Below are positions 1 through 64,000 of a DNA stretch of 64,000 bases, one piece after another. How positions within the stretch are numbered: the stretch's first letter is position 1; every line of letters starts with the position of its first letter. The DNA comes from a bacterium. Lineage in GTDB: Bacteria > SAR324 > XYD2-FULL-50-16. Under the pieces are notes generated by a model that saw only the letters and a list, made by a program, of their open reading frames with translations, ran no database searches and was not told the origin of the DNA. The stretch covers positions 1 through 64,000 of the forward strand of contig JAVVEA010000006.1 of NCBI GenBank assembly GCA_032250835.1, given 5' to 3'. Position numbers and translations under genes: made by a program.

Positions 1-247
1 CCTAAATCGAGGTTCGTTACCGCAATTCAGAAATAACGCCTAATTCAAATTTTGTCTGAACTTTTCGGTCCACTATAGTTTAAGGTTTGGGCGACTTCGG
101 TCAAGGCTTCATAATCAGGTGACAGTATACTATTTTTCAGTAGACCTCAGCCCACCGGGGCTTTTTGGGGAATATGAGCCCAGGTGCAAAGATTCTATTT
201 ATATTGTGCGCCTAGGCGTATAAATTTAGATAAAGTAGAGAGCAAAG

Positions 248-421
248 ATGAAAGTCAAAGAACTGGAAAAATTGCCAAAAGAAGCGGGCTGGTCCAAGAC
301 CGAAGGCGCGAACCACAGCAAATGGAGCAAGGACGGAAAGTCTTTCCCCGTTCCGCGCCACCCCAGGGACATTGCCAAGGGCACGCTCAACGCAATTTTA
401 AAACAGGCGGGACTGAAATAG
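248..421 (+). CDS. hicA: HicA-family mRNA interferase toxin (57 aa, not in ORF track)
   Basis: Hand translation MKVKELEKLPKEAGWSKTEGANHSKWSKDGKSFPVPRHPRDIAKGTLNAILKQAGLK; G-x-x-H, VPRH and GTLxxILKQAG motifs; directly upstream of hicB. Confidence 0.9.
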   Translation: MKVKELEKLPKEAGWSKTEGANHSKWSKDGKSFPVPRHPRDIAKGTLNAILKQAGLK

Positions 422-437
422 CCCCGAGGAGGAAACC

Positions 438-842
438 ATGAAGACCTATTGGGCAAAATTCACCCCATCAGAGGAGCCGGGTGAGGAAGGGGTAATCTAC
501 GTCACCTTCCCAGGCTTGGATAACCTATTCACCGATGGGCGTGGCGTAGAACAGGCGCTAGACATGGCGCGGGACGTGTTGGCACTGGTGCTGGCTGAAG
601 CAGAAACCCTACCCAAACAGCCTAAGCGCGAGAAGTTGGAGTTGGCTTTAAGACCCGGTGAACGGCTTTACCCGGTCCCGCTGGACCCGGCTCTGCTCTA
701 TCGCTACGCGCCGAAGCAGAAAATTAACGCCTCCTTGCCTACCGCCCTGGTGATCCGCATTGACGAGTATCGCGCGGCCACCGGCCAAGACCGTTCAGAA
801 TTCCTGAAACATGCGAGTGAAGCTTATTTAGAGCACCACTAG
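438..842 (+). CDS. hicB: HicB-family antitoxin with C-terminal ribbon-helix-helix
   Basis: YVTFPGL..TDG..EQALDMARDVL N-terminus; KINASLP...ID...RSEFL C-terminus; AGGAGG RBS. Confidence 0.9.
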   Translation: MKTYWAKFTPSEEPGEEGVIYVTFPGLDNLFTDGRGVEQALDMARDVLALVLAEAETLPKQPKREKLELALRPGERLYPVPLDPALLYRYAPKQKINASLPTALVIRIDEYRAATGQDRSEFLKHASEAYLEHH

Positions 843-931
843 CACCATCCCGCCCGGTGATCGTCGCCGTATTTGTTGGCGAGACATCGGTATGCCCGAC
901 AGCCCGCTGGAGCTTTGGTTTTTCCTGCAAG

Positions 932-1438
932 TCAATATAAGCGAGAAAGACGTTTTTCCTCAAACCAACTCCACAGGTCATTTGGCTTCACAACAGCCGC
1001 CGGTTGAGCAGGGAAAGTCACCCCCTTTTCATCTACCCCTATAAAAATTTCAATCCGGTGGAATTTATATATGAATCCTGTTTGCGTTTCGCGTGACTTA
1101 AATTGTTTTTTAACTTCAGCAAACCCAACCGAGGGCAGGCTCCCAAGCACGTTCAGCCCTTTTAATTTCGCCAAATTTGGGAAAGAAATAAGGTGTTTTA
1201 AATCTTCGCTGACCAGCGAGTAAACCTCGATTTCGACCTTTTGTTTTCGATCCAATATCGCGTGCCCAAAGCCCCAAAGGAGGTGGAATATCCTTGCTAA
1301 ATATTCCTTATCACCTCTCGCCTCTTCGGTACGCACCCATTGAGCGTATTTATCGCTGGGCCATGCCTCTCCTAGGTAAACGTCCGTTTGATCAATAATC
1401 AACGGTTTACCAGCAAAATTATAGTCTATTATTTCCAC
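932..1438 (-). CDS. hypothetical protein (AT-richer than neighbours)
   Basis: 168-aa ORF with AGGA upstream of a GTG start; no recognised motif. Confidence 0.6.
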   Translation of the reverse strand: MEIIDYNFAGKPLIIDQTDVYLGEAWPSDKYAQWVRTEEARGDKEYLARIFHLLWGFGHAILDRKQKVEIEVYSLVSEDLKHLISFPNLAKLKGLNVLGSLPSVGFAEVKKQFKSRETQTGFIYKFHRIEIFIGVDEKGVTFPAQPAAVVKPNDLWSWFEEKRLSRLY

Positions 1439-1490
1439 GAAATTCCTAAGTTAAAATCAGGGGGCGGTATCCCACGTATAATAGCCCCTT

Positions 1491-1677
1491 AGGGTGGCGG
1501 GGGCTTGAACGGAGGATACTCTTCCACCAACCACTTTGTGAGCGTATAAGCGGGCAGGGTTACTTGTACTTTCGGGCCTACCCCATTCGGGTTTCAACTC
1601 AATTGCTAAGCACTGAGGCGCTCGAAGTCGTGAAGTCAGGGAGCAAAAATCAACGAAAGCCTACTGTAAACGCCCCT
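1491..1677 (+). ncRNA. candidate ~187-nt rod-shaped RNA, 6S-like
   Basis: TATAAT at 1477-1482; ends pair (AGGGTGGCG/CGCCCCT, GCGGGGGCTT/AAGCCTACTGT); inner helix ACTTTGTGAGCGT 1533-1545 with GCGCTCGAAGT 1618-1628; G-U pairs favour + strand. Confidence 0.4.
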
Positions 1678-1961
1678 TAATGTCTCTTCTTTAACTCGCC
1701 TGCCGCCTCAGGATCAACCACCGCTTGGGCTAGCTTCAGCTCGGCGCTGCTGGGGAAGGGGTAGAGGTTTTTGTAGTCGTGGAATTTCAGGCCTGGACGC
1801 TCGCGTAGGTTTTCGGCGACCAAACGGACCATCTCTTCTTCGCGGATTGCCGCCAAGGCGGCTGGGTCATCTTCGGGGAAGGCTTCGGCTAGGTCCTCAG
1901 GCTCGGTGATGCGGTCGCTGTCTTCGGCGAACCAAGCAAGCAAGCGGTCTTTCAGCTCCAT
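1677..1961 (-). CDS. hypothetical acidic protein
   Basis: 94-aa ORF starting 1 nt after the stop of the upstream gene. Confidence 0.65.
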   Translation of the reverse strand: MELKDRLLAWFAEDSDRITEPEDLAEAFPEDDPAALAAIREEEMVRLVAENLRERPGLKFHDYKNLYPFPSSAELKLAQAVVDPEAAGELKKRH

Positions 1962-1962
1962 C

Positions 1963-2592
1963 TTACCCCTTCTTAAAGTGCAGGACTTCCAACATCCGAT
2001 TTTTGCCCCAAGACCAATGCTGGGTGAAGCCCAAGCCTTCCAACTCGGCCACCAGAGCGGCCCGGTCCAGCGGTTGGGCCACTTTGAGCAGGTCCTCTAC
2101 GTCTTTGGCCACTTCGGGGCCTTCGGCCTTCCAGGCCTCCATCGCTTCGGTGTCGCTAAAGAGCGCGGTCAGGGTCAAGCGGCCCCCGGGAGCGACTTTC
2201 CCGGCAAGGCCCGCAAAGTAAGCTTTGCGCTCAGCAGCATCCATCAAGTTGGGGGCTAAGGTTGAGAAAGCGGCGGGGAAACCGGATTCTTCAAAATCCT
2301 CTAAGCGGCCTTCATGGAAGGCAACCCGGCTGTCTAAGTCCAAGGCCTCGGTTCGCTTGATGGCGGTGAACAAAAATTCTTTGTAAGGCTCGACAACCTG
2401 AATCCGCCAGTGGGAATTGGTCACTGCCAAGCCGATCACCTCCTGGCCTTGGAAGGCCAGCGGGAAGAGCAGCCGGGCGTTGTTGTCCACCGCTTGCAAA
2501 TGTTTGGCGTGGTTCTTTTTGGTCATCGCCTTGAGGTCGCTGCGCTCACTCAAGATTTGGTAGGTCACTTTGAAAGCGGTGGGGAAGTCCAT
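1963..2592 (-). CDS. class I SAM-methyltransferase-like protein
   Basis: RVAFHEGRLEDF and AGKVAPGGRLTL resemble MTase motifs; glycine-rich motif I appears degenerate. Confidence 0.55.
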   Translation of the reverse strand: MDFPTAFKVTYQILSERSDLKAMTKKNHAKHLQAVDNNARLLFPLAFQGQEVIGLAVTNSHWRIQVVEPYKEFLFTAIKRTEALDLDSRVAFHEGRLEDFEESGFPAAFSTLAPNLMDAAERKAYFAGLAGKVAPGGRLTLTALFSDTEAMEAWKAEGPEVAKDVEDLLKVAQPLDRAALVAELEGLGFTQHWSWGKNRMLEVLHFKKG

Positions 2593-2879
2593 AAGCTAAG
2601 TCTACTCAGGTTGATTATGCGAATATAACGATGCGGTATCTTACCCTGCCCCATGCTGAAAGAAAAGCCCCTTTTCATAAGAGATTCTATAAAAAAGCAG
2701 GAATCTTTAGGGGCTTTGCCAAAAAGCTCAATCTGTTGGGGTTGTTGATTGGCGGGTACGGGGCTTGTTGGGGTATACAAAATGGGGTAGGTAAGGGTTA
2801 CCGCTTCAAAACGGGTCCTTTGCCCAAGTTGAACCCTGTTGAGCGGCCCGTTGACGCTCTGTCATTACCCCTTGGAAGC

Positions 2880-4412
2880 ATGCGTAATTGGTGGCTGGCG
2901 ATTTTCTTTTTGATCTGGGCCCAACTGGCTTGGGCCGACTGCCGGACTTGCCATAAACTGTCTTGGCCCACTCCGGCCCACGCCCAAACGGCCTGTGTCG
3001 CCTGCCACCAGGGCCAAGCCCAAGCTACCACCGAAGCCGAAGCCCACCAAGGCCTGTTATCCAGCCCCGGCCAGCCGGAGGGGCGCGGCTGTGGGGCCGC
3101 TGACTGCCATAAAAAAGAGGTGGCTCAACATAGCGGTAACTTGATGAACCACGCATCCGGTTTGATCGAGACCACCCAACGGGCCTTTGGCGAACCGCCA
3201 CAAGCCAAGTCTGCCGCCCAACTGGGCCATCAGGGGGCCGAAAGCTACCTACGCAAGTTATGTATTTCCTGCCATTTAGGTACGGTGCTCGATTCCAGCC
3301 AGCCGGTCTTGGCTTGGCGCGGTGGGGCCTGTTTGGCTTGCCACTTAGGCGAGGCCAAAGCCGGGGTCCACCGGTCCCTCGACCTGCCCCGCGACAACCG
3401 GCGCTGTTTCGGCTGCCATAGCCGCTCGGGCCGGATCGCGCTGAGTTATGCCGGTTTGGCTGAACGGGCGGCACCCCAGCCGGGTAGTGTTTATCTTTTC
3501 GACGGACGCCCGGTCACCAAAGAGACACCGGACGTGCACAGCCGCGCCGGATTGCTTTGTACCGATTGCCACACCCGGCGCGGGGTGATGGGTGACGGTA
3601 GCGCAAAGGCCAAGGGCGAGCAGCGCGAAATCGCCTGCCTAGACTGCCACGGCGTCGAACGCCAGCCACCCTTTACAGCCCAGCGTTTTGGCAGCCCACT
3701 GCATAACCTACGGCAAAAAGCGGGGCGGCGTTTTTTAAAACCTAAAGCCCAAGGCGGAATGTTAGCAGTGCCGCTAGTGGACGCTGAGCACCAGACCCCG
3801 AACCATCAGCGCTTGAGCTGTGACGCCTGCCATGCGGGCTGGGCCCCGCAGTGTTATGGTTGCCATCTGGACTACGACCCTAAGGGCCAGCAGTTTGACC
3901 ACGCCCAAGGCAAAATAACCCCTGGCCGGTGGGTGGAGACCGGTTGGGACTATCAAGCAAAATTACCGGCCTTGGGTTGGTATCAAGGCCAAGTCACGCC
4001 CTTTGTTCCCGGCATGATCTGGACCCGGCAAACCCCCAAGGGGCCGCAGTCTGCCAGTATCTATGCCCCCCTTTCGCCGCACACCACCACGGGAGCGCGT
4101 AGCTGCGCCTCTTGCCACCAGAATCCAGCCGCCTGGGGCAAGGTGCCGGGCACTTCCGCCTCACCCCAGGGGGGTTGGGGTTTACCCCGAGCTTGGGGCC
4201 CCCAAAAGGGACCGGAGACGCTGCACCTCCAAGCCCGGAAGTTTAACGAATTTGAGGTGGGAAAATTCGAACGGGTGGGAGGCTGTTTGGAGTGCCATGG
4301 GGAAAAGTCCCCAATTTACCAAAATTTTTCAACTTCCCTAAAGCGTGCTTCAACACCGCAACACAGGGATGTGGCGGAAAAAAAAGGGCCGGTTGCCAAA
4401 AGCGGTAATTGA
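2880..4412 (+). CDS. periplasmic multiheme cytochrome c (11 CxxCH + 1 CxxxxCH), ExtM-like
   Basis: Signal peptide MRNWWLAIFFLIWAQLAWA from ATG 2880; heme motifs counted by eye; CHSRSGRIALSY and PDVH...CTDCHT...VMGDG segments. Confidence 0.85.
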   Translation: MRNWWLAIFFLIWAQLAWADCRTCHKLSWPTPAHAQTACVACHQGQAQATTEAEAHQGLLSSPGQPEGRGCGAADCHKKEVAQHSGNLMNHASGLIETTQRAFGEPPQAKSAAQLGHQGAESYLRKLCISCHLGTVLDSSQPVLAWRGGACLACHLGEAKAGVHRSLDLPRDNRRCFGCHSRSGRIALSYAGLAERAAPQPGSVYLFDGRPVTKETPDVHSRAGLLCTDCHTRRGVMGDGSAKAKGEQREIACLDCHGVERQPPFTAQRFGSPLHNLRQKAGRRFLKPKAQGGMLAVPLVDAEHQTPNHQRLSCDACHAGWAPQCYGCHLDYDPKGQQFDHAQGKITPGRWVETGWDYQAKLPALGWYQGQVTPFVPGMIWTRQTPKGPQSASIYAPLSPHTTTGARSCASCHQNPAAWGKVPGTSASPQGGWGLPRAWGPQKGPETLHLQARKFNEFEVGKFERVGGCLECHGEKSPIYQNFSTSLKRASTPQHRDVAEKKGPVAKSGN

Positions 4413-4493
4413 ACAATATTTAAAAATCCGTATAAACTGAAGCCAAGGTTGTTATCTAAGATCACCGCGAATTCGCCCTTTCCTGATATACCC

Positions 4494-6674
4494 ATGACGG
4501 CAAATACTTCACGCAGAGAATTTCTGCAAATCTCCTCGGGTTTTTTGGCTACCAGCGCCATCGTCGGACAGGTCCCTTTTCTAGGGTATGCACCCAATGC
4601 TGAGGCCGCTCCCGTTGCCGACAAGATTGTGCCCACCACCTGCGAACTGTGCTTTTGGCGCTGCGGGGTGGACGCCCACGTAAAGGATGGCAAGGTTTTT
4701 AAGCTTACCGGCCAGATGGACCACCCCCTTTCCAACGGCCACCTCTGCCCGCGCGGCACCGGGGGGATCGGCCTGCTTTATGATCCCGACCGCCTCCGTA
4801 CCCCCTTGATCCGCAAGACCGACGCCGACGGGACCCAAAAGTTCGTTGAGGCTAGTTGGGAAGAGGCCATTGCGTTGATTGCTAAGAAGTATGAAGAAAT
4901 GACCGCCGCCAATGAGGCGGACAAGATCGTTTTCTTTTCTCATGGCTTCGGTTCCAGCTTCTTTAACCGCCTCTTTGCGGCTTACGGCATCCTCAACCAC
5001 GCACACCCCTCCTACGCTCAGTGCCGCGGGGCCCGAGAAGAAGCCTTTGGCATGACCTTCGGCCACGCCGTGGGTAGCCCCGAGGGTTTGGATATTGCCA
5101 ACTCGGAATATTTGGTGCTGATCGGCAGCCACCTAGGCGAGAACATGCACAACACGGCGGTGCAGGACTTTAGTGAGGCCGTATCACGCGGCTGCAAGAT
5201 CATCGCCGTGGACCCGCGCTTTTCGGTGGCCGCTTCCAAGGCCGAGCGTTGGTTGCCTATTAAGGCTAGCACCGACTTGGCCCTGCTGCGCGCCTGGATT
5301 CGGATCTTGATTGAAGAAGAATTGTACGATCATGAATTTGTCAAAGCCAACTGCATCGGCCTTGAGGAGCTACGCGCCGGAGTGCGAGACGCCACCCCCG
5401 AGGCGACCTTTGCCATCACCGGCATTTCGGTTGAGGATATCCTGGCTGTGGGTCGTGACCTGGGTCGTTATGGTTCCAAGGCATTGGTGCATCCTGGACG
5501 GCACGTAAGCTGGTATGGCGATGACACCCAACGTTCTAGGGCTATTGCCATCTTAAACGCTTTGTTGGGTAACTACCGTATGCCCGGCGGTCTGATCCAC
5601 CAAACCAAAAAGTTTGGCGTCGGCACCCCCTATAAATTCACCAAGAAAGAGGGGGGCCACCATTATAAATCTAGGTTCCCCCTAGCGTCCCAGACCCCGG
5701 CTAACGAGGTGGTCGATGAAACCAAGAAAGGGAACTTCAAGTCTTGGTTCGTTTACGGCACCAACTTAGTCCAGACCTTGGGACATGTGGATGACACCAT
5801 CGAAGCCATTAAGGCCTTAGACTTCCTGGTAGTGATCGACGTTTTGCCCATGGAAATCACGGGCTATGCGGACGTGGTCCTGCCCGAGGTAACCTACCTG
5901 GAACGCTACGACGACCTGGACGACCGGGTTTACCGCCGCCCCTACGTGGCCCTGCGCCAGCCAGCAGTACCCCCCTTAAAGGGCTTAAACGCCAAACCGG
6001 GGCATGAGATTGCAAAATTGCTGGCCCAGGCCTGGAAACTGGACCCCGGTCTTTTCCCGCCCATCGAAGAATATTTGGACAACCGCCTCAAGACCGTGGG
6101 CAGCAGCCTCAAACAGATGTCTCAGGTGGGGGTGATGGTCAAAGAAGACCCGGATATTTACCGCAAACCCGGAGAACAACTGCGCTTTAACACCCCAACC
6201 GGTAAGATTGAGCTGTCTTCGACGAGGCTCAAGGCCGCTGGGTTCGACGGCGTGCCCCAATATACCTCGCACCCAGAGAACCCTCCAGGCTATTTGCGGC
6301 TGATCTACGGCCGGGCCCCGAACCATACCTTCGGGCGGACCTCAAACAATCGTTTCTTGGGCGAGTTGCTGTCCGAAAATGAGCTTTGGATCAACCGGAT
6401 CACCGCCCTGGACTTAGGTCTGGTGGACCAAGAATATGTCTTTTTGATCAATCAAGAGGGCAAGAAGTCTTCATCTAAGGTGCGCCTGAAATTGACCGAG
6501 CGCATCCGGCCGGATGCCGTCTATTTGGTGCACGGCTTTGGCCATACCGACCCCCGGCTCAAATGGGCCTTCCACCGGGGTGTGAGTGCCAACGAGATGA
6601 TCACCCAGCTGACGGTGGACCCCATTATGGGTAGCACGGGCATGAAAAACAATTTTGTCACCTTTGCAAGATGA
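4494..6674 (+). CDS. psrA: polysulfide/thiosulfate reductase catalytic subunit (PsrA/PhsA type, Mo-bisPGD)
   Basis: TAT motif [14 protein letters not shown]...C FS0 cluster; Cys ligand region [15 protein letters not shown] motif. Confidence 0.85.
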
Positions 6675-7219
6675 GCCGAGAACGTAAATACGCCATGATC
6701 ATCGACACCCAGCGTTGTGTCGGTTGCTCGGCTTGCGTCTACGCCTGCAAGTCGGAAAATAACGTCCCCGAGGGCTTCTGCCGCGATTGGGTCGTTTCGA
6801 TCACCGAGGGGCGCTACCCCAATCTAACGCTCACTAACCGCTCAGAGCGCTGCCAGCATTGCGAAGATGCACCCTGCGTCTCCAACTGCCCAACCGCAGC
6901 GAGCCACTATGCCGGTGACGGAACGGTGCAGATCGACCGGGATTTATGTACGGGCTGTAAGGCTTGCATCGCTGCTTGTCCCTATGATGCGCGCTACATC
7001 CACCCGGGCGGTTTCGCCGACAAATGCTCCTTCTGTAACCACCGCATCCAGGCAGGGATGACGAGCACCGCCTGCACCCAAGTTTGCCCCACCGGCACCT
7101 TGAATCTGGTGGACCTCAATAGCAACGACGGCAAAGCCGAAGCGCTCTTAAAGGGCCGACAGGTGAAACAAGACAAGACCCACGCCGGAACGAAACCCAA
7201 ACTCTTTTGGCTGGTGTAG
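6671..7219 (+). CDS. psrB: 4x[4Fe-4S] subunit (PsrB/NrfC type)
   Basis: [28 protein letters not shown] motifs; overlaps psrA stop. Confidence 0.9.
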
Positions 7220-7221
7220 CC

Positions 7222-8142
7222 ATGACTGAAATCGTATCGAACAAACTCAACCCCGACGTCCTGCCCCATTTGGCCATTTGGAATTGGGAGGTGCCGGTCT
7301 ATCTGTTTTTAGGTGGTTTGGCCGCCGGTCTTTTGGTGATTAGCTCCATGAGCTTGATCTTGCGTCAACGCTCCAACAGCAAACCTACCGTCAAACGGGC
7401 GGCCTTATTGGCCCCGATTGCTTTGAGCGCGGGCATGTTTTTCCTCTTTTTGGATCTTGCCTTTAAGCTGCATGTTTGGCGCTTTTACACCGCCTTCGTT
7501 TGGACTTCTCCCATGTCTTGGGGTAGTTGGATGTTGGTGGTCTTTTATCCCTTCTCGATCCTGCAAGCGGCCATTCTCTATAAAGAAGAACTCCGCGCCA
7601 AGTTTGGCGGGCTGGCCTTTTTGGACCAAGCTGAGACCCAATTGAGCAAGATCGCGGTGGTCAATGCCCACATTGGCGTGGGCGTAGGTGTCTATACAGG
7701 TATTTTGCTGGCGACTTTTTATGCGCGCCCGCTTTGGTCGAACGCCGTCTTGGGCCTGTTGTTTTTGCTTTCGGGCCTTTCGGCTGCGGCGGCCTTGATG
7801 CTTTGGATGGCCCCCCAGACCGAAAAGCGCATCTATTCGCGCCTGGACATGTATTTGCTCTCTTTAGAGGGCTTTGCCCTGACGGTCTTCGTGATCGGTG
7901 GCTTGACTGGAGACGCCAATCGAGCCCAAGCGATGTGGAGCTTCTTGACCGGTCATTATGCCCCTTGGTTCTGGTCGATCACTATTGTGGGCGGCTTGTT
8001 GCTGCCTCTGGTGCTCGAAACTATGGAAACGCTGGGCAAAAGCAAGTTCAGCTTCTTTGTGCCGTTGCTGGTTTTGATCGGTAGCCTGAGCCTGCGCTTC
8101 ATCTTGGTCTTTGCCGGCCAGTCGATGCCCACCTTTTCCTAA
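7222..8142 (+). CDS. psrC: NrfD/PsrC membrane anchor
   Basis: WEVPVYLFLGGLAAG, DL, SPMSWGSW, YTGILL motifs; ~8 TM helices. Confidence 0.9.
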   Translation: MTEIVSNKLNPDVLPHLAIWNWEVPVYLFLGGLAAGLLVISSMSLILRQRSNSKPTVKRAALLAPIALSAGMFFLFLDLAFKLHVWRFYTAFVWTSPMSWGSWMLVVFYPFSILQAAILYKEELRAKFGGLAFLDQAETQLSKIAVVNAHIGVGVGVYTGILLATFYARPLWSNAVLGLLFLLSGLSAAAALMLWMAPQTEKRIYSRLDMYLLSLEGFALTVFVIGGLTGDANRAQAMWSFLTGHYAPWFWSITIVGGLLLPLVLETMETLGKSKFSFFVPLLVLIGSLSLRFILVFAGQSMPTFS

Positions 8143-8156
8143 TCCAAAGAGGAATC

Positions 8157-8684
8157 ATGTCGAACAAAGAAATCACGGCCCAACCCTATTGGCCTAACCT
8201 GCTGGCCGGAATCGGCCTGGGATTGGTTTTGTTGATGGCCTATTACATTGCCGGGCGCGGCTTGGGCGGCTCTGGTGCGGTGACCCGCGTCGGTGCGGGG
8301 CTGCTGAATCTGGTCGCCCCGGAACATACCGGGGGCCTCGAATACTTTTCCCGCTATATCCGAGAAGGCAAGGTCAGTCTGAACGACTGGTTGGTCTTCC
8401 AGACCATCGGCGTCTTCTTTGGTGGCTTTGTCGCCGCCATGACCGCCGGTCGCTTCGGCAAGACCATCGAACATGGCCCCCAAATCACCGCCAAGCAACG
8501 CTTGGGCTGGGCTTTGTTGGGGGGGATTATTATGGGCATCGGGGCGCGGATCGCGCGCGGGTGCACCAGCGGTCAAGCCTTATCGGGCGGAGCTACCATG
8601 GCCCTAGGCAGTTGGGTCTTTATGCTGATGCTCTTCGCTGGGGGGTTCCTGGCGGCTATCTTTTTTAAGAGGTTGTGGCTATGA
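8157..8684 (+). CDS. YeeE/YedE sulfur (thiosulfate) transporter family
   Basis: GGIIMGIGARIARGCTSG motif; hydrophobic. Confidence 0.9.
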   Translation: MSNKEITAQPYWPNLLAGIGLGLVLLMAYYIAGRGLGGSGAVTRVGAGLLNLVAPEHTGGLEYFSRYIREGKVSLNDWLVFQTIGVFFGGFVAAMTAGRFGKTIEHGPQITAKQRLGWALLGGIIMGIGARIARGCTSGQALSGGATMALGSWVFMLMLFAGGFLAAIFFKRLWL

Positions 8685-9277
8685 ACGAGATCGTCGCGCC
8701 TTTGGCTAAAACCGGCTATTTGGGGCCGGAAATTAATTTGGTCTTCGCCATGCTGATCGGCGTGGGCTTTGGGTTCTTTTTAGAACGCGGCGGTTTCGGC
8801 TCGTCACGCAAGCTCACCGCCCAGTGGTTCGGCAAGGATTGGAGCGTCTTTCGGGTGATGTTCAGCGCCATTGTGGTCGCGCTCTTCGGCATCGTCTTTT
8901 TAGACCTCTTGGGGCTCATGCCCTTTGAGCGGCTTTACTTGAACCATACCTACTTGGTGCCCCAAATCTTAGGTGGATTGATGATGGGTGCGGGGTTTGT
9001 GATCGGTGGTTACTGCCCCGGTACGAGCTTTGTGGGCTTTGCTTCGGGTAAGTTGGACGCCTTGGTTTACATCATCGGGTTGTTGCTGGGTTCCGTCTTC
9101 TTTGGCGAAGCCTATGACCTCTTTGCGCCGATCATGGAGATGGGCGATATGGGGAATATTACGCTGCCCGAGTTTTTTGGACTGCCTGCTTTGGTGGTGG
9201 GGCTGATGGTTTTAGCTCTCGCCGCAGGTGGCTTTTGGGCCGCAGCTAAGGTGGAAAACCTCGTTAAGGACAAATAA
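8681..9277 (+). CDS. YeeE/YedE sulfur transporter family, second subunit
   Basis: GVGFGFFLERGGF and GGYCPGT motifs; ATGA overlap with previous gene. Confidence 0.9.
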   Translation: MNEIVAPLAKTGYLGPEINLVFAMLIGVGFGFFLERGGFGSSRKLTAQWFGKDWSVFRVMFSAIVVALFGIVFLDLLGLMPFERLYLNHTYLVPQILGGLMMGAGFVIGGYCPGTSFVGFASGKLDALVYIIGLLLGSVFFGEAYDLFAPIMEMGDMGNITLPEFFGLPALVVGLMVLALAAGGFWAAAKVENLVKDK

Positions 9278-9280
9278 ACG

Positions 9281-9877
9281 ATGAACCTTTCGCCAGACTA
9301 CAAATGGGTATTGCCCGGCTTTGGCCTGCTGATTTTGGTGGCCATCGCGCTGACGAATTATAAAGGTCCGGCTCCTTGGTATGCTTCGGTAGAAGACTAC
9401 CAAATCAGCCAGATTTCGCCTGCTGAATTGGCCCGCTGGATCGTCGAAGGGCGCAACGACTTTTTGGCCGTGGCCGTCGGGGATTCTGAAGAGCTGAACA
9501 CCATTCCGGGTTTGATCCGGGTTGCCAACCAAGAAGAACTGGCAGCGGCACTCAAAAAGTACCCGAATTATAAAAAGTGGGTGATCTTAAACAACGGCAG
9601 CCCGTTGTCTCCGGAAATGGCCCAAATGGCCACCCAGGACTGGGAACGCCGCGTGATCCTGCTCAAAGGGGGCGTACCCCAGTGGCAGGCGAGGATCGGC
9701 GCAGAAGAACTAGATTGGAGCCAGATTCCAGCTGAAGAAACGGCGGAACTCAAAGAAGTCCGCGCCTTCTTCCACCAGGGTGGTGCTGCGGAAGCGGAGC
9801 AATATGTGGCCCCTAAACCGGTGGTGATGCCTTTCTTGGCCGACCTACCACCGCCGCCGAAAGCCGAGGGCTGCTAG
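9281..9877 (+). CDS. membrane-anchored degenerate rhodanese-fold protein with a single C-terminal Cys
   Basis: N-terminal TM helix; ISPAELARWI and ILLKGGVPQW rhodanese motifs; ends PPPPKAEGC. Confidence 0.7.
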   Translation: MNLSPDYKWVLPGFGLLILVAIALTNYKGPAPWYASVEDYQISQISPAELARWIVEGRNDFLAVAVGDSEELNTIPGLIRVANQEELAAALKKYPNYKKWVILNNGSPLSPEMAQMATQDWERRVILLKGGVPQWQARIGAEELDWSQIPAEETAELKEVRAFFHQGGAAEAEQYVAPKPVVMPFLADLPPPPKAEGC

Positions 9878-9975
9878 CCCAGCTTTGGCGATTCGGGCCG
9901 GTTGAACCCGGCCCATACCTTAGGCCCTAGAGGGGGAGGCGGGGTCTACTTCTATATCTGGATTTTCAGGAGGTT

Positions 9976-11286
9976 GTGATGATCCCATTTTCCTTTTCTA
10001 GGCAGTTCTTGCTTCTGTTGGTGGGCCTTTTTTGGGCCAGCAGTTCGACCCTCTGGGCCGAGCAGTTTAAAGGTAAGATCACCTCGATCTCCAAAAAAGC
10101 GCAGGTGATCCAGCTCAAGGTGGGCAAGGAAACCCGCGCGGTTAAGTATTCTGCCGACACCAAGTGGGTCCAGGCCAGCTCCATCAAAGACCTGATCGTT
10201 AACGACAGCATTGTGGTGGACGCTGAGCCCGGTCAGGCGGCCAAACAGATCGAACGTAAGGTCGTTAAGCTGCCCAAGGGCTGGCTGATCGAGCGCGAAG
10301 AGTTGCAACAGTTGCTTGCCAAAGGCCAAGCAACTATGATTGATTCGCGCCCTCCTGCCCGCTACAACGAAGGCCACATCCCTGGGGCCTTGGGCATCTT
10401 CGCTGATCACTTGGCCAAAGATCCTAGCCTTTTACCATCTGATAAGAATGCGCTGTTGGTCTTTTATTGCGGTGGCCTGACCTGTGGCTTGAGCCCTAAA
10501 TCGGCCAAAATTGCCGCCAAGGCGGGCTATAAAAACTTGCGGGTCTATTCGGCAGGTATGCCCGACTGGAAAAAGGCCGGATTACCCGTTGAGGTCAAAG
10601 CCGCTTGGCTGGCCAAGAACCTAGGGTCCCATCTGGTGGTGCTCGACGCACGCGAACCGGCGGCCCAACAGGCCGGACACATCAAGGGGGCGGTAGGCCA
10701 GACACCAACGCAGATGGCCGCCTTAGACCAAGATTTTGCCGCTAAGAAGCTGCCTGGGGATCAGTGGAGATTGCCGGGCCTAGCGGACAAAGGTGCTTTG
10801 GTGGTGGTGTACAGCGACCAATATGCCGACCCCGCCGCCCAGTATGCCTTTAAGTACCTTAAGCGCTGGCAGTACAAAAACCCGGCGATCTTGGCCGAAG
10901 GCTTTGCGGGCTGGGAAAAAGCTGGATTCCCGGTCCAAACCGGGGCGACCGCGACGGTGGCCCGATATGTAAAGAAATTGGCACCTGGGGCGATACCTGT
11001 AGCAAAATTCAAGAGCCAAGTTGCCGCTGGGGTAACCGTTTTGGATGTGCGTGAAGACAGCGAAGTCCAAGCCGGGGCGATCAAAGGCTCCATCCATATG
11101 CCCTTGAGTCAGTTGGATGCAGGCCTAGCTAAACTGGACAAAACCAAACCCTTGCTGATCCATTGCAGCACCGGCGTACGCGCTGAAATGGCCTATCAGA
11201 CCTTAAAGAAACAAGGCTTTAAGCAGGCTCGTTTTTTAAACGAAACGATCAACATCAACTCGGACGGAAGTTTTAACATCGAGTGA
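9976..11286 (+). CDS. exported triple-domain rhodanese/sulfurtransferase
   Basis: Signal peptide; GHIPGA, GHIKGA, GAIKGS; loops YCGGLTC and HCSTGVR; middle domain lacks Cys. Confidence 0.9.
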   Translation: MMIPFSFSRQFLLLLVGLFWASSSTLWAEQFKGKITSISKKAQVIQLKVGKETRAVKYSADTKWVQASSIKDLIVNDSIVVDAEPGQAAKQIERKVVKLPKGWLIEREELQQLLAKGQATMIDSRPPARYNEGHIPGALGIFADHLAKDPSLLPSDKNALLVFYCGGLTCGLSPKSAKIAAKAGYKNLRVYSAGMPDWKKAGLPVEVKAAWLAKNLGSHLVVLDAREPAAQQAGHIKGAVGQTPTQMAALDQDFAAKKLPGDQWRLPGLADKGALVVVYSDQYADPAAQYAFKYLKRWQYKNPAILAEGFAGWEKAGFPVQTGATATVARYVKKLAPGAIPVAKFKSQVAAGVTVLDVREDSEVQAGAIKGSIHMPLSQLDAGLAKLDKTKPLLIHCSTGVRAEMAYQTLKKQGFKQARFLNETININSDGSFNIE

Positions 11287-11295
11287 TCCCCACCT

Positions 11296-11323
11296 AGGGG
11301 CCAAATTCTTTGGCCCCTTCTTT
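11296..11323 (+). terminator. intrinsic terminator of the psr operon
   Basis: AGGGGCCAA/TTGGCCCCT hairpin followed by TCTTT. Confidence 0.65.
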
Positions 11324-11684
11324 CCTATCCCCACTCTGGGGAAATTGCCGCAGGTTTATTTTCTTATATAAGTTGTTAACTCGATCTTAATTTAAGGAAA
11401 AAACCGTTTATTTGGCCGTTATCTGATCTTCTTATCAACAAAGCAAACTCGACAAGCCGCCGATTTTTCTCTGAATTGTAGTTTTTTATTTGATAAAAAA
11501 CAGTCGGATAGGCATACGTGACCGGAACGTAATATTCAAATGATGCAATAAAAAAATTGGGGTCAACGCTATATTTTTTTGACATTTATTTTTTTTTGGC
11601 GTTAAACTCGGGCCAAATTTTCTATTGTTTTCCTGTCAACCCGGAGCGGTCCGGGCACAATCAACCATAAACCCGTGGGGTTCT

Positions 11685-12914
11685 ATGAAGAAACTTTTGA
11701 TCTTGGGTGCCGGATGCGCCGGCACCATGGTGGCCAACAAGTTACGCAAACGCCTGGACGAGAACGAATGGTCCATCACCATTATCGACAAAGACGATAA
11801 ACACATCTACCAGCCCGGCCTGTTGTTTGTGCCCTTTGGTGTCTACCAGCCTAAAGACGTGGTCCGCTCTCGCACCGAGTTCATCGGCAAGGGGATCAAA
11901 TTTGTCCAGGCCGAGATCACCAAGATGGACCCTAAAGGCCAAAAGGTTGAGACCACTGCAGGAAATTTCGATTACGACAAAGTGATCGTCGCTACCGGTG
12001 TCTACATCAACCCCGAAGAGGTTGACGGCTTGATGGAAGGCTGGGGCAAAAACGCCTTTGACTTCTATACCTTAGAAGGCGCTACGGCGCTTTCAAAAGC
12101 GCTGCGCGAGTTCCAGGGCGGCAAGTTGGTCTTGGATATCGCCGAGATGCCCTTTAAGTGCCCTGTGGCTCCTCTTGAATTCGTTTATTTGGCTGATTGG
12201 TACTTCACCGAGCGCGGCATCCGTGACAAAGTAGAAATCCGCCTAGTCACCCCGCTGCCCGGCGCGTTCACCAAGCCGAAGGCGACCGCTTTCTTCACCG
12301 AGTTGATCGAGAAGAAAAACATCAAGATCACCCCCAACTTCGATCTGATGGAAGTGGACTGTAAGGGGCAGAAGATCATCGCCGCCAACGGTGCCGAAGA
12401 GCCCTTCGACTTATTGGTTTCCATCCCGCCGAACCTGGGCGCTCGTTTCTTGGTTGAGTCCGGCGTGTCTTTGGACGAAGTGGGTTACGTCAACACCGAC
12501 AAAAACACCCTCAAGGCCGCTAACCACGACAACATGTTTGTCGTCGGCGACGGTTCGAACCTGCCCACCTCTAAGGCTGGTTCGGTGGCCCACTTCTCGG
12601 CTGAAGTGATGGTAGAAAACTTCATGCGTGAAGTACATGGCGAGCCGCTCAAGCCTGAGTTCGACGGCCATGCAAACTGCTTCATCGAGACGGGCTTCGA
12701 GAAAGCCGCTTTGATCGACTTTAACTACGACTTTGAGCCGCTGCCCGGCAAGTTCCCCCTTCCCGGCCTGGGCCCCTTCTCTTTGTTGCAGGAATCTAAG
12801 GCAAACCACTGGGGCAAGTTGATGTTCAAGTGGGTCTACTGGAACAAGCTGATCACTGGCGACGAGCTGCCGCTGGAAGCACAACTGAACCTGGCTGGTA
12901 AACTGCAAGACTAG
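11685..12914 (+). CDS. sqr: sulfide:quinone oxidoreductase-like flavoprotein (type III/SqrC-like)
   Basis: GAGCAG FAD loop; YQPGLLF; FKCPVAP and HANCFIE cysteines; WGKLMFKWVYW C-terminal helix. Confidence 0.85.
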   Translation: MKKLLILGAGCAGTMVANKLRKRLDENEWSITIIDKDDKHIYQPGLLFVPFGVYQPKDVVRSRTEFIGKGIKFVQAEITKMDPKGQKVETTAGNFDYDKVIVATGVYINPEEVDGLMEGWGKNAFDFYTLEGATALSKALREFQGGKLVLDIAEMPFKCPVAPLEFVYLADWYFTERGIRDKVEIRLVTPLPGAFTKPKATAFFTELIEKKNIKITPNFDLMEVDCKGQKIIAANGAEEPFDLLVSIPPNLGARFLVESGVSLDEVGYVNTDKNTLKAANHDNMFVVGDGSNLPTSKAGSVAHFSAEVMVENFMREVHGEPLKPEFDGHANCFIETGFEKAALIDFNYDFEPLPGKFPLPGLGPFSLLQESKANHWGKLMFKWVYWNKLITGDELPLEAQLNLAGKLQD

Positions 12915-12925
12915 GAGGTCTGTCC

Positions 12926-13636
12926 ATGACGAACGAAGAAAAAATCCTCGCTAAGCTCGATGAGCTGACCGAGGCCGTCGCCGAGGCTCGGCGCGCCGTT
13001 CGCCCCATGTCGGACCTGAAGAAGGACATGGAGCCGGTGATGCGCCAGCTGGTGGATGAGGCCATCTCGAAGCTGGGCGGCGTGAATGTCGATGCAGAAG
13101 ACGTGGGTCGTCTGGTCGGTGCTACGTTAGGCTCCGCTGGTAACCTCGCCGAAGGGGTGAAAACCCTGAACGCTTTACTGGACCTCAAACAAGACATGGT
13201 GCCGGTCACCAAGCAGGCCTTTAACGAGATCATCCATGGGTTGGACTCAGTAGGCCATGGCTTTGACTCAGACGCTCTGTTTTTGCTCCTGCGCCAGACG
13301 GTACTTAACTTAGGCAACTTGGCCGAAGGCTTAAAGACCCTTAATGCGGTAATGGAATTCAAGGAAGACGCTTCGGACATCTCCAAAATGGCGATGGACA
13401 TGGCGATCGACCAGCTAGAATCCCTCAAGCAGAAGGGCGTCTTTGAAGGTTTGGCCAACTTGGCTACGGTGGGCGAGAAATTGGCCGGAGCGGCTAAAGA
13501 CCTGGATTTTTCTCAGGTCAAGCCGATCACTGGGGTCTTTGGAATGCTCGGAGCGCTTAAGGACCCCAAGGTCCAAAAGGGCTTGGGCGTGGCCATCTAT
13601 ATGGCCGGTCTTTTGGGTGCCGTCGCCGAAGATTAA
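12926..13636 (+). CDS. DUF1641-family helical protein
   Basis: C-terminal KPITGVFGMLGALKDPKVQKGLG signature; follows sqr; AGGAGG RBS. Confidence 0.85.
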   Translation: MTNEEKILAKLDELTEAVAEARRAVRPMSDLKKDMEPVMRQLVDEAISKLGGVNVDAEDVGRLVGATLGSAGNLAEGVKTLNALLDLKQDMVPVTKQAFNEIIHGLDSVGHGFDSDALFLLLRQTVLNLGNLAEGLKTLNAVMEFKEDASDISKMAMDMAIDQLESLKQKGVFEGLANLATVGEKLAGAAKDLDFSQVKPITGVFGMLGALKDPKVQKGLGVAIYMAGLLGAVAED

Positions 13637-13701
13637 CCCCCTTCGGCTCGCCCCAAATTCCCGCGTGGCTCTATGACACGCGGGCGTTCTCCTGATAAAA
13701 G

Positions 13702-13992
13702 AAAAAAATCCCGCAGTCGGACGCTTGGCCGATTGCGGGATTTTTTTTGCATCCAGCAGCGCCGAACGCTGTCAGACCAAAACCGCAGGAGCAGCCAACT
13801 TTCTCGCTTTTCTGAGCTTTGTGCTTCCAATGAGCCTGAAAAGAAGGGGTGTTGGCTTCGCCAACGGCTTAGGCTGCACAACCGCCGCACGGCTCGCGTC
13901 GTCACACACGTCGCCCTCGGCTTGCGGCCTCGAAGCTCCTTAGTGAACAAAAAAAATCCCGCCCCAGGCGCTTGGGCCGGAGGCGGGATTTT
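13702..13992. repeat. two similar terminator hairpins flanking a nested palindromic element
   Basis: AAAAAAATCCCGC...CGCTTGG(G)CCG...GCGGGATTTT at 13702-13748 and 13949-13992; AGGAGC/GCTCCT and AGCCAAC/GTTGGCT nested between them. Confidence 0.6.
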
Positions 13993-14032
13993 GAGGGGGT
14001 CCACGGAGTTTTAAGGCTCCCAGAAGACTAGC

Positions 14033-14269
14033 TTATTTGACTTGGATCCACCAAAGATACTCGCCACCGGCTTCTTCGGTTTTTAAGATCGGGTTGCCGG
14101 TGCGCTCGCTCCAAGAGGGCATATCTTTGTTTGAGCCTGGATCGGTGCAAACCATTTTAAGCACTTGGCCGCTGGTCATGGCCTGAACCGCTTTCTTGGT
14201 TTTCAGTACCGGCAGCGGGCAGCCGAGCCCGCGGCAGTCCAATTCTTGATCTACTTTGATGTCGTTCAT
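14033..14269 (-). CDS. tusA: TusA sulfur carrier
   Basis: LDCRGLGCPLP and TDPGS motifs; start at MNDIK. Confidence 0.95.
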   Translation of the reverse strand: MNDIKVDQELDCRGLGCPLPVLKTKKAVQAMTSGQVLKMVCTDPGSNKDMPSWSERTGNPILKTEEAGGEYLWWIQVK

Positions 14270-14300
14270 CGTTAATCCTGGTTGGTAAGTTGGTACGCGA

Positions 14301-14810
14301 TTAGATAAATAGTTGAATATCTGCTTCTGCGGCAAAATCCAAGAAGTTGGCCGCTCCTGCGTATTCGATGCCTTCGATAAAGTCTTCTTTCTTGAAGCCA
14401 AAGACGTCCATGGTCATTTGGCAGGCGATATACTCCACGCCTACATCCGTACAGAGTTCGCGCAGCTCTTCGATAGTGGCGACGCCGTGTTTTTTGAAGG
14501 TTTGTTTCATCAAGTTGGTTGCCACGGATTCGAAACCGGGCACACCAGCCATCAAGGCGTTGGGGATCGGCCAGTTGATCTTTTGGAACCATTCGGGACC
14601 GAAGGGCATAGCCATCGGCATCGAGGGGTTCCCCAAAGGAGAAACCTGAGCCTCGATCTTCTGCTTAAGCAGCGGGAGGCCGTAAAAGGTGAAAAAGATT
14701 TTCACTTCCATATCCATCGCCGCAGCGGCGCTGGCCAGGATAAAGGGCGGATAGGCCCAATCCAGGGTGCCCTTCGAAGCGATCAGGGCCATTTTTTTCG
14801 GCTCAGCCAT
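14301..14810 (-). CDS. dsrE2: DsrE2-family sulfurtransferase
   Basis: KGTLDWAYPPFILAS, FFTFYGL, IACQMTMD. Confidence 0.9.
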   Translation of the reverse strand: MAEPKKMALIASKGTLDWAYPPFILASAAAAMDMEVKIFFTFYGLPLLKQKIEAQVSPLGNPSMPMAMPFGPEWFQKINWPIPNALMAGVPGFESVATNLMKQTFKKHGVATIEELRELCTDVGVEYIACQMTMDVFGFKKEDFIEGIEYAGAANFLDFAAEADIQLFI

Positions 14811-14834
14811 AAGTTCCTCCTTTTGGGGTTGCCG

Positions 14835-15128
14835 TTAAAGCCAGGCGTTCACCTGGTGGGTTTCGACTAATTCAACAAAACCATCATAGTCGATTTGAGT
14901 AACCCCTTCGACTACCCGCCGGATGCCGCGCGCGGCTAAGTCACCGGCTAGGGCGTATACGGGGTTGTTATTCATAGCCCCGGTAAGGGCTGATTCGAAC
15001 TTCGAGCCTGCCTGTGCAGCCAAAACGCCGTCTTCAATCAGCAGTAGCGGATCGTTGGCTTGGACGCAGCGCAAGGCATGCTCTAAGCTGTCTGACGAAA
15101 AGGGTGACTTGTTGATCGTATGTAACAT
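14835..15128 (-). CDS. dsrH: DsrH/TusB
   Basis: MLHTINKSP, LLIEDGV, DLAARG, IDYDGFVEL. Confidence 0.95.
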   Translation of the reverse strand: MLHTINKSPFSSDSLEHALRCVQANDPLLLIEDGVLAAQAGSKFESALTGAMNNNPVYALAGDLAARGIRRVVEGVTQIDYDGFVELVETHQVNAWL

Positions 15129-15143
15129 CTGGGCTCCTTTAGT

Positions 15144-15512
15144 TTAGTGCGGGACAATCACATCTTGCTGGCTCATCAGCTGGCCGATGGCCGCTGAATC
15201 CAGCACCTCGACCTCGACAAAGAGGTCCTCTTCGCTCAGTCCGCGCTCTTCTAAGGACTGTTTGTCAGTATACAGCTTTTCTACGTCATAGTCTTCTAAA
15301 ACCCCCAGGGTTTTCATGAAGCCTTTGATGCCGATCCCGGCGGTGTCTTGGTCTTTCATTAGGTTAAAGACCCCGTCGCCCATGAAACACATGCTGATGT
15401 CTTGGTCGTAGGCGGCCATGATCAAGACCATCTCTAGACCTTCGTAGGCGTAGATCGTACCGTGCGGTGCTTTGCGGACCACGTGCATAATTTTTTTAAC
15501 GTCTTCGCTCAT
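15144..15512 (-). CDS. dsrF: DsrF/TusC
   Basis: RKAPHGTIYAYEGLE, FMGDGVF, SLEERGL. Confidence 0.95.
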   Translation of the reverse strand: MSEDVKKIMHVVRKAPHGTIYAYEGLEMVLIMAAYDQDISMCFMGDGVFNLMKDQDTAGIGIKGFMKTLGVLEDYDVEKLYTDKQSLEERGLSEEDLFVEVEVLDSAAIGQLMSQQDVIVPH

Positions 15513-15520
15513 GTTTGCCT

Positions 15521-15877
15521 CTAATCGCCAAAGGTTACCAACCGGTCAACCCGGATGGCGATGTCGGTCAGTTGGCCTAGACCGGTGATGGTAGCCCCTT
15601 CAAGTAGGACCTCTTCGTTGATGCCGCGGCGCTTGGCGGCAGCAATGCAGGAAAGGATTTCCACCCCTTCTTTGGCCAACTCGGTCCAACGAGCGCCCAC
15701 ATGGCGGTCGTCTTGGGGCGGGTCCATATGTTTGGTGGCATTGTTCACGCCATCGTTGTATAAGAAGACGGCTTCTACTTCATGGCCGCGTTTTCGGGCG
15801 GCTTGTATAAAGTGATAGGCCGTGTCGGCGGCTTGGTGGTTATAGGGGCCTTCCTTTAGGAGAATGCCAATTTTCAT
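15521..15877 (-). CDS. dsrE: DsrE/TusD
   Basis: EGPYNHQA, FLYNDGV, active Cys in SCIAAAKRRG, GLGQL; start at MKIGIL. Confidence 0.95.
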   Translation of the reverse strand: MKIGILLKEGPYNHQAADTAYHFIQAARKRGHEVEAVFLYNDGVNNATKHMDPPQDDRHVGARWTELAKEGVEILSCIAAAKRRGINEEVLLEGATITGLGQLTDIAIRVDRLVTFGD

Positions 15878-16127
15878 CTGTTCCCTCTTGAGCAGGTGGG
15901 GTTTCATTCCCTTACCAGAGTATATGTATATGGGAATATGCCATTGGTCCGGTATTTTGGTTTTACCCTTACAGAAAGTCAAATTATTTTCAAAAATTTT
16001 TTCTTTCAAGCAGCGGAATTTCTTGTTTTCCCTGATCAGGCCCGAATCCCGATCAGTTTACCAACTTAAGAATCAACCGAATCACCTTTGACGGGTCTGT
16101 AGTCCCCTAGCAGCCATTTTTTTTTGT

Positions 16128-16156
16128 TTGACAGCCTACAAACCCTCTGGTAGTCC
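16128..16156 (+). promoter_or_regulatory. candidate sigma70 promoter of the second molybdoenzyme operon
   Basis: TTGACA 16128-16133, 17-nt spacer, TG-G-TAGTCC as a weak extended -10. Confidence 0.45.
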
Positions 16157-16268
16157 TGCTATGTCTAAATATTCAAATATCGCTACATAGCGGACCCCCA
16201 GCCGGGGACGCTATAGCGTGGCCCCCCTTGGGAAACCATCACCCCAAAAGCCCCTAGTAGAGGAGCCC

Positions 16269-17831
16269 ATGAACTACGGCTTTTTGATCAACAACTCGAA
16301 ATGCATCGGCTGTCACGCCTGTTCGACGGCCTGCAAGAGTGAAAACCAAGTTGCCTTGGGTGTGTTCCGCACCTGGGTGAAGTACACCGAGGTGGGCAAC
16401 TACCCGAACGTGAAACGCAACTTCCAGGTGAACCGCTGTAACCACTGCGCAAATCCCCCCTGTGTGGAGATTTGCCCGGTTACGGCCATGCACCAGCGCG
16501 AAGACGGCATCGTCGGTTACGACTCGGATCTTTGTATTGGTTGTAAGTCCTGCATGCAGGCCTGCCCCTACGATTCGATCCACATCGACCCGGTCACCAA
16601 GACCGCCCAGAAGTGTCATTATTGTGCGCACCGGGTGGAAAACGGGATGGAGCCTTCTTGCGTGGTTGTCTGCCCGCAGCATGCCATTGTGGCAGGCGAC
16701 CTGGACGACCCCAACAGTGAGTTGTCCAAAGAGATTGCCAAGAACGCGGTCACCGTCCGCAAGCCCGAACAGGGCACGGGCCCCAAGCTCTTTTACGTAG
16801 ACGGGCACCAAGCCGCCTTGACCCCCATGGTCACCGAAGGCCGCTCGAAGCATTTTATTTGGGGCGACGTGGTCAGCGAGAAGTTGACCGACGCCCACAT
16901 CCCCGAAGAGCCGGTATTGTACTTCGGCCAGGGTGAACAGATGGTCCAGACCACCTTCAATGCCCAGCACAAGGTGCCCTGGCATTGGCAGGTTCCGGCC
17001 TACTTGACCACCAAGGGCATCGCTTCGGGTGCCTTTATGTTGATGGCCGCGTTCAGCATTTACGGCTGGGGCGGCGCGCACCATGCCTTGGGTGCCGCCA
17101 GTAAGCTGACTGCTGGTTTCTTGGCTGTGGTCTTCTCACTGCTGACCACGGTCTTCTTGGTTTGGGACTTAGACCGACCCGAGCGTTTTTTAAGGGTGAT
17201 CTTGCGGCCCCAGTTTAAATCTTGGCTGGTACGCGGTGCCTTTATCTTGATTGGCTTCTCCAACTTGGTGGGCCTTTGGTGGGTCGTCGAACTGGCGGCC
17301 AGCCTGGGCTTTATCGAGGCCACCCCGGTTTGGTTGGAAGCTCTGGCTATTTATTTGGGCTTCCCGCTGGCCATTGGGGCGGCTATTTACACCGCCTTCT
17401 TGTTTGGTCAGGCCGAAGGGCGCGACTTTTGGCAGAGCCCTCTGCTCCCCTTCCACTTCTTGACCCAGGCTATTATGGCCGGGGGTGCCGGTTTGCTGGT
17501 CGCCAATCAAGTGGTGGCTTTGGACCCCGCTTTCGCTTCGGTGGCGGCTCATGCCTTTACTCTGGGCTTGGCAGTGAACCTGATGATGATCCTGCTCGGT
17601 GAATTCGGCATGAAGCACCAGACCGAAACGGCAAGTGCCGCGGCGCATATGATCACCAAAGGTGAGTTTAAGAACCTCTTCTGGGGGGGTGCGATCCTCC
17701 TGGGGAACTTGGTCCCCTTCGCTTTGGCTCTAGCGGGCTTTAGCGTACCGGCGGCCCTGTTGGCCCTGGTGGGCCTTTATATTTACGAGCACGTCTTCGT
17801 GCTGGCACCCCAAAAAGTTCCCAATAGCTAG
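16269..17831 (+). CDS. fused 4x[4Fe-4S] domain + NrfD/PsrC membrane domain
   Basis: CIGCHAC, CNHCANPPC, CIGCKSC, KCHYC followed by WHWQVPAYL, DLDRPERF, YTAFLF; start MNYGF after AGGAG. Confidence 0.9.
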   Translation: MNYGFLINNSKCIGCHACSTACKSENQVALGVFRTWVKYTEVGNYPNVKRNFQVNRCNHCANPPCVEICPVTAMHQREDGIVGYDSDLCIGCKSCMQACPYDSIHIDPVTKTAQKCHYCAHRVENGMEPSCVVVCPQHAIVAGDLDDPNSELSKEIAKNAVTVRKPEQGTGPKLFYVDGHQAALTPMVTEGRSKHFIWGDVVSEKLTDAHIPEEPVLYFGQGEQMVQTTFNAQHKVPWHWQVPAYLTTKGIASGAFMLMAAFSIYGWGGAHHALGAASKLTAGFLAVVFSLLTTVFLVWDLDRPERFLRVILRPQFKSWLVRGAFILIGFSNLVGLWWVVELAASLGFIEATPVWLEALAIYLGFPLAIGAAIYTAFLFGQAEGRDFWQSPLLPFHFLTQAIMAGGAGLLVANQVVALDPAFASVAAHAFTLGLAVNLMMILLGEFGMKHQTETASAAAHMITKGEFKNLFWGGAILLGNLVPFALALAGFSVPAALLALVGLYIYEHVFVLAPQKVPNS

Positions 17832-17839
17832 GAGAGACC

Positions 17840-20773
17840 ATGAACCAGAAAGTTGACAAGCACGCTCAAGAGGTCCCCCAGTTCACCGACAGCAACCGGG
17901 AACCGATCAAAATGACCCATGTTCAGCACCCCGACGGGCGCATGAGCAGCTATCCCCCAGAAGAGCATTGGGACGATTGGGTTGAATACGACAGCCGTTC
18001 TTGGCCCAGAAAAGTGGCCAAAAACTACCGCTTGGTGCCGACCATCTGCTTTAACTGCGAGTCGGCCTGTGGTTTGATGGCCTACGTAGACAAAACCAAC
18101 TACGAGATCCGTAAATTCGAAGGCAACCCGGTGCACCCCGGCTCTCGTGGCCGCAACTGCGCCAAGGGCCCGGCGACCCATAACCAGATCTACGACCCCG
18201 AACGCATCCTTTATCCTTTAAAGCGCGTCGGTAAGCGCGGTGAAGGCAAATGGAAGCGGATCACCTGGGACGAGGCTTTAGACGAAATCTCGGAAAAAAT
18301 GCGCGAGTCCCGCAAGAAGCGGCTCGACGGTATTATGTACCACGTCGGCCGCCCTGGCGAGGACCACTACACCAACCGCGTGATCAAGGCTTGGGGCACC
18401 GACAGCCACAACAGCCACACCAACATCTGTTCGGCTGCGGCCCGCTCGGGTTATTTCCAGTGGTCCGGTTTCGACCGGCCCAGCCCGGACTACGCGGCGG
18501 CCAAGTGTATCCTGCTGATCAGCTCGCACCTAGAGACGGGCCATTATTTTAACCCCCACGCCCAGCGGATTATGGAAGGGGTGCAGAATGGGGCCAAGTT
18601 GATCACCATGGACCCACGGCTTTCGAACACTGCGTCCAAGTCGAGCACCTGGCTGCCCGCATGGCCCGGTTCAGAGCCGACCATCCTGCTGGCCATTGCC
18701 AACTTCTTGATCCAATCGGGCCGCTACGATAAAGACTTTGTGCGCCGCTGGGTTAACTGGGAAGAGACGCTGCAAGCCTTTGTGGGCACCTCGGCCGCCG
18801 AACTGGCCGAAAGTGACGAAGCCAAGGCGCTGCAAACGGCACTGAAGGGCAAAAAAGAGTTTGTCTTTGATGACTTCGACGCCTTCATGAAGGTCACCTA
18901 TGGTGAGTTTACCTTCGAGCGCGCCGCTAAGGAAAGCGAACTGCCCATTGAAAAAATCATCGAAGCCGCCGACGCGGTGGCCGACTGCAATGGCCGTTTG
19001 GCGACCCACGTTTGGCGCGCCGCCTCGATGGCCCACTTAGGTGGCTGGCAGGTAGCCCGGACCCTGTTGTTCTTAAACGTCTTGACCGGCTCGATCGGCA
19101 CCGAAGGCGGCACCAGTGGCAACAGCTGGAACAAGTTCGTACCCAAGCCCTTTAAGAGCCCCGGCGACTTTACGGCCTGGAACGAATTGCAGATGCCCCA
19201 CGAGTGGCCCATGAGCTTCTACGAGATGTCCTTTATCTTGCCGCACTTCTTAGAAGAAGGCCGCGGCGAGATCGACGTCTATTTCACGCGGGTCTACAAC
19301 CCCATGTGGATCAACCCTGATGGCTTTATGTGGCTCAAGGCCCTTAAAGACGAAGAGAAGATGAAGTGCCATGTCGCCTTGACCCCTACCTGGAACGAGT
19401 CGGCTTGGTTTGCGGACTACATCTTGCCGATGGGTCATTCCGGCGAGCGCCACGACTTGATGTCCCAAGAAACCCACCGGGGCAAATGGATTGGCTTCCG
19501 CCAGCCGGTCCGCCGGGTGGCCATGGAAAAAGACGGCCAGAAGATCCACCGCACCTATGAAGCCAACCCCGGCGAAGTCTGGGAAGAAGCAGAATGGTGG
19601 GTAGATGTGACTTGGCGGATGGACCCCGATGGTTCTTTGGGTATCCGCCAATGGGTGGAATCGACCCAAAATCCCGGCCAACCGGTAACCCAGGACGAAT
19701 ATTGGGGCTGGCTCTTTGAGAACAGCGTACCCGGTTTGCCTGCTAAAGCCAAGGAACAGGGCTTGAGCCCCTTGGAGTACATGCGCAAGTATGGCTGTTT
19801 CGAGATCGAACAAGACATCCTGACGCCTTACGAAAAGGGCGTGGACGATGCGGGCTGCAAGGTAGACGAGGCCGGGCGGATCAAAGACGCCGCTGGTGCC
19901 GTTAAGGGCGTGATGATCGACGGCCAGGCGAAAGCGGGCTTTAACACCCCTTCGAAGAAGTTGGAATTTTATAGCCCCACCATGCACCAATGGGGTTGGA
20001 CCGAGAAAGAATACACCATTCCCTGGCAGCTCAAGAGCCACGTCCACCAAGACGAGATCGACCGGAGCAAGGGCATGATGATCTTACTGCCCAACTTCCG
20101 TTTGCCCACGTTGATCCACACCCGCAGTGCCAACGCCAAGTGGCTTTATGAGATCAGCCACAACAACCCGCTTTGGATCCACCCGAGCGATGCTAAGCGC
20201 ATTGGGGTCAAGTCCGGCGAGTTGGTGCGGGTTGAGACCGAGATCGGCTACTTTGTGGATAAAGCCTTTGTGACCGAAGGGATCAAGCCCGGCGTGGTCG
20301 CTTGTTCGCACCACTTGGGCCGCTGGAAGCTGAACGAGTCGGGCCCCGGCCTAGGCTCTGGCTTTGCTTCGGTGGTGGACCTTAAAGAAGAGCCCAATGG
20401 CGAGTACCGCTTGAGCATCAAAAAGATGGGTGGGCCTTGGAAGTCTTGGGACCCCGACACCTCCCGGGTTTGGTGGGAAGATGTGGGGGTGAACCAAAAC
20501 CTAACCCATGCCGCCCAGCCGGACCCCGTTTCGGGCGCTCATTGCTGGCACCAGAAGGCCATGATGGTCAAAAAGGCGGAGGCCAGCGACTCCTATGGAG
20601 ACGTTTGGGTGGACACCAACAAGTCCATGGAAGTTTACCAGAAGTGGGTCGGTTTGACCCGCTCTTGCGTAGACCACAGCCCCGACGGCACCCGCCGTCC
20701 TATGTGGTTCAACCGCCCCTTGCACCCCACCAAGGAATCTTACAAGATCCCTGAAAAACCCTTCGGGCGCTGA
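17840..20773 (+). CDS. Mo-bisPGD oxidoreductase without signal peptide (Psr/Ttr/Sre/Soe-related)
   Basis: CFNCESAC...CAKG FS0 motif; HNSHTNICS Cys-ligand region; ADYILP; no twin-arginine motif. Confidence 0.85.
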   Translation: MNQKVDKHAQEVPQFTDSNREPIKMTHVQHPDGRMSSYPPEEHWDDWVEYDSRSWPRKVAKNYRLVPTICFNCESACGLMAYVDKTNYEIRKFEGNPVHPGSRGRNCAKGPATHNQIYDPERILYPLKRVGKRGEGKWKRITWDEALDEISEKMRESRKKRLDGIMYHVGRPGEDHYTNRVIKAWGTDSHNSHTNICSAAARSGYFQWSGFDRPSPDYAAAKCILLISSHLETGHYFNPHAQRIMEGVQNGAKLITMDPRLSNTASKSSTWLPAWPGSEPTILLAIANFLIQSGRYDKDFVRRWVNWEETLQAFVGTSAAELAESDEAKALQTALKGKKEFVFDDFDAFMKVTYGEFTFERAAKESELPIEKIIEAADAVADCNGRLATHVWRAASMAHLGGWQVARTLLFLNVLTGSIGTEGGTSGNSWNKFVPKPFKSPGDFTAWNELQMPHEWPMSFYEMSFILPHFLEEGRGEIDVYFTRVYNPMWINPDGFMWLKALKDEEKMKCHVALTPTWNESAWFADYILPMGHSGERHDLMSQETHRGKWIGFRQPVRRVAMEKDGQKIHRTYEANPGEVWEEAEWWVDVTWRMDPDGSLGIRQWVESTQNPGQPVTQDEYWGWLFENSVPGLPAKAKEQGLSPLEYMRKYGCFEIEQDILTPYEKGVDDAGCKVDEAGRIKDAAGAVKGVMIDGQAKAGFNTPSKKLEFYSPTMHQWGWTEKEYTIPWQLKSHVHQDEIDRSKGMMILLPNFRLPTLIHTRSANAKWLYEISHNNPLWIHPSDAKRIGVKSGELVRVETEIGYFVDKAFVTEGIKPGVVACSHHLGRWKLNESGPGLGSGFASVVDLKEEPNGEYRLSIKKMGGPWKSWDPDTSRVWWEDVGVNQNLTHAAQPDPVSGAHCWHQKAMMVKKAEASDSYGDVWVDTNKSMEVYQKWVGLTRSCVDHSPDGTRRPMWFNRPLHPTKESYKIPEKPFGR

Positions 20774-21669
20774 TGGATTTTGTGAGCCAAATCGGGGTCT
20801 TGGTGCCCATGCTGACCGGTGAGATGGGCCTCGCCCAGCTCACCGCAGTTCGCCAGCACGAGTCCTTAGGGCCCGCGCTGGCCAACCACTATGGCCATCG
20901 ACCCGACGCGGAGTTGCTCGACGAGCTGGGCGCGGACCACTACCACCTTTTCGGGCTGGAGGTCTTCCCCTATGCTTCGGTGTTCTTTAACGAGAATGCC
21001 CATATGGGGGGCGTTTTGCCCGGACAGGTTGCCGAATTTTACGCACTGCGCGGCTTAGAGCGGCCCAGCGAGCCGGACCATTTGGGCCGTGAGTTGGCGC
21101 TCTTGGCTAATCTGGTGGAAGCAGGCGACGAGAAGGCCACGGCCAGCTTCTTCTGGCGCTACCTGATGAGTTGGTACTTTCCCTTTGCCGAGGCCGTCAA
21201 AGCACTGCAACACCCCTTTTATAATGCCCTCTTCGACCAGCTCGAAAGCCTGCTGGCCGTCTTGGGAAGTCAATTAGAGCCGATCCCGGCCCAGATCGAA
21301 GAGCCCGAGGCCGAGCCTTTAGAAGCGCTGGACCAACAAGAAACGGGTATCGGCGACATCAGCGAGTTTTTGTTGGCCCCCCGCTTGGCGGGCTTCTTTT
21401 TGAGCCGCACGGCCCTAAAAGAAATGGGCGAACGGATCGACATGCCCACCGGCTTCGGCACCCGCAGCACCCTGCTACCGCAGATCTTTTACACCGCCGT
21501 AGACTACGACCGCCTCCCGGCGCTCTTAGAAGAACTAGACCGCATCGCCGCCGCACAGCAAGAACGGTACAATGCCTTGGCCCAAGGGTGGCCGGGGATG
21601 CTGGACTATTGGCTGGGCCGCGTAGCCGTGATCCGTGCGATGCTCTCTAAGATGAAGGCGGCGGTTTAG
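20773..21669 (+). CDS. TorD/DmsD-family maturation chaperone
   Basis: PYASVF and EPDHLGREL motifs; follows the Mo enzyme. Confidence 0.85.
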   Translation: MDFVSQIGVLVPMLTGEMGLAQLTAVRQHESLGPALANHYGHRPDAELLDELGADHYHLFGLEVFPYASVFFNENAHMGGVLPGQVAEFYALRGLERPSEPDHLGRELALLANLVEAGDEKATASFFWRYLMSWYFPFAEAVKALQHPFYNALFDQLESLLAVLGSQLEPIPAQIEEPEAEPLEALDQQETGIGDISEFLLAPRLAGFFLSRTALKEMGERIDMPTGFGTRSTLLPQIFYTAVDYDRLPALLEELDRIAAAQQERYNALAQGWPGMLDYWLGRVAVIRAMLSKMKAAV

Positions 21670-22053
21670 GCTTTTACGATTCAAAGCCAGTTTTTTCCAT
21701 ATTCCATAGCAACAATTTTGGATGTGCGGCATACAAATCTAAATCTATCATCATAGAATCATCCTCCTCGTAGAACCCTACTGGCTGCGCAACATTCGAA
21801 TTTTCCATGTTAGATTTAAATCGACACACTTCGTTATGGTACTGGGCGGCCCAAAAGTATTTCGAATAAGTTGAAGGGATGGCCTTAAAACTCCTTAAGC
21901 CAGCTTCAATTTGCAATCTGTGGGCAACGAGAGCCGTTTCAAGGGAACCTTCGTAACGAAAACTAAGATAATTCTAACCTTTGCAATATTCATAGCCTAG
22001 AAAAACACCTGGAAGCGCTGGATTTTGGGTGCCTTGCCCCGGTCTAGTCTAAC

Positions 22054-22140
22054 CTTGAGTACGCTTTCCACTCAAGGGGGCGCTGCCCCCTCGCGGCAGC
22101 TCCGCTGCCTTCTCCCCCGCCAAGGGCCGAAGGCCCCTGG
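22054..22140. repeat. REP/MITE-like cluster of short GC hairpins
   Basis: CTTGAGT/ACTCAAG, GGGGGC-GCT-GCCCCC, GGCAGC-TCC-GCTGCC, GGGCC-GAA-GGCCC in tandem. Confidence 0.45.
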
Positions 22141-22233
22141 ACCCCGCTAGTTTTGCCCTGATTAGAAGCCGGACCAACCGTTGGGCTAGACAAGTACTCT
22201 TTGGCCTTGTAGGCGAACCAGTTGAACAAGACC

Positions 22234-22986
22234 CTAACCCCAAACCAACTTGCGGGCCAGGAACAACACCGCTGTGCCCAGGATCAGCGCCATCAAACGC
22301 TGCATCCAGACCTTCGGCAGTTTGCCTGCGCCCCAGTAAGAACCAATGAACCCCCCGACCAGCACCGACAGCGCCAACGGCCAATAGGGCAGCAGGTCAA
22401 CCGGCTGGTGGGTCAATCGGGCCGTTAGGGCCGTCACCGAATTGACCCAGATGAAGACCGCCCCGGCTGCGGCGGCTTCCTTGGCATGGCCCAAACCTAA
22501 CAACAAGATCGCCGGGACCAGATAGACCCCCCCTCCATTGCCCAGCGCACCAGCCAACCAGCCCAGCAGCGCGCCCAAAGCCAGCTGCATAGGTAACTTG
22601 AGCCCCACCGGGGCTGGTTTAGGCTCCTGGCCCCCTTGCCGCAGCAGCAGAACCAACAAAACCGCCAGACTGACCAGCAGCAACCAGTAGAACCACTCCT
22701 CCGGCAAGGGGACGGCCCCGCCCCCATAAGCGAAAGGGATCGAAAGGGCTAATACCGGCAGAATCAACCGGGCCCGTAGGTGCCCCTGGCGGATGAAGTT
22801 GGTCGCCCCCATGCTGGTGACGATCAGATTCAACGCCAAGGTCAAAGCCGGAATCTCCAAGTAGCCATAACCCAAGATAGCCATCAAGGCTGTATAAGAC
22901 GAACCGCCCCCCATGCCCACCGAGCTATAGGCCAGGGCGATCAGGAAAAACAAGGCAGAGGTGAGGAGGAGTTGGCTTAGGTCCAT
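22234..22986 (-). CDS. tauE: TauE/SafE sulfite exporter family
   Basis: YSSVGMGGGSSY and GNGGGVYLVP repeats; ~8 TM helices. Confidence 0.9.
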   Translation of the reverse strand: MDLSQLLLTSALFFLIALAYSSVGMGGGSSYTALMAILGYGYLEIPALTLALNLIVTSMGATNFIRQGHLRARLILPVLALSIPFAYGGGAVPLPEEWFYWLLLVSLAVLLVLLLRQGGQEPKPAPVGLKLPMQLALGALLGWLAGALGNGGGVYLVPAILLLGLGHAKEAAAAGAVFIWVNSVTALTARLTHQPVDLLPYWPLALSVLVGGFIGSYWGAGKLPKVWMQRLMALILGTAVLFLARKLVWG

Positions 22987-23004
22987 GCTGGCCTGGATCG
23001 GGAA

Positions 23005-23044
23005 ATAAAAAAGGGGCCCCCGCCCAGAATAAGCGGAGGCCCCT
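23005..23044 (-). terminator. intrinsic terminator after the rhodanese gene
   Basis: GGGCC-CCGC/GCGG-GGCCC hairpin with A-run on + strand (U-run on - strand). Confidence 0.6.
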
Positions 23045-23072
23045 GAACGGACCTGATGGATGAACTAAAAAC

Positions 23073-23561
23073 CTAGTTCATGTCGTCGGGTACTGGGGAA
23101 TTTTTGCGTAAGGGATAGAAGAAGATGTCTAGCTCTTCTTCGGGCACTTCGCGGCCCCAGATGTTGTGTAGGGCATAGCCCGAGTCGAACATGCCGCGTA
23201 CGCCGCCTTTGAGGGATTTGACGTTTTTAAAGCCCATTAGCTGCAAGACATGGGCGGCCATTAAGCTACGGCGACCGCTGCGGCAGATCACGATCAATTC
23301 CTTTTCCCGGCCATCGGCCAACTCAGCCACCGTGTCTTCATAGCCATGGTCGGCGGCGGATTCTAAAATGCCGCGCGGGACCAGCATACTCCCCATCACG
23401 TGGGCCTTGCTGAACTCGCTTTCTTCGCGCACATCCACCACTAGGGTCCCTTCGGCGCGGCCTTCTAGCGCATGTTCTACTTCCCAAGGCAGGACCTCGA
23501 CCACTTGGTCACGGATCTCTGCTAAAAAATCATCAAAACTCTTGTGTCCCCGGTTTGTCAT
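23073..23561 (-). CDS. cytoplasmic single-domain rhodanese
   Basis: VVDVRE, VPRGILE, ICRSGRRS active loop, SLKGG. Confidence 0.92.
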   Translation of the reverse strand: MTNRGHKSFDDFLAEIRDQVVEVLPWEVEHALEGRAEGTLVVDVREESEFSKAHVMGSMLVPRGILESAADHGYEDTVAELADGREKELIVICRSGRRSLMAAHVLQLMGFKNVKSLKGGVRGMFDSGYALHNIWGREVPEEELDIFFYPLRKNSPVPDDMN

Positions 23562-23640
23562 CCGCTTCCTCCAATAGATGAAAAAGACTTAGTCCGGCAA
23601 AGACGCAGGGTGCCTTTGCCGGTAGCCAATCCTTGGCCCT

Positions 23641-25320
23641 TTAAGTCATGTCGATCATGGCACAGGGGCACTCATCGGCGCACTTCTTACAGCCGATGCA
23701 CTTGTCCCAAATAAAGGAATAGTGACCGCCTTTAGGCAGCTTCTTGATGGCACCATCGCCACAGTAGCTCCAGCAGGTATCGCAGTCGAAGCAGTCGCCG
23801 CAGCTCATGCACCGGCTAGCTTCAAAGAGCAATTGCTCTTGAGTGAAGCCGGTTAGGTAGCCTTCGAAGCTGTTCATGCGCTTCTCGGGAGCCTCAACGG
23901 TGATTTCGTTGCGCGGAGCCTCGGGGTAGAAGTCCAATTTCATGCTCTTGTAGCTGACCACGTTGGGCTTGCCCTCGGGCTTTAAGGTCTCGCCGCGCAA
24001 GAAGGCGTCGATCTCCAAAGCAGCCTTGCGGCCATCGCCAAAGGCGTCGGTGACTAAGCCTAAGCGACGGATGATGTCGCCACCGGCCCAAACCTTACCG
24101 CCTTCTTCTAAGCGGCCATGTTCTTGAACCTGGGTCCAACCGTTCTCGGATTTAGCTTCTTCGATGCCGGTGTAATCGGGGGCTTGGCTGATCGCGGCGA
24201 TCATCAAACCACAATCGACGGTCATCTCGGTGCCCGGTAATTCGGTCACGATGGGCCAGCCGTTTTCGTCTTTCTCGCCCATTTCCACTTGCAGGAACTG
24301 AACGCCGGTAACTTTGCCGTCAGCGGTTTGGATCACCTTGGGGGTGAAGCCGGCGTGTAATTCAACGCCTTCTTCGGCTCCTTCGCGGATTTCTTCTTCG
24401 GTGGCAGGCATCAGCTCGCGGGTTTCGCGGCAGACCATGATCACTTCTTTGGCACCCAAGCGGCGGCAGGTACGGGCTACGTCATAAGCGACGTCACCAC
24501 CACCGATCACCAAAACGCGCTCGGGCATTTCGGGGGCTTTGCCTAGGTTTTGGGCTAACAAGAATTCCACACCGGCCCAGGCGTTTTCTGAGTCCATGCC
24601 TTCTAAGGGTAGCTTGCGGCCCGTCTGGGCACCGATAGCTACATAGACGGCATCGTACTTGGACTTCAGGTCTGCCATGCTGATGTCTTTGCCGATGCGG
24701 GTGTTGGGCTTGTAGTCCACACCTAGGTCAAAGATCCGCTGGATTTCGGACTGCAACACCTCGCGGGGGAGGCGGTAGCTAGGGATACCCCAGCGCAACA
24801 TACCCCCGGCCTCGGGTCGCTCGTCAAAAAGCGTCACGCCATGACCCCGGCGGGCCAACTGGTAAGCTGCCGAAAGTCCGGCAGGGCCCGCGCCGATCAC
24901 GGCCACGTTTTTGCCACTCATTTCTTCGGTCAGTTTGGTCAAGGCCAACTGGTTGCCCAGGGCGAAGTCGCCAATGGCCATCTCGACCCGGTTGATCGAA
25001 ACGGGGGAATCCTTTTGGCCCCGGTTACAGCCGGACTCGCAAGGATGGGGGCAGACCCGGCCCATGGTGGCGGGCAGCGGGTTTTTGTCGGTCAGCCGCT
25101 CAAAGGCCATTTTGGTGGCCATCTCCTGGCTACGACCATATTCGTCGGCCTGGGCGATCAGCGTTAAATATCCCCGAATGTCCTCGCTACTGGGGCACGA
25201 GTCCGTACAGGGCGGGGTCTTGGTATTGTACAGCGGCAGCTGGCTGCTTTGTTTTTTCTTACCCACGCCAGGGGGCTGGGCGCGCACGGAGCGCTCGATT
25301 CTGCGAACTACGATAGGCAT
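23641..25320 (-). CDS. dsrL: DsrL iron-sulfur flavoprotein (NAD(P)H:acceptor oxidoreductase)
   Basis: PPCTDSCPSSEDIRGYL, GRVCPHPCESGCNR, GAGPAG, GGGDVA; C-terminal 2x[4Fe-4S] CMSCGDCFDCDTC/CIGCKKCADECPC; dsrEFH nearby. Confidence 0.85.
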   Translation of the reverse strand: MPIVVRRIERSVRAQPPGVGKKKQSSQLPLYNTKTPPCTDSCPSSEDIRGYLTLIAQADEYGRSQEMATKMAFERLTDKNPLPATMGRVCPHPCESGCNRGQKDSPVSINRVEMAIGDFALGNQLALTKLTEEMSGKNVAVIGAGPAGLSAAYQLARRGHGVTLFDERPEAGGMLRWGIPSYRLPREVLQSEIQRIFDLGVDYKPNTRIGKDISMADLKSKYDAVYVAIGAQTGRKLPLEGMDSENAWAGVEFLLAQNLGKAPEMPERVLVIGGGDVAYDVARTCRRLGAKEVIMVCRETRELMPATEEEIREGAEEGVELHAGFTPKVIQTADGKVTGVQFLQVEMGEKDENGWPIVTELPGTEMTVDCGLMIAAISQAPDYTGIEEAKSENGWTQVQEHGRLEEGGKVWAGGDIIRRLGLVTDAFGDGRKAALEIDAFLRGETLKPEGKPNVVSYKSMKLDFYPEAPRNEITVEAPEKRMNSFEGYLTGFTQEQLLFEASRCMSCGDCFDCDTCWSYCGDGAIKKLPKGGHYSFIWDKCIGCKKCADECPCAMIDMT

Positions 25321-25616
25321 TCTAATACCGGGTTCGGGTTCCTTCTTGTTTGCTCCGTTCGAGCAAACGGCTCGTTGTGACCGACTAAGGGCAAAATCAG
25401 CCCTAACTAATTGAAATTATGCCGTAAATTTTTCGGTATATTAGTATATCCATATGTCAATATATAACGCAATATTAAATCGAAACTTTTTTCATAGTCC
25501 CTTACAGGCGGCGCTAGTTTCTTAAAAACTATTTAAAAGACTAGCCTAGCCGGGACGCTGAACGCACCGTATAATAAAGCAGGTTGTACTCTGGTAACCC
25601 CTAACTTTAAAAGACC

Positions 25617-28127
25617 ATGCCCGCAGCCTCTTGGAGCGCTCAACGCCGCATCAGCAGTTACCTGATCGTCACCTTAACTTTGGTGGGGCTGGGCATGGTT
25701 GTAGGCGTCAATTGGCTGATGCGCGATGCGGCCACCAAAGAGGCCCAGGAAAAAGCCGAAATTCTTTTGCAGCATAACCTATCGATCCATGCTTATGTCA
25801 ACAACCAGCAAAAACCTCATTTACTGTCGAAATTAGAGACTGAAATTGCTCAAGGTTACTTTGAGCCCAGTTGGATGTCTTCTACCTTTATTGTCCGCCG
25901 GATTGAGAGCGAATACCAACACCGCACGGACCAGAAATATTATTACAAAGAAGCCGCGATCAATGCGCGTAGCCCTGTCAACGAAGCCGACCCCTTTGAG
26001 CGGGAATATATTCTCAAGTTCAATCAAGACCCCGAAGCCCAAGGCACTACCGAGATCCGGCATTTCGCCATGGAACCCTATTTGGTGGTGATACGCCGAG
26101 GGGAAGCGATGGAAGGCCCCTGTCTGCGTTGCCATAGCGATCCGGACATTGCGCCCAAGGGATTGGTGGCATATTACGGTGCCCACCGTAGCTTTGGGCG
26201 GCAGTTAGGGGAGTTGGTCAGTGTGGTTTCGATCCGCATCCCCTTAGCCGAGGCCTACCGTCAAGCCAACCTGATCTCGGCGGCCCTTTCGGCCCTCTTT
26301 GGCGCTTCGTTGTTGGTCTTTTACCTGCTACAAGCACGACTGGTCCGCCAGCAACTGGTCTTGCCCTTAGGTGCTTTAAAAGATCAGGTCGAAGGCATCG
26401 CCTTGAGCCCCAAACGCATTGGGGAACAGGTCCGTCTGGAGGCGGGGCGCGAATTTGACGGGCTGGTGCAGGGGTTTAATCTCCTCTCGGCCAACTTGGC
26501 CAAGACTCAGGAACGCTTTGAGCAGTCCAACCAGCGCTTGTTTCGGCAAATGGAGGAGTTGGACAACACCCAACAGGACCTAGCCCGGATGAACCAGCGG
26601 TTCCAAGAATTGGTGGCTAACGTGCCGGGTGTGGTCTTCCAGTTTGAAACCGACCCTTTGGGCCGCATCCACCTTTTGTATGTAAGCGCTGATTCGGCCG
26701 AAGCATTGGGCGTAGACGCCGAAGAGGCGGTACTTCGACCCGAGCGTCTAGGCGATTTTGTGGAGCCTGAAGACCTAGTCGCCCTCAAGCGGGCCTTTGA
26801 GCGGGCGGTGGACGAGAAAAGCCCGGCCCAGGGGCAATTTAGGGTGCAGTTGCCCGCTCAGGGGCAGCGTTGGCACCAAGTCTTCATCCGGCCTGCGCAC
26901 AATACCCGCAGTGCGTTGACCTGGGACGGTTTGGTGGTGGATATTTCGGCTCAAAAACAACTGGAAGAACAGCTCAAAAAAGCCGAGCGGGAAGCTCTGG
27001 CCCAGTCTCAAGCCAAGGGACGTTTCTTGGCCACCATGAGCCATGAAGTCCGTGCGCCGATGAATGCCATTTTGGGTTATGCCGAGTTACTGGATTTGGA
27101 AATTCCCGAAGGGCCGCTACGCAATTACATCCAGGCGATTGAAACCTCTGGGCATAGCTTGATGCATATCATCAACGACATCTTGGACCTTTCGCAAATC
27201 GAGGCCGGGCGGATGCGGCTGCACGAACGGCCCACCCAAATGGGCGATCTAGCGCGAGCTATGGAGAGCCTCTTTGCGCTGGCCGTGAACCGCAAGGGGT
27301 TGGATTTTAAGGTGCAGGTTGCCGCCGAGGTGGAGGGTTGGTACCAAATGGACCCAGACCGGCTGCGTCAGGTGCTGGTGAATTTAGTGGGTAATGCCGT
27401 TAAGTTCACTGATCAAGGACAGGTCACCTTGTCGTTGCGGGCCGAAGAAGGGGCCCCAGACCAAGGGTTGAACCTACTGATTGAAGTGCAAGACACAGGC
27501 ATCGGGATTTCGGCCGAAGAATTGCCCAAGATTTTTGAACCCTTTAGTCACCACGAAGAAGCTGGGCGTACCTTTGAGGGGACCGGCCTAGGGCTCTCGA
27601 TCACCAAGACCCTGGTCGAGCGGATGGGTGGGGTCATCGAGGTGCAAAGCCGCCTGGGCGAAGGGTCGGTGTTTAGGGTCCGTTTTAAGGGGCTCAAGGC
27701 GGTAGATGCGCCAGCGGCCAGTGAGGCACCAGAAGTCCTGACGGCTGCCCGTAAACGATTCCAACCCGCCAAGGTACTGGTGGTTGATGATATGGAAATC
27801 AATCGTTTGCTGGTAGTTGAGTATTTGCGTGGCACCGGCTTAGAGGCGCTGCAAGCGGCCAACGGGAGTCAAGCCATCGAGGTAGCTCAAAAAGAGGGCC
27901 CTCAATTGGTCTTGATGGACCTGAAAATGCCGGTCATGGGCGGGGTTGAGGCGACCCGCCTGCTCAAGGCCAATCCACTGACCGCCCACATTCCGGTGGT
28001 GGCGCTAACGGCATCGGTGCCCCAGTTGGAGCAATACCAAGGGTTGGGTTTTGAAGCCTATCTAACCAAGCCGATTGATACTCACAAACTGTTTAGCCTA
28101 TTTGCCCGGTTTTTAAAGACCAGCTGA
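25617..28127 (+). CDS. hybrid histidine kinase with heme-c sensor domain (DUF3365/Tll0287-like), PAS, HisKA, HATPase, REC
   Basis: NARSPVNEADPFE and CLRCH between two TM helices; MSHEVRAP H-box; GTGLGL; DLKMP. Confidence 0.9.
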   Translation: MPAASWSAQRRISSYLIVTLTLVGLGMVVGVNWLMRDAATKEAQEKAEILLQHNLSIHAYVNNQQKPHLLSKLETEIAQGYFEPSWMSSTFIVRRIESEYQHRTDQKYYYKEAAINARSPVNEADPFEREYILKFNQDPEAQGTTEIRHFAMEPYLVVIRRGEAMEGPCLRCHSDPDIAPKGLVAYYGAHRSFGRQLGELVSVVSIRIPLAEAYRQANLISAALSALFGASLLVFYLLQARLVRQQLVLPLGALKDQVEGIALSPKRIGEQVRLEAGREFDGLVQGFNLLSANLAKTQERFEQSNQRLFRQMEELDNTQQDLARMNQRFQELVANVPGVVFQFETDPLGRIHLLYVSADSAEALGVDAEEAVLRPERLGDFVEPEDLVALKRAFERAVDEKSPAQGQFRVQLPAQGQRWHQVFIRPAHNTRSALTWDGLVVDISAQKQLEEQLKKAEREALAQSQAKGRFLATMSHEVRAPMNAILGYAELLDLEIPEGPLRNYIQAIETSGHSLMHIINDILDLSQIEAGRMRLHERPTQMGDLARAMESLFALAVNRKGLDFKVQVAAEVEGWYQMDPDRLRQVLVNLVGNAVKFTDQGQVTLSLRAEEGAPDQGLNLLIEVQDTGIGISAEELPKIFEPFSHHEEAGRTFEGTGLGLSITKTLVERMGGVIEVQSRLGEGSVFRVRFKGLKAVDAPAASEAPEVLTAARKRFQPAKVLVVDDMEINRLLVVEYLRGTGLEALQAANGSQAIEVAQKEGPQLVLMDLKMPVMGGVEATRLLKANPLTAHIPVVALTASVPQLEQYQGLGFEAYLTKPIDTHKLFSLFARFLKTS

Positions 28128-28189
28128 GCGGCTTGGCAAGGAAAGGGGTATGGGTTAAGCTGCCTAAAACCCAAATATAAGGCACTGAG

Positions 28190-28669
28190 ATGCTCGAAGA
28201 AGGAAATAAGGTACCTGACTTTAAACTAGAGGGGATAGACCCAGAGGGCCGGGAACAGAGCTATAGCTTAAAAGACCTGTTGGCCCAGAAGGACTTTTTG
28301 GTGCTCTATTTTTACCCCAAAGACAGCACCCCTGGCTGCACCACCGAAGCTTGCGACTTCCGCGACAACCTTGCCCGCTTAATGCCCCGCGCCGTGGTGG
28401 TCGGTGTGAGCCCTGATTCAGTGGCCAGCCATCAGCGATTCCACGAAAAACAAAGCCTTAATTTTCCGTTGCTCTGTGACCCCGAACATAACATGATGCA
28501 AGCCTACGGGGCCTGGGGTGAGAAAAATATGTATGGGAAGATCAAGGTCGGGGTGATCCGCTCAACCTGCTTGATCGGCCAGGATGGCACCCTGCTAAGG
28601 CACTGGCAACGTGTTGCGGTTAAGGGGCACGTAGACAAGGTATTAGAGGCCATTGAGCAGCAAAGTTAA
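28190..28669 (+). CDS. bcp: BCP/PrxQ peroxiredoxin
   Basis: YFYPKDSTPGCTTEAC. Confidence 0.95.
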   Translation: MLEEGNKVPDFKLEGIDPEGREQSYSLKDLLAQKDFLVLYFYPKDSTPGCTTEACDFRDNLARLMPRAVVVGVSPDSVASHQRFHEKQSLNFPLLCDPEHNMMQAYGAWGEKNMYGKIKVGVIRSTCLIGQDGTLLRHWQRVAVKGHVDKVLEAIEQQS

Positions 28670-29526
28670 GGCAAGCGGGGCGGCAAATTAGCCTCGATCC
28701 GCCGAATCCGCGCCCCTAAAGTCGGGTGGCTTTGAAGCCAGGGGTTCAACGGCCTGCCCAGGGGCCATACCGGTTGCCACCGCTTGAGGTGGCGTTGCAA
28801 TTTGTCCAGGGCGCTGGCCAAGTCCATCGGCTGCCCAGTCAACTCGATGGCCACTTGATCGGCCAGAAACTCGCGGCTGCGCGAAAAGGCCATCAGCAAA
28901 CGCAGGTAGAGCCGGGGCGCGAGCACCAAAAAGGCAAAACCCAGCCAGGGGATGTCGGCTTGCCCCTTTAAGAAAAAGGGCAGGGCCAAGAGTACCATCC
29001 ACTGCCCCCAAAAGGCGAGCATCTCCGTCAATCGGCCCATCAACTGGGCGAAATACAAAAAGCCCAAGTCCCGGTTTTTTAGGTGCGCCACCTCGTGGGC
29101 CATGACCGCTTCAATTTCGGCTTGGTCTAGGTGCTCAAAGAGGCCTTGGGTCAGCACCAGGGCCTCGTGCTGGGGGCCCTGGCCCAGTGTGAAGGCGTTG
29201 GGCTCGCTGGTTGGTTGAAAATACAAACGCGGCGCGGGCACCTCGGCGCGGCGGCACAATTCCGTTAGGGTCCAATAGAGTTGTGGGGCCTGGGTCGGGG
29301 CTAAGGCGATTGCGCCCAGGCGCTCTAAAGGATTACGCAAGGGCGTCTTAAGCCGGGTAAAAAAAAGCCCCAGCAGGGCCAAGGCCGCGAACCCTAAGCC
29401 CCATTCCCCGCCTAGGAAAAATCCGGTAATGCCGAGCAGACCGGCCATCGCCGCCAGCAGCACAGCGCTTTGCAGCCAGCCAGCCCAGCCGCTCTTTGAG
29501 CCATAAGGGGTGACCTGCATTTCCAT
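28666..29526 (-). CDS. M48 zinc metalloprotease (HtpX-like)
   Basis: PNAF, AHEVAH, SRSREFLAD, SHPTLGARI. Confidence 0.9.
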   Translation of the reverse strand: MEMQVTPYGSKSGWAGWLQSAVLLAAMAGLLGITGFFLGGEWGLGFAALALLGLFFTRLKTPLRNPLERLGAIALAPTQAPQLYWTLTELCRRAEVPAPRLYFQPTSEPNAFTLGQGPQHEALVLTQGLFEHLDQAEIEAVMAHEVAHLKNRDLGFLYFAQLMGRLTEMLAFWGQWMVLLALPFFLKGQADIPWLGFAFLVLAPRLYLRLLMAFSRSREFLADQVAIELTGQPMDLASALDKLQRHLKRWQPVWPLGRPLNPWLQSHPTLGARIRRIEANLPPRLP

Positions 29527-29653
29527 AATACCTCAAGGGTTTGTGCCTGCCTAATCTTATCTCTTTTGCAGGCCCTTAGGCCAGTGTGTTACCTCACATC
29601 CGTAGACAACCGCTCCGGCTTCTGGCAGATTATTCGAAACCCTTAAAGGACCC

Positions 29654-30262
29654 ATGAATAGATTAAAATTGTCCCTTTTGTTGGCCTGGACTGGCCTGCT
29701 GGTAGGTTGTACGTCTGGTTATACTGGCACCAATAACCTGAACCCGGACCTGAAAATGTCGGCCAACACGCGCAGCACCGTGTTGGTTTACTCGCAGCTT
29801 GCAGAGGGCGGGATGAGCCGCGTCTTTTTCCGCGACGCTACCCAAGTAAATGCCAAGGCAGCTTTTACCGAAACGGTTTTTCACCCCATGCACAGCCCCG
29901 AACTGACCGAAGGCGGTTTTCAAGGCGGACTGAAGGTGCTGTCGGTGATCGGCAAAGAACTGGATTTTTTCCTTTGGCATTGGCAGGACGCCAAGGGTGT
30001 GTTGGTCGGTAATAATTGGGCCGGACAGGTCGAAATCAAGGCCGGACAGGTCGTCTATTTGGGCCGCATCCTGATCAGCCAAAAAGACGGCGTCGCGCAC
30101 TTAAGCGTAGTTGACCGTGCCGAAGAAGACCTAACAAAATTTAAGGCCGCCTACCCCCACCTGCGCGAGGTAGAGACCGTCAAGATCCTGCTGCCTTCAG
30201 AGTTCGTCGAAGAGCCTATCGACCCAGCCGCTCCTAAAGAAGAGGCGGCGGGAACTTTTTAG
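29654..30262 (+). CDS. lipoprotein of unknown function
   Basis: Lipobox LLVGC; GQVVYLGRI segment; AAGGA RBS. Confidence 0.75.
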   Translation: MNRLKLSLLLAWTGLLVGCTSGYTGTNNLNPDLKMSANTRSTVLVYSQLAEGGMSRVFFRDATQVNAKAAFTETVFHPMHSPELTEGGFQGGLKVLSVIGKELDFFLWHWQDAKGVLVGNNWAGQVEIKAGQVVYLGRILISQKDGVAHLSVVDRAEEDLTKFKAAYPHLREVETVKILLPSEFVEEPIDPAAPKEEAAGTF

Positions 30263-30362
30263 GCCCTTTTTAACAGCGGGCCGAGGCGCGCTGAAGACCC
30301 CCTGGACGCTCGTCGTTATCGGGTAATCCGATGGAAGCGAAGGAGCCCAAGGGGTGGCCTGA

Positions 30363-30626
30363 TTATTCGTAATGGGTCCACATACGCAGCACATGGACGG
30401 TCTTGGAATCCTCGTCGACCCTATAGATCAGTCGGTGCTGGATGTTGATGCGGCGGGAATAAAAACCCTTCAAGTTGCCCACCAGTTTCTCAAAGGGCGG
30501 CGGATTGCAGAGTGGGTCGTCTTCGATAGCCTGCAAAAGCTGCAACGTTTTGGACTTCAAGCCTGATTGCTTCAACTTCTTGGCGTCCTTGACGGCCTGG
30601 CGGGAGAGTACAGCAGACCAACTCAC
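30363..30626 (-). CDS. yoeB: Txe/YoeB toxin
   Basis: PPFEKLVGNLKGFYSRRINIQHRLIY; ends WTHYE. Confidence 0.95.
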   Translation of the reverse strand: MSWSAVLSRQAVKDAKKLKQSGLKSKTLQLLQAIEDDPLCNPPPFEKLVGNLKGFYSRRINIQHRLIYRVDEDSKTVHVLRMWTHYE

Positions 30627-30874
30627 CAGTCGAGGTCTTGCAATTGGGTTCCCTGATTTAGCGGCTCGGCGGCGGCTTGAAGGATCGAATCGGCCATGCC
30701 GGGGATGCGGTTGAGGTAAAGCGTTTCCTCGACCGCCTTCCAGTCCGATTCGGAAAGCACCACAAAGCCCTCACCATGGCGGCGGCTGACCTTTAGCACA
30801 TCGTGGGCGGCGATGCATTCATCGACCTCGCTCTTCAAGTGCTGCCGGAAATGATTGACGGTGGTTTCTCGCAT
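30623..30874 (-). CDS. yefM: Phd/YefM antitoxin
   Basis: VVLSESDWKAVEETLYL; overlaps toxin start. Confidence 0.92.
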   Translation of the reverse strand: MRETTVNHFRQHLKSEVDECIAAHDVLKVSRRHGEGFVVLSESDWKAVEETLYLNRIPGMADSILQAAAEPLNQGTQLQDLDW

Positions 30875-30903
30875 GAGGTCCCCAGATGGTTGGTTGAACT
30901 TTA

Positions 30904-30932
30904 ACTGTACGGAAAACCCGTACGGTTGTCAA
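30904..30932 (-). promoter_or_regulatory. yefM-yoeB promoter with overlapping autoregulatory palindrome
   Basis: TTGACA (30932-30927), 17 nt, TACAGT (30909-30904); inverted repeat GTACGG-N5-CCGTAC at 30907-30923. Confidence 0.8.
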
Positions 30933-31054
30933 AGCCCGACTTCCTGTTGGTAAGGCCCTTTTTCCTCTAGTTTGACCTTGCAGCGGTTTTTCTTCGGCTG
31001 AGTTCCGCCGCCTCCCGCCCTGATCTGCGGGCGGAAGGGCTCGGATGAGGATGG

Positions 31055-31789
31055 TTACCCGCGCAACGGCAGGTTCGGCCTGGGGGATGAAGGTATGTTG
31101 GTCCCTTTGGGCCTCAAGCCTTTCCAAATCAACCAACCACACATGGATACTTCGGCGATTACCGCGACTCCTAAAAAGGGGGCGGTCCAAGCTTGATAGG
31201 CTGGCAGTAGTAGTCCGGCGAGGCTGTCCGCTAGATAGGCCGGTCCTGCCAGGAACAACAACCGCCCCAGGATCGAGGGGGCCCAAGTAGCCCGGACCAA
31301 TAAGAATCCAGTGACCATGCAATTGATCCCAAAGAAAATCATGGCTAAGCTATAGCTTAACCGGTGGGTCTCAAAGGCCAAAAGGCTTAAGGCCTGGGTG
31401 GCTGCGGGCTCTAAACCTGTGTAGGCTGCATCTCCCAAAAGCCGTAAGGGGAGTAATGAAGCCAGCAGGGCAACGGAGATCATAACTGCCTGAGCAAGCC
31501 GCAAGACCATCGCCCACAGGGCCATTATCTGGTTGGTGGATTTTAAGAGGTGATAAAAGATCACCCCTAGGATCAGATCGGCCAGTACCATGGCCAATTC
31601 TCCTATGAAACCTAGGCGAAAAACCTGCTGGTGGGCTATCAAGTCTGCCACAGTGGCAGCAGGGTCGTTCCAGTGCAAAAACTTCGAGCGGACCCAAAAT
31701 TCGGCACTAAGGCCACAGAAGATGATCAAGCCATAGGCTAAACCAGCAGTCATGGCCAGCGGGCCAGTTAAAGGGGAGGGGGTTTTCAT
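31055..31789 (-). CDS. DUF4386-like membrane protein
   Basis: DPAATVADL, FRLG, LRLAQA, FFGINC, AE motifs; start MKTPS after AAGGAGA. Confidence 0.75.
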   Translation of the reverse strand: MKTPSPLTGPLAMTAGLAYGLIIFCGLSAEFWVRSKFLHWNDPAATVADLIAHQQVFRLGFIGELAMVLADLILGVIFYHLLKSTNQIMALWAMVLRLAQAVMISVALLASLLPLRLLGDAAYTGLEPAATQALSLLAFETHRLSYSLAMIFFGINCMVTGFLLVRATWAPSILGRLLFLAGPAYLADSLAGLLLPAYQAWTAPFLGVAVIAEVSMCGWLIWKGLRPKGTNIPSSPRPNLPLRG

Positions 31790-31938
31790 GGGGTCTCCTT
31801 GGGATGGGGATTTCTGAAGTTTTGCCCCGGACTTGCCGGGGTGGCATTGCTTGGTTAAACTCGGCTTTACAGTAAAAGATCCCTTCCAAAGATATTTGAT
31901 CCTTTGTGCGCAGGGCAAAATAGAGTCCTCTTTTTCTC

Positions 31939-32829
31939 ATGCAAGAGCTGTTGAAACCTGTACAGGAACTAGTCGACCGTATCGAGTCGCAATTGGCTGA
32001 GGAAATCTCGGTGCTCGATTGAGCCCGTTCCTTGGAGGTATCGCCCTGGCATTTTCAGCGTTACTTCAAGAGTCTGATCGGCGATTCCCTAGGCAGCTAT
32101 ATCTGGGGGCGTCGTTTGAGCCGAGCGGCTAGCTTGCTGTTGGAGACCGATTGGGGGATTCTAAAAATCGGCGTAGAGGTCGGCTTTGGGTCTCATGAGG
32201 CCTTCACCCGCGCCTTTAAAGTACGGTTCGGACTGACACCCAAAGAGTTCCGCCGCCGACGCCCATCGGTGGTCCTGCAGGAAAAGCCCCGGCTAGAGCC
32301 CGAATTACTCCTGCATTTGACCCAGGGAATGCAAAAAGCGCCGACTGTCATCTACGAACCAGCCTTTGAATTGGTCGGGTTTTCCCGGCCCGTCCCCTCG
32401 CCCTTTTATGGGGGGCAAAGCTATTGCCAATTACTGCATGAACCCTGGACCGATCTCTTGAATCGTCAGGGGGAAGTAAAGCAGCGTTGGCCTGGTTGTT
32501 ATGCGGGTCTATTGCTGAGTCCCTCAGGGGACTTTACAGAGGAGACAATTGAGTATCTGGCCGCAGTACCGCGTAAAGACGAGGACTCGCTGCCTCAGGG
32601 GATGCGCGGCATTCGGTTCGAGGCGCAATGGGTGGCTCGGTTCGACGTTTTTGCGGGAGTCGAAGACCATTTGGCTAAGACGGTTGACTACATATACGGA
32701 TATTGGCTGCCTCGCTCAGGTTACCAGAGAGGGCCAGGAAGTGACTATGAATGGTTTGAAGGGGTGAGCGATTTCACTGCGCCGGGCTTGAAATCTCAAT
32801 ATGTGGTGCCTCTGCTCCCCAAAGATTGA
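31939..32829 (+). pseudogene. AraC/Rob-type regulator with GyrI-like domain, interrupted by in-frame TGA
   Basis: ATG 31939 reads MQELLKPVQELVDRIESQLAEEISVLD-TGA(32020-32022)-ARSLEVSPWHFQR in frame with ORF 32032..32829; GFGSHEAFTRAFK. Confidence 0.75.
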
Positions 32830-32922
32830 GCTGTTTACGGTTCCATTCAAATCGTTAACTGGCGGTCTGGGCAGATGCCTTTTTATAAAGTGAGCGCGGC
32901 TGGCGGCCCCAAACAGTCCCCC

Positions 32923-33264
32923 CTAAACCACCTCCAAATGATCGATCAGTAATTCCTGCCCGGCTAGCAACTGGCCAGGGCCGCCGCATTGGGGGCATTG
33001 GAGGAAGAGGCCGCCCTCGGGGCGGAAGGGTTGGGCGCATTCTAGGCAGCGGGCCTGGGCCTCGATCCAGACCAACTCCAACTCGGCCCCGGCGGCCATG
33101 CTGTCGATGCGGGCGGCTTCGAAGGCAAATTCTAGGGCCTCTAAGCTGACGCCCGAACGCTCGCCGATCTTTAAGTTGATTTTTAGGATTTGACCGGCTC
33201 CGGCGTCTTTGGCGGCCTGTTCGCAGCTTTCAATGACGCCGGTGATGATCGAGAGTTCGTGCAT
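32923..33264 (-). CDS. hypA: hydrogenase nickel incorporation protein HypA
   Basis: MHELSI; CLEC and CPQC; GQEL. Confidence 0.95.
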   Translation of the reverse strand: MHELSIITGVIESCEQAAKDAGAGQILKINLKIGERSGVSLEALEFAFEAARIDSMAAGAELELVWIEAQARCLECAQPFRPEGGLFLQCPQCGGPGQLLAGQELLIDHLEVV

Positions 33265-33267
33265 CGG

Positions 33268-33843
33268 TTATAAGATGCCTGCCAGCAGCAGCAAACCAGC
33301 GGTGGCGCTGGCACCGCCGTAAATTTTCTCGGCCCGGCTTGGGGCGGTTGCACTCCATTTACCCAAGGCCACGCCGCCCAGGTGTAGGGCCAAGCTAGCG
33401 GCCAACATGCCGACCAAATAACTCCCCCAAGCCCCGCTCACTTCAGCTCCGTGGGCCATTCCATGCAGCCAAGCCGTTGCCGCGATCAGGGCGTACAAGG
33501 GGAATGCGGCCAACTGCCGTCCCCAAACCAACAACAGGCCCAGCAAAACCAAGCTGCCCGCAACGGCTCCTTCTAGGCCTGCCCAAGGGCCGCCAAAAAT
33601 CCCGAAGACCGCGCCCAAAGCCAGCATAGCCACAAACAAAAGGGGCAGCGACCAGCGCACCGGTGGTTGGGCCCGGACCGCTAAAATCCCAACGGTGAGC
33701 ATGGCCAATAAATGGTCCCAACCCAAGAAGGGGTGGGCCAAACCGGCGGTTAATCCTAAGGTGGAATGCCCCATATGGGCAAAAGCCGGGGTGGCGATCC
33801 AGGCAAAAGCCAGGGTAGAGAGCAGGGTGATTTTGCGGTTCAT
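33268..33843 (-). CDS. HupE/UreJ nickel transporter
   Basis: AFAH, GLAHPFLGWDHLLAM, HGMAHGAE. Confidence 0.92.
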   Translation of the reverse strand: MNRKITLLSTLAFAWIATPAFAHMGHSTLGLTAGLAHPFLGWDHLLAMLTVGILAVRAQPPVRWSLPLLFVAMLALGAVFGIFGGPWAGLEGAVAGSLVLLGLLLVWGRQLAAFPLYALIAATAWLHGMAHGAEVSGAWGSYLVGMLAASLALHLGGVALGKWSATAPSRAEKIYGGASATAGLLLLAGIL

Positions 33844-34049
33844 GGCAAAGACTCCGAAAAAAAGTTGTGTTGCTTTGTTTCTATCAGCACCGGGGCCAAG
33901 GGCCAATACTTTTTTCGGCCCTTTGGTTTGAGTCCTTTCCCCCTTTGGGTTGTGCCCATAGCTACTAAGTCCGCAGGGCCCGCAGAGGAACTCTTTCCCT
34001 GATCACTTACATGTGGTAGCCTGAAACCGAACCCTGTTGGGAGTCCCCT

Positions 34050-36338
34050 ATGCTCGCGGCCGTGCTTTCTTGCTATCTGCTGGCGCTACTGCAACCGATC
34101 TTCCACCCCTTCGACCGCCGCCGGGTCGGGTGGTTGATCGGTCTGTTGCCCATGATCTTAACCCTTCAGTTCTGGGGCCTTAGTGAAGAAGTGGGCCTGA
34201 ACCCGCTGGTCGAAAGTTATGCTTGGGTTCCCTTTTTGGGGCTAGAGGCCAGCTTCCTGCTCGACGGGCTTTCGGCTACCTTGGCCTTGATGGTCTTGGG
34301 GATCGGTGCCGGGGTGATGGTCTACTCTGGGGGCTATTTAGAGGATCACCCGGATCTGGACCGGTTTTTTTCTTACATGCTGGTCTTTATGGGCAGCATG
34401 CTGGGCTTGGTGCTGGCGGGCAATCTGCTGTTGATCTATGTCTTTTGGGAACTGACTTCCTTTTCCAGTTTCTTGCTGATCGGCTTTCACCACGAGCGCC
34501 CCGGTGCCCGTGGAGCCGCCCAGAGGGCCTTGGTAGTGACCGTTACCGGGGGCTTGATGTTGCTCGCTGGGTTGATCCTGATCGGCCAAGCGGCGGGGAC
34601 CTACGAACTGGTCGAAATCCTGGCTCATCCCGAAGTCATCGCCAACAGCCCCTACTTTGAAGCGATTTTGGTGCTGGTGGCCTTAGGCTGTTTCACCAAA
34701 TCGGCCCAGGTGCCCTTCCATTTCTGGCTCCCCGGTGCCATGGCCGCCCCCACTCCGGTCAGCGCCTACTTACACTCGGCCACCATGGTCAACGCAGGCA
34801 TCTATCTATTGGCCCGCTTACACCCCCTTTTGGGTGGCTCGGACCTTTGGTTTTATCTTCTCGGCGTGACCGGTTTGGCCAGCATGCTGATCGGTGCGGT
34901 GACTGCGCTGATGCAAGAAGACCTAAAGCTGGTGCTGGCCTATAGCAGCATCAGCGTCTTGGGGGTGTTGGTGATGTTGCTGGGCATCGGCACCGAGATG
35001 GCGCTGAAAGCCATGTTGGTGCTCTTGGTGGGTCATGGGCTTTATAAGTCGGCGCTCTTTTTGGTGGCCGGGATCGTGGACCATGTAATGGGTACCCGCG
35101 AGGTGCGGCGGTTGCAAGGGCTTTCGAAGATAATGCCGATCACGGCGCTGGCCGCCGGTTTGGCTGCCTTCTCTAATGCAGGCATCCCGCCGATGTTTGG
35201 CTTTGTGGGAAAGGAACTGCTTTATGAGGCGGGCTTGGCGCATAGCGGTTGGTATTATGTGATTCTGCCGGTCTCGATGCTGTCTTCTATGTTCCTTTTC
35301 GCCACCGCTTGGCTGGTGGGCGTGCATCCCTTTTGGAGCCAAGGTCCCAAACACCCAAAGACCCTGGGCGAACCGCCTCTTTCGATGTGGCTAGGGCCCA
35401 CAGTCTTTGCCTTGGCTGGGTTGTTTTTCGGGATCTTTCCGGGGCACCTGACCCAGAGGCTGTTGGAGCCAGCGGTACAGGCTGTTTTCGCCCAGCCGGT
35501 GCAGGTGGAACTGGAGCTTTGGCATGGCCTTACGCCGACGCTCTTTTTTAGCATCTTGACGGTAGTGGGCGGCTTTTTATTCTTTTTGGGTAGAGACCGG
35601 CTGCAGTTGCGCAGTTTTGCCCTGCGACCCCTGGCCCAGTTGAGCCCCCTGCGGCTCTACCATAGCAGTCTAGAGGGACTGCAAAGGATGGCCACAATAG
35701 AGACCCGGTTCCTGCAAAACGGCTATTTGCGGTTTTATTTGATTGTGATCTTTGGCTCGGTGGCGCTGCTGCAATTGGTGGGCTGGGCCTATTCGGGGTG
35801 GGTTTTTCCGCTGGAATGGGAAGCACCCGATCTGGCCGAGTTGGCGGCGCTAGCCTTGATATTTGGGGGCACCTTGGCGGCGCTGAAAGTACGCAGCTTT
35901 TTGCGGGGAATCTTTTCGGTCGGGGTGGTGGGCCTAGGGGTGGTGCTGTTTTTTGCGCTGCATTCGGCACCGGATTTGGCGATGACTCAGGTTTTAGTGG
36001 AGACCCTTTCCTTGGTGCTGGTGGTCTTGATGCTCACCAAACTGCCCCACTACCTCAAGCGCAGCAGCCGTTGGGTTTATCTGCGCGACGGCGCGGTGTC
36101 GATTCTCTTTGGGGCGTCGATCAGCCTAGGGTTGCTGCTGAGCCCGGCCTTTGAAGGGGCCCGTGTGTCGCTGTGGCATAAGGCCTTGGCGTTGAGCGCT
36201 GGGCACGGGGGCAACATCGTCAATGTGATCTTAGTGGACTTTAGGGCCTTGGATACGCTCGGTGAGATCAGTGTGCTTGCGGCGGCGGGGATCGGTGTCT
36301 ATAGCCTCTTCAACCTGAAAAGGGGGCGGACACCATGA
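34050..36338 (+). CDS. mrpA: Mrp Na+/H+ antiporter subunit A
   Basis: FWELTS, TKSAQVPFHFWLPGAMAAPTPVSAYLHSATMV, VNVILVDFRALDTLGE. Confidence 0.95.
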   Translation: MLAAVLSCYLLALLQPIFHPFDRRRVGWLIGLLPMILTLQFWGLSEEVGLNPLVESYAWVPFLGLEASFLLDGLSATLALMVLGIGAGVMVYSGGYLEDHPDLDRFFSYMLVFMGSMLGLVLAGNLLLIYVFWELTSFSSFLLIGFHHERPGARGAAQRALVVTVTGGLMLLAGLILIGQAAGTYELVEILAHPEVIANSPYFEAILVLVALGCFTKSAQVPFHFWLPGAMAAPTPVSAYLHSATMVNAGIYLLARLHPLLGGSDLWFYLLGVTGLASMLIGAVTALMQEDLKLVLAYSSISVLGVLVMLLGIGTEMALKAMLVLLVGHGLYKSALFLVAGIVDHVMGTREVRRLQGLSKIMPITALAAGLAAFSNAGIPPMFGFVGKELLYEAGLAHSGWYYVILPVSMLSSMFLFATAWLVGVHPFWSQGPKHPKTLGEPPLSMWLGPTVFALAGLFFGIFPGHLTQRLLEPAVQAVFAQPVQVELELWHGLTPTLFFSILTVVGGFLFFLGRDRLQLRSFALRPLAQLSPLRLYHSSLEGLQRMATIETRFLQNGYLRFYLIVIFGSVALLQLVGWAYSGWVFPLEWEAPDLAELAALALIFGGTLAALKVRSFLRGIFSVGVVGLGVVLFFALHSAPDLAMTQVLVETLSLVLVVLMLTKLPHYLKRSSRWVYLRDGAVSILFGASISLGLLLSPAFEGARVSLWHKALALSAGHGGNIVNVILVDFRALDTLGEISVLAAAGIGVYSLFNLKRGRTP

Positions 36339-36760
36339 ACCTGAACCTACTGAAAACTGGGGCTAAGTTACTGTTGCCGATCTTTGTTGTGATGGCCCTG
36401 TGGCTGCTGTTGCGCGGGCACAATGCACCCGGTGGGGGCTTCATTGCTGCGCTGGTCTTCATCACCGGTTATGGACTTTATCTGTTTGCTTACGGCGTTG
36501 AAGCCTCCCGGCGCATCCTGCCTTTTGACCCGCGCAGCCTGATTGGGGTGGGGTTGTTGACGGCGCTTTTTTCGGCCGCTTGGCCGGTGGTCTGGCGGCA
36601 GCCTTTTTTTCAGGGGATGTGGTGGTCTTGGGACCTGCCCGGATGGGGGCCTTTGATGCTGGGCACACCGGTCTTGTTTGATCTGGGCGTTTTCCTGGTG
36701 GTCAGTGGGGCCTTGATGATCATCTTGACTAGCTTCGAGGAGAGCCGATGGAACTCCTAA
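36335..36760 (+). CDS. mrpB: Mrp subunit B
   Basis: RGHNAPGGGF; FDLGVFLVV. Confidence 0.95.
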   Translation: MNLNLLKTGAKLLLPIFVVMALWLLLRGHNAPGGGFIAALVFITGYGLYLFAYGVEASRRILPFDPRSLIGVGLLTALFSAAWPVVWRQPFFQGMWWSWDLPGWGPLMLGTPVLFDLGVFLVVSGALMIILTSFEESRWNS

Positions 36761-37083
36761 GCATTTTGGCTCTAGGCGGGCTATTCGCCGCCGGGGCATA
36801 CCTGATGCTGCGCCACAGCATTGTTAAATTGATTTTGGGCACCATCTTACTGACCCATGGCGGCAACCTCTTGCTGCTGCTTTCGGGCGGCTTGGTCGAG
36901 GGGCAACCGCCCCTGGGTGAGGCGGGCATGGCCGCCGCTACGGACCCGCTGCCCCAGGCGCTGATATTGACGGCCATTGTGATCAACTTCGGGATATTGG
37001 CCTTTTTCCTGGTCCTGGTCTTCCGCGCCTACCAGACCAACGACGCCAAGGACCTAGACGAACTCCACGGAGGGGATCGATGA
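36748..37083 (+). CDS. mrpC: Mrp subunit C
   Basis: DPLPQALILTAIVI. Confidence 0.95.
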   Translation: MELLSILALGGLFAAGAYLMLRHSIVKLILGTILLTHGGNLLLLLSGGLVEGQPPLGEAGMAAATDPLPQALILTAIVINFGILAFFLVLVFRAYQTNDAKDLDELHGGDR

Positions 37084-38567
37084 GATTCTTGGTGCTGATG
37101 CCTCTTTTGTTGCCTCTGTTGGTGGCTACCTTGTCGCTGTTGCCGAGGCAGTGGCGTCTAGACCGCGAGCTGTTGGCCTTAGTCGGCAGCGCGGGGCACT
37201 TCGGGGCGGGGCTTTATTTCTTCTTCTTGGTGCGCGCCGAGGGGATCTTGGTGGTCGATGTGGGCGGTTGGCCTGCGCCTTATGGGATTGTTTTGGTCTT
37301 TGACCTGCTTTCGGTCACTTTGCTGGCGACCGCCGGGTTTTTGGGTTTCTGCGTGGCGCTCTATTCGCTGGGCAGCGTAGACCCCGAGCGCCAGTCCTTT
37401 GGTTATTTCCCGGTTTTTCATCTGCTTTTGATGGGAGTCTCCGGCGCTTTTTTAGCCGGAGACCTGTTTAATCTTTTTGTCTGGTTTGAGGTGATTTTAA
37501 TCGCCAGCTTTGTGTTGCTTACTTTAGGCGGCGAGCGCGCGCAGATCGTGGCGGGGGTCAAGTATGTGGCGATCAACATGGTGGCCAGTACGCTTTTCCT
37601 GGCGGCTATCGGCTTGCTCTACCGCATGACCGGTAGCCTCAATTTAGCGGACCTGCATTTGCGGGTGCAGGAGTTAGAAGACCCAAGGGGGTTGGTTTTT
37701 TGCGCTCTGCTCTTTTTGGTGGCCTTCGGGATTAAGGCGGCAGTTTTCCCCTTCTTTTTCTGGCTGCCTGAATCGTACCCCACCCCGCCCGCAGCGGTGG
37801 GGGCCATTTTTGCGGGATTACTGACCAAGGTAGGGGTTTACGCCATGCTTCGGCTATTTACCCTGCTCTTCTTTGACCTGCGGGACCTGCTGCAGCCGAT
37901 CTTCCTGGGAATCGCCATCACCACCATGGTGGTGGGGGTTTTAGGCGCATGGTCCCAAAAGGATATGCGGCGTATCTTGAGCTTTCATATCGTTAGCCAG
38001 ATTGGTTATATGATGATCGGCCTCGCCCTTTGGGTGCCGTTGGCCCTGGCCGGGGCGGTGTTTTTTATGCTGCACAACATCTTTGCCAAGACCAATCTCT
38101 TTTTGATCAGCGGCGTGATCGGGCGGCTGTCGGGCAGTTACGACCTGCGGAATTTAGGTGGCCTGTACCACAGCTTCTTCTTGTTGGGGATGCTCTTTTT
38201 GGTGCCCGCATTAGCTCTGGCCGGGGTGCCCCCGCTTTCTGGGTTCTTCGGCAAGCTGGCTTTGATCCGCTCAAGTATCGAAGAGGGGGCTTATAGTTTG
38301 GCCGCGGTGGCCATGGCGGTTAGCGTGATCACTTTACTCTCGATGCTAAAAATTTGGCATTTTGCCTTTTGGCAGCCTGCGCCCAGCGGTGAAGCGCCGA
38401 ACAAAACCGAAGTCCGCCTATTGGTGCCGATCCTGCTGTTGGCCACCGCTACCTTAACGATGGGGTTGGCGGCCCAGGTCTTTTTGCAGCTCTGCGGCGA
38501 GATCGCCCAGCAGCTACTACACCCTGAACCTTATATCCAGGCTGTTTTAGGCCGGGGGGTAAGATGA
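37080..38567 (+). CDS. mrpD: Mrp subunit D
   Basis: DLFNLFVWFEV, WLPESYP, LLTKVG, PPLSGFFGK. Confidence 0.95.
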   Translation: MRFLVLMPLLLPLLVATLSLLPRQWRLDRELLALVGSAGHFGAGLYFFFLVRAEGILVVDVGGWPAPYGIVLVFDLLSVTLLATAGFLGFCVALYSLGSVDPERQSFGYFPVFHLLLMGVSGAFLAGDLFNLFVWFEVILIASFVLLTLGGERAQIVAGVKYVAINMVASTLFLAAIGLLYRMTGSLNLADLHLRVQELEDPRGLVFCALLFLVAFGIKAAVFPFFFWLPESYPTPPAAVGAIFAGLLTKVGVYAMLRLFTLLFFDLRDLLQPIFLGIAITTMVVGVLGAWSQKDMRRILSFHIVSQIGYMMIGLALWVPLALAGAVFFMLHNIFAKTNLFLISGVIGRLSGSYDLRNLGGLYHSFFLLGMLFLVPALALAGVPPLSGFFGKLALIRSSIEEGAYSLAAVAMAVSVITLLSMLKIWHFAFWQPAPSGEAPNKTEVRLLVPILLLATATLTMGLAAQVFLQLCGEIAQQLLHPEPYIQAVLGRGVR

Positions 38568-38923
38568 ACCGCTGGTTTGGCCGCCTCAATAAACTGATCG
38601 GGAAGCTCTATCTGCTGATCGGCTTCAGTTTTACTTTTGCTTGGTTTTTGTTTCGATCCAATCTGGTGGTGCTGCGCGCCATCATCGAACCCGAGGGGCG
38701 GTTGCGCCCCGCTCTTTTGGCCTACCCTTTAACCGCCACCGGGGAATGGGAAATTTTTACGCTCGCCCATTTAATCACCCTCAGCCCCGGCACCTTAAGC
38801 GTACGCCACGACAAAGACGCCCGGATTCTGTGGGTCCATGCGCTCTATTGTCATGAGCCCCGCGAATTGTTGGGCGAAATCACCCAAGGCTTGGAACGCC
38901 CCATCATGGAGTTGTTCTCATGA
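38564..38923 (+). CDS. mrpE: Mrp subunit E
   Basis: ITLSPGTL; LWVHAL. Confidence 0.88.
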   Translation: MNRWFGRLNKLIGKLYLLIGFSFTFAWFLFRSNLVVLRAIIEPEGRLRPALLAYPLTATGEWEIFTLAHLITLSPGTLSVRHDKDARILWVHALYCHEPRELLGEITQGLERPIMELFS

Positions 38924-39264
38924 ACTCAGCCCAATGGATTCACCTATTGTTAAATCTTTCGGTTGCCCTACTAGCCTTGGGCACCCTGCCCACCTTGGCT
39001 CGGCTGGCCAAGGGCCCCTCGCTGGCAGACCGGATGGTGGCTTCGAGTCAGTTGGGAACCCTGCTGGTCGCCGCCTTGGGGGCCGGGGCGTTAATCGATG
39101 GGGCGGCGCTCTTTGTGGACTTGGCCTTGGTGGCTGCCTTGACTGGGTTTTTGTCCACTTTGGCTTTTGGGCTCTATCTGGGCCGCGCCAGCGAAGACCA
39201 AGCCCAACGGGAGGCCTTGGGCCAGCAGCAAGACCCAACCCAGGGACCTGAGGAGGATTTATGA
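38920..39264 (+). CDS. mrpF: Mrp subunit F
   Basis: RLAKGPSLADRMVA; FLST. Confidence 0.85.
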   Translation: MNSAQWIHLLLNLSVALLALGTLPTLARLAKGPSLADRMVASSQLGTLLVAALGAGALIDGAALFVDLALVAALTGFLSTLAFGLYLGRASEDQAQREALGQQQDPTQGPEEDL

Positions 39265-39632
39265 ATCCAACCTGGGTCGATATTTTGGGTGCTGGGTGCC
39301 TACTTTTCGGGGCACTGTTGATCGCCGGGTCGGGCTGGGGGTTGTACCGGTTTGAAGACCTTTACCAGCGCATCCACGCCAGTGGACTGGCCACTAGTTT
39401 AGGGACCCTGTCCTTCTTTTTGGGGATTTCGCTGTTACACGGCGGTCTGGGACTTTGGCTGACTTCGGCGGCGGTGGTTTTGCTCAGTTTTTTGACCGGC
39501 CCTTTGGCTTCACATTTTATCGCCATGGCAGGCTATGAAAACGGTGTTCCTCATGTACGTGAAACCTTGGTGGATGGCCCGGTAGGGGATTTCCATCCAG
39601 ACGTTTCCGCAGAGGAGATTACCGAAAGCTAA
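39261..39632 (+). CDS. mrpG: Mrp subunit G
   Basis: GLYRFEDLYQRIHA; LTGPLASH. Confidence 0.9.
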   Translation: MNPTWVDILGAGCLLFGALLIAGSGWGLYRFEDLYQRIHASGLATSLGTLSFFLGISLLHGGLGLWLTSAAVVLLSFLTGPLASHFIAMAGYENGVPHVRETLVDGPVGDFHPDVSAEEITES

Positions 39633-39761
39633 AAGGCCCATTGATGGCCCTTTAGGGACTTTTTTATCGAATTGTTTTTTATAGGTTGCGCATTTTGGGC
39701 ATAAGATCGATAAGCGAATTGTAATTTAACCAATTTGACCCCTTTCCCCTAGAGGAATTAG

Positions 39762-41693
39762 ATGGCAGGAGAAGCTCGCAGCAAAAAGGCCGCCAAGGCT
39801 TTAGGTCCCGTTGATCAGTTAGAAAAGCATTTGCACCCTGACTGGTGGAACCGGATTTTTAATTCCCTTTACTTAAAGACCGACGGCGACGTGGTCGAAG
39901 ATGCGCGGATCACGGACATGGAAGTGGACCGTTTTAGCGAACATCTGGGCTTAAAGGCCGGGGAACAGTTGCTGGATATCTGCTGTGGACAGGGGCGCCA
40001 CGTGTTGGAATGGGCCCACCGGGGTTTTGAGGTTTGCGGCATGGACCGTAGCCGTTATTTGATCCAAAAGGCCAAGAGCCGCGCCAAGGCGAAAAACCTA
40101 AACGTCTCCCTCAAAGAAGGCGACGCCCGCAAACTGCCCTTCACCACCGACCGCTTCGACGCGGTGACTTTGCTGGGCAACAGCTTTGGCTATTTTGAGT
40201 CCGCCTCTGAGGATTTATTGGTATTGCAAGAAGTCAAGCGGGTGCTTAAGCCCGGTGGACGTTTGCTGCTCGACGTCTCGGACGGTGAATTTTTGCGCCA
40301 AAGCTTTGAGCCCCGCTCTTGGGAATGGATCGATAAAAACCTGTTTGTTTGCCGCGAGCGTAGCATTGCCGGTGATGGCCAGCGTTTGATCAGCCGCGAG
40401 GTGATCACCGACGTAAAAAAGGGCGTCATTGCCGACCAATTTTATGCCGAGCGTCTCTACAGCCAGGCCGAACTGGGTGAATTGTTGGCTGAAGCAGGCT
40501 TTAGCGAAATTGAGTGGCATGGCGAGATGGTCCCCGAGAGCCAGCGCAACCAAGATTTGGGCATGATGAGCCGCCGCTTGGTGGTGACCGCCAAAATGGT
40601 TAAAGAATGGACCCCAGTCCGCCGCCGGTCTGCGGCGACCGCGCGCAAGGTGACCGTATTACTGGGCGACCCGCGTAAGCTGGACATCATCAAACCCGAT
40701 GCGGTCTTTGATGAAGACGACTTTGTGACCCTCAAGCGCCTTAAAGACGCCTTGGCCAACTTGGGCGACTTCCGCTTTAAGTACATTGACGACCATGACA
40801 CCATGATCGCTGAACTCAAGAAATTGAGCGGTAAAGACGAGCTGATTTTTAACCTTTGCGACGAGGGCTTCGGTAACGACCCGCGCCAGGAATTACACGT
40901 CCCGGCGTTGCTGGAATTATTTAATTTGCCCTACACCGGCTCGAACCCGCAGTGCCTGGCTTTTTGTTACGACAAATCGCTGGTCCGTGGTGCGGCCCGA
41001 GAGATGGGCGTGGCGGTGTCGCAGGCCTTTTTTGTGCGGCCCGATGACTCCATCTTCGAGTTGCCCATTGAGTTTCCGGTATTGATCAAGCCCAACTTTG
41101 GCGATTCCAGCTTTGGCATCACCCAAAAAAGCTTGGTTCATAACATGGAAGAGCTAGCTGCCGGTATCGCCCGCATCCGCGATATCCAAGGTTTCGAGAA
41201 GCCCTTTTTGGTGGAGGAGTTTTTGCCCGGTAAGGACATCAGTTTTGGGGTGATTGGCAACGCCGGCGACTTCCGCATCTTGCCGATCATTGAAGAAGAC
41301 TACTCGGGACTGCCCGAGGGATTGCCGCGGATCTGTGGTTATGAAGCTAAATGGCTGCCTGATTCGCCCTACTCCTGCATCCGCTCGATCCCGGCTAACC
41401 TGCCTTTGGATGTGGAAAAGGAAGTGATCGACGGGTCCTTGGCGCTTTTTGAGCGGCTTGAATGCCGCGATTACGCCCGTTTTGACTGGCGCTTGGATAA
41501 ACAGGGGCGCCCTCGGCTCTTGGAGGTGAATCCTAATCCCGGTTGGTGTTGGGACGGCCATTTGGCCAAGATGTCTCATTTGGAAAACATCGACTACTCG
41601 GCCATGTTGGGTTTGATCGTGGAAGCGGCCTTCAAACGCACCGACAGTGTGAGCGCCAAGAACTCGGCTCAGGTGATTGAAAGTCAGGGCTAA
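39762..41693 (+). CDS. fusion of class I SAM-methyltransferase and Ddl-like ATP-grasp ligase
   Basis: LDICCGQGRH, NSFGYF, LKPGG in the N-half; PYTGS, DK, IKP...SSFGI, VEEFLPG, YEAKW, RFDWR, LEVNPNP in the C-half. Confidence 0.9.
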   Translation: MAGEARSKKAAKALGPVDQLEKHLHPDWWNRIFNSLYLKTDGDVVEDARITDMEVDRFSEHLGLKAGEQLLDICCGQGRHVLEWAHRGFEVCGMDRSRYLIQKAKSRAKAKNLNVSLKEGDARKLPFTTDRFDAVTLLGNSFGYFESASEDLLVLQEVKRVLKPGGRLLLDVSDGEFLRQSFEPRSWEWIDKNLFVCRERSIAGDGQRLISREVITDVKKGVIADQFYAERLYSQAELGELLAEAGFSEIEWHGEMVPESQRNQDLGMMSRRLVVTAKMVKEWTPVRRRSAATARKVTVLLGDPRKLDIIKPDAVFDEDDFVTLKRLKDALANLGDFRFKYIDDHDTMIAELKKLSGKDELIFNLCDEGFGNDPRQELHVPALLELFNLPYTGSNPQCLAFCYDKSLVRGAAREMGVAVSQAFFVRPDDSIFELPIEFPVLIKPNFGDSSFGITQKSLVHNMEELAAGIARIRDIQGFEKPFLVEEFLPGKDISFGVIGNAGDFRILPIIEEDYSGLPEGLPRICGYEAKWLPDSPYSCIRSIPANLPLDVEKEVIDGSLALFERLECRDYARFDWRLDKQGRPRLLEVNPNPGWCWDGHLAKMSHLENIDYSAMLGLIVEAAFKRTDSVSAKNSAQVIESQG

Positions 41694-41799
41694 CCTTTTC
41701 GATTGGTTGCCGATTTATTGCGGGGCATGGTAGGCTCTTTCGAGCAGTCCGGTAAGGCAAACGGCCCGAACCGGACGGCTCTAATGAGGACCCAAACTT

Positions 41800-44700
41800 G
41801 TGACCACATCAAACCTGCCGCCTACCGAGCTGCTTTTTGACGCTCTGGAGGATCTTCTCTTTTTGACCGATTCCCAAGGCACGGTAACCCAGGCTAATCC
41901 GGCGGCTTTGGCTTTTTTGGGCCTAGGCGCTGAGCAAGCTTGCGGCCAGGACTTTGCCCAGTTGTTGGGCCTGAAACCCGGCCTGTTTGAAGCTTGCTTG
42001 TTACCGGAGTTTAAGGGCACCGAACTGCGGTTAAAACAAGGGCAGGAACATATCCTGTTTACATGCCACTGCAAGAGCCTGGGCGAAAGCTGGTTGATCC
42101 AACTGCACCAAGACGACGGCCCGGCCAGATGGCGTCTGCAAGAGGCCCAACGGCTAGCTAAAGTGGGGACTTGGTACCTCGACTTGACGCTGAACCAGTT
42201 GCATTGGTCCGACGAGTTGTTTCGACTCACCGACTTGGACCCTAAAAGGGACCTCCCGTTGAGTGTGGACCAACTGCTCGAAAGGGTCCATCCCGAGGAC
42301 CGCAACCAGATGTTGGAACGTTCCTTAAGGTTGCTTTCGGCGACCCAAGACGAGCCGCTCCCGCCGATTTCCCACCGGATACTTAAAGCAGACGGTTCTT
42401 ACCTACGCTGCAACCTCACCACCAAGATTCATTTTGATCCACAGGGGGTCCGGGTTGGCATCTCCGGCGCGGTCCAGGATATTTCGGATCAAGAGGCCTT
42501 GCACTTGAGCCAAGCCCGTTTGTCTAGGGCCCAGGCGATTGCCCATTTCGGGTATTGGCGGTGGGAAGCGGGGGATGAGGTTTACCAATGGTCTGAGGAA
42601 ATGTACCGAATCTTCGGCTTAGACCCTGCCCATTTTGAACCCAGACCAGAGGCCTTAGGCGCTCTGCTGGCTGGGCCGGATTCAGGGTCACTGGCGGCGC
42701 TCCTAGACCCGGCGAGTCTTAACCAAGCCGGCCATTTCGAGCTGGACTTGGCCATCAAGCAAAGTAGCGGCGCTCGCAAACAGATATTGGTACGTGGCGA
42801 GGCTTTGGCCGATCCGCAGGGCCAAGTTCGGGCCGTTGAAGGGGTGATGCTCGACGTAACCCAGCAGAAACAAACTGAAGCGACTTTGCGCGAGCGCGAA
42901 GCCCAATGGATTCAGGCGCAGCACATTGCCCATTTCGGCAGTTGGCATTGGGATTTGATCGCTGACCAGATCACCTGGTCCGAAGAGGTGTTTCGGATTT
43001 TTGGCCAACCGGCTGATTTTGTCCCCACCTACGCAGCCTATAAAGCCCAGGTGCACCCCTTAGACCGCGAATCGGTCGATCAAGCGGTCCAAAAAACCCT
43101 GAGAGAACACCAACCCTTTCGGGTGGAACACCGCATCCTCCTGCCCGATGGGAGCCAAAGGGATGTACTGGAACAAGGGGAGGTGACCTACGACGATCAA
43201 GGCCGGGCGGTGAGCTTTATGGGCGTTTCGCAAGACATTACGGAACGAAAAGAAGCAGAGCGCCGACTTAAGCTGCATGATTGGGAGTTAAACCGGGCCC
43301 AACAGGTTGCCCAGTTTGGGTCTTGGAGCAAAGGAGTCCGCGGCGGCGAATTGCGCTGGTCCGAAGAGTTTTACCGAATCTGCGGCATCGACCGGAACCA
43401 AAAGCCGGACAGTGCCTACTTCCGGTCTTTGATCCATGAGGAGGACCGTCATTATATTTCAGAGCTAGCCGACCAAATGGAGAGTGAGGTCCGTTCTGCC
43501 GCGGAGGTTTTTCGGTTGATACGACCTGATGGGCAGTTGATCTATCTGCGGAGCCAGTTGGAACAGGACTTAAGCGAAACCGGCCAGCCTTTGCGTCTTT
43601 TTGGCGTGATCCAGGACATTACCGCGCAAAAGGAGGCCCAAGCTCAGTTGCTAGAGTCCCGCAAAAACCTAGCAGAAGCCCAGTCAGTCGCCCATGTGGG
43701 GAGCTACCTGTTTGAATTAAAGACCGGGAAGCTAATTTGGTCCGATGAATTTTTCCGGCTCTTTGGTTTTGAGCCCGGTGAGGTGGAGCCAAGTCATGAG
43801 CTTTATTATGAACGGGTCCATCCTGAAGACCGGGAGTGGTTGGCCAAAATCTCCGCCGAGGCCTTAACGGGGCAGCAGACCCATAGCGAGCTGGTGCATC
43901 GGGTGTTGTTGCCCGACGGAACCCTGCGCTACCTACAGCTGCGCGGAAGGGTAGAGTTCGAACAGGGGCAAGCCATCAAAACCTGGGGCACCGCCCAGGA
44001 CATTACGGACTTAAAGGTCAAAGAACGAGAACTACAAGAGAGTCGTGAACTGCTGGAATTGGCTCAGTCCATGTCTCACCTGGGCAGTTGGATCATCGAA
44101 ATGCCGTCGATGAAGTCGATTTGGAGCAGCCAGATGCGGACCGTATTGGGCTTGGGGCCCGAGGTAGAGCCCAGTTTGGAGGCTTTCTTTGAGGTGCTGC
44201 ACCCTGAGGACACCCAAAACGTTAAAGAATACTTTGAAAAGAGCCTAGCGGACCCCGAGTTCCGAAAAGACGTAGAAATCCGTTTGCGCCGCCCCCAAGG
44301 GAAGTGGGCCTATGGATATCTGCGGGGCCGGGTGGTTTTTGAAGAGGGTCAACCGGTGCGGGCCATCGGTAGTTTGCAGGACATCACCGACCTCAAGGAG
44401 CTAGAAGTCCGTTACCGCTTGGTGAGCGGGCACTTGCACGACCTCATCTACCGGTACCGCCTGGACCCGCCGGGCTTTGAGTATGTCAGCCCATCGTCAA
44501 CCCAACTAACGGGCTACACGCCCGAGGAGCACTATGCCGATCCTAAGCTGGGCTATAAATTGGTCCATCCCGACGACCGCCACCTACTAGAACGGTTAAA
44601 TCACCCCGACCCGGATGTCCTGTCCGAACCCATAACCTTTCGCTGGGTCCGAAAAGATGGAGGAGTTTTTCACTGTGAGCAGCGCAACGCACCGGTTTAT

Positions 44701-46587
44701 GATGATGCGGGGCGCTTGGTGGCGATCGAAGGCGTTGCGCGTGATGTCAGCGCCCAGATGGAATATGAGGAAAAATTGCGTGAAAACGAGCGCAAATATT
44801 ACCAAATGTTCAACACCAACCAAGCCGTCAAGCTGTTGATCGACCCCAGCAGTGGGCAGATTGTTGAGGCCAACCAAGCGGCCTGCCATTTTTATGGCTA
44901 CCCCATGGAGCGGTTGACCCAAATGTCGATCACTGAGCTGAACCAACTTTCGGCTGAAGAAGTGAGAGCTGAGATGGAGCGCGCCCGCAGCGAACAACGG
45001 CTCTACTTCCAGTTCCGCCACCGCTTAGCCAACGGAGAAATCCGTGATGTGGAGGTCTATAGCGGCCCGGTAGAAATGCGTGACCGTACCCTATTGTATT
45101 CGATTGTCCATGACGTCACCGAACGCAACCAAGCGCGGGCCCGACTAGAGGAGGCAAAACAGTTGGCTGAACAGGCATCCAAGGCCAAGGGCGAATTTTT
45201 GGCTAATGTGAGCCATGAAATCCGTACCCCGCTAAATGCGGTTTTGGGTTTTGCTGAATTACTAGACCCGATTGTGGTAAGGCCCGAGGCCCGGACTTAT
45301 CTAAGCTCGATCCGAACGGCTGGCGAAAGCCTGTTGAGCCTCATCAACGACATCTTAGATCTGTCTAAAATTGAATCAGGGATGGTCTCGGTTCAGGCCC
45401 AGCCAACGGACCTTTCGGCCTTGGTGGCTGAAATGGCGGAAATTTACCGCAACGTCTCGGAGCGTAAAGGGTTGGCCTTTAGTTGCCGGACGGTGGGTGA
45501 TTTCCCGGCGCGGTTGCGCTTTGATCAAAATAAGCTGCGCCAAGTGATGATCAACTTGATTGGGAACGCGCTCAAGTTCACTGAAGCTGGGGGTGTAGAG
45601 GTGGCCCTCTCGGCCGAACGACAAAGCCCAGAGCGCTACCGGTTGGTTTTGGTGGTGAAAGATAGCGGGATCGGGATCGACCCGAGCCAGCAAGAAGCAG
45701 TCTTTGAATCCTTCCGCCAGCAAGAAGGCCAGTCAGACCGCCGCTATGGCGGCACGGGCTTAGGGTTGACGATCGTCAAACGGTTGACTCAACTGTTGGG
45801 TGGTGAAATCCTGCTGGACAGTCAGGTCGGTGAAGGAACGAGCTTCGAATTGCGCTTTGAAAACATAGAGTCAGTGCCCGAAGAGCCAGTTTCTTCTTCC
45901 GCAGCTATCTCAGAGGTGGTATCCTTGAAGGGAACCAAGGTTTTGATTGTTGATGACAACAACAGCAATTTGGCCTTGCTGCGGGCGGCATTAAATAAAA
46001 AAGGTTTAACGCCTAGCGAGGCCAGCGACGGTGCCGAGGCGATTGAGTTGGCCTTGGCCTTGGAGCCCGATTGCATTTTAATGGATCTGTTCATGCCCGG
46101 CATGGACGGCTTCACGGCCTGTGAACGACTCAAGGCAGACCCGAAGACCGCCCATATCCCCATCTTGGCGGTCACCGCCTCGAAAACCGAAGAAGTGGCG
46201 GTGCGGGTAGAGCAGTTGGGTTTTGATGGAATATTCTACAAGCCCGTAAAAATTAAAGAACTGTTGTCGGCCCTAGCCGAGCAGGTCGGCCAAAAGCCCG
46301 AATCGAAGGCCCCGCCAGCGCCAGCAGATTGGCCGTCAGAGGCCGAATTTTGGCGCGAACTTAAAGAGCGTCTCGGCGAGCCCTTGGCCCAGTTGGGTGG
46401 TGCCATTGAGTTGGAGGTGGTGTCGCAGTTGGTTAGGGCCTTTGAAGAAGTGGCCGGAAAATGGCGGGGGGATCGTTTGTTATTGGAATTAGAGACGCTT
46501 AAAAAAGCCTATTCTTCATTTGATTTGAATGAGTTGACGGCTTGGACTAAGCGCCTGAGCCAGGAACTTCACAACCGGGGGGAATAG
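41800..46587 (+). CDS. large cytoplasmic multi-PAS hybrid histidine kinase
   Basis: About 8 PAS/PAC repeats (WSxE...HPED...QDIT); SHEIRTP; GGTGLGL; receiver DLFMP. Confidence 0.92.
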   Translation: MTTSNLPPTELLFDALEDLLFLTDSQGTVTQANPAALAFLGLGAEQACGQDFAQLLGLKPGLFEACLLPEFKGTELRLKQGQEHILFTCHCKSLGESWLIQLHQDDGPARWRLQEAQRLAKVGTWYLDLTLNQLHWSDELFRLTDLDPKRDLPLSVDQLLERVHPEDRNQMLERSLRLLSATQDEPLPPISHRILKADGSYLRCNLTTKIHFDPQGVRVGISGAVQDISDQEALHLSQARLSRAQAIAHFGYWRWEAGDEVYQWSEEMYRIFGLDPAHFEPRPEALGALLAGPDSGSLAALLDPASLNQAGHFELDLAIKQSSGARKQILVRGEALADPQGQVRAVEGVMLDVTQQKQTEATLREREAQWIQAQHIAHFGSWHWDLIADQITWSEEVFRIFGQPADFVPTYAAYKAQVHPLDRESVDQAVQKTLREHQPFRVEHRILLPDGSQRDVLEQGEVTYDDQGRAVSFMGVSQDITERKEAERRLKLHDWELNRAQQVAQFGSWSKGVRGGELRWSEEFYRICGIDRNQKPDSAYFRSLIHEEDRHYISELADQMESEVRSAAEVFRLIRPDGQLIYLRSQLEQDLSETGQPLRLFGVIQDITAQKEAQAQLLESRKNLAEAQSVAHVGSYLFELKTGKLIWSDEFFRLFGFEPGEVEPSHELYYERVHPEDREWLAKISAEALTGQQTHSELVHRVLLPDGTLRYLQLRGRVEFEQGQAIKTWGTAQDITDLKVKERELQESRELLELAQSMSHLGSWIIEMPSMKSIWSSQMRTVLGLGPEVEPSLEAFFEVLHPEDTQNVKEYFEKSLADPEFRKDVEIRLRRPQGKWAYGYLRGRVVFEEGQPVRAIGSLQDITDLKELEVRYRLVSGHLHDLIYRYRLDPPGFEYVSPSSTQLTGYTPEEHYADPKLGYKLVHPDDRHLLERLNHPDPDVLSEPITFRWVRKDGGVFHCEQRNAPVYDDAGRLVAIEGVARDVSAQMEYEEKLRENERKYYQMFNTNQAVKLLIDPSSGQIVEANQAACHFYGYPMERLTQMSITELNQLSAEEVRAEMERARSEQRLYFQFRHRLANGEIRDVEVYSGPVEMRDRTLLYSIVHDVTERNQARARLEEAKQLAEQASKAKGEFLANVSHEIRTPLNAVLGFAELLDPIVVRPEARTYLSSIRTAGESLLSLINDILDLSKIESGMVSVQAQPTDLSALVAEMAEIYRNVSERKGLAFSCRTVGDFPARLRFDQNKLRQVMINLIGNALKFTEAGGVEVALSAERQSPERYRLVLVVKDSGIGIDPSQQEAVFESFRQQEGQSDRRYGGTGLGLTIVKRLTQLLGGEILLDSQVGEGTSFELRFENIESVPEEPVSSSAAISEVVSLKGTKVLIVDDNNSNLALLRAALNKKGLTPSEASDGAEAIELALALEPDCILMDLFMPGMDGFTACERLKADPKTAHIPILAVTASKTEEVAVRVEQLGFDGIFYKPVKIKELLSALAEQVGQKPESKAPPAPADWPSEAEFWRELKERLGEPLAQLGGAIELEVVSQLVRAFEEVAGKWRGDRLLLELETLKKAYSSFDLNELTAWTKRLSQELHNRGE

Positions 46588-46598
46588 GGAGTGAAACC

Positions 46599-47720
46599 AT
46601 GGATTCTACAGAGGGCGGATTAAAGGTCTTACTAGTAGACGACGGCCCCGAAAATCTACAGGTTTTGGGGCAGTTGCTCCGGCCACGTGGTTATGCCTTG
46701 ACCGCTGCGACAAACGGGGCCCAAGCCTTGGCTTATGTGCAGCAGCACAGACCCGACTTGGTTTTGTTGGACCTGATGATGCCCGATATCGACGGCTTAG
46801 AGGTCTGCCGCCGGATGCGGCAATTGCCCCATATGGGCCAAGTGCCCATCTTGTTTTTATCGGCCCGCTCGGACCAAGATAGCATCAACAGCGGCCTGGA
46901 AGCAGGCGGTGACGACTATGTAACCAAGCCCTTCAATGCGCGCGAATTACTCAACCGCGTGGAAAAACACCTCGAGCGCGCCCAGGCTATTTTTGACCTG
47001 GACCTGCGCAACCATGAATACCGCGAACTGTTGCATGTGCTCAGCCACGACCTAGCCAACCCCTTGGGCACCATCATCAGCTTCACCGAGTTGATTGGAG
47101 GCGAGCCGGAATTAGGCCCAGAACTGATCGAAAAAATAGCGCGGCTCGCCGATAACAGCTTAGAATTGATCGACCTGATCCGCCGGATGCGTTTTTTAGA
47201 CGAGAAGGGCATTGAGGTAGGGCCCGTCAACCTGCGTGAGGTGATTTTAGAGGCTCTAGACATTTCCCGGACCCGATTGGTTGCCAAGGAATTGACGGTC
47301 GAGCTTGAAGGTGGGTCCGAAGATTTTTGGGTGCTCGCCGAGCACAGCTCCCTGATCTATTCGGTGCTTTCAAACCTACTGACCAATGCCATCAAGTTTT
47401 CTCACCCCGGTGGGGTGATCCACTTGAGTCTAAGCAGCCAAGCAGAGGAGGCGGTGGTGCTGTTGGCGGATCAAGGGATCGGCATGACGCCCAATCTGAT
47501 GTCTGATCTTTTTGATATCACAAAACGCACCAGCCGGGTGGGGACGGCAGGTGAGCAGGGCACCGGATTTGGCATGCCACTGGTAAAGAAGTTCATGGCC
47601 GCTTATGGCGGTAAAGTTGCGGTCCGTTCGAAGGATCAGCCCCACTTTCCCGAAAGCCACGGGACCCAAGTTGAATTACATTTCCGCGCCTGCAACTGCC
47701 CGCAGCAGGCGCTTGGCTGA
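46599..47720 (+). CDS. receiver-histidine kinase hybrid
   Basis: LVDD, DLMMP, KPF; SHDLANP; NLLTNAIKF; GTGFG. Confidence 0.92.
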   Translation: MDSTEGGLKVLLVDDGPENLQVLGQLLRPRGYALTAATNGAQALAYVQQHRPDLVLLDLMMPDIDGLEVCRRMRQLPHMGQVPILFLSARSDQDSINSGLEAGGDDYVTKPFNARELLNRVEKHLERAQAIFDLDLRNHEYRELLHVLSHDLANPLGTIISFTELIGGEPELGPELIEKIARLADNSLELIDLIRRMRFLDEKGIEVGPVNLREVILEALDISRTRLVAKELTVELEGGSEDFWVLAEHSSLIYSVLSNLLTNAIKFSHPGGVIHLSLSSQAEEAVVLLADQGIGMTPNLMSDLFDITKRTSRVGTAGEQGTGFGMPLVKKFMAAYGGKVAVRSKDQPHFPESHGTQVELHFRACNCPQQALG

Positions 47721-47787
47721 GCTTTACAAGCCGAAGGCGCTCTTGTATGCTGGCGCAACTTAAAAACAACAACAAGCGAGAGTATTC

Positions 47788-48588
47788 ATGGGTTTGTTTT
47801 CCCAGTCGGGTTATGTGGGCTACTGGAAGGACCGGGTCGCGCAAGCGCAAGACGGAACCAAAGTCGCCGGGGCCGAGGTGCAGGAGGGTTTTTTGGACCG
47901 GTTGGAGATCCAAGCGGGCCAACGGGTCTTAGACCTAGGTTGTAGTTATGGTCGCCTGTTCCCGCTGCTCGCCGCGCGGGGTGCCCAAGTTTGGGGGGCG
48001 GATGTAGACCCCGAGGCGCTCAAAGAGGCAGCCGCACAGGGTTACCAACAGTTAGACGTCGGTGCCGCCGAAAAGACTCCCTATGAAGCAGACTTCTTTG
48101 ATCAAGTGATTGCTTGGGGGGTATATGACGTGGTGGAGCAAGAAGAAGGCTTGGTCGAGGCGAACCGCATCTTAAAAACCGGCGGGCGCTTTTTGTTTAC
48201 CGGTAAGCACCATGACTACAGCCCCAATGACCGCCTGGGTTTTATCGCCGAGCGCAATGCCTGCCTCAAGGATTTCCCCAACCACTTCACCGACCTGCGC
48301 AGTCTGGCCCAACTGTTGCCCCAATATGGTTTCCGCTGGGTCGCCGGATTTGGCTTCGAACAGCGCGGCGATTTCGGCAAAGGCGAATTCTTTGAACTGG
48401 ACTTAAAGGAGGCTAAGCCTTTTTACGAGTTTTTGTTGGTTTTAGAAAAGACCGAAACCCTGGCTCCACAAGGTCTAACCTTCTGCGGTCCCCACAGCCA
48501 AACGGCATTGAGCAAGGCCGCTCATTCGGGCTACCAAGATCTGCGCCAGTTTTTTAAGGAACACAAAGCCCAAAACGGCGATGAGTAA
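47788..48588 (+). CDS. class I SAM-dependent methyltransferase
   Basis: VLDLGCSYGR; RILKTGG. Confidence 0.88.
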   Translation: MGLFSQSGYVGYWKDRVAQAQDGTKVAGAEVQEGFLDRLEIQAGQRVLDLGCSYGRLFPLLAARGAQVWGADVDPEALKEAAAQGYQQLDVGAAEKTPYEADFFDQVIAWGVYDVVEQEEGLVEANRILKTGGRFLFTGKHHDYSPNDRLGFIAERNACLKDFPNHFTDLRSLAQLLPQYGFRWVAGFGFEQRGDFGKGEFFELDLKEAKPFYEFLLVLEKTETLAPQGLTFCGPHSQTALSKAAHSGYQDLRQFFKEHKAQNGDE

Positions 48589-49927
48589 AGTCCTCATCTG
48601 CCTACATGTAGACACCGAAGGGCCGCTCTACGAATCGAAGGTTGAGCTTTTTAAACGGATCAACGAAATCTTTGGCCTGGAGCTGGCGGCAACGGACGAA
48701 AATCTCGCCCGCTTACAAGCCAAAACCCTGGATTTGGGGGGGATCGAGGCCGAGGTAGCTCAGGCCGTGGACCCGCATAGCATAGGATTTAAGACCGACT
48801 GGGGCGCAATCCGGCAGATGTTAGAAAAGATCATGGCTCCACCGTTCCGCAACCAGATGCTGGATTCGGCGGGAAAGGGCTGGGTTTTTAACTGGCATGT
48901 GATGGACCATGCAGGATACCAAAACAACCCCCGCCGCCGGGACCTTGGGTTTTTAAATATCTTCGATTTTTACCAGGAAATGATCGAAGTGACCGGTTCG
49001 AGCCAAGACGCACTGCATTGGCACTTCCACCCGGTCAATTTCTTCGGCGATGCGCACCACTGCGCCACCAGCTATACCAACAACTATCCCTTGCTTAACG
49101 AGGTGATCAGCCGCCGGGTGGTTGAGCGGAGTTGGTTCCCGGCGGTTAACCGGGCGGGCTTCCATTCTGAACGAAGCGATGGGCATTTGTTTTTAGAACA
49201 ATGGATTCCCTTTGATCCCTCCAACCAATCGGTTCCGGTGGACCAGGAACCCAAGTTCCAGCGCGACTTAAGCGGCGGGCGTTTTGGCGATTGGCGCATG
49301 GCCCCGTCGGATTGGAGCTGGTACCACCCACACCATGACAATTACCAATTACCGGGCCAATGCCGCCGGGTGATTGCCCGGGCCTTGAACTTAAAGGCGC
49401 GGCACCGCTCGATCAACGTTGAAGAGATCGAAAAGGCCTTTAAAAAAGCCCAAGCCGGGGAGGTAGTTTACCTGGGACTGACCAACCACGACTGGCGCGA
49501 TATGGCCGCTGAAGTGGACGAGTTTCGCGGGATGTTGAAACAAGTAGCGGCGCGTTATCCTTCCGTTCCTTTTTATTTTAAGGAATCAGTCGAGGCTTTT
49601 CGCGAATTGGTCTATCCCCAGACCGACTGTTCAGCCGAAGCTTTGGACTTTGAGGCAAAAGTGGTGGCCACTGAGGGCCAAACTCGCTTGGAAGTGACCC
49701 TCAAAAAAGGAGCTCTGTTCGGCCCCCAGCCCTGGCTGGCCATCAAGACCAAAGGCCAGACCTACCACCATGACAACTTTGACTTAGGCGAGCCCGGCAA
49801 GAGCTTTGTCTATGTCTTTGACTCGCACACGCTCAGCCTGGATCAGGTCGAAAGCCTTGGGGTCGCCGCCAATGACCGCTACGCTAACCAGTGTATCCGT
49901 CTGCTCCACTCGGGGCGCGATTTTTAA
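48581..49927 (+). CDS. hypothetical protein, possibly polysaccharide-deacetylase-like metal hydrolase
   Basis: VDTEG, WHFHP, RAG and NH motifs reminiscent of a NodB-like barrel; overlaps MTase stop. Confidence 0.55.
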   Translation: MSKVLICLHVDTEGPLYESKVELFKRINEIFGLELAATDENLARLQAKTLDLGGIEAEVAQAVDPHSIGFKTDWGAIRQMLEKIMAPPFRNQMLDSAGKGWVFNWHVMDHAGYQNNPRRRDLGFLNIFDFYQEMIEVTGSSQDALHWHFHPVNFFGDAHHCATSYTNNYPLLNEVISRRVVERSWFPAVNRAGFHSERSDGHLFLEQWIPFDPSNQSVPVDQEPKFQRDLSGGRFGDWRMAPSDWSWYHPHHDNYQLPGQCRRVIARALNLKARHRSINVEEIEKAFKKAQAGEVVYLGLTNHDWRDMAAEVDEFRGMLKQVAARYPSVPFYFKESVEAFRELVYPQTDCSAEALDFEAKVVATEGQTRLEVTLKKGALFGPQPWLAIKTKGQTYHHDNFDLGEPGKSFVYVFDSHTLSLDQVESLGVAANDRYANQCIRLLHSGRDF

Positions 49928-50769
49928 AGCTTCTTGAGCCGGGCCTTCATCTCTTCTAGGGTGATGGGCTCGTAGACCGGGCTTTCGTGACCGCTCGGGG
50001 TGACGTTGATGAGCTTAGCCCCATGGGCCTCGGCGAGTTCTTTGATGATCGCGTGCTGGGGCGGGATGGTTTGTTTGCTGTAAGCCTCCCAATCGAGCCC
50101 CGCTAGATCTTCGTCGCTGTCGTAAAAATGTCCAGGCTCAACGGGCTGGTAAGTCCAACCAAACCCCAGCAGATATATTTCCTTAAAGCCCATGTATAGG
50201 GCTAATAGGATCATTAAATAAGCGACCCCGTCGGTGAAGTCGATGCGTTCGGTTAGGTCTGTATGGAAGGGGCCTTTGGTCCCGGTGGGGCCTCGCTTGC
50301 CGATGTAGTGGACCGCTTTGCCTTTAAAAAAGCCCTGTTCTTGGACAAAGTCATGGTTTGAAAGATCCAAGATCATTTCGGTATGTTCGCCTAAGGCTTC
50401 TTCAATCAGCCGGTAGTAAACAATGGGGCTACCTTCGGGGACAGCCTTGTTGCCCCAAAGGTTATGCATCGAGGTGGCGTTGACGTAATAGTTGCAGTCC
50501 GCTTCCTTGAGGGTTTTATTTTCATAGAGCCGGTTGCAGCCGAAGATGAACTCCTCTTTAAAGACCCTTAAATCCAAGTCCCGCAGCGTCCGCCCAGTGG
50601 CCAGCAAAAAGCACCGCTCCCCTAGGTGCCGGTCTTTGAGCTGGGCATTGGCTTTTAATAAGGGCCTGGCCTTCAGGTCCTGCCAACTGTGAACTATCGC
50701 CCGGTAAACAGGCTTAAGCGGGGCCAACCACTTTGAGTAGCGAGCAAAGTTTTTGAGGGTTGTTTTCAC
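49924..50769 (-). CDS. DUF115/Maf-like putative glycosyltransferase
   Basis: RCFLLATG, FGCN, ALYMGFKEIYLLG, HFY motifs. Confidence 0.7.
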   Translation of the reverse strand: MKTTLKNFARYSKWLAPLKPVYRAIVHSWQDLKARPLLKANAQLKDRHLGERCFLLATGRTLRDLDLRVFKEEFIFGCNRLYENKTLKEADCNYYVNATSMHNLWGNKAVPEGSPIVYYRLIEEALGEHTEMILDLSNHDFVQEQGFFKGKAVHYIGKRGPTGTKGPFHTDLTERIDFTDGVAYLMILLALYMGFKEIYLLGFGWTYQPVEPGHFYDSDEDLAGLDWEAYSKQTIPPQHAIIKELAEAHGAKLINVTPSGHESPVYEPITLEEMKARLKKL

Positions 50770-50988
50770 AGTTTCCGGCTCCTAGCGTTTGAAGGTCTGA
50801 TTGCCCTAGACCCTATGTGCTGGGCCGTAAAAAATCAAGGTTCGGTCCTTGGAGATTGCGTATATTAGCTTTATATATTAAAAAGCTTCTAAATCAATTT
50901 TTGGAGTGTTATACTGATTACAACTGAGGAGTGCTGGACTTTTACCGCTTGGTAGAAGGTGGGTCAACGACCGGCGAGGGAGATCCAA

Positions 50989-52521
50989 ATGAGTGAACCA
51001 ACCGAAGCAATCCGCCGAAGGAGGCGGCTTGCCTATTCTGTGGCGATTTTGACCTTAAGTATGCTGCTTCTCTTTTGGCAGCTTGATGCATTGATTGACC
51101 GACTCTTTTTCCACCACAACAAATCTTATCTGGAATCGCTGATTCATCTGACGGCCTATGAAGTCTATTTCCGAAGCACCGTTTCCTTCATGATTCTGGT
51201 CTTTGGGTTGGTGGCTTGGCGCTTGTCGGACCGCCAATTGCTGGCCTTTATCCGGATCGAGCAGGGGCGTAGACGTCTAGAAGAAGCCCAGGTTTTGGCC
51301 CGGCAAGGTAACTGGGAGATGGACTTGAACAGCCGTAGGGTGGTTTGGTCCCCTTCGCTTTGTAGTCTTTTGGGAACCAAGCCCGAGCGCCTCGAAGGCC
51401 ACTTAGAGGAACTCCGTCGTTTTTTGCACCCCGCTGAAGACCAACGAGTCTTTTCGGTGATCCAAGAGGCCCTTGAGGAGCAACGAGAATTCCGGGTTGA
51501 GCACCGGATCGTGCGTGCCGATGGTCATTTGCGCCGCGCCCTCTCTTCGGGGCATATCCGTTACGGTTCAGCCGACGGGAAACCCAAATTATTGGTGGTG
51601 GTGCAAGACCAAACGGAGCAAAAATCGAACGGCCAAAGAGCTGATTTGATGAGTAAGGTAGTGGCCCATGCCGATGAGGCGGTGATGGTCACCGATGCTG
51701 AAAATAAGATCATCGAAATCAACTCGGCCTTTGAGCGAATCACCGGTTATTCCTTTGAGGAAGTCAAAGGTCGCGACCCTAAGATTTTGGGCTCAGGCCG
51801 TCATGACCGCTTCTTTTTTAAGGAAATGTGGGATTCTATTTTAAGCACTGGCAGTTGGCAGGGAGACGTTTGGGACCGCCGCAAGAACGGTGAGGTTTAC
51901 CCTAAACGCTTGTCTATCTTTACCTTTGCGGGGGTATATCCCGAAGATACGATCCATGTGGGTATGTTCCATGACGTCACCCATGAGCGGGCCAACGAGG
52001 CCCAACTTCGGCATCAAGCATTGCACGACTACCTTACCGGCCTACCCAATCGTTGCGGCCTTTTGCAGTCTTTGGAGCAGGCCCTAACCTATGCTAAGCG
52101 CAATGAAAAAAAGGTGGGCGTGTTGTTCTTTGATTTAGACGGCTTCAAGCAAGTCAATGACCGTGCGGGCCACCAAATTGGCGACGAGGTCTTGGTTTCG
52201 GTTGCGAAGGCGCTGCAAAGCGCTGTGCGGGAATCCGACTTGATTGGGCGGCTTTCGGGCGATGAATTTGTGGCCGTGTTGCTGGATGTCCCGGATCACT
52301 TTGAGGTCCAACGGCTCGCTTCGAAACTGGCCGAACAGGTTTCACAGCTGATGATTGTGGGCAAGGATTTGTATTTTGTGGGGGCCAGCGTAGGATTTTC
52401 GATCTTTCCCGATGATGGGGAAGAGATGTTGAGTCTTTTGGAGCGGGCCGATCAGGAAATGTACCGGTCCAAAGGACGGCGGGATCCCCGCTCAGGCGCG
52501 GACCCCGTGGAGTCTAATTAG
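50989..52521 (+). CDS. membrane-bound PAS-PAS diguanylate cyclase
   Basis: Two TM helices; DYLTGLPNR; DLDGFKQVND; RESD I-site; RLSGDEF. Confidence 0.9.
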   Translation: MSEPTEAIRRRRRLAYSVAILTLSMLLLFWQLDALIDRLFFHHNKSYLESLIHLTAYEVYFRSTVSFMILVFGLVAWRLSDRQLLAFIRIEQGRRRLEEAQVLARQGNWEMDLNSRRVVWSPSLCSLLGTKPERLEGHLEELRRFLHPAEDQRVFSVIQEALEEQREFRVEHRIVRADGHLRRALSSGHIRYGSADGKPKLLVVVQDQTEQKSNGQRADLMSKVVAHADEAVMVTDAENKIIEINSAFERITGYSFEEVKGRDPKILGSGRHDRFFFKEMWDSILSTGSWQGDVWDRRKNGEVYPKRLSIFTFAGVYPEDTIHVGMFHDVTHERANEAQLRHQALHDYLTGLPNRCGLLQSLEQALTYAKRNEKKVGVLFFDLDGFKQVNDRAGHQIGDEVLVSVAKALQSAVRESDLIGRLSGDEFVAVLLDVPDHFEVQRLASKLAEQVSQLMIVGKDLYFVGASVGFSIFPDDGEEMLSLLERADQEMYRSKGRRDPRSGADPVESN

Positions 52522-52607
52522 GCGCCGAGATGGTGCATGTAAGCTAAGCCAAAGAGAATGGTTGCAACCGCAGCGACGATCCAAGAAGATGCAAATGCCT
52601 TATCCAT
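52518..52607 (-). CDS. 29-aa single-TM small protein (not in ORF track)
   Basis: MDKAFASSWIVAAVATILFGLAYMHHLGA; AAAGG upstream; candidate promoter at 52723-52751. Confidence 0.55.
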   Translation of the reverse strand: MDKAFASSWIVAAVATILFGLAYMHHLGA

Positions 52608-52722
52608 AGGGTACCTTTGTCTGAGGGTTGGATTGCCGATTTTTCGGCAGCGCCGGCCTTAGCTATTTGAGGCCGGCATATTGGGCTCCTTTGGGGAGGG
52701 GACCAAGCTTTTGTTGGATATA

Positions 52723-52751
52723 AATATATGAATATTCATATATGCTGGCAA
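52723..52751 (-). promoter_or_regulatory. candidate promoter overlapped by a perfect 20-bp palindrome
   Basis: TTGCCA (52751-52746), 17 nt, TATATT (52728-52723); ATATATGAATATTCATATAT at 52724-52743. Confidence 0.65.
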
Positions 52752-52946
52752 GTAAAAATCCCCCCTTTTGTTGCCCAACTCACCAAATCCCCATAAATCC
52801 CCTGCCGCTCATTCCTCCCGTGCCGTTACCCTAGGTGAAACCCCTCCCTGTTCCTTTGTATAGGTCCTCAAGGTCTGGGCAAATCAGTAGGTTTTAGGTA
52901 TAAGCAGTGAAACCCAGATTTATGCCATCTACTTTCAGAGGGAGCT

Positions 52947-55900
52947 ATGAGCCTGCCAAAGTACATTGAAGCGACCGGAAATATCTGTTTCGAACCGCCC
53001 TACGATCTCTTAGGCACCGACTTCTATTGCTTCCCCTTGGGGGGTAAAAGGGAGACCATCCAAGCGACGGTAGACCAGTTTTTGGCTCCGGTGCTTGAGG
53101 GGACGGGCATCCGGTATGAGGTGATCAGCGATTTCTTGATGCTGGGCTTGGCCTATGCCGAACGCGCCAGCAGCGCCGTTGAGCCCGCTCGTTCGACTGG
53201 CTGGGTGCCCGAGGTGGACTGGGCTTTTTGGGTTCCCTTGATGCGTTATGAGGGCAACGAACCCAAGCGCATGGTTTGGTTTATGCCCTATGTGTTTGTG
53301 AACAATCCCATTGCTATGGTCGGCGGGCGCGAGATTTATGGATTCCAAAAGACCACCGCCCAGTTTGATCCCCCGGCGTCGCCTAAGGTAATGGGTGACT
53401 TTAGCTTAGAGGCCTGGGCCTTTGCGGAATTTGGAGTGGAGCAAGAAGGCAAGGTTCAGGAGATCTTCAATTTGAAAAACCTGGGCGCTGGGCCCGACGA
53501 AGCTTCGTTCTTTAAAGACCTACTGCTTGCCGCCGAGACGCTGGTTAGCTTGGCCGAAATGGCGATAGGTGATCCGGCAGATCTATTGAAAGCCCTAATC
53601 GCCGATTTGCTCAGGGGCCAAGTCCCTCAGGTGTTCCTCAAACAATTCCGCGATATAACGAAAGGGGATAAGGCCTGTTACCAAGTGGTGGCCGAGGCTC
53701 CGGCGCGTTTGCTGAAGCTGCCGAGTATTAGCCCGATCTTTGAATCTTACCAACTCAACAACCCCAACCTAGCCAGCTATCCCTTTGCCCAGTCTTTGGG
53801 GATCGGTGAAGGGGCGATCCCATTGGGGCTGGGGATGAAGGTGCAGATGGATTTCCGCATGGAAATGGGCGAGGTCATCGCCCAGTCCAAGGAATTGCGG
53901 CCCCAGAAGGTTGCGGTCTTGGGGGCTGGGGTGGGCTCGCTCTTGGCGGTGGCGGCGGTGGTGACCGCGCCGGAATATAACGGGCAGTATCAGTTCACCG
54001 TCTATGAACGCGGCTGGCGGATCGGCGGCAAAGGAGCCAGTGGCCGTAATACTGAAAAGGACATGCAGATTGAAGAGCATGGCCTGCATATCTGGTTGGG
54101 CTTTTATAATAACGCCTTCCATTGGATCGACGCCGCCTACCGCGCGGCTTTGGAGCGGCTGGGATACAGCCACCTGGGTCTAAGCTGGCGCGATTTCTTT
54201 TCGCCCACCGACCTAGTGGTCTTTGAAGAAAAGGTCAAAAATCAGTGGAAGCCCTGGCCCATCAAGTTCCCAGATAACGCCGAGGTCCCTGGCAGCCCCG
54301 AGCAGTTCTTAGGCCCTATCGACTATGCCGAGATGATGGTGGAAATGCTGCTGGAGATGCTGCGGAATTTAAAAGCCGAAATTGAAGGGGAACGCAGACA
54401 ACGGACGGGCTTTTTTGGTGGATTGCAGGACTGGTTTGAGCGGTTGGTTAGCAACCAGCCGATTCAAGCCTTAGATGGGCTATTGGTCTCCTTACTAGAA
54501 CGCTTGGCCCAAGCTAAAAAAGCAATGAACCGGGCCGAGGGCCCGGTCCAAGAGATCGAAGAGCTGATCCAGGCGGTGTTGGGCGAGATCTTGGAATTGG
54601 TAGATAGCGTCCAAAAGCTGATCGAAAAAATCCTCAAGCCCTTCTTTGATGACTCGGACCTGTTGCGTCGACTTTGGACCATCATGGACTTAGGCCTGAC
54701 CGTATTGACCGGCATGTGCCAAGATAAAATGTTTACCCGGGGCTTCTCGGTGGCCAATGACCTCGACTTTTACGCTTGGCTTAAAAAACATGGTGCCGAC
54801 CAGTTAGTGATGGAAGGGCCGCTGATTCAGGCGGTCTACGACATTGTCTTTGGTTACGACGACGGAGACCCAGAACGCCCGGCCTTGGCCGCTGGGGTGG
54901 GGCTTTACGGTAGCTTTAGGATGCTGCTGACCTACAAGGAGCACATCTTCTGGCGCATGAACATGGGCATGGGGGACATTGTCTTCACCCCGCTTTATGA
55001 GTTGTTACGCTCCAAGGGCGTGAAATTTGAGTTCTTCCATCAAGTAGACCAGATCAAAGCCAGCGACGATGGGGACCAAATTGACTCCCTTGAGATCATC
55101 CGCCAAGTGGACCTTAAGCCTGAAGTGAAGGCCTATGACCCTTATGTAAGCGTTCCTTATAATGTACCGAACAAGGACCTAACGATTGATTGGCCCTGCT
55201 GGCCCAGCGAGCCTAATTGGGACCAAATCAATCCCGATCAGGCCGCCCAGCTTAAGGAATTGGAAAAGCGGCGGCTGACCTTAGAGTGCCCTTGGTCTCC
55301 CTGGGAAGGGGTGGGGCGTATTGAGCTGAAGCGCGGGGTGGACTTTGATCAAGTCATCTGCGGGATCACCGTGCGCGCCTTGGACCCGATCAGCCAGGAC
55401 CTGCAGGCGAAACGACCGGAATTTAAGGAGATGTTGCGACAAACCAAAACAGTGGTCACCCGTGGGGCCCAGCTTTGGTTTAAACAGAGCAGCGAAGAGT
55501 TGGGCTTTGATCCCGGAGAGGACCGGTATCAAGGGCTTGAGCCCATTGTGGGCGGCTATGTAGAACCCTACGGCAGCATCGCCGACTTGACCCATCTGAT
55601 CGCTCAGGAAACCTGGGGAGCGAACCCGCCCAAATACTTGGCCTATCCCTGCGGGGTGATGAAGATGGGGGTGATGCCGCCGCCCAGTGATCAGGACTTC
55701 CCCATGCGGGCCTATCAAGAGATTGTGGACACCTCTTGGGCTTGGCTGGACCAAAACGCCGCCTACCTCTGGCCCAATGCTTGCGGTCCCGATGGCAAGC
55801 TGAAACCTGAAGCTTTAGACAGCCAATATTGGCGGCCCGGTGTCAATTATACGGAGCATTACGTCTTGAGCGTGCCCGGTTCGGTGGTCTACCGCCGGGG

Positions 55901-56078
55901 CCCTAACGACCTGAAGGTAGCCAACTTGTTTTTAGCCGGCGACTGGACCAAAAACCTGATCAACGCCGGTTGCGTCGAGGCGGGCGTGATCAGCGGGCTC
56001 AACTGTGCGCGCTTCTTGACTGGCTGGAACATCCCAATCTACAACGCCACCAAGAAGCAGCTCGAAGAGGGGCCCTAG
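52947..56078 (+). CDS. fusion of acetoacetate-decarboxylase-fold domain and FAD-dependent oxidoreductase (carotenoid/amine oxidase superfamily)
   Basis: GREIYGFQK and FLKQFRD in the first ~310 aa; VAVLGAGVGS, IGGKGASGR, EEHGLHIWLGFY, NLFLAGDW, GCVEAGVISG. Confidence 0.8.
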   Translation: MSLPKYIEATGNICFEPPYDLLGTDFYCFPLGGKRETIQATVDQFLAPVLEGTGIRYEVISDFLMLGLAYAERASSAVEPARSTGWVPEVDWAFWVPLMRYEGNEPKRMVWFMPYVFVNNPIAMVGGREIYGFQKTTAQFDPPASPKVMGDFSLEAWAFAEFGVEQEGKVQEIFNLKNLGAGPDEASFFKDLLLAAETLVSLAEMAIGDPADLLKALIADLLRGQVPQVFLKQFRDITKGDKACYQVVAEAPARLLKLPSISPIFESYQLNNPNLASYPFAQSLGIGEGAIPLGLGMKVQMDFRMEMGEVIAQSKELRPQKVAVLGAGVGSLLAVAAVVTAPEYNGQYQFTVYERGWRIGGKGASGRNTEKDMQIEEHGLHIWLGFYNNAFHWIDAAYRAALERLGYSHLGLSWRDFFSPTDLVVFEEKVKNQWKPWPIKFPDNAEVPGSPEQFLGPIDYAEMMVEMLLEMLRNLKAEIEGERRQRTGFFGGLQDWFERLVSNQPIQALDGLLVSLLERLAQAKKAMNRAEGPVQEIEELIQAVLGEILELVDSVQKLIEKILKPFFDDSDLLRRLWTIMDLGLTVLTGMCQDKMFTRGFSVANDLDFYAWLKKHGADQLVMEGPLIQAVYDIVFGYDDGDPERPALAAGVGLYGSFRMLLTYKEHIFWRMNMGMGDIVFTPLYELLRSKGVKFEFFHQVDQIKASDDGDQIDSLEIIRQVDLKPEVKAYDPYVSVPYNVPNKDLTIDWPCWPSEPNWDQINPDQAAQLKELEKRRLTLECPWSPWEGVGRIELKRGVDFDQVICGITVRALDPISQDLQAKRPEFKEMLRQTKTVVTRGAQLWFKQSSEELGFDPGEDRYQGLEPIVGGYVEPYGSIADLTHLIAQETWGANPPKYLAYPCGVMKMGVMPPPSDQDFPMRAYQEIVDTSWAWLDQNAAYLWPNACGPDGKLKPEALDSQYWRPGVNYTEHYVLSVPGSVVYRRGPNDLKVANLFLAGDWTKNLINAGCVEAGVISGLNCARFLTGWNIPIYNATKKQLEEGP

Positions 56079-56149
56079 GCTGAGGGCCGGGTTGCCCAAA
56101 CCTGGGCAACTCGACATTTTTGGGCAAGGCCCATAAAACCCCATGTGGA

Positions 56150-59100
56150 CTATAACCCATCCACGGTCACGGGGGTAAGCAAGTTCAATGAATTGCTCAA
56201 CGCTTCCGAAACCGCACCTCTGTAGTTGCTGCCCCAGCATTTTACCGTTCCATCGCTGAGTAGGGCACAACTGTGGGTGCTTCCGGCGGCTACTTTGGTG
56301 GCGGTAGTTATGCCACTGACTTGTACCGGTACGCTGGAATTGGTGGTGCTGTTGTTCCCTAACTGCCCATAGAGATTGTGGCCCCAACACCAAACAGTTC
56401 CATCACTTTTAAGAGCACAGGCATGGCTGCCCTTTGACGAAATCTGGGTGATGCCCGTCAAACCGGATACGGTGGCTGGGCTGGTGATCAATACGGTGGT
56501 GGTGGAATTGTTGCCACATTGCCCATAGTAGTTACTTCCCCAACAACGGAGGGTGCCATCGGTGCGCAGGATGTAAAAGGCAGAACTTCCTGTTACTTGG
56601 GTGGCCCCAGCTAGGGCGGTTTGTAGGGTTGACGCTCCTGTGTTGCGATTTACCGAATAGATGGCACCCGCCGCAGTTCGGCCAAAAAACTCTAAACTAC
56701 CAAAGGCCGCATCCACGTATGAAGAGGTCGCGAGGTAGTTGACCGGATTGCGGTGAGTGGTTCCCGCTTCGCTTGGAAGGGTCAGATAACCCCAACACTT
56801 TACGTTGCCACCGGCTAGAATGGCACAAGTCGCTTGAGTAGACGATATTAAAGCCGAGGGATTGCTGATCCCGGGGACCGTGAGGGGTTTTAGGGCACCC
56901 GAATCGATGGAGCTATAAGTCAAGCCATCGCCCAACTCTCCGTGATAAGAAGCGCCGGAGCACTGGACCGAACCGGTGGTGAGCAGGGCGCAATAAAAGT
57001 AGTCGCCCATATTTATTTTCGACAGATTGCTTAGGCCCGGCACCCGGTTCAAGGGGCCGCTGGTGGTTTGGTCCATCCAGGGGACCAGTCCCCAACATTT
57101 AGCGGTACCGTCCGAAAGCTTGGCGCAGGTGGAGAAATTACTGGCTGCTAGGTCGGTGACTGGAATGGAATCAACCACTTTGACGCTCGCCGGGGAGGCA
57201 AATTCACCGGTGCTATTTTTAGAATAGACCAGCAGGTGGGTTGCTCCGTTGGGCAAGCTTCTGGCGGTTAAATTGAAATTTTGACTGGCCCCGGTTTTGG
57301 GTAGGGTAGCCAGCGCAGCGTATCCACTCAACTTGGTATAGCTATTGGAGCCCCAGTACACTACATAATCGGTTAGGTCGGACTCGCTGGTCGCCAAGGT
57401 GATCCCCAAGGTCCCCTGAACCGTGCCCGCCGTATGGTTTTGATCGATAAAGGTCAGGCTGCGCGCTGTGCTGCTGGGGCCAACTTGGGCTAGGCCCGCC
57501 TTGCCCACCAAGGAGGGGAGGCTCTGAGACGTGGTGTTGCCGTTGCCAAGTTGCCCGTAGTCATTGCTGCCCCAACACAGAATCTTTCCGCTCGAAAGCC
57601 GCGCACAAATTCCGTTAGAAGTGTTGGCCACAATTTGTTGTACTCCAGCGAGTCCGGGCACTAAAGTGGGCTGATAGCGCCACGCCAAGTCCCCTAATCC
57701 GTTTGCACCGTATGAGGCTAGGCCCCAGCATTTAACGCTCCCATCGGTATGCAAACTGCAGATATTGCCGCTGCCCAGGGCTAAGGCCTTGACTGAAGTA
57801 AGCCCTGCCAAGGTTGTGGCTGTGGTGGATGCTGCTGCCGTAGGGTCGGCCAGGAAGAGGCGGAAGCCACTATTGCCCCAGCATTTGACGGTAGCATCTG
57901 TCAATACGGCGCAAGCCCGGCTATTTCCCGTGTAGACGCTCACGGCGTTGGTGACCCCAGAGACCATTACTGGCACCCACCGATCAATGGTGGTTCCGTC
58001 GCCTAATTGGCGATAGTTGTTGTGGCCCCAGCAAGAGACTTGCCCGCTAGAGAGCCTCGCGCAGCCAAAACCGTTAGTCATAGAAATTTGGGTCGCTGTG
58101 GAAATTCCGGTCACCGGCACGATACTCGACTGGTTCTGGTCGTTGCCGTTGCCTAGGGCGCCATAGTATCCGTAGCCCCAGCAGTAGACGATTCCAGATC
58201 CGGTGAGGGCGCAGTTAGAATGCCCGTAGGTTACGAGTTGGGTCACGTTGCTGAGCCCAACCACAGTAGACTGGTGTGTAAACCACCCAAGGTTGGGGTC
58301 GCCCAGCTGCCCATACCAGTTGATGCCCGCACATTGGACCGTTCCCGTTGAGGTTCGGGCGCAAGCGTGAGACGACCCGATTTCCACTTCGACCACATCG
58401 CCGAGACTAGAGGAAATTGCGGGCAACAAACTCTGATCTGAGGAGGCTGTTGGGCTGCGCAGATAATCGCCGGTATCTCCCCAACATTGCATCAACTTGT
58501 TGGACAGAGCCGCACATCCGGCTTGATCACTCAAACTAATTTGGCTGAGTGTCGGCTCCGCTTCGGTGGTGAAGGTAACGCTGACCGGATAGTTTATGGC
58601 ATTGCCCGCCGCGTCTTTCACCCCTGTGGTGATGCTTAAGTTATAGGTCTTGCCAAAAAGTAAGGCTTGGCTGGGGGTAAAGGTGATGACTTGATTTGAA
58701 GCCGAAGCGGTCCCCGAAAGGGTGGTTCCGTTTTGGGTGAGGACGACCGTACTGGCGTTGACGCTGCTAGAGGACAAGGCCTCGTCGAAGGTGACCGTTA
58801 AATCCTTGATCACGCTGACGCCAGTGCCGCCCCCGCTGGGCGAAGTGGAAACCAGGCTTGGGCCGGTGGTATCGCTGGTACTGCTGGTGGTTGTAGTAGT
58901 GGTGGTCGTAGAAGTGGAGGCATAGTCAACCACGGCCCAGGCGGTAGGGCGCGCATTCAGGCCATTTTCGTTGTAGCTGAAGCCCAAGAAAAAACCAGTT
59001 GCAGCCGGAATATCTTGGTCGGTCAGTACAATCTTATGGTTGGCTTCATTGACAGTAGAATCAAAAATAGGCGCGCTACCTGGAGTGATCTGGGTTTCGG

Positions 59101-59407
59101 TAGAACCCCAATAGACGCGGTAACCGGTAATATCGGATTCATCCACCGCATCCATCAAAGACAAAGTTCCCGTCAATTTCCCATAACTCTGACCTACGTC
59201 CACAAAGGTCACCACCAACGGCCCGTAGGTCGGGGAACCAGGGGCCCCAATTGTGGGACCGTCCGTAGCCGTCGTATCGGTTGTGGTTGAGGTTGTGTCG
59301 GTGCTGCTGGAGTTATCTTGCGCTGAACTACCGGATTCTGATTGGCAATTCATCAAACTAAGGATCAATAGTAACCCAACTATCAGGCGGTAAAACTTGC
59401 GGTCCAT
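56150..59407 (-). CDS. surface lipoprotein with Ig-like domain and many RCC1/BLIP-II repeats
   Basis: Lipobox-like SLMNC; Ser/Thr linkers; VTFDE..ITFTP..GVKDAAGN; repeated HxCA..DGTVxCWGxNxYGQLG. Confidence 0.88.
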   Translation of the reverse strand: MDRKFYRLIVGLLLILSLMNCQSESGSSAQDNSSSTDTTSTTTDTTATDGPTIGAPGSPTYGPLVVTFVDVGQSYGKLTGTLSLMDAVDESDITGYRVYWGSTETQITPGSAPIFDSTVNEANHKIVLTDQDIPAATGFFLGFSYNENGLNARPTAWAVVDYASTSTTTTTTTTSSTSDTTGPSLVSTSPSGGGTGVSVIKDLTVTFDEALSSSSVNASTVVLTQNGTTLSGTASASNQVITFTPSQALLFGKTYNLSITTGVKDAAGNAINYPVSVTFTTEAEPTLSQISLSDQAGCAALSNKLMQCWGDTGDYLRSPTASSDQSLLPAISSSLGDVVEVEIGSSHACARTSTGTVQCAGINWYGQLGDPNLGWFTHQSTVVGLSNVTQLVTYGHSNCALTGSGIVYCWGYGYYGALGNGNDQNQSSIVPVTGISTATQISMTNGFGCARLSSGQVSCWGHNNYRQLGDGTTIDRWVPVMVSGVTNAVSVYTGNSRACAVLTDATVKCWGNSGFRLFLADPTAAASTTATTLAGLTSVKALALGSGNICSLHTDGSVKCWGLASYGANGLGDLAWRYQPTLVPGLAGVQQIVANTSNGICARLSSGKILCWGSNDYGQLGNGNTTSQSLPSLVGKAGLAQVGPSSTARSLTFIDQNHTAGTVQGTLGITLATSESDLTDYVVYWGSNSYTKLSGYAALATLPKTGASQNFNLTARSLPNGATHLLVYSKNSTGEFASPASVKVVDSIPVTDLAASNFSTCAKLSDGTAKCWGLVPWMDQTTSGPLNRVPGLSNLSKINMGDYFYCALLTTGSVQCSGASYHGELGDGLTYSSIDSGALKPLTVPGISNPSALISSTQATCAILAGGNVKCWGYLTLPSEAGTTHRNPVNYLATSSYVDAAFGSLEFFGRTAAGAIYSVNRNTGASTLQTALAGATQVTGSSAFYILRTDGTLRCWGSNYYGQCGNNSTTTVLITSPATVSGLTGITQISSKGSHACALKSDGTVWCWGHNLYGQLGNNSTTNSSVPVQVSGITTATKVAAGSTHSCALLSDGTVKCWGSNYRGAVSEALSNSLNLLTPVTVDGL

Positions 59408-59691
59408 CTTGATCGGTCCAAAACAACAGAATTAAAAAATACCCTTAGTTTTCCGAAGCTACCCTATAAAAGAGAAAATTCACAACCAGCAGAAACTGCA
59501 ATTCGGCCCTTTTGACCGATTTTGACCAAAACCACCAACAGAATCGGGCTGGCCAAGATTCAAGCAAGTCAACGTCACCACGAAAAAAGAGGTCTTTAGG
59601 GCAAATTTCCTGGCCGCACCCTAGGCTAAGGGTGCCTAGGGGCGATCAAAAAAGTTTATATAACTGGTGGGAGTTGCAGTAGAGTAGGCTA

Positions 59692-59878
59692 TCTAGTGCG
59701 ACTTTTTGGTGCTGCGGCGCTGGAACGAGCTAGGACCAAATCAGGGATGGAAGCCAAGTAGGGGGAAAAGTAAACTTTGCTGCTGGAGCGAGCCAGCCCT
59801 GAGGTCCTAAGGAAAGAGCAGATAGACGCAACCCAAGGGCCCAATCTATCTGCAAGACCCCCCGAGTGCCGCACTAGA
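59692..59878 (+). ncRNA. candidate multi-stem structured RNA
   Basis: TCTAGTGCG/CGCACTAGA closing stem; TAGGACC+TCAGGG with CCCTGA+GGTCCTA; GCAGATAGA/TCTATCTGC. Confidence 0.35.
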
Positions 59879-59896
59879 GGGACTTTGTTGGGTTGA

Positions 59897-60643
59897 TTAA
59901 CCTTTTTTGGCTGCCTTCTCAGCTTCGGCGGCTTCCTTAAACTTGTCGTCGATCATCTCCTTGACGTATTCTAGGACGTTGCTGACCGAGCTGTTGACCT
60001 GCTCTTTAAGGTCCGAACCGCGCCAAACACCGGCAAAGCTGCTGATCGTTTTGTCTCCGCTACGTGTGGCACCTTGCATCAACACCTTTTTCCCGGTGGC
60101 GTCAAAGAGGTGCATGGTCAGTGTGGTGTTAACCCGTGCTTGAGTTACGCCGATGGAGGTTCCGGCTTTTTCCAGCTTGGCGTCCATCATCACGATCAAA
60201 GCACCATCAACACCCCTGAGCCCTTTGATGGCTTCTAGGACCAGTTCGGTCTGGTTGGGGTAAATCTGCTTGTATCCATCAGGGGCAATTTTGCCGCCCA
60301 TGTTTTCGTCCTTAATGGCCTTATAAAATTTGCTGGATAACACTTGAGACTCAGGGACCATTTGAACCCGGAAGATGCCTTTGGATTCGCGTAAGATCTG
60401 GTCTTTAACGGCGTCCATCATGGGCTTGAGTGACGTCGAGTCGCTTTGTGCGGCAGTGGCGGCTAAAGCCAACAGACTGCCGCTGGAAACCTCCGACGTA
60501 TTGACGTCTTCAGGAGCCATTAAAGTGACCAAAGCAATTTTATTCATTTTCTTGATCGCCGGGACATCTACCTTTGCACAGGCTGACATAAGCAGCGCAA
60601 TGGAGGCCAAGGCGAAGAAGATTTTTAAGGAGGGCTTTTTCAT
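59897..60643 (-). CDS. lipoprotein of unknown function
   Basis: Start MKKPSLKIFF with lipobox MSAC. Confidence 0.8.
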   Translation of the reverse strand: MKKPSLKIFFALASIALLMSACAKVDVPAIKKMNKIALVTLMAPEDVNTSEVSSGSLLALAATAAQSDSTSLKPMMDAVKDQILRESKGIFRVQMVPESQVLSSKFYKAIKDENMGGKIAPDGYKQIYPNQTELVLEAIKGLRGVDGALIVMMDAKLEKAGTSIGVTQARVNTTLTMHLFDATGKKVLMQGATRSGDKTISSFAGVWRGSDLKEQVNSSVSNVLEYVKEMIDDKFKEAAEAEKAAKKG

Positions 60644-60928
60644 GGTAAACTCACGTTGGGGTGTGCGCGAGCAGGGAATTCGCTTAATGGGGAACGGAGT
60701 CCCTGAGGAAATCTGAACGTCTTGGGTGACCTCTAAAGGACTCGGAGCCATATACTGACCTTGGGTAGCCAATAGAGTTTGATGCAATTGGAGGCTTGGC
60801 TCAAAACCAATTATTTTATTTGGTTATAAGCTACTAATCGCCCTGAAATTGTACGATCATGTTAATCTATAAGGGTGCCGCTGCAATCGGTCAGTTTCAC
60901 TTAAATACACTTCTATTAAGGAATTAGG

Positions 60929-61171
60929 ATGATTAGCAAAATAAAGAGCTTAGCGGTCTATTCGGTAGGCTTGGTAGCAGGAATTTTCCTGGGGAAATGG
61001 GCGGCCAAAATCGCCGGGGATATGATGGGGTTTTTAGATTCTTTGGGCGGCCCAGCCTACTTAACCAGTCGGGTGATGATCCCGACGAACCTGTTAGGGG
61101 TGGTTGAAGCTTTAGTCACGGTGATTGTTCTTGCCGCGGTGGTTGGCGCCATCGGAAATCGCTGGCAATAA
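60929..61171 (+). CDS. small two-TM membrane protein
   Basis: 80 aa, two hydrophobic segments, AAGGA/AGGA upstream. Confidence 0.6.
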   Translation: MISKIKSLAVYSVGLVAGIFLGKWAAKIAGDMMGFLDSLGGPAYLTSRVMIPTNLLGVVEALVTVIVLAAVVGAIGNRWQ

Positions 61172-61520
61172 GGTAAGCTGGCGGTAGGATACTTATTTTG
61201 GTATCTGGCGCAAGCAGGGGGCATTCTTTCGCGGCAAAGCTGTACGATCCGTCTTTTGGTTTGCTGCTGTTCATTGGCAGCTAGCGTTTGTCCAGCCAGC
61301 GTGAAACAGCAGCCGTCATGGCCGGGGCTGGCGCAGAGCCCCAAAAGCAGCAAAGCGAAGTGCGCAGAATCCCCGCTCTTCCAAATCTCCCCCGGTGGAA
61401 TACAAACCAATCCCGGCTAGCTTACCCTGCTTCACTTTTTATCGGTGGGGAATAAGGTGGGGAGCGGAGCCCCTAGGAAAATCTGACCGGCTTGAATAAG
61501 CGCTAAGTCATTGAAATTTG

Positions 61521-61597
61521 TGGCGGGGTTGACGGGACTCGAACCCGCGGCCTCTAGCGTGACAGGCTAGCGTTATAACCAACTTAACTACAACCCC
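61521..61597 (-). tRNA. tRNA-Asp (GTC)
   Basis: Reverse complement GGGGTTGTAG...CTAGC-CTGTCAC-GCTAG...GGTTCGAGTCC...CAACCCCGCCA. Confidence 0.97.
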
Positions 61598-61629
61598 ATT
61601 GTGCCGCTGCCATCAGGCAGGGTCAGTCG

Positions 61630-61705
61630 TGGTGGGCGCTACAAGGCTCGAACTTGTGACCTGCGGCTTGTAAGGCCGATGCTCTACCAACTGAGCTAAG
61701 CGCCC
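61630..61705 (-). tRNA. tRNA-Val (TAC)
   Basis: Reverse complement GGGCGCTTAGCTCAG...CGGC-CTTACAA-GCCG...AGTTCGAGCC...AGCGCCCACCA. Confidence 0.96.
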
Positions 61706-61746
61706 ACGACTTGAGCCCTAAAATCTATCGAGTAGGCTTTAAGCTG

Positions 61747-62127
61747 TCAAGGGAAACTGCGGACCGAACCTTCGTAAACTGCTGAGTGGCTGAAAATATA
61801 CCCCGGCATCGGCTGATCGGTTGCAACCAAGTGGAAGCCATGACGCTCTAAGATTTGAAAAACCATCTCACCGACCATTTTTTTGGCCAACTGCTCCTTA
61901 GACTCAAACCAACTAGGATCGATCAGAGACACCAGCAAAGGCTCCACTAAGCTCATGGCAGGCAGACCCGACTCGGTGGCCTGGACCAGAAGCCGCAAGC
62001 CCGGACCCTGACTGAGCGCATACCAGCAGGCATGTGCCTGGGGGCTGCTGGCCAGTTGGCGATGGGAATTTGAAGGTTGGTAAGAGCCGGGGAGGCCCGG
62101 TTGTTGATTGAGGGGTTCTGCTTTCAT
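61747..62127 (-). CDS. hypothetical protein
   Basis: 126-aa ORF with AGGA RBS. Confidence 0.6.
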   Translation of the reverse strand: MKAEPLNQQPGLPGSYQPSNSHRQLASSPQAHACWYALSQGPGLRLLVQATESGLPAMSLVEPLLVSLIDPSWFESKEQLAKKMVGEMVFQILERHGFHLVATDQPMPGYIFSHSAVYEGSVRSFP

Positions 62128-62208
62128 GGGAATGTCCTATTTTTGTCCTGTACAAGTGGCACAAAAGGAGGCCTTAACATAAAGCTGAACCTTTTTTCTG
62201 GAGTAAAT

Positions 62209-62409
62209 ATGGCCTATCCTTACGGAAACATAAAAATCATCAGAGCAAAATACAAACTTAACGGGACCAACTATTCAAAGCGTTGTAGTGAATGCGGATA
62301 TGAAACGGAGGACTACAACGACAGCCGAGGCGTTCATGTCATAAATATCTGCAAGGCCTGTTCTTACCTCAACCATGTCAACAATGGCGACCAAGAGGTA
62401 TATACCTAA
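62209..62409 (+). CDS. small zinc-ribbon-like protein (66 aa)
   Basis: GGAG RBS; CSEC...CKAC; AT-rich; terminator follows. Confidence 0.55.
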   Translation: MAYPYGNIKIIRAKYKLNGTNYSKRCSECGYETEDYNDSRGVHVINICKACSYLNHVNNGDQEVYT

Positions 62410-62414
62410 ACGCG

Positions 62415-62450
62415 AAAAAGGCACCGCAGGTTTACTCTACGGTGCCTTTT
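62415..62450. terminator. bidirectional terminator
   Basis: AAAAAGGCACCG...CGGTGCCTTTT between convergent genes. Confidence 0.8.
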
Positions 62451-62471
62451 AATGTCTTGTCGATCAATTGT

Positions 62472-63704
62472 TTAACTGGCCTTAGCGTCCCGATAGACGA
62501 TCAGCGGGTCTTTGCGGCCTTCGATCACCTCTTTGTCCAAAACGATCTCTTGGATGTTGTCCGCCGAGGGGGCTTCGTACATCAAGTTGAGCATGCAGCT
62601 TTCCATGATCGCCCGCAAACCGCGCGCGCCGGTGTTGCGCTCTACCGCCTTCTTGGCAATGGCGCGGATCGCATCGTCTTTGAAGACCACCTGAACCCCG
62701 TCCATGGCCATCAAGCTAGTGTACTGCTTGACCAACGCATTTTTGGGTTCTTTCATGATCATCACCAAGTCGTCTTCGCTCAGGTCTTCTAAGGTGGTCA
62801 CCACCGGCAAACGACCGATAAATTCGGGGATCAGGCCGTACTTAAGCAAGTCTTCGGTTTCCACTTGGGGCAACAGAGATTTGTCGGGCCGCTCGGTTTC
62901 AACTAGCTTGGCCCCAAAGCCCATGGACTTCTTGCCGACCCGCTCGTTGATCACGTCACTTAAACCCACGAAAGCCCCACCGCAGATGAAGAGGATGTTG
63001 CTGGTGTCTACCTGCAAAAACTCCTGTTGCGGGTGCTTGCGTCCGCCCTGGGGGGGGATGTTGGCCACCGTGCCTTCAATGATCTTTAATAAAGCTTGCT
63101 GTACGCCTTCACCAGAAACGTCGCGGGTGATCGAAACGTTTTCGGATTTGCGGGTGATCTTGTCGATTTCGTCGATGTAGACAATCCCGCGTTGGGCCTG
63201 TTCGATGTCATAATCCGAAGCCTGCAACAGCTTGAGGATGATGTTCTCTACGTCTTCGCCCACATAACCAGCTTCGGTTAAGGTGGTGGCGTCGGCCATG
63301 GCAAAGGGAACTCGCAGGATACGCGCTAAGGTCTGGGCCAACAGGGTCTTGCCGGTACCCGTCGGGCCGATCAAGAGGACGTTGGATTTAGAGAGCTCGA
63401 CCTCACCTGTCTTGGGCAGGTTGTAGATCTTTTTGTAATGGTTGTAGACCGCTACCGAAAGGGTCTTCTTGGCTTCGGTTTGGCCGATCACATAATCGTC
63501 CAAAATAGCCTTGATTTCCTTCGGTTTGAGCAGCTCTTCGCCTTGTTCGGCGGGCTTTTCCTTGGCGCGCTCTTCTTCGATGATGTCGTTGCAAAGCTCG
63601 ATGCATTCATCGCAGATATAGACCGCCGGTCCTGCAATGATCTTCTCGACTTCTTCTTGCGACTTGCCGCAAAAGGAGCAGCGGAGCGTCGTTTCCTTAG
63701 CCAT
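62472..63704 (-). CDS. clpX: ATP-dependent Clp protease ATPase ClpX
   Basis: CSFCGK/CDEC zinc domain; [20 protein letters not shown] loop. Confidence 0.99.
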
Positions 63705-63712
63705 ATTGGCCC

Positions 63713-64000
63713 CTAGTCTTGGGTTCGTTTGGTCATCGTCACGTCGATCAGTCCGTATTTTACCGCTTCTTCGCCGGTAAGGAAATAGTCTCTTTCGGTA
63801 TCGTTTTGGATCTTTTTGAGATCTTGGCCGGTGTGCTCGACCAGGATTTCATTGATCCGGTTTTTAATCCGTACGTTTTCTTTCGTTTGGATTTCGATAT
63901 CCGAAGCCTGACCGCCAATACCGCCGATAGGCTGGCGTAAATGGACCGTAGAGTTAGGTAATGCAATCCGTTTGCCCTTTGTGCCTGCCGCCAGTAAGAG
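63713..64000 (-). CDS. clpP: ClpP-family subunit, 3' part (cut by window edge)
   Basis: Hand translation [37 protein letters not shown]...[20 protein letters not shown]; upstream of clpX. Confidence 0.92.

What the first reader, a model, noticed from the sequence alone, without database searches (positions are those of the whole stretch)
2880..25320. 22-kb sulfur island joining reductive and oxidative modules: candidate disproportionation or sulfur-cycling system
Seen: one locus carries a periplasmic Psr/Phs reductase, two YeeE/YedE, three rhodaneses, SQR+DUF1641, dsrEFH-dsrE2-tusA, a signal-less Mo enzyme with chaperone, tauE and dsrL, with no dsrAB, dsrC or dsrMKJOP in the window. Established: DsrEFH, TusA, DsrE2 and rhodanese relay sulfane sulfur in reverse-Dsr oxidisers; Psr/Phs reduce polysulfide or thiosulfate; yedE-tusA-dsrE clusters and Mo-oxidoreductase clusters have been proposed as markers of sulfur disproportionators. 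Inference: the island could import sulfane sulfur, reduce part in the periplasm and oxidise part in the cytoplasm.
Basis: partly seen in the sequence, partly recalled or inferred. Interest (0 to 1): 0.8.

Follow-up and report, generated by a model that had tools for sequence, protein, structure and literature searches.

The report
Sulfur-oxidation gene island in a SAR324 bacterium
This 22-kb stretch groups genes that take up reduced sulfur, pass it along carrier proteins and probably oxidise the resulting sulfite, next to a separately inherited polysulfide-reductase unit; it looks like the toolkit of a sulfur oxidiser, not a new disproportionation machine.

Summary
Two corrections apply. The "two YeeE" are the two halves of one split transporter. 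A fused FeS+NrfD membrane subunit (16218-17831) ahead of the signal-less Mo enzyme was missed.

The genome is 97% complete and belongs to the published "mixed-Dsr" SAR324/Lambdaproteobacteria group. Elsewhere it carries dsrC-AB-(DsrD-like)-dsrT-MKJOP, a full Sox system with SoxC, a cbb3 oxidase and Nap. No Sat or Apr was found.

The conserved core is SQR-DUF1641, dsrEFH-dsrE2-tusA, and the cytoplasm-facing Soe-like Mo enzyme with its chaperone. In other SAR324 genomes the Mo enzyme sits beside dsrAB. In other phyla it sits beside persulfide and sulfite genes. Its most likely role is sulfite:quinone oxidation.

The psr-yeeE unit is inherited as a block. It is unlinked in the three closest relatives that have it, but lies beside tusA-dsrEFH again in another genus.

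Best reading (about 0.6): a Sox-Dsr-Soe-type oxidation locus with an adjoining polysulfide and sulfur-import unit. Disproportionation is not excluded (about 0.1). It does not match the proposed YTD or MOLY markers.

Novelty is modest: a new member of known kinds, with some unusual details.

The parts
2880..4412 (+). Multihaem cytochrome c (ORF opens at 2631; probable start M84 at 2880, followed by a signal peptide)
   Evidence: Cytochrom_c3_2 and ExtM-like matches. 11 CxxCH and 1 CxxxxCH motifs. Conserved ahead of psrA in G001 and G003 at 44-46% identity.
4449..6674 (+). psrA: periplasmic Mo subunit of the polysulfide/thiosulfate reductase family
   Evidence: Tat motif SRREFLQ. 566.8 bits over its full length to T. 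thermophilus PsrA 2vpw_A. PhsA model 398.8 bits, below the 694 cut-off.
6671..7219 (+). psrB: four-cluster FeS subunit
   Evidence: Fer4_11 72.6 bits. 85% identical in G001, G003 and G004.
7207..8142 (+). psrC: NrfD-type membrane anchor
   Evidence: Pfam NrfD 139.4 bits.
8157..8684 (+). Half of a split YeeE/YedE-type sulfur transporter (matches the C-terminal half of the Sulf_transp model)
   Evidence: Sulf_transp profile positions 173-310 of 310. Invariant GCTSGQ motif.
8675..9277 (+). Other half of the split YeeE/YedE-type transporter (matches the N-terminal half of the model)
   Evidence: Sulf_transp profile positions 1-156 of 310. Invariant GYCPGT motif.
9281..9877 (+). Membrane-anchored rhodanese-like protein whose only cysteine is the last residue (…EGC)
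   Evidence: Weak Rhodanese match, E 0.0064. C-terminal EGC invariant in 5 of 5 sequences. AF2 model at pLDDT 60: TM helix, alpha/beta core, disordered tail. Best fold matches are single-domain rhodanese-like proteins, E about 2e-3. Encoded after the yeeE halves in G001 and G003 and after psrC in G083.
9976..11286 (+). Periplasmic protein with three rhodanese domains and a signal peptide
   Evidence: Rhodanese 149.1 bits in 3 stretches. Signal peptide, and CGGLTCG and CSTGVR loops.
11296..11318 (+). Terminator-like hairpin ending the psr-rhodanese transcription unit
   Evidence: Best-scoring terminator-like site in the scan, 10 pairs of which 6 are G-C. The total number of sites is not above the shuffles.
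11625..12914 (+). Type III sulfide:quinone reductase (probable start at 11685)
   Evidence: NF049943 642.9 bits, cut-off 525. A promoter-like site lies at 11579-11608. DNA collinearity with L008 begins at 11683.
12926..13636 (+). DUF1641 protein paired with SQR
   Evidence: PF07849 36 bits. The pair is conserved in L008.
14033..14269 (-). tusA sulfur carrier (78 aa from the internal Met)
   Evidence: TusA 77.6 bits. CPLP motif.
14301..14810 (-). dsrE2 sulfur carrier
   Evidence: NF047629 219.9 bits, cut-off 210.
14835..15128 (-). dsrH
   Evidence: TIGR03011 100.8 bits, cut-off 49.2.
15144..15512 (-). dsrF
   Evidence: TIGR03010 134.4 bits, cut-off 94.15.
15521..15877 (-). dsrE (118 aa from the internal Met)
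   Evidence: TIGR03012 115.3 bits, cut-off 89.25. A promoter-like site lies at 15982-15954.
16218..17831 (+). Fused FeS (SoeB-like) and NrfD (SoeC-like) subunit, with no signal peptide
   Evidence: Fer4_11 at residues 68-161 and NrfD at residues 249-509. The fusion is conserved next to the Mo subunit in the loci that extend upstream of it, in Thermomicrobium roseum and in G027.
17840..20773 (+). Signal-less Mo-bisPGD catalytic subunit, SoeA-like (probable sulfite:quinone oxidoreductase)
   Evidence: Three molybdopterin-enzyme Pfam domains. No Tat motif. No NCBIfam model reaches its cut-off. Context evidence.
20773..21669 (+). NarJ/TorD-family assembly chaperone for the Mo enzyme
   Evidence: Nitrate_red_del 37.8 bits. 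Conserved after the Mo subunit. A terminator-like site lies at 21669-21688.
22234..22986 (-). TauE/SafE-family anion exporter (sulfite or sulfate export inferred)
   Evidence: PF01925 82.7 bits. TauE also lies near the Soe-like or dsr genes in L009, L012, L029 and L030.
23073..23561 (-). Cytoplasmic single-domain rhodanese
   Evidence: Rhodanese 55.4 bits. CRSGRRS loop.
23641..25320 (-). dsrL-type FeS flavoprotein (NAD(P)H:acceptor oxidoreductase)
   Evidence: NF009410 624.3 bits, cut-off 516. C-terminal two-cluster ferredoxin domain. C-R-E at the NfnB YRR position in this protein and in 5 of 5 orthologues.
25617..28127 (+). Hybrid sensor kinase (Tll0287-like, PAS, HisKA, HATPase, REC domains) divergent from dsrL; a possible regulator
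   Evidence: Pfam. Only its position suggests a link to the island.

Best explanation
The island is the accessory sulfur-oxidation locus of a SAR324/Lambdaproteobacteria bacterium that oxidises reduced sulfur by a Sox-Dsr-Soe-type route.

Proposed pathway:
1. SQR feeds electrons from sulfide to quinone and makes polysulfide.
2. Sulfane sulfur reaches the cytoplasm and is passed from rhodanese to TusA, then DsrE2, then DsrEFH, and on to DsrC.
3. DsrAB, with DsrMKJOP and DsrL (encoded elsewhere and at 23641-25320), converts DsrC-bound sulfur to sulfite.
4. The signal-less Mo enzyme, with its fused FeS-NrfD subunit and its own chaperone, oxidises sulfite to sulfate on the cytoplasmic side and reduces quinone.
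5. TauE exports the anion.

The psr unit comprises the multihaem cytochrome, PsrABC, the split YeeE channel, the C-terminal-Cys rhodanese-like protein and the periplasmic triple rhodanese. It is a separately inherited block that has come to lie next to this core. It most likely handles periplasmic polysulfide or thiosulfate and hands sulfur to the channel. It could also serve as an anaerobic respiratory reductase.

Shown: gene identities, topology signals, synteny and genome inventory.
Inferred: substrates, direction of flow, and every transfer step.
For: - The relay genes pass curated cut-offs, and the expected cysteines are present.
- The core from SQR to the chaperone is collinear at 73-75% DNA identity with a named Ca. 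Lambdaproteobacteria MAG.
- dsrEFH-dsrE2-tusA lies beside the Mo enzyme in 4 of 4 close relatives examined.
- In G003 and G004 the block lies 2.5-6 kb from the dsr operon.
- In the oxidative-type SAR324 genome G027 the order is soeBC-soeA-tusA-dsrCAB-dsrL-dsrEFH-dsrTMKJO.
- Of the 12 phylum genomes with both DsrE and the Mo enzyme, 9 carry it on the same contig as dsrE or dsrA.
- Outside the phylum the enzyme sits with metallo-beta-lactamase-fold, rhodanese, split Sulf_transp, TusA, TauE and CsoR/CstR-like genes.
- Neither subunit has a signal peptide. The FeS domain is fused to the N-terminus of NrfD, which fits the inverted, N-side orientation proposed for SoeC. PsrC, by contrast, has its termini on the P-side (PMC8076601 passages).
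- The genome has soxXYZAB and soxC, ccoNOP and napAB. It shows no aprA, and no ATP sulfurylase by two models.
- DsrL has C-R-E where NADP(H)-specific DsrL-2 has YRR (motif rule from PMC7596348 passages).
Against: - DsrA is 89-92% identical to the Lambdaproteobacteria DsrA. Two papers place those on the reductive-type side, or between the two types.
- A conserved DsrD-like gene follows dsrB and dsrT precedes dsrM. Both are features of reducers.
- Psr is a classical reductase.
- No reference SoeA sequence could be fetched, so orthology to the characterised enzyme is untested.
- The Mo enzyme is only mildly enriched in DsrE-positive genomes: 12 of 21, against 25 of 67 DsrE-negative ones. Related genomes are not independent samples.
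- SoxC together with Dsr departs from the Sox-Dsr-Soe pattern of cultured oxidisers.
- No RuBisCO large subunit was found.
- No expression data are available.
Confidence: 0.6

Rival explanations
1. Quinone-coupled disproportionation. With S0, polysulfide or thiosulfate and no external acceptor, part of the sulfur is imported and oxidised to sulfate by DsrEFH/DsrC/DsrAB and the Soe-like enzyme. The electrons enter the quinone pool and are consumed by periplasmic Psr, which reduces the rest to sulfide. This route would need no Sat or Apr.
For: - Oxidative and reductive quinone-linked modules lie within 22 kb.
- A psr/yeeE unit lies beside tusA-dsrEFH again in G083, a different genus.
- PsrA orthologues at 62% identity or more occur in 10 of 26 DsrA-positive genomes, against 5 of 62 DsrA-negative ones.
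- The reductive-like DsrAB with a DsrD-like gene could work in either direction.
- Anantharaman et al. list sulfur disproportionation among possible internal sources of sulfite for the Lambdaproteobacteria.
Against: - The psr unit is unlinked in G001, G003 and G004, and absent from G002 and G086.
- A terminator-like and a promoter-like site separate psr from sqr.
- The genome has O2 and nitrate respiration and a full Sox system, so no internal electron sink is needed.
- The island matches neither the YTD nor the MOLY marker.
- Without Sat and Apr there is no substrate-level ATP. Psr and a cytoplasm-facing Soe give no obvious proton-motive gain (inference).
- The published rules treat disproportionators as lacking dsrEFH.
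Confidence: 0.1
2. Condition-dependent switching. The same Dsr core runs oxidatively when O2 or nitrate is present and reductively (sulfite or polysulfide respiration) when they are absent. The island would supply parts for both modes.
For: - Klier et al. state that switching cannot be ruled out for the mixed DsrD + DsrEFH + DsrL group.
- DsrAB is reductive-like with a DsrD-like gene, while dsrEFH, dsrL and the Soe-like enzyme are also present.
- Psr, Nap and cbb3 oxidase are all encoded.
Against: - DsrL lacks the YRR motif that the DsrL study links to NADPH-driven sulfite reduction.
- Without Sat and Apr, only externally supplied sulfite could be respired.
- No regulatory or expression evidence exists.
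Confidence: 0.2
3. Purely reductive reading. The organism is a sulfite/polysulfide reducer, the signal-less Mo enzyme is a cytoplasmic reductase of some sulfur, selenium or other oxyanion, and DsrEFH/TusA serve sulfur trafficking unrelated to energy metabolism.
For: - Reductive-like DsrAB, a DsrD-like gene and dsrT.
- The nearest solved relative of the Mo subunit is Thermus Psr, though over the N-terminal third only, at 153 bits.
- YedE-, ExtM- and SQR-'selenoprotein subtype' model matches hint at selenium chemistry.
Against: - Sox with SoxB and SoxC, SQR, and respiratory oxidases.
- The Mo enzyme heads the dsr operon of the oxidative-type SAR324 genome G027.
- Elsewhere the Mo enzyme sits with genes that resemble persulfide dioxygenase.
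- DsrEFH is taken as an oxidiser marker in the papers read.
Confidence: 0.07

Closest known systems
SoeABC sulfite:quinone oxidoreductase (Allochromatium vinosum, Aquifex aeolicus)
   Same: - A Mo-bisPGD subunit with an N-terminal FeS motif, a four-cluster FeS module and a haem-less NrfD anchor.
- No signal peptides, so the enzyme faces the cytoplasm.
- It is encoded with dsr genes, as in the Sox-Dsr-Soe pathway.
   Different: - B and C are fused into one 537-aa protein.
- The gene order is BC-A-chaperone.
- The NrfD review reports SoeC only from Proteobacteria, Clostridia and Aquificae, and does not use the words 'fused' or 'fusion'.
- Sequence orthology to the characterised SoeA could not be tested here.
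PSRLC3 of green sulfur bacteria
   Same: - One paper describes it as an alternative sulfite-oxidising system of green sulfur bacteria.
- A Chloroherpeton thalassium protein is 69% identical to the window's Mo subunit.
   Different: - That PSRLC3 is a two-gene, fused, signal-less complex is recalled, not seen in any call.
- Only 3 papers in the library hold the term, one of them about a plant.
- Identity of the Chloroherpeton protein with PSRLC3 was not checked.
Rhd-TusA-DsrE2 and DsrEFH-DsrC sulfur relay of Allochromatium vinosum
   Same: Rhodanese, tusA, dsrE2 and dsrEFH are all present with their cysteines. The relay is described in the passages.
   Different: - Here dsrEFH is not inside the dsrAB operon. 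It is divergently paired with the Soe-like genes.
- DsrAB is of the transitional, reductive-like clade.
PsrABC of Thermus thermophilus, and psrABC with two Sulf_transp genes and a rhodanese in Ignavibacteria / Ca. Thermonerobacter
   Same: - Full-length similarity of PsrA, 566.8 bits.
- The same psrABC, split DUF395/Sulf_transp and rhodanese arrangement is described in PMC6338057.
   Different: - A roughly 12-haem cytochrome precedes psrA.
- A membrane-anchored rhodanese-like protein ending in an invariant Cys follows the channel.
- The whole unit abuts dsrEFH.
'Mixed' Dsr gene content of SAR324 and Ca. Lambdaproteobacteria (Anantharaman 2018; Klier 2024)
   Same: - DsrAB with a DsrD-like gene, plus dsrEFH and dsrL on another scaffold, and no sat, apr or qmo. 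This is the published pattern.
- DsrA is 89-92% identical to that of the named MAGs.
   Different: - The main text of Klier et al. contains none of the words soe, sox, sqr, polysulfide, molybd- or disproportionat-.

Membership tests
SoeABC (sulfite:quinone oxidoreductase) | Three modules: a Mo-bisPGD subunit with one FeS cluster, a four-cluster FeS subunit, and a haem-less NrfD anchor | tested here: met
   Pfam domains. The modules are present, but B and C are fused. The definition comes from PMC8076601 Table 1.
SoeABC (sulfite:quinone oxidoreductase) | Peripheral subunits on the cytoplasmic (N) side: no Tat or Sec signal | tested here: met
   No RR motif or hydrophobic leader at either N-terminus, whereas psrA has SRREFLQ. 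The FeS domain is fused to the N-terminus of NrfD. A crude hydropathy count of helices was inconclusive.
SoeABC (sulfite:quinone oxidoreductase) | Sequence orthology to the characterised A. vinosum or A. aeolicus SoeA | not testable with these tools
   No named SoeA was returned, and the original paper is not held.
SoeABC (sulfite:quinone oxidoreductase) | Sulfite-dependent quinone reduction | not testable with these tools
   This needs a biochemical assay.
Psr/Phs polysulfide/thiosulfate reductase | Tat-exported Mo subunit similar to PsrA, with PsrB and an NrfD-type PsrC | tested here: met
   The substrate is not resolved: the PhsA equivalog model scores 398.8 bits, below its 694 cut-off.
DsrEFH / DsrE2 / TusA relay | All five proteins above curated cut-offs, with carrier cysteines | tested here: met
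   for the scores and for the sequences. Residue numbering of the A. vinosum cysteines is recalled.
DsrL-2 (NADP(H)-specific DsrL of organisms with reductive-type DsrAB) | YRR motif at the NfnB Y310-R312 position | tested here: not met
   The window's DsrL and 5 of 5 orthologues read C-R-E (VCRETxELMPA). The aligned solved homologues and the own-genome paralogue read YRRT. The rule comes from PMC7596348. No DsrL tree was built.
'Mixed' Dsr genomes (Klier group two) | DsrD, DsrEFH and DsrL in one genome, with dsrEFH away from dsrAB | tested here: inconclusive
   - DsrEFH and DsrL: met.
- DsrD: the 81-aa gene after dsrB does not match PF08679.
- The same protein folds as a winged helix. DsrD chains rank 5 and 13 in the fold search but are not separated from other winged-helix proteins.
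- Its profile aligns at 98.6% probability, E 8e-16, with P0174. P0174 passes Pfam's DsrD cut-off at 27.1 bits against 24.2.
- Only 4 of 75 family members scanned touch DsrD at E 0.01 or better.
YTD cluster (proposed disproportionation marker) | yedE-related gene, tusA, dsrE-like gene and two conserved hypothetical genes in one cluster | tested here: not met
   The yeeE halves are in the psr unit, 5 kb from tusA on the other strand. tusA is followed by dsrE2 and dsrHFE, not by the two hypothetical genes.
MOLY cluster (proposed disproportionation marker) | Mo subunit A with a signal peptide, a small soluble FeS subunit of about 191 aa, and a TorD-like chaperone | tested here: not met
   The chaperone is present. 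A has no signal peptide, and the FeS module is fused to a membrane domain.
Sox-Dsr-Soe core pathway of cultured oxidisers (Watanabe 2019) | SoxXYZAB, DsrABEFHCMKJOP and SoeABC present, and SoxCD absent | tested here: not met
   The first three sets are present, counting the Mo enzyme as Soe-like. SoxC is also present at 620.7 bits against a 420 cut-off, and a CxxCH ORF lies downstream of it. The paper reports no organism with both.

The most novel reading that the evidence does not exclude
The island encodes a disproportionation route that needs neither Sat nor Apr and runs through the quinone pool.
1. Periplasmic rhodaneses and the C-terminal-Cys arm protein load sulfane sulfur into the split YeeE channel.
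2. TusA, DsrE2, DsrEFH and DsrC deliver the sulfur to a reductive-like DsrAB that runs in reverse.
3. The fused Soe-like enzyme makes sulfate.
4. The six electrons per sulfur return through quinol to Psr and its multihaem cytochrome, which reduce three more sulfur atoms to sulfide.

A weaker form of the same idea is that the psr-yeeE-arm unit is the long-sought route by which periplasmic sulfane sulfur enters the cytoplasm of Dsr-type oxidisers.
Probability: 0.1. Interest if true: 0.8.

Novelty: new member of a known kind. Interest (0 to 1): 0.4.

Why it matters
Two papers call the dsr gene content of this lineage perplexing or transitional, and leave the direction of its Dsr pathway open.

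This locus and the genome around it add context that those texts do not discuss:
- A cytoplasm-facing, Soe-like enzyme is tied to dsrEFH, and in relatives to dsrAB.
- The genome has a complete Sox system, a cbb3 oxidase and Nap, and shows no Sat or Apr.
- DsrL lacks the NADP motif.

Together these argue that a reductive-like DsrAB with a DsrD-like partner can serve oxidation. That bears on how oxidative Dsr metabolism arose and on how dsr genes in metagenomes are read.

Two smaller leads follow. The fused Soe-like enzyme occurs in many phyla, and no NCBIfam model, source annotation or Atlas cluster name seen here gives it a function. The psr-yeeE unit, with its C-terminal-Cys protein, is a candidate for sulfur import.

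Tried and rejected
- DsrD by Pfam: no match in the genome scan (the controls were silent too) or on the 81-aa ORF at E up to 1. No PDB sequence match either.
- Foldseek placed DsrD among many winged-helix proteins at E about 1e-2.
- Naming the Mo enzyme failed in four ways. No NCBIfam model reached its cut-off. The homologue list gave only generic names. The Atlas gave only generic names. The plasmid search gave 9 records, all called 'molybdopterin-dependent oxidoreductase' or unannotated.
- Literature on PSRLC3: 3 papers hold the term, none holds 'polysulfide reductase-like complex 3', and the SoeABC paper is not held.
- Complex prediction of the two YeeE halves with the 198-aa protein gave 'no answer', score 0.27 against a mark of 0.32. 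This is not evidence either way.
- The look-up of sequencing runs listed no RNA holder, so co-expression is untested and read laying was not used.
- A crude hydropathy count of helices in the fused subunit merged segments and was not used.
- Promoter- and terminator-like sites were not more numerous than in shuffles: 6 against 8.5 and 31 against 28.7. Only the positions of the best sites are cited.
- No DsrAB or DsrL tree with named oxidative references was built, because no such sequences could be fetched.
- The ORFs at 13673-14014 and 21674-21916 match no family and were set aside as probably non-coding.

Full report
**What is in the sequence**

ORF listing, Pfam and NCBIfam give five transcription units between 2880 and 25320.

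- Unit 1, plus strand:
  - A multihaem cytochrome c. The ORF opens at 2631. The signal peptide starts at M84, base 2880. It has 11 CxxCH and 1 CxxxxCH motifs.
  - psrA, with the Tat motif SRREFLQ. It scores 566.8 bits over its full length to Thermus thermophilus PsrA.
  - psrB and psrC.
  - Two half-size Sulf_transp ORFs that match model positions 173-310 and 1-156.
  - A 198-aa membrane-anchored protein.
  - A signal-peptide protein with three rhodanese domains.
- Unit 2: type III SQR (642.9 bits, cut-off 525) and a DUF1641 protein.
- Unit 3, minus strand: dsrE, dsrF, dsrH, dsrE2 and tusA. The four dsr genes are above their NCBIfam cut-offs and TusA is above its Pfam cut-off.
- Unit 4, divergent from unit 3:
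  - A 537-aa fusion of a four-cluster FeS domain (residues 68-161) to an NrfD domain (residues 249-509).
  - A 977-aa Mo subunit with no Tat motif.
  - A NarJ/TorD-like chaperone.
- Unit 5, minus strand: dsrL, a single-domain rhodanese and tauE.

The best terminator-like hairpin of the scan lies just after the triple rhodanese, at 11296-11318. The best promoter-like site lies just before sqr, at 11579-11608. The totals of such sites do not exceed the shuffles.

All island genes are single copy in the genome. The "two YeeE" are one split transporter. The fused FeS-NrfD gene was not listed.

**The rest of the genome**

The window is the first 64 kb of contig C40 of a 3.66-Mb assembly in 43 contigs, 97.19% complete.

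- Contig C4 carries dsrC, dsrA (560 bits, cut-off 392.85), dsrB, an 81-aa ORF, an IscA-like gene, dsrT (RsbRD_N domain) and dsrMKJOP.
- No aprA was found. The best match scores 25.2 bits against a cut-off of 641.75.
- No ATP sulfurylase was found with TIGR00339 or PF01747. In both searches the control genomes did respond.
- The genome encodes soxX, Y, Z, A, a SoxAX-binding protein, soxB (846.2 bits, cut-off 550) and soxC (620.7 bits, cut-off 420).
- It also encodes a full-length YedE-type transporter, ccoNOP with ccoG, napAB, and an Arr/Arx-like enzyme.
- A CxxCH ORF lies downstream of soxC.
- No RuBisCO large subunit was found.
- Only four clear molybdopterin enzymes are present: Nap, Psr, the Arr/Arx-like enzyme and the signal-less enzyme.

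**Who it is**

- The Mo subunit is 82% and 79% identical to proteins of two named Candidatus Lambdaproteobacteria MAGs. It is 75% identical to SAR324-labelled MAGs.
- DsrA is 92% and 89% identical to the DsrA of those two MAGs, and 85% identical to the two SAR324-like ones.
- Passages of Anantharaman et al. [quoted passage not shown] They have dsrD and dsrEFH, lack aprBA, sat and qmo, and are called "perplexing".
- Passages of Löffler et al. 2020 (PMC7596348) put their DsrA on the reductive-type branch.
- Results sections of Klier et al. 2024 (PMC11406059) define a "mixed" SAR324 group. It has DsrD, DsrEFH and DsrL. Its DsrAB lies between the reductive and oxidative clades. Its dsrEFH lies on a different scaffold from dsrAB.

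The window's genome fits that description. The main text of Klier et al. does not contain soe, sox, sqr, polysulfide, molybd- or disproportionat-.

**The DsrD question**

- The 81-aa ORF after dsrB is conserved at 77-81% identity in four relatives.
- It does not match Pfam DsrD or any PDB sequence.
- Its AlphaFold model (pLDDT 82.4) is a three-helix, two-strand winged helix.
- In Foldseek, DsrD chains rank 5 and 13, but at E about 1e-2 among many winged-helix proteins.
- An exhaustive profile search found 133 proteins at E 1e-3 or better.
- I scanned 75 of these (P0126-P0200). P0125 and P0201-P0257 were left out.
- Of the 75, 4 touch PF08679 at E 0.01 or better. One, P0174, passes its cut-off at 27.1 bits against 24.2.
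- The profile of the 81-aa family aligns with P0174 at 98.6% probability, E 8e-16, with 45% identity over 67 columns.
- Another hit, P0197, joins this domain to a GltD/DsrL-like N-terminus.

I read the gene as a divergent DsrD-family member. This is probable, not proven.

**Which parts travel together**

- Window 11683-21524 is collinear with L008, a contig of the closest named MAG, at 73-75% DNA identity. In L008 the two genes left of the island (u94, u209) directly precede sqr.
- The psr unit, window 3545-9467, is collinear at 71% with a different contig of the same MAG.
- The block of cytochrome, psrABC, two yeeE halves and the 198-aa gene is kept intact in G001 and G003. Part of it is kept on a short contig in G004. 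The triple rhodanese is not beside it in those genomes. G002 has no orthologue; its best match is 33%.
- In G003 the psr unit and the dsr/Mo-enzyme unit lie on separate contigs of 340 kb and 534 kb.
- dsrEFH-dsrE2-tusA adjoins the Mo enzyme in 4 of 4 close relatives. In G003 and G004 that block lies 2.5-6 kb beyond dsrP.

Across the 88 genomes held for the phylum, including the window's own:

| Feature | Genomes |
|---|---|
| Mo enzyme | 37 of 88 |
| DsrA | 26 of 88 |
| DsrE | 21 of 88 |
| PsrA orthologue at 62% identity or more | 15 of 88 |
| Mo enzyme among DsrE-positive genomes | 12 of 21 |
| Mo enzyme among DsrE-negative genomes | 25 of 67 |
| PsrA orthologue among DsrA-positive genomes | 10 of 26 |
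| PsrA orthologue among DsrA-negative genomes | 5 of 62 |
| DsrE, Mo enzyme and PsrA orthologue together | 7 of 88 |

Related genomes are not independent, so these ratios are descriptive only.

- In 9 of the 12 genomes with DsrE and the Mo enzyme, the enzyme shares a contig with dsrE or dsrA.
- In G027, an oxidative-type marine SAR324 whose DsrA is 46% identical to the window's, the order is soeBC-soeA-tusA-dsrC-dsrA-dsrB-dsrL-dsrEFH-dsrT-MKJO.
- G083 belongs to another genus of the same family and has no Mo enzyme. It carries, on one contig: tusA, dsrEFH, a psrAB-like pair, two yeeE halves, a triple rhodanese, psrABC, and a relative of the 198-aa protein.

Linkage of psr/yeeE to tusA-dsrEFH has therefore arisen, or been kept, in two genera. 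It is absent in at least G001 and G003.

**What the signal-less Mo enzyme is**

- No NCBIfam model reaches its cut-off. The best is PhsA at 208.7 bits against 694.
- The nearest solved structure is Thermus PsrA, over residues 61-325 only.
- Homologues at about 66-71% identity come from Chloroflexota, Rhodothermaceae, Chloroherpeton, Bacteroidota and others. Sources name them only generically.

Gene context is consistent across lineages:
- Chloroflexota: (TusA), the fusion, the Mo subunit, a metallo-beta-lactamase-fold protein, a double rhodanese, split Sulf_transp genes and a chaperone.
- Bacteriovoracaceae: a metallo-beta-lactamase-fold protein before it and TauE after it.
- Thermomicrobium roseum: a CsoR/CstR-type regulator gene directly upstream.

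These neighbours are the kinds of genes that make or handle persulfide and sulfite. That reading is inference from established knowledge of persulfide dioxygenase, rhodanese and TauE systems.

The review of NrfD subunits (PMC8076601 passages) defines SoeABC as follows:
- It is a sulfite:quinone oxidoreductase.
- Its composition is SoeA (Mo-bisPGD and one cluster), SoeB (four clusters) and SoeC (NrfD-like).
- The peripheral subunits are proposed to lie on the N-side, so SoeC is proposed to be inverted. PsrC, by contrast, has both termini on the P-side.

A signal-less FeS domain fused to the N-terminus of the NrfD domain requires exactly that inverted arrangement.

Watanabe et al. 2019 (PMC6397845 passages) found soeABC in all dsr-positive oxidisers they compared.

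I therefore hold that the enzyme works like SoeABC. Membership by sequence could not be tested, because no reference SoeA could be fetched.

**DsrL**

Alignment to solved NfnB-type proteins shows that their YRRT lines up with C-R-E-T in the window's DsrL. The same C-R-E occurs in 5 of 5 orthologues at 64-74% identity. A paralogous domain on C13 has YRRT. Löffler et al. tie YRR to NADP(H) specificity and to DsrL-2, the type found with reductive DsrAB. They state that NADPH is needed for sulfite reduction. The missing motif is thus a further, indirect pointer to the oxidative direction. It needs kinetic measurements to confirm.

**The 198-aa protein**

- The word-indexed search found only 4 proteins, including the window's own.
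- With the G001 orthologue added, 5 of 5 sequences end in EGC. This is the only cysteine.
- The model (pLDDT 60) shows an N-terminal helix, an alpha/beta core and a roughly 45-residue disordered tail.
- The best fold matches are single-domain rhodanese-like proteins, at E about 2e-3.
- By analogy with carrier proteins that bear a terminal cysteine, it may shuttle sulfur at the YeeE channel. This is inference only.

**Comparison with the disproportionation markers**

Passages of PMC9676032 define two proposed markers:
- YTD is a yedE-related gene, tusA, a dsrE-like gene and two hypothetical genes. The paper notes it also occurs in a strain that could not be grown by disproportionation.
- MOLY is a Mo subunit with a signal peptide, a small 191-aa FeS subunit and a TorD-like chaperone.

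The window matches neither.

**Verdict**

- The most likely reading (about 0.6) is an oxidative Sox-Dsr-Soe-type locus in a published transitional lineage, with a separately inherited polysulfide and import unit beside it.
- Switching between directions (about 0.2), quinone-coupled disproportionation (about 0.1) and a purely reductive role (about 0.07) remain open.
- No expression data could be obtained.

Noticed in passing
G000:C5, locus L031 about 8570-14930 (minus strand): soxX-Y-Z-A, a SoxAX-binding protein and soxB are followed by a 143-aa DsrE-like ORF, soxC (620.7 bits, cut-off 420) and a CxxCH ORF that may be soxD. SoxCD together with Dsr is described as mutually exclusive in cultured oxidisers (PMC6397845).
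   Followed up: partly
G000:C4, locus L005 14499-14858: An IscA-like 119-aa gene with a Cys-rich tail (…CGSTAGSSSCGTGCSCG) lies between the DsrD-like gene and dsrT. It is conserved at that place in all four relatives examined.
   Followed up: partly
P0197: A 382-aa database protein joins a domain of the 81-aa DsrD-like family to a GltD/DsrL-like N-terminus (Fer4_20 plus an NAD-binding domain). It may be a natural DsrD-DsrL fusion, or a gene cut at a contig end.
   Followed up: no
G000:C38, locus L033 6031-10874: An NrfD-like gene, an ArrA-like Mo subunit (1138.3 bits, below the 1600 cut-off), an ArrB-like gene and a TorD-like gene. This is either an arsenate reductase or an Arx-type arsenite oxidase.
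   Followed up: no
window 34050-39632: A seven-gene Mrp-type cation/proton antiporter operon. It explains the strong negative AT skew at 34-38 kb.
   Followed up: yes
window 32923-33906: hypA and hupE/ureJ nickel genes on the minus strand hint at a [NiFe] hydrogenase or a urease elsewhere in the genome.
   Followed up: no
window 438-842: A HicB-like antitoxin gene lies near the contig start. No hicA was looked for.
   Followed up: no
G000:C4, locus L005 7026-10474; also L046 (Azoarcus plasmid): An SsuA/PhnD-type binding protein and a hybrid sensor kinase lie upstream of the dsr operon. A binding protein, kinase and sigma-54 regulator of the same families precede an unfused FeS, NrfD, Mo enzyme and TorD cluster in Azoarcus sp. 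KH32C, whose Mo subunit is 30.7% identical to the window's.
   Followed up: no
The window's Mo subunit is closer to Chloroflexota and Rhodothermaceae proteins (66-71% identity) than to those of most other SAR324 genomes (52-57%). This suggests lateral transfer of the Soe-like genes.
   Followed up: no

What the first reader, a model, noticed from the sequence alone, without database searches (positions are those of the whole stretch)
9281..9877. Inactive-looking rhodanese whose only cysteine is the last residue on a Pro-rich arm
Seen: N-terminal TM anchor, rhodanese-like core with no Cys in the expected active loop (KWVILNNG), and a tail PKPVVMPFLADLPPPPKAEGC. The gene sits between the YeeE/YedE pair and an exported rhodanese. 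Established: SoxY and DsrC carry sulfur on C-terminal swinging-arm cysteines. Inference: a membrane-tethered persulfide carrier serving the transporter or PsrA.
Basis: partly seen in the sequence, partly recalled or inferred. Interest (0 to 1): 0.7.

Follow-up and report, generated by a model that had tools for sequence, protein, structure and literature searches.

The report
Cysteine-tipped rhodanese arm beside sulfur channel
This gene encodes a membrane-tethered protein outside the cell membrane that lacks the usual rhodanese catalytic cysteine but always ends in Glu-Gly-Cys on a floppy tail, and it always travels with (and is often fused to) a two-piece YeeE sulfur channel and a polysulfide-reductase-type enzyme, so it is probably an undescribed sulfur-carrying arm.

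Summary
ORF 9281-9877 (198 aa) has an N-terminal membrane helix, a rhodanese fold with no Cys at the active-loop position, and a single Cys as its last residue.

- **Terminal motif:** EGC-COOH ends 150 of 156 distinct relatives. The six exceptions are truncated or frameshifted. It is kept even where sequence similarity is no longer detectable, while the tail before it varies from poly-Glu to poly-Lys.
- **Location:** Some relatives carry lipoprotein signals, so the domain lies outside the cytoplasmic membrane.
- **Partners:** The gene follows a split YeeE/YedE channel pair in 27 of 29 loci from at least five phyla. It is fused to the YeeE-b half in 17 of those loci and in most of 101 further proteins. 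PsrABC-type genes lie upstream in 24-26 of 29.
- **Channel chemistry:** In four paralogous clusters the channel's invariant Cys is an in-frame TGA, probably selenocysteine, which suggests covalent chemistry there.

My reading is a tethered persulfide-carrying arm that hands periplasmic sulfane sulfur to the channel, and possibly to or from PsrA.

The gene cluster has been noted in print with "unclear" function, but I found no description of the arm. Earlier notes of this scan describe the same kind of protein on other DNA.

The parts
9281..9877 (+). Gene for the Cys-tipped rhodanese-like protein (198 aa)
9299..9358 (+). N-terminal membrane helix (residues 7-26), probably an uncleaved signal anchor
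   Evidence: AF2 helix 7-26 with high pLDDT; hydropathy 9-27. Homologues use a lipobox or a fused TM in its place
9398..9700 (+). Rhodanese-fold core (about residues 40-140)
9587..9610 (+). Loop at the place of the rhodanese active site (L103-S110, LNNGSPLS), no Cys
9776..9865 (+). Variable Pro/Ala-rich tail (residues 166-195)
   Evidence: pLDDT 63-75 here, below 50 in the fused relative. Composition and length vary across the family
9866..9874 (+). Invariant terminal Glu-Gly-Cys codons, followed by TAG
8157..8684 (+). YeeE-a half channel (matches the C-terminal half of Pfam Sulf_transp; invariant GCTSGQ Cys136)
8675..9277 (+). YeeE-b half channel (matches the N-terminal half of Sulf_transp; invariant GGYCPGTS Cys114). 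This is the half fused to the arm protein in other phyla
4449..6674 (+). PsrA/PhsA-type molybdopterin subunit
   Evidence: 2vpw_A E=5.4e-169 over the full length
6671..7219 (+). PsrB-type four-cluster Fe-S subunit
7207..8142 (+). PsrC/NrfD-type membrane subunit
2631..4412 (+). Multihaem cytochrome c (ExtM-like), found in 16 of 29 related loci
9976..11286 (+). Protein with three rhodanese domains and a hydrophobic N-terminus. By my reading of the sequence, domains 1 and 3 keep a loop Cys and domain 2 does not
11296..11318 (+). Terminator-like hairpin that would end the operon (consensus match only)
14033..16009 (-). Cytoplasmic sulfur relay genes: TusA-like, DsrE2, DsrH, DsrF, DsrE

Best explanation
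The protein is held at the outer face of the cytoplasmic membrane by its N-terminal helix. Its rhodanese-fold domain has given up the loop cysteine. The one indispensable feature is a thiol at the very C-terminus (Glu-Gly-Cys-COOH) on a flexible tail of about 30 residues. I propose that this thiol picks up sulfane sulfur in the periplasm as a persulfide or polysulfide. Possible sources are polysulfide, the neighbouring Cys-bearing exported rhodanese, or the PsrABC-type enzyme. The arm would then swing the sulfur into the outward-facing mouth of the split YeeE-a/YeeE-b channel. There the channel's two invariant cysteines would pass it on to the cytoplasmic TusA / DsrE2 / DsrEFH / DsrC relay encoded 4 kb away. 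The same arm may also present bound sulfur to PsrA for reduction, as Sud does in Wolinella. Shown: the fold, the missing loop Cys, the invariance of EGC, the extracytoplasmic tether, and the synteny with and fusion to YeeE-b. Inferred: sulfur loading, the hand-off to the channel, and the direction of transport.
For: 1. EGC is invariant while the rest drifts. Only 7 columns are invariant in 23 sequences, and 3 of them are EGC. 95 of 101 further homologues end EGC, as do 150 of 156 distinct members overall. Four more divergent partners that the protein search had missed also end EGC.
2. The tail before EGC is variable: basic in 115, acidic in 25 and mixed in 10. It is low-confidence in the fused model, with pLDDT 28-37.
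3. Extracytoplasmic location. Eight homologues have lipobox-like N-termini by my reading. The fusions keep a TM between YeeE-b and the domain. The basic C-terminus of YeeE-b fits a cytoplasmic end.
4. Partner. YeeE-a and YeeE-b lie upstream in 27 of 29 loci; the other two start at a contig end. The protein is fused to YeeE-b in 17 of 29 loci, and most of the 101 proteins carry PF04143 plus PF00581. In 11 of 13 relatives' genomes that have the gene, a YeeE-b match lies within 9 kb.
5. Channel Cys chemistry. The invariant YeeE-b Cys is an in-frame TGA in 4 of 4 paralogues examined. In the split YedE1E2 importer of zero-valent sulfur, both conserved Cys are essential (PMC10812762, passages).
6. 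Downstream route. TusA, DsrE2 and DsrEFH lie in the window, and dsrAB and dsrC are in the genome.
Against: There is no biochemical datum.

- The residues next to EGC range from eight Glu to four Lys. That is hard to square with one electrostatic docking site.
- For the full-length YeeE of Spirochaeta, the published proposal is non-covalent passage of thiosulfate (quoted in PMC11582611), not a Cys-to-Cys relay.
- PsrABC is linked almost as tightly as YeeE (24-26 of 29), so the arm may serve the reductase instead.
- 48 of 86 fused relatives keep a Cys at the canonical rhodanese position. The domain may therefore be catalytically active in part of the family.
- One locus (L024, Nitrospinota) has only fragments of the YeeE genes and no Psr within the 8 kb of upstream sequence held.
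Confidence: 0.55

Rival explanations
1. The arm is a Sud-like substrate carrier for the PsrABC-type reductase. It would present polysulfide sulfur bound to the terminal Cys to the molybdenum site. The YeeE pair would be a neighbour with a separate task, such as taking up a product.
For: PsrA, PsrB and PsrC lie upstream in 24, 25 and 26 of 29 loci. In G015 and G017 the gene directly follows PsrC. In four paralogous clusters PsrAB is followed directly by YeeE-ab and the arm, with no PsrC hit. The fold search lists Sud (1qxn) among the matches.
Against: The physical fusions are to YeeE-b, never to a Psr subunit, in anything I saw. Earlier notes of this scan (unchecked) describe the same channel and arm beside octahaem Otr cytochromes instead of Psr, which would make the channel the constant partner. 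This reading is not exclusive of the best explanation.
Confidence: 0.17
2. The terminal thiol is a gate, plug or redox sensor of the channel and not a carrier. The tail would occupy or cover the channel mouth, and a disulfide or persulfide with a channel Cys would open or close it.
For: The protein is tethered or fused to the channel. The motif is invariant while the linker is variable. The channel carries a reactive Cys or Sec.
Against: Nothing specific points to regulation. Co-occurrence with exported Cys-bearing rhodaneses and a reductase fits flux of sulfur better than gating.
Confidence: 0.1
3. The system handles selenium or another chalcogen or metalloid and not sulfur. The Psr-like enzyme would be a selenite-type reductase, the thiol would bind Se, and the YedE-type channel would take it up.
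For: NCBIfam's nearest names for the upstream cytochrome come from a selenite/tellurite reduction operon (ExtM, 178.5 bits, far below the 800-bit cut-off). The YeeE halves hit YedE selenium-transporter models weakly. Paralogous channels carry a probable Sec. From recall only: a respiratory selenite reductase of Bacillus selenitireducens is Psr-like and is encoded with rhodaneses.
Against: All those NCBIfam scores are far below their cut-offs. PsrA matches Thermus PsrA at E=5.4e-169 against ArrA at 9.5e-30. The window also holds SQR type III, TusA, DsrE2 and DsrEFH, and the genome holds dsrAB and dsrC.
Confidence: 0.08
4. EGC is a structural or processing signal and not a reactive site. It could form an intermolecular disulfide for dimerisation, be a site of C-terminal modification, or act as a metal ligand.
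For: A lone periplasmic Cys is prone to disulfide formation. C-terminal Cys or Sec motifs of unknown role, such as SaoC 'Cys-Cys-COOH', are catalogued and are thought to bind metals or unknown substrates (PMC13188914, passages).
Against: No known sorting signal ends a protein with three residues after a charged linker; this is my own knowledge and was not tested. A dimerisation role does not explain the fixed partnership with a Cys/Sec-bearing channel.
Confidence: 0.05

Closest known systems
Sud, periplasmic polysulfide-sulfur transferase of Wolinella succinogenes (PDB 1qxn)
   Same: A periplasmic single rhodanese domain that works with a Psr-type reductase. It appears among the fold matches and profile matches.
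   Different: From recall: Sud is soluble and carries sulfur on the Cys of the rhodanese loop. Here that Cys is absent, the only Cys is the C-terminal residue, and the protein is membrane-tethered and partnered with or fused to a YeeE channel.
SoxY carrier arm (C-terminal GGCGG) and the DsrC/TusE C-terminal arm
   Same: The principle is the same: sulfur is carried on a Cys near the tip of a flexible C-terminal arm. This rests on recall and was not tested here.
   Different: The folds are unrelated. The target has a rhodanese fold, and Pfam at E up to 0.1 found only Rhodanese, with no SoxY or DsrC family. Here Cys is the very last residue and the motif is EGC. The partner is a channel, not SoxZ or DsrAB.
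phsABC-pmpAB-sulfurtransferase gene cluster noted in Ca. Electryonea clarkiae, Ca. Lernaella stagnicola and Caldithrix abyssi (PMC9324843)
   Same: The gene order is the same: Psr/Phs genes, two half YeeE transporters, then a sulfurtransferase. One Pmp fused to a sulfurtransferase domain is mentioned (passages read).
   Different: In the passages I read, the authors call the transported species and the sulfurtransferase's function unclear and do not mention a terminal Cys or the missing loop Cys. I did not test whether their proteins belong to this EGC family.
YedE1E2 / PmpAB split YeeE-family importers of zero-valent sulfur (PMC10812762, PMC11582611)
   Same: A two-gene channel with one essential or conserved Cys per half (passages). 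The window's halves keep one invariant Cys each.
   Different: Those halves are about 130-140 aa and have no described periplasmic partner. Here the halves are 175 and 200 aa and always come with the Cys-tipped protein.
TsuB/YeeD, the TusA-like partner of full-length YeeE/TsuA
   Same: A small single-Cys protein that a YeeE-type transporter needs as a partner (passages in PMC11582611 and PMC13047784).
   Different: TsuB is cytoplasmic and TusA-like. The present protein has a rhodanese fold and lies on the outer side.

Membership tests
Rhodanese homology domain (Pfam PF00581) | Rhodanese alpha/beta fold | tested here: met
   The AF2 model (pLDDT 85.3) matches many rhodanese domains by Foldseek at E around 1e-4. 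The family profile hits 1yt8 at 2e-19 and 6mxv at 2.7e-14.
Rhodanese homology domain (Pfam PF00581) | Score above Pfam's gathering threshold | tested here: not met
   17.3 bits against a cut-off of 22.2 for the window protein. 12 of 23 family members match at E of 0.01 or better.
Catalytic rhodanese sulfurtransferases (GlpE, PspE, Sud type) | Cys at the start of the active-site loop after the central strand | tested here: not met
   The window has L103-N104-N105 there, and none of the 23 members of A2 has Cys there. In the fused subfamily the column is C in 48, Y in 37 and F in 1 of 86.
SoxY | SoxY fold and C-terminal GGCGG motif with a SoxZ partner | tested here: not met
   The fold is rhodanese. 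The terminus is EGC with Cys last. Pfam at E up to 0.1 found only Rhodanese. A SoxZ partner was not searched for.
DsrC/TusE (PF04358) | DsrC fold with a penultimate Cys on the C-terminal arm | tested here: not met
   The Pfam scan found no PF04358. The genome's DsrC homologues are elsewhere, on C4, C11, C22 and C14.
ExtH, rhodanese-like protein of the selenite/tellurite reduction operon (NF040901) | Match to the NCBIfam model | tested here: not met
   The window protein has no NCBIfam hit at E up to 0.1. Only 1 of 23 family members matches ExtH, at 2.8e-4.
Split YeeE/YedE channel partner (the family proposed here) | Outer-face tether, rhodanese fold, C-terminal EGC, and a gene next to or fused with YeeE-b | tested here: met
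Split YeeE/YedE channel partner (the family proposed here) | Sulfane sulfur carried on the terminal Cys | not testable with these tools
   This needs mass spectrometry or a transfer assay.

The most novel reading that the evidence does not exclude
The terminal Cys threads into the mouth of the split YeeE channel and passes sulfane sulfur covalently to the channel's own Cys (Sec in some lineages). That would be a protein-to-channel persulfide relay across the membrane. It would couple periplasmic Psr-type (and perhaps other) redox enzymes to the cytoplasmic TusA/DsrE/DsrC route. It would also be the missing step by which Dsr-type sulfur oxidisers and disproportionators bring periplasmic zero-valent sulfur inside.
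Probability: 0.3. Interest if true: 0.85.

Novelty: new variant of a known kind. Interest (0 to 1): 0.7.

Why it matters
How zero-valent sulfur made or met in the periplasm reaches the cytoplasmic oxidation machinery is an open question. The papers I read call sulfur import "poorly understood" (PMC11582611, abstract) and call the role of the Pmp transporters and sulfurtransferase beside Phs "unclear" (PMC9324843, passages).

A fixed, often fused, Cys-tipped arm on the outer side of a YeeE-type channel gives a concrete and testable hand-off mechanism. It also provides a simple sequence marker: a C-terminal EGC after a rhodanese fold, next to split YeeE genes. The module occurs in SAR324/Lambdaproteobacteria, Acidobacteriota, Opitutaceae, Ignavibacteria and Nitrospinota.

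It would extend the swinging-arm principle of SoxY and DsrC to a third, unrelated fold, and to membrane transport.

Tried and rejected
- **Complex prediction:** Nothing can be said either way.
- **First locus search:** The search for related loci with the 23-sequence alignment failed because no stretch was conserved enough. A narrower 14-sequence alignment worked.
- **Longer homologues:** The search for homologous proteins with 'longer' lengths and the window protein found nothing. The fused forms appeared only when a fused protein was used as the query.
- **Spurious hits dropped:** four long hits of the representative search (P0013, P0019, P0020, P0024) are repeat proteins that match by low complexity. 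I dropped them.
- **Expression:** no RNA holder was listed. The only holder was a soil-metagenome DNA run with a 0.13 share of the sampled words, and I did not lay reads.
- **Promoter and terminator scan:** counts were not above shuffles. The hairpin at 11296 is only a consensus match.
- **Second structure job:** the fused relative gave a poor model of the channel half (mean pLDDT 62.6) and a tail below 50. It shows a disordered tail but cannot show docking. Coordinates are not readable, so I could not test whether the tail folds back onto the rhodanese loop.
- **Rejected ideas:** ExtH membership. An arsenate-type enzyme, since ArrA scores 9.5e-30 against Psr at 5.4e-169. A Sec-terminated arm: the stop here is TAG, and the arms next to the Sec-containing channels still end in Cys.
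- **Literature:** the searches found no description of a terminal-Cys rhodanese. Supplements were not opened.

Full report
**The observation**

The window holds an ORF at 9281-9877 on the + strand. It is 198 aa long and starts 3 nt after the stop of the upstream gene. Its only cysteine is residue 198, the last codon before TAG.

An AlphaFold2 model built on 23 relatives (mean pLDDT 85.3) shows four parts:
- a helix at residues 7-26;
- an alpha/beta core at residues 42-140;
- a helix at residues 151-165;
- a tail with pLDDT 63-75.

Hydropathy finds one membrane segment, residues 9-27.

Pfam's Rhodanese model scores below its cut-off (17.3 against 22.2 bits), and NCBIfam finds nothing. The fold is nevertheless not in doubt. 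A profile of the family hits solved rhodaneses at E=2e-19 and 2.7e-14. Foldseek lists rhodanese domains, including Sud.

The position of the catalytic Cys falls in VILNNGSPLS, which has no Cys. The alignment register is uncertain by one residue.

**The terminal motif**

Every way of collecting relatives gave the same ending.
- 4 of 4 close proteins end EGC.
- 19 of 19 short hits of the exhaustive representative search end EGC. Four long repeat proteins among its 23 hits were dropped as low-complexity matches.
- 11 of 11 loci fetched from relatives' genomes end EGC. Two further weak matches (G025, G032) were not fetched.
- 28 of 29 loci from the species collection end EGC. The 29th (L039) carries KKKKEGC-stop in another frame after a frameshift.
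- 95 of 101 proteins found with a fused relative as query end EGC. The six exceptions are truncated or frameshifted.

After removing duplicates, 150 of 156 members end EGC.

In the 23-sequence alignment, identity falls to 22% and only seven columns are invariant: W53, G131, W135, F164, E196, G197 and C198. The six residues before EGC are basic in 115 members, acidic in 25 and mixed in 10. The segment from the GGxxxW motif that ends the rhodanese core to the C-terminus is 63-101 residues long. In the organism's own genome this is the only one of 8393 ORFs of 80 aa or more that ends EGC.

**Which side of the membrane**

Six distant homologues and two loci (L021, L024) begin with what I read as lipoprotein signals, L-x-[GA]-C after a hydrophobic stretch. 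No predictor was run.

In the fused forms a membrane helix is kept between the YeeE-b part and the rhodanese part. YeeE-b's loops carry 5, 1 and 0 basic residues and its C-terminus carries 3. That fits a cytoplasmic C-terminus if the Cys-bearing stretch crosses the membrane. Under that assumption the extra helix puts the domain outside.

So three different tethers occur: a helix, a lipid, or fusion. All would hold the domain at the outer face of the membrane.

**Partners**

I ran tblastn with the window's proteins against the 29 loci. The counts were:

| Protein | Loci with a match (of 29) |
|---|---|
| YeeE-a | 27 |
| YeeE-b | 27 |
| PsrC | 26 |
| PsrB | 25 |
| PsrA | 24 |
| Multihaem cytochrome | 16 |
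| Three-domain rhodanese | 4 |

- The two loci without YeeE start at a contig end (L016, L029).
- One of the 27 (L024, Nitrospinota) has only fragments of the YeeE genes. Its context is different: Mrp/NuoBCD-like genes, cytochrome b561 and a dihaem cytochrome.
- In 17 of the 29 loci (Opitutaceae, Acidobacteriota and relatives) the protein is fused to the C-terminus of YeeE-b.
- Most of the 101 further proteins carry both PF04143 and PF00581. [quoted passage not shown]
- Among 60 relatives' genomes, 13 have the gene. In 11 of those a YeeE-b match lies on the same contig within 9 kb. The other two copies sit at a contig start or in an 88%-complete genome.

**A more divergent branch, and selenocysteine**

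Four relatives that the first search scored as lacking the gene have a paralogous cluster: PsrA, PsrB, YeeE-a, YeeE-b, then a TM-anchored rhodanese-like ORF with an acidic tail ending EGC. None gave a PsrC hit.

In all four, the invariant Cys of YeeE-b (GGYCPGTS, Cys114 in the window) is an in-frame TGA. A Cys/Sec exchange usually marks a residue that does redox or nucleophilic chemistry. YeeE/YedE selenoproteins are already catalogued, with the motif GUxSG (PMC13188914, passages).

**The canonical Cys is not absent everywhere**

In the fused subfamily, pairwise alignment puts one column on the catalytic Cys of GlpE and 3iwh. That column is Cys in 48, Tyr in 37 and Phe in 1 of 86 sequences. 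The loop Cys is therefore dispensable and the terminal Cys is not. It also means 'dead rhodanese' describes the window's branch, not the whole family.

**Context in this organism**

Gene spacing suggests one operon: cytochrome, PsrA/B/C (start and stop codons overlap), YeeE-a, YeeE-b (10-nt overlap), the arm gene (3-nt gap), then the three-domain rhodanese (98-nt gap). A terminator-like hairpin follows at 11296, though this is only a consensus match.

PsrA matches Thermus PsrA at E=5.4e-169. Downstream lie a type III SQR and, on the other strand, TusA, DsrE2 and DsrEFH. The genome has dsrAB and four DsrC-family genes. It also has a second YeeE-type gene on another contig.

**Mechanism**

The best-supported reading is a tethered thiol that carries sulfane sulfur at the outer face and hands it to the channel, with a possible second role towards PsrA. 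The published assays on the split YedE1E2 importer show uptake of zero-valent sulfur that needs the Cys of each half (PMC10812762, passages).

Points against this reading:
- Nothing has been measured.
- The complex could not be modelled.
- The tail is disordered in the fused model.
- The charge of the linker is not conserved.
- For full-length YeeE a non-covalent mechanism has been proposed.

The rivals are a Sud-like carrier for Psr alone, a gate or sensor, a selenium system, and a structural or processing signal. They are listed with their tests in the Rival explanations section.

**Comparison with what is known**

The cluster phsABC-pmpAB-sulfurtransferase has been noted in Ca. Electryonea, Ca. 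Lernaella and Caldithrix abyssi. That paper mentions one Pmp-sulfurtransferase fusion and calls the function 'unclear' (PMC9324843, passages).

My six full-text searches found no description of the terminal Cys or of the missing loop Cys. No Pfam or NCBIfam model is specific to the family. I did not open supplements.

Earlier notes of this scan describe the same kind of protein on other genomes, with tails ending GGC, GGCS or GGCG, with fused forms, and with versions beside octahaem Otr cytochromes. Those notes are unchecked. They reached me after my reading was formed, and one of them led me to the 2022 paper.

**Verdict**

This is a new variant of a known kind, a swinging-arm sulfur carrier built on a rhodanese fold and attached to a YeeE-type channel.

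Noticed in passing
L048-L051 (relatives G004, G012, G009, G016): In four paralogous clusters, the invariant channel Cys of the YeeE-b half (GGYCPGTS) is replaced by an in-frame TGA, probably selenocysteine. The catalogued YeeE selenoprotein motif is GUxSG, which is the other half's motif.
   Followed up: partly
L048-L051: These clusters run PsrA-PsrB-YeeE-a-YeeE-b-arm with no PsrC/NrfD hit between PsrB and YeeE-a. This raises the question of how PsrAB is anchored and supplied with electrons there.
   Followed up: no
window 16218-21666 (+): A second molybdoenzyme set: a 537-aa fusion of a PsrB/TtrB-like Fe-S protein with an NrfD-type membrane domain, a 977-aa molybdopterin subunit (PhsA-like at 208.7 bits, below cut-off), and a TorD/NarJ-type chaperone (PF02613).
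   Followed up: partly
window 9976-11286 (+): In the three-domain rhodanese, domains 1 and 3 have a Cys in the loop, while the middle domain reads VVVYSDQYAD with none (my reading of the sequence).
   Followed up: no
window 11625-13636 (+): A type III sulfide:quinone reductase scores 642.9 bits against the 'selenoprotein subtype' model but is read without any stop. It is followed by a DUF1641 protein.
   Followed up: no
G000:C5:61227-62375: A second YeeE-type gene in the same genome appears as one 405-aa open frame. The part matching the C-terminal half of the Pfam model comes before the part matching the N-terminal half. That is the same a-then-b order as the split pair, joined into one protein.
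   Followed up: no
L039 10300-10500: A frameshift cuts the fused YeeE-b::rhodanese gene. The KKKKEGC-stop ending is still readable in another frame.
   Followed up: yes
L024 7957-8353: In a Nitrospinota contig, only 44-aa and 87-aa fragments of YeeE-a and YeeE-b remain in front of a lipobox-bearing EGC protein. They sit beside Mrp/NuoBCD-like genes and cytochromes. This may be gene decay or a chimeric contig.
   Followed up: partly
window 52947-56075 (+) and 56150-59404 (-): Two ORFs of 1043 and 1084 aa have no NCBIfam match at E of 1e-10 or better.
   Followed up: no
ESM Atlas: A cluster of 686-aa proteins (54 members, mostly Thermodesulfobacteriota) carries Rhodanese plus Sulf_transp. It may be a whole channel fused to the rhodanese part. 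The sequences could not be fetched.
   Followed up: no

Follow-up and report, generated by a model that had tools for sequence, protein, structure and literature searches.

A cytoplasm-facing molybdoenzyme of the psrBC-psrA (PSRLC3) family divergent from dsrEFH in a SAR324-phylum genome, a candidate sulfite:quinone oxidoreductase

Introduction

Sulfite is the final intermediate when sulfur is oxidised in the cytoplasm, and as a toxic one it must be disposed of. Which enzyme does so is the question raised by a molybdoenzyme operon of the SAR324 phylum that lies divergent from dsrEFH-tusA, with genes for TauE, a rhodanese and a DsrL-like protein close by. Surveys confined to SoeABC, SorAB, SUOX, Apr and Sat can find almost no direct sulfite oxidisers together with abundant sulfite-producing persulfide dioxygenases, as exemplified by part of one such study (PMC12345210). 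The locus is contained in a stretch of 64,000 nucleotides of contig JAVVEA010000006.1, referred to here as the window, and an earlier note made from its letters alone had read the operon as encoding a cytoplasm-facing molybdoenzyme of an unassigned type.

Organization of the operon and the neighbouring genes

The operon spans positions 16269-21669 on the + strand with three genes in the order BC fusion, A and chaperone, and every sequence feature described in the earlier note was recovered at its position, including the divergent arrangement with dsrEFH, whose three products score above the cut-offs of TIGR03012, TIGR03010 and TIGR03011, and the nearby tauE. The features of the locus are as follows:

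14033..14401, - strand: tusA, sulfur carrier (Pfam TusA, residues 53-120)
14835-15128, - strand: dsrH (Pfam DsrH; TIGR03011, 100.8 against a cut-off of 49.2)
15144-15512, - strand: dsrF (Pfam; TIGR03010, 134.4 against 94.15)
15521-16009, - strand: dsrE (Pfam DsrE; TIGR03012, 115.3 against 89.25)
16010..16268, no strand: divergent intergenic region, dsrE to the BC gene
16269..17831, + strand: BC, fused FeS electron-transfer and NrfD anchor subunit, 520 aa (Pfam Fer4_11 and related FeS domains, NrfD)
17840..20773, + strand: A, molybdopterin catalytic subunit of the bis-MGD type, 977 aa (Pfam Molybdop_Fe4S4, Molybdopterin, Molydop_binding)
18047..18070, + strand: FS0 cluster motif C-x2-C-x3-C, A residues 70-77 (regular expression on the translation; Molybdop_Fe4S4 at residues 65-119)
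18407..18433, + strand: presumed Mo-ligand region HNSHTNICS, A residues 190-198 (motif position in the translation)
20773..21669, + strand: redox-enzyme maturation protein of the TorD/DmsD/NarJ family, 298 aa (PF02613, 37.8 bits against a cut-off of 22.2)
21669..21698, + strand: terminator-like hairpin with a T-run at the operon end (consensus match only)
22234..22986, - strand: membrane protein of the TauE/SafE (sulfite-exporter) family (PF01925, 82.7 bits)
23073..23561, - strand: single-domain rhodanese (Pfam)
23641..25320, - strand: DsrL-like NAD(P)H oxidoreductase, GltD-type with FeS domains (Pfam Fer4_20, Pyr_redox_2, Fer4_10)

The open reading frame of BC as listed covers 16218-17831, and its true start is the ATG at 16269, since this codon is preceded by GAGGAG and matches the conserved MNYGF start of the homologues. 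Inspection of the sequence revealed an 8-nt gap with a ribosome-binding site at the junction of BC and A, and the stop codon of A overlaps the start codon of the chaperone gene in TGATG, an arrangement by which translation of the chaperone is coupled to that of A. The triad is 75-82% identical in the nearest relatives, 66-69% in loci from Chloroflexota and Bacteriovoracaceae and 54% in one Phycisphaerales locus; this retention, together with the presence of the motif HNSHTN[IVL]C[ST] in all 119 of the 119 best homologues of A, argues that the locus is not a product of chance. Of 13 related loci, 11 have the fused BC gene upstream of A, and in the remaining two the contig starts within A.

As the equivalog models for TusD/DsrE, TusC/DsrF and TusB/DsrH do not tell Dsr from Tus, the dsrEFH genes are read as Dsr on account of dsrAB in the genome and the nearby tusA and dsrL-like genes. 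The listed dsrE frame probably begins too far upstream, since its Pfam match starts only at residue 45, and the listed tusA frame is probably overlong at its 5' end as well. The product of 23641..25320 is tentatively named DsrL from its domains and context; it reaches 624 bits with NF009410 (cut-off 516), and in a related locus a protein with this domain set follows dsrB (locus L023).

The protein encoded after A has the length and the PF02613 match expected of the long TorD-like chaperone that had been proposed at this place. Its predicted model (mean pLDDT 88.9) was matched by Foldseek over about 200 columns with DmsD (3efp/3cw0), 1s9u, YcdY and NarJ, with a probability of 1.00 and target TM-scores of 0.63-0.71 for DmsD, 1s9u and YcdY (all-helical REMP fold). 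It is about 100 residues longer than DmsD and conserved through the C-terminal half, with invariant residues reaching W280 among 10 homologues. Of 30 genomes of the phylum that carry the enzyme, only 6 were found to have the chaperone gene, all within the window's own family. The N-terminal tail of A, considered as a binding site for the chaperone, showed no conservation in this chaperone-linked subclade.

Membrane orientation of the complex

The BC protein unites an N-terminal domain with four [4Fe-4S] clusters, whose 16 cluster cysteines are invariant in 9/9 aligned homologues, a linker of about 40 aa and an eight-helix NrfD-type anchor, which would bind quinone; fusion of B and C in one gene placed first, as had been described from the letters, is thereby borne out by Fer4_11 and NrfD matches in a single product. 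In the predicted model of BC, built from a 9-row alignment, the NrfD part mostly has pLDDT values of 70-94 and the FeS half falls below 50, so that only the boundaries of the eight transmembrane helices were used. With this topology, lysine and arginine number 10 on the FeS side and 0 on the other side of BC, and the same bias is seen in 9/9 homologues (7-11 on the FeS side versus 0-2 on the far side). Ordinary NrfD subunits served as controls, and the two taken from this genome gave counts of 5 versus 8 and 5 versus 4.

Neither BC nor A carries an export signal. In part of a review, both termini of PsrC are placed on the P-side, next to PsrB (PMC8076601), and a BC fusion would hence retain the B-C geometry but turned inward, with the NrfD anchor inverted relative to PsrC as suggested by the fusion and the charge bias. 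Lack of signals, FeS domain fused N-terminally to an eight-helix NrfD domain, and positive charge on the FeS side all agree, and the cytoplasm-facing orientation proposed in the earlier note, for which a topology prediction of the NrfD domain had been recommended, is supported by them. The accompanying statement that some SreABC enzymes face the cytoplasm was not upheld, as a passage of the same review puts SreAB on the P-side (PMC8076601). For SoeC an inverted NrfD anchor has until now been no more than a hypothesis (PMC8076601), and the BC fusion offers sequence-level support for such an inversion.

The catalytic subunit and its family

In A, neither a twin-arginine motif nor a hydrophobic segment was found, and an RR motif within the first 45 residues is present in only one of its 119 best homologues. 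The absence of a Tat or Sec signal and the HNSHTNICS sequence at residues 190-198 agree with the initial description, and the cysteine of this motif is presumably the Mo ligand, to judge from its alignment position. Psr/Phs-like representatives mostly have NHTSICE-type motifs at the ligand region. A did not reach the cut-off of any NCBIfam model: the top score was obtained with PhsA (NF012032; 208.7 bits against 694), and lower scores with DmsA-type (174.6 against 777.7), Fdh-alpha (147.7 against 666.25), ArrA (108.3 against 1600) and TtrA (105.9 against 1750) models, and the best solved relative is Thermus PsrA (2vpw), with 153 bits over residues 61-325 only. In a quick tree with SH-aLRT support only, the A family is split from 15 Psr/Phs-like representatives by a long branch with 100% support, and A groups with Chloroherpeton. 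As an observation that speaks against sulfite as substrate, the best-scoring characterised relatives, PhsA with 208.7 bits and PsrA, act on S-S bonds.

The designation as an unassigned type stood in so far as no curated family claims A, with no NCBIfam cut-off reached, and fell in so far as the format had already been described. The fused, signal-less psrBC-psrA format corresponds to PSRLC3 of green sulfur bacteria, a proposed oxidiser of Dsr-derived sulfite according to parts of three papers (PMC3906813, PMC6338057, PMC9324843); it bears this name in publications of 2008, 2011 and 2013 (Frigaard & Bryant 2008 and Gregersen et al. 2011, both as cited elsewhere, and Wright et al. 2013, PMC3906813). 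psrBC-psrA operons are also described in a portion of one of them for Marine Group A, Marine Group II, Caldilinea aerophila and Haladaptatus (PMC3906813). By its gene format and signal-less A the operon is assigned to the cytoplasm-facing psrBC-psrA family (PSRLC3) and not to a new type. Chloroflexota, Actinomycetota, haloarchaea and the SAR324 phylum all have members of this very widespread family. The named homologues compared, from Chloroherpeton thalassium (WP_012498676.1), Caldilineales and Caldilineaceae, share 69-70% identity with A. The literature searched yielded no biochemical study or assayed member of the psrBC-psrA/PSRLC3 family. With PSRLC3 the window operon shares the two-gene core, in which the FeS/NrfD fusion lies upstream of a signal-less A, as well as the proposed oxidation of Dsr-derived sulfite and the presence where Apr is absent; it differs in the addition of the long TorD-type chaperone and in being divergent from dsrEFH-tusA instead of lying within a dsr operon. 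CT0494-0496, for which Calisto and Pereira tentatively used 'FqoABC' (CT0494), was considered as PSRLC3 and dropped, as a preprint treats it as psrABC, three sulfide-induced genes.

SoeABC is encoded by three separate genes in the order A-B-C, whereas in the window B and C form one protein that is encoded first, and it is by this gene layout that the two systems are set apart here. The same reaction is proposed for both, at the same position downstream of rDsr. SoeABC of Allochromatium vinosum and Aquifex aeolicus is a sulfite:quinone oxidoreductase (Dahl et al. 2013 and Boughanemi et al. 2020, as cited in passages of PMC8076601 and PMC8232776) and is likewise a CISM-type Mo enzyme with A and B held facing the cytoplasm and an NrfD-type anchor that is expected to be inverted (PMC8076601, in part). 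No NCBIfam SoeA model matched A, the name SoeA is absent from the source names of all homologues examined, and the 150 best 50%-identity representatives (at least 251 bits) included no protein of about 950 aa that lacks a signal and belongs to another family, which hints that the fused family would branch apart from SoeA. Plasmid tblastn matches in Phaeobacter, Variovorax and Mesorhizobium, considered as SoeA, proved to be unrelated single-subunit enzymes, and a search from a 40%-identical representative (P0124) as a route to SoeA gave more of the same broad family. With PsrABC of Thermus thermophilus (2vpw-2vpz) and PhsABC, the best solved and curated matches, the enzyme has the three modules and the cofactor-binding domains in common; however, Psr and Phs are Tat-exported and periplasm-facing, with the PsrC termini on the P-side, while the window enzyme is signal-less, has an inverted anchor and another ligand motif, and falls in a separate clade.

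Distribution, gene linkage and alternation with AprA

Had homologues rarely lain near sulfur genes, the sulfur-related reading of the earlier note would have lost its ground; instead, 19 of 30 genomes of the phylum and 7 of 9 loci outside it have a sulfur gene no further than 8 kb from the enzyme. No such gene was detected within 8 kb in the other 11 of the 30, at least four of which have the enzyme on contigs shorter than 7 kb. Within this distance TusA was present in 11/30, DsrE in 7/30 and TauE in 6/30 genomes of the phylum. In other phyla, TauE lies near the enzyme in Halomicrococcus and one Bacteriovoracaceae locus, DsrE-TusA does so in Rhodococcus and a CsoR-type regulator in Thermomicrobium. 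MBL-fold (persulfide-dioxygenase-like) genes accompany it in Rhodococcus jostii pRHL3, Chloroflexia and Bacteriovoracaceae, and YeeE-type sulfur transporters and rhodaneses flank it in Chloroflexota loci. TusA, DsrE and rhodanese neighbours would suit a sulfane-sulfur substrate equally, which is to be set against a reading as sulfite oxidiser. Half of the 12 genomes that carry both genes have them on one contig, with the enzyme no more than 15 kb away from dsrA; the gene order is BC-A-tusA-dsrN-dsrC-dsrA-dsrB-dsrL-like in two of them (G022 and G024) and aprA-qmoA-like-BC-A-sat-tusA-dsrNCAB in another (G027).

The source genome, which is 97% complete, contains dsrA (559.7 bits), and neither aprA (best match 25 bits) nor ATP sulfurylase (sat) was found in it. 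Since this genome has dsrA and dsrEFH without aprA and ATP sulfurylase, a cytoplasmic sulfite oxidiser would be needed. The other molybdopterin proteins found comprise a Tat-bearing CAB-type enzyme, a NapA-like Tat protein, a PhsA-like protein that is also encoded in the window and an ACIII-type protein. A Tat-type SUOX-family protein is encoded within a sox-like cluster and, together with TauE, it points to export and periplasmic oxidation as an alternative route for sulfite.

Among 79 genomes of the phylum, 24 are dsrA-positive and 55 dsrA-negative. The dsrA-positive ones have either the enzyme only (9) or AprA only (12) or both (3), and never neither (0), a complementarity for which Fisher's test gives p = 3e-4 with related genomes that are not independent; by our estimate, it reflects about four or five independent switches between the two. 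The enzyme is also present in 23 of the 55 dsrA-negative genomes, and the family is not tied to Dsr. This presence in 23/55 dsrA-negative genomes and the three genomes that combine enzyme and AprA are observations that run against the sulfite reading.

Proposed function and alternative readings

We regard it as probable that the product of the operon, bound to the membrane and facing the cytoplasm, is a PSRLC3/psrBC-psrA enzyme that acts as a sulfite:quinone oxidoreductase. From the earlier proposal of a distinct sulfite/sulfur:quinone oxidoreductase handling Dsr products, the function is supported by dsrA without aprA or sat, by the alternation with AprA and by gene linkage, and the claim of a distinct type is not retained. 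The scheme that follows is inferred, from the substrate and the way in which electrons flow to quinone as acceptor to the parts played by the chaperone and TauE. Sulfite would be formed in the cytoplasm by reverse-acting DsrAB fed by TusA, DsrEFH and DsrC, with rhodanese or organosulfonate reactions as possible extra sources, and the Mo-bisPGD site of A, which lacks a signal, would convert it to sulfate. The two electrons would pass from FS0 through the four [4Fe-4S] clusters of the FeS domain to a quinone site in the covalently joined NrfD anchor, upside-down as compared to PsrC, and the quinol would feed the respiratory chain. The TorD-type protein would mature A, and TauE could provide an export route for surplus sulfite.

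The alternative that survives best, though we think it unlikely, is a cytoplasmic Psr/Phs-like oxidoreductase for polysulfide, persulfide or thiosulfate, which would use quinol to reduce the sulfane sulfur or thiosulfate delivered by TusA, DsrE or rhodanese. PhsA and PsrA are the closest curated models and solved structures, TusA and DsrE occur within 8 kb in 11/30 and 7/30 genomes of the phylum, YeeE-type transporters and rhodaneses accompany the Chloroflexota loci, and Wright et al. 2013, in the part available, labelled the psrBC-psrA operon a 'polysulfide reductase', so that Psr is also its published annotation (PMC3906813). However, the PhsA score of 208.7 lies far under the cut-off of 694, and the family has its own ligand motif and is separated by the long branch with 100% support from the 15 Psr/Phs-like representatives. 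With a sulfane-sulfur reductase one would moreover expect neither the alternation with AprA among dsrA-positive genomes nor a place between apr-qmo and sat, and TauE and persulfide-dioxygenase-like neighbours indicate sulfite.

Slightly less likely again is an oxidation of protein-bound persulfide or thiosulfonate, handed by TusA or DsrE(FH) to the Mo site with electrons passing to quinone and without free sulfite. Such a relay would fit with tusA and/or dsrE directly adjoining BC-A in the SAR324 phylum, Chloroflexota and Rhodococcus, and with the divergent promoter region common to the window operon and dsrEFH-tusA, but the adjacency is also explained by a common pathway and regulation, many members have no carrier gene nearby, and we know of no molybdoenzyme of this superfamily that uses a protein-bound substrate. 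If true, sulfur would leave the cytoplasmic relay through this enzyme with quinone as acceptor, a reaction type undescribed for molybdoenzymes. A non-sulfur substrate such as formate or an oxyanion (arsenite, selenate or nitrate), suggested by the general CISM architecture and by several database records that name homologues 'formate dehydrogenase', is very improbable, as the scores with the Fdh-alpha, ArrA, TtrA and DmsA-type models are all far under their cut-offs, the ligand Cys is followed by Ser and not by His as in formate dehydrogenases, and the neighbours are sulfur genes and not formate, arsenic or nitrogen genes.

Returning to the oxidation of free sulfite as the preferred function, the wider proposition is evenly balanced in our judgement, namely that the family represents an independent lineage, far wider in occurrence than proteobacterial SoeABC, and that it supplies Chloroflexota, Actinomycetota, haloarchaea and the SAR324 phylum with their 'missing' cytoplasmic oxidiser of sulfite. 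Should the fused family oxidise sulfite, a gap would be closed for many phyla and it would belong in the marker sets of the sulfur cycle, with the window locus as a clear but ordinary example.

The divergent intergenic region

Two palindromes of the form CGCTA(N0-2)TAGCG were found at 16181-16192 and 16209-16218 in this region, which separates dsrE from the BC gene (2 matches versus 0.08 expected), and alignment of the intergenic region revealed no conservation of them in two related loci (L001 and L011). The sequence TTTGACAG at 16127-16134 is conserved in 3/3 aligned relatives.

The window operon and its products

The window's operon fits cleanly into the PSRLC3 / psrBC-psrA family, which had been noticed before, and adds a new member to it. 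It stands out by its long TorD-type chaperone and by running divergently from dsrEFH-tusA. The genes concerned are:

16269-17831 (ORF 16218-17831, true start ATG 16269), + strand: BC gene for the fused FeS/NrfD subunit, GAGGAG upstream, MNYGF start common to all relatives
17840-20773, + strand: A gene for the catalytic subunit, 977 aa, with Molybdop_Fe4S4, Molybdopterin and Molydop_binding domains (Pfam)
20773-21669, + strand: chaperone gene, 298 aa, PF02613 match
upstream of the operon, opposite strand: dsrE, dsrF and dsrH, with scores exceeding the curated cut-offs
upstream of the operon, opposite strand: tusA (Pfam)
downstream of the operon, minus strand: TauE/SafE-family gene, rhodanese gene and GltD-type FeS flavoprotein gene

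The three plus-strand genes constitute one operon: 8 bases separate the BC stop from the A start, which is preceded by GGAGA, the A stop overlaps the chaperone start in TGATG, and a hairpin with a T-run lies 3' of the chaperone gene. The 520-aa BC product combines a four-cluster ferredoxin domain with an NrfD membrane domain (Pfam), and all 16 of its cluster cysteines are invariant in the nine homologues aligned. A carries C-x2-C-x3-C from residue 70 and HNSHTNICS at residues 190-198, and both A and BC lack a twin-arginine motif and an N-terminal hydrophobic stretch. The chaperone model (mean pLDDT 88.9) aligns with DmsD, 1s9u, YcdY and NarJ along roughly 200 columns, and its extra C-terminal part is conserved as well. 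The signal-less A with its HNSHTNICS motif, the fused B-C gene placed first, the long TorD-like chaperone, the divergence from dsrEFH and the nearby tauE are all as the earlier note had described them. The flavoprotein is named DsrL-like, since its domain set is the same as that of the protein encoded after dsrB in relatives. Among 30 genomes of the SAR324 phylum, a TorD-type chaperone was seen together with the enzyme in just six, all belonging to the window's own family. Instead of the chaperone gene, Rhodococcus (locus L015, 10802-11971), Natrinema (L021, 9897-11057) and one phylum genome (G014, L050) have an Mrp/NBP35 ATPase gene directly after A.

Membrane orientation

The signal-less FeS domain is covalently linked to the first anchor helix, and hence the N-terminus of the anchor is cytoplasmic. 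The BC model contains eight transmembrane helices with good confidence in the NrfD part, its FeS half being too poor for docking. When K+R residues in the loops were counted using the helix boundaries of this model, 7-11 were found on the FeS-domain side versus 0-2 on the opposite side in 9/9 homologues, while two NrfD subunits of ordinary type from this genome, which have Tat-signal partners and served as controls, gave 5 versus 8 and 5 versus 4. According to a passage in a review of NrfD proteins (PMC8076601), both termini of PsrC are on the P-side and SoeC is expected to be inverted. Taken with the fusion and the K+R bias, this indicates the usual geometry with B on the side of the termini, flipped toward the cytoplasm, and the cytoplasm-facing placement proposed earlier holds.

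Family membership and published record

The enzyme had been considered to be of an unassigned type, which is not sustained, since its format has already been noticed. Wright et al. 2013 (PMC3906813) report this very format, a psrB-psrC fusion upstream of a psrA without Tat signal, from fosmids of Marine Group A and Marine Group II, several green sulfur bacteria, Caldilinea aerophila and Haladaptatus. Of PSRLC3, PMC9324843 says that it "is inferred to be sulfite oxidase", and PMC5473276 counts "2 genes encoding PSRLC3"; a literature search for biochemical work on this fused family yielded none.

Among NCBIfam models none matched A at its cut-off, the best being PhsA (208.7 bits versus 694), with TtrA, ArrA, DmsA and Fdh models scoring far below PhsA. 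The best solved relative, Thermus PsrA, aligns only over residues 61-325 (153 bits). Close homologues number in the thousands: each of the 8000 candidates scored was accepted, and over the full length the top 120 of at least 8000 share 66-82% identity with A. Those named among these 120 come from Chloroflexi, Caldilineales, Rhodothermaceae, Chloroherpeton thalassium, Bdellovibrionales and others, always under generic names ("molybdopterin-dependent oxidoreductase", "formate dehydrogenase" or the JGI "anaerobic selenocysteine-containing dehydrogenase"). HNSHTN[IVL]C[ST] is present in 119/119 best homologues and an RR motif near the start in only one of them. The plasmid collection holds homologues with 48-55% identity from Thermomicrobium roseum, Rhodococcus jostii RHA1 and four haloarchaeal genera.

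In a quick ML tree of 31 rows with SH-aLRT support, built without any named SoeA, PsrA or PhsA row, the family and a few Tat-bearing sister representatives are set apart from 15 Psr/Phs-like representatives by a branch of 1.15 (100% SH-aLRT). Tat-bearing sister representatives (P0127, P0167 and P0155) have an N-terminal YPPxExW, and P0127 and P0167 also SHTNICS; sharing family motifs, they indicate that the family has periplasmic members also. Within the same tree, the window's A clusters with proteins of Bacteriovoracaceae, Chloroflexia and Chloroherpeton; it shares 66-69% identity with homologues from Chloroflexota, Bacteriovoracaceae and Chloroherpeton. Most other phylum genomes have a form with 52-57% identity to it, which is placed with haloarchaea (compared at loci L023, L025, L031, L021 and L022), and both groupings are 100% supported. 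This suggests two subtypes of A and lateral transfer, with no direction implied. At these five loci, the second subtype has a conserved N-terminal ...P[ST].[IV]EK.A..LG[LI]I... without twin arginines, possibly left over from a leader or serving as a tail for chaperone binding. A small subclade (P0124, P0281-P0287) has lost the presumed Mo-ligand Cys (region ALxxDxT...) at full length, and may represent non-catalytic paralogues. Unfused relatives with 31-38% identity and the order B-C-A-TorD occur on plasmids of Azoarcus sp. KH32C (L016) and Sulfurovum mangrovi (L017), where the gene after TorD encodes a 4Fe-4S protein of some 370 aa; the Sulfurovum A gene is unannotated and in two pieces.

Association with Dsr, Apr and other sulfur genes

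In 79 phylum genomes of at least 70% completeness, the enzyme was found in 35, dsrA in 24 and aprA in 22. Among the 24 dsrA-positive genomes, nine have the enzyme without AprA, 12 AprA without the enzyme, three both and none neither. This alternation (Fisher p = 3e-4) concerns genomes that are kin and is judged to rest on only four or five independent switches. The dsrA gene and the enzyme are at most 15 kb apart on one contig in 6 of the 12 genomes having both. In G022 and G024, BC and A head the dsr operon (BC-A-tusA-dsrN-dsrC-dsrA-dsrB-dsrL-like), and in G027 they are flanked by aprA-qmoA-like genes on one side and sat on the other, with tusA-dsrNCAB after sat. However, the enzyme is equally common in dsrA-negative (23/55) and dsrA-positive (12/24) genomes (p = 0.62). 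Thus, the proposal that it handles Dsr products stands for the window's lineage, but not for the family.

Neighbours within 8 kb were counted in 30 of the 35 genomes carrying the enzyme, using tblastn and a limited set of queries, which makes the figures lower bounds: TusA at least 11, DsrE-family at least 7, TauE at least 6, dsrAB at least 3 and aprA at least 2. At least 19/30 genomes have some sulfur gene in this range; none was detected within 8 kb in 11, at least four of which have the enzyme on contigs shorter than 7 kb. In other phyla, covering Chloroflexia, Bacteriovoracaceae, Rhodococcus, Halomicrococcus, Thermomicrobium and Natrinema, sulfur genes occur at 7 of the 9 loci whose flanks are long enough. 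These include TusA-like, MBL-fold, rhodanese and YeeE genes (Chloroflexia), MBL-fold and TauE genes (Bacteriovoracaceae), DsrE, TusA, three MBL-fold hydrolases and ArsR regulators (Rhodococcus), and rhodanese, TauE and an anion permease (Halomicrococcus); the Thermomicrobium locus has a CsoR-type regulator only, and the Natrinema neighbours include no sulfur gene. Homologues are hence not rarely placed near sulfur genes; rare placement there would have spoken against the earlier note.

Substrate and the sulfur inventory of the genome

The window's genome (3.66 Mb, 97% complete), whose nearest public loci are those of Candidatus Lambdaproteobacteria and SAR324 MAGs (A identity 75-82%), contains dsrA and dsrEFH; aprA (best 25 bits) and ATP sulfurylase were not found in it. 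What rDsr, persulfide dioxygenase, thiosulfate-acting rhodanese, TauE and the replaced Apr/Sat route have in common is sulfite. Against a sulfite substrate, the nearest characterised enzymes cleave S-S bonds, the sulfur-carrier neighbours suit a sulfane substrate too, and the genome encodes a Tat-type SUOX-family protein, which TauE could feed. The functional guess of the earlier note, a sulfite/sulfur:quinone oxidoreductase, is a reasonable one.

The other molybdopterin proteins of this genome are Tat-exported or ACIII-type. The SUOX-family protein (PF00174, 181.6 bits) belongs to a sox-like cluster at G000:C5:65106-70929, the remaining members of which were named from N-termini only. A periplasmic CISM cluster at G000:C38:172030-176873 comprises NrfD, a Tat-bearing catalytic subunit, an FeS subunit and a TorD-like protein.

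Other features of the window

A second sulfur module at 2631-11286 encodes a multihaem cytochrome c, a PhsA-like catalytic subunit (398.8 bits, short of the 694 cut-off) and separate FeS and NrfD subunits, together with two half-size YeeE-type transporter genes, an ORF without Pfam match and a triple rhodanese. At 11625-13636, a type III SQR directly precedes a DUF1641 protein; its uninterrupted ORF scores 642.9 bits against NF049943 ("selenoprotein subtype", cut-off 525), and the pair is retained in the related locus L001 (83% and 57% identity). In the divergent region between dsrE and BC, palindromes CGCTA(N0-2)TAGCG lie at 16181-16192 and 16209-16218, 28 bp apart (two matches in the window versus 0.08 expected); none is present in the corresponding region of L001 or L011, another relative. 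A block TTTGACAG at 16127-16134 is common to the window, L001 and L011.
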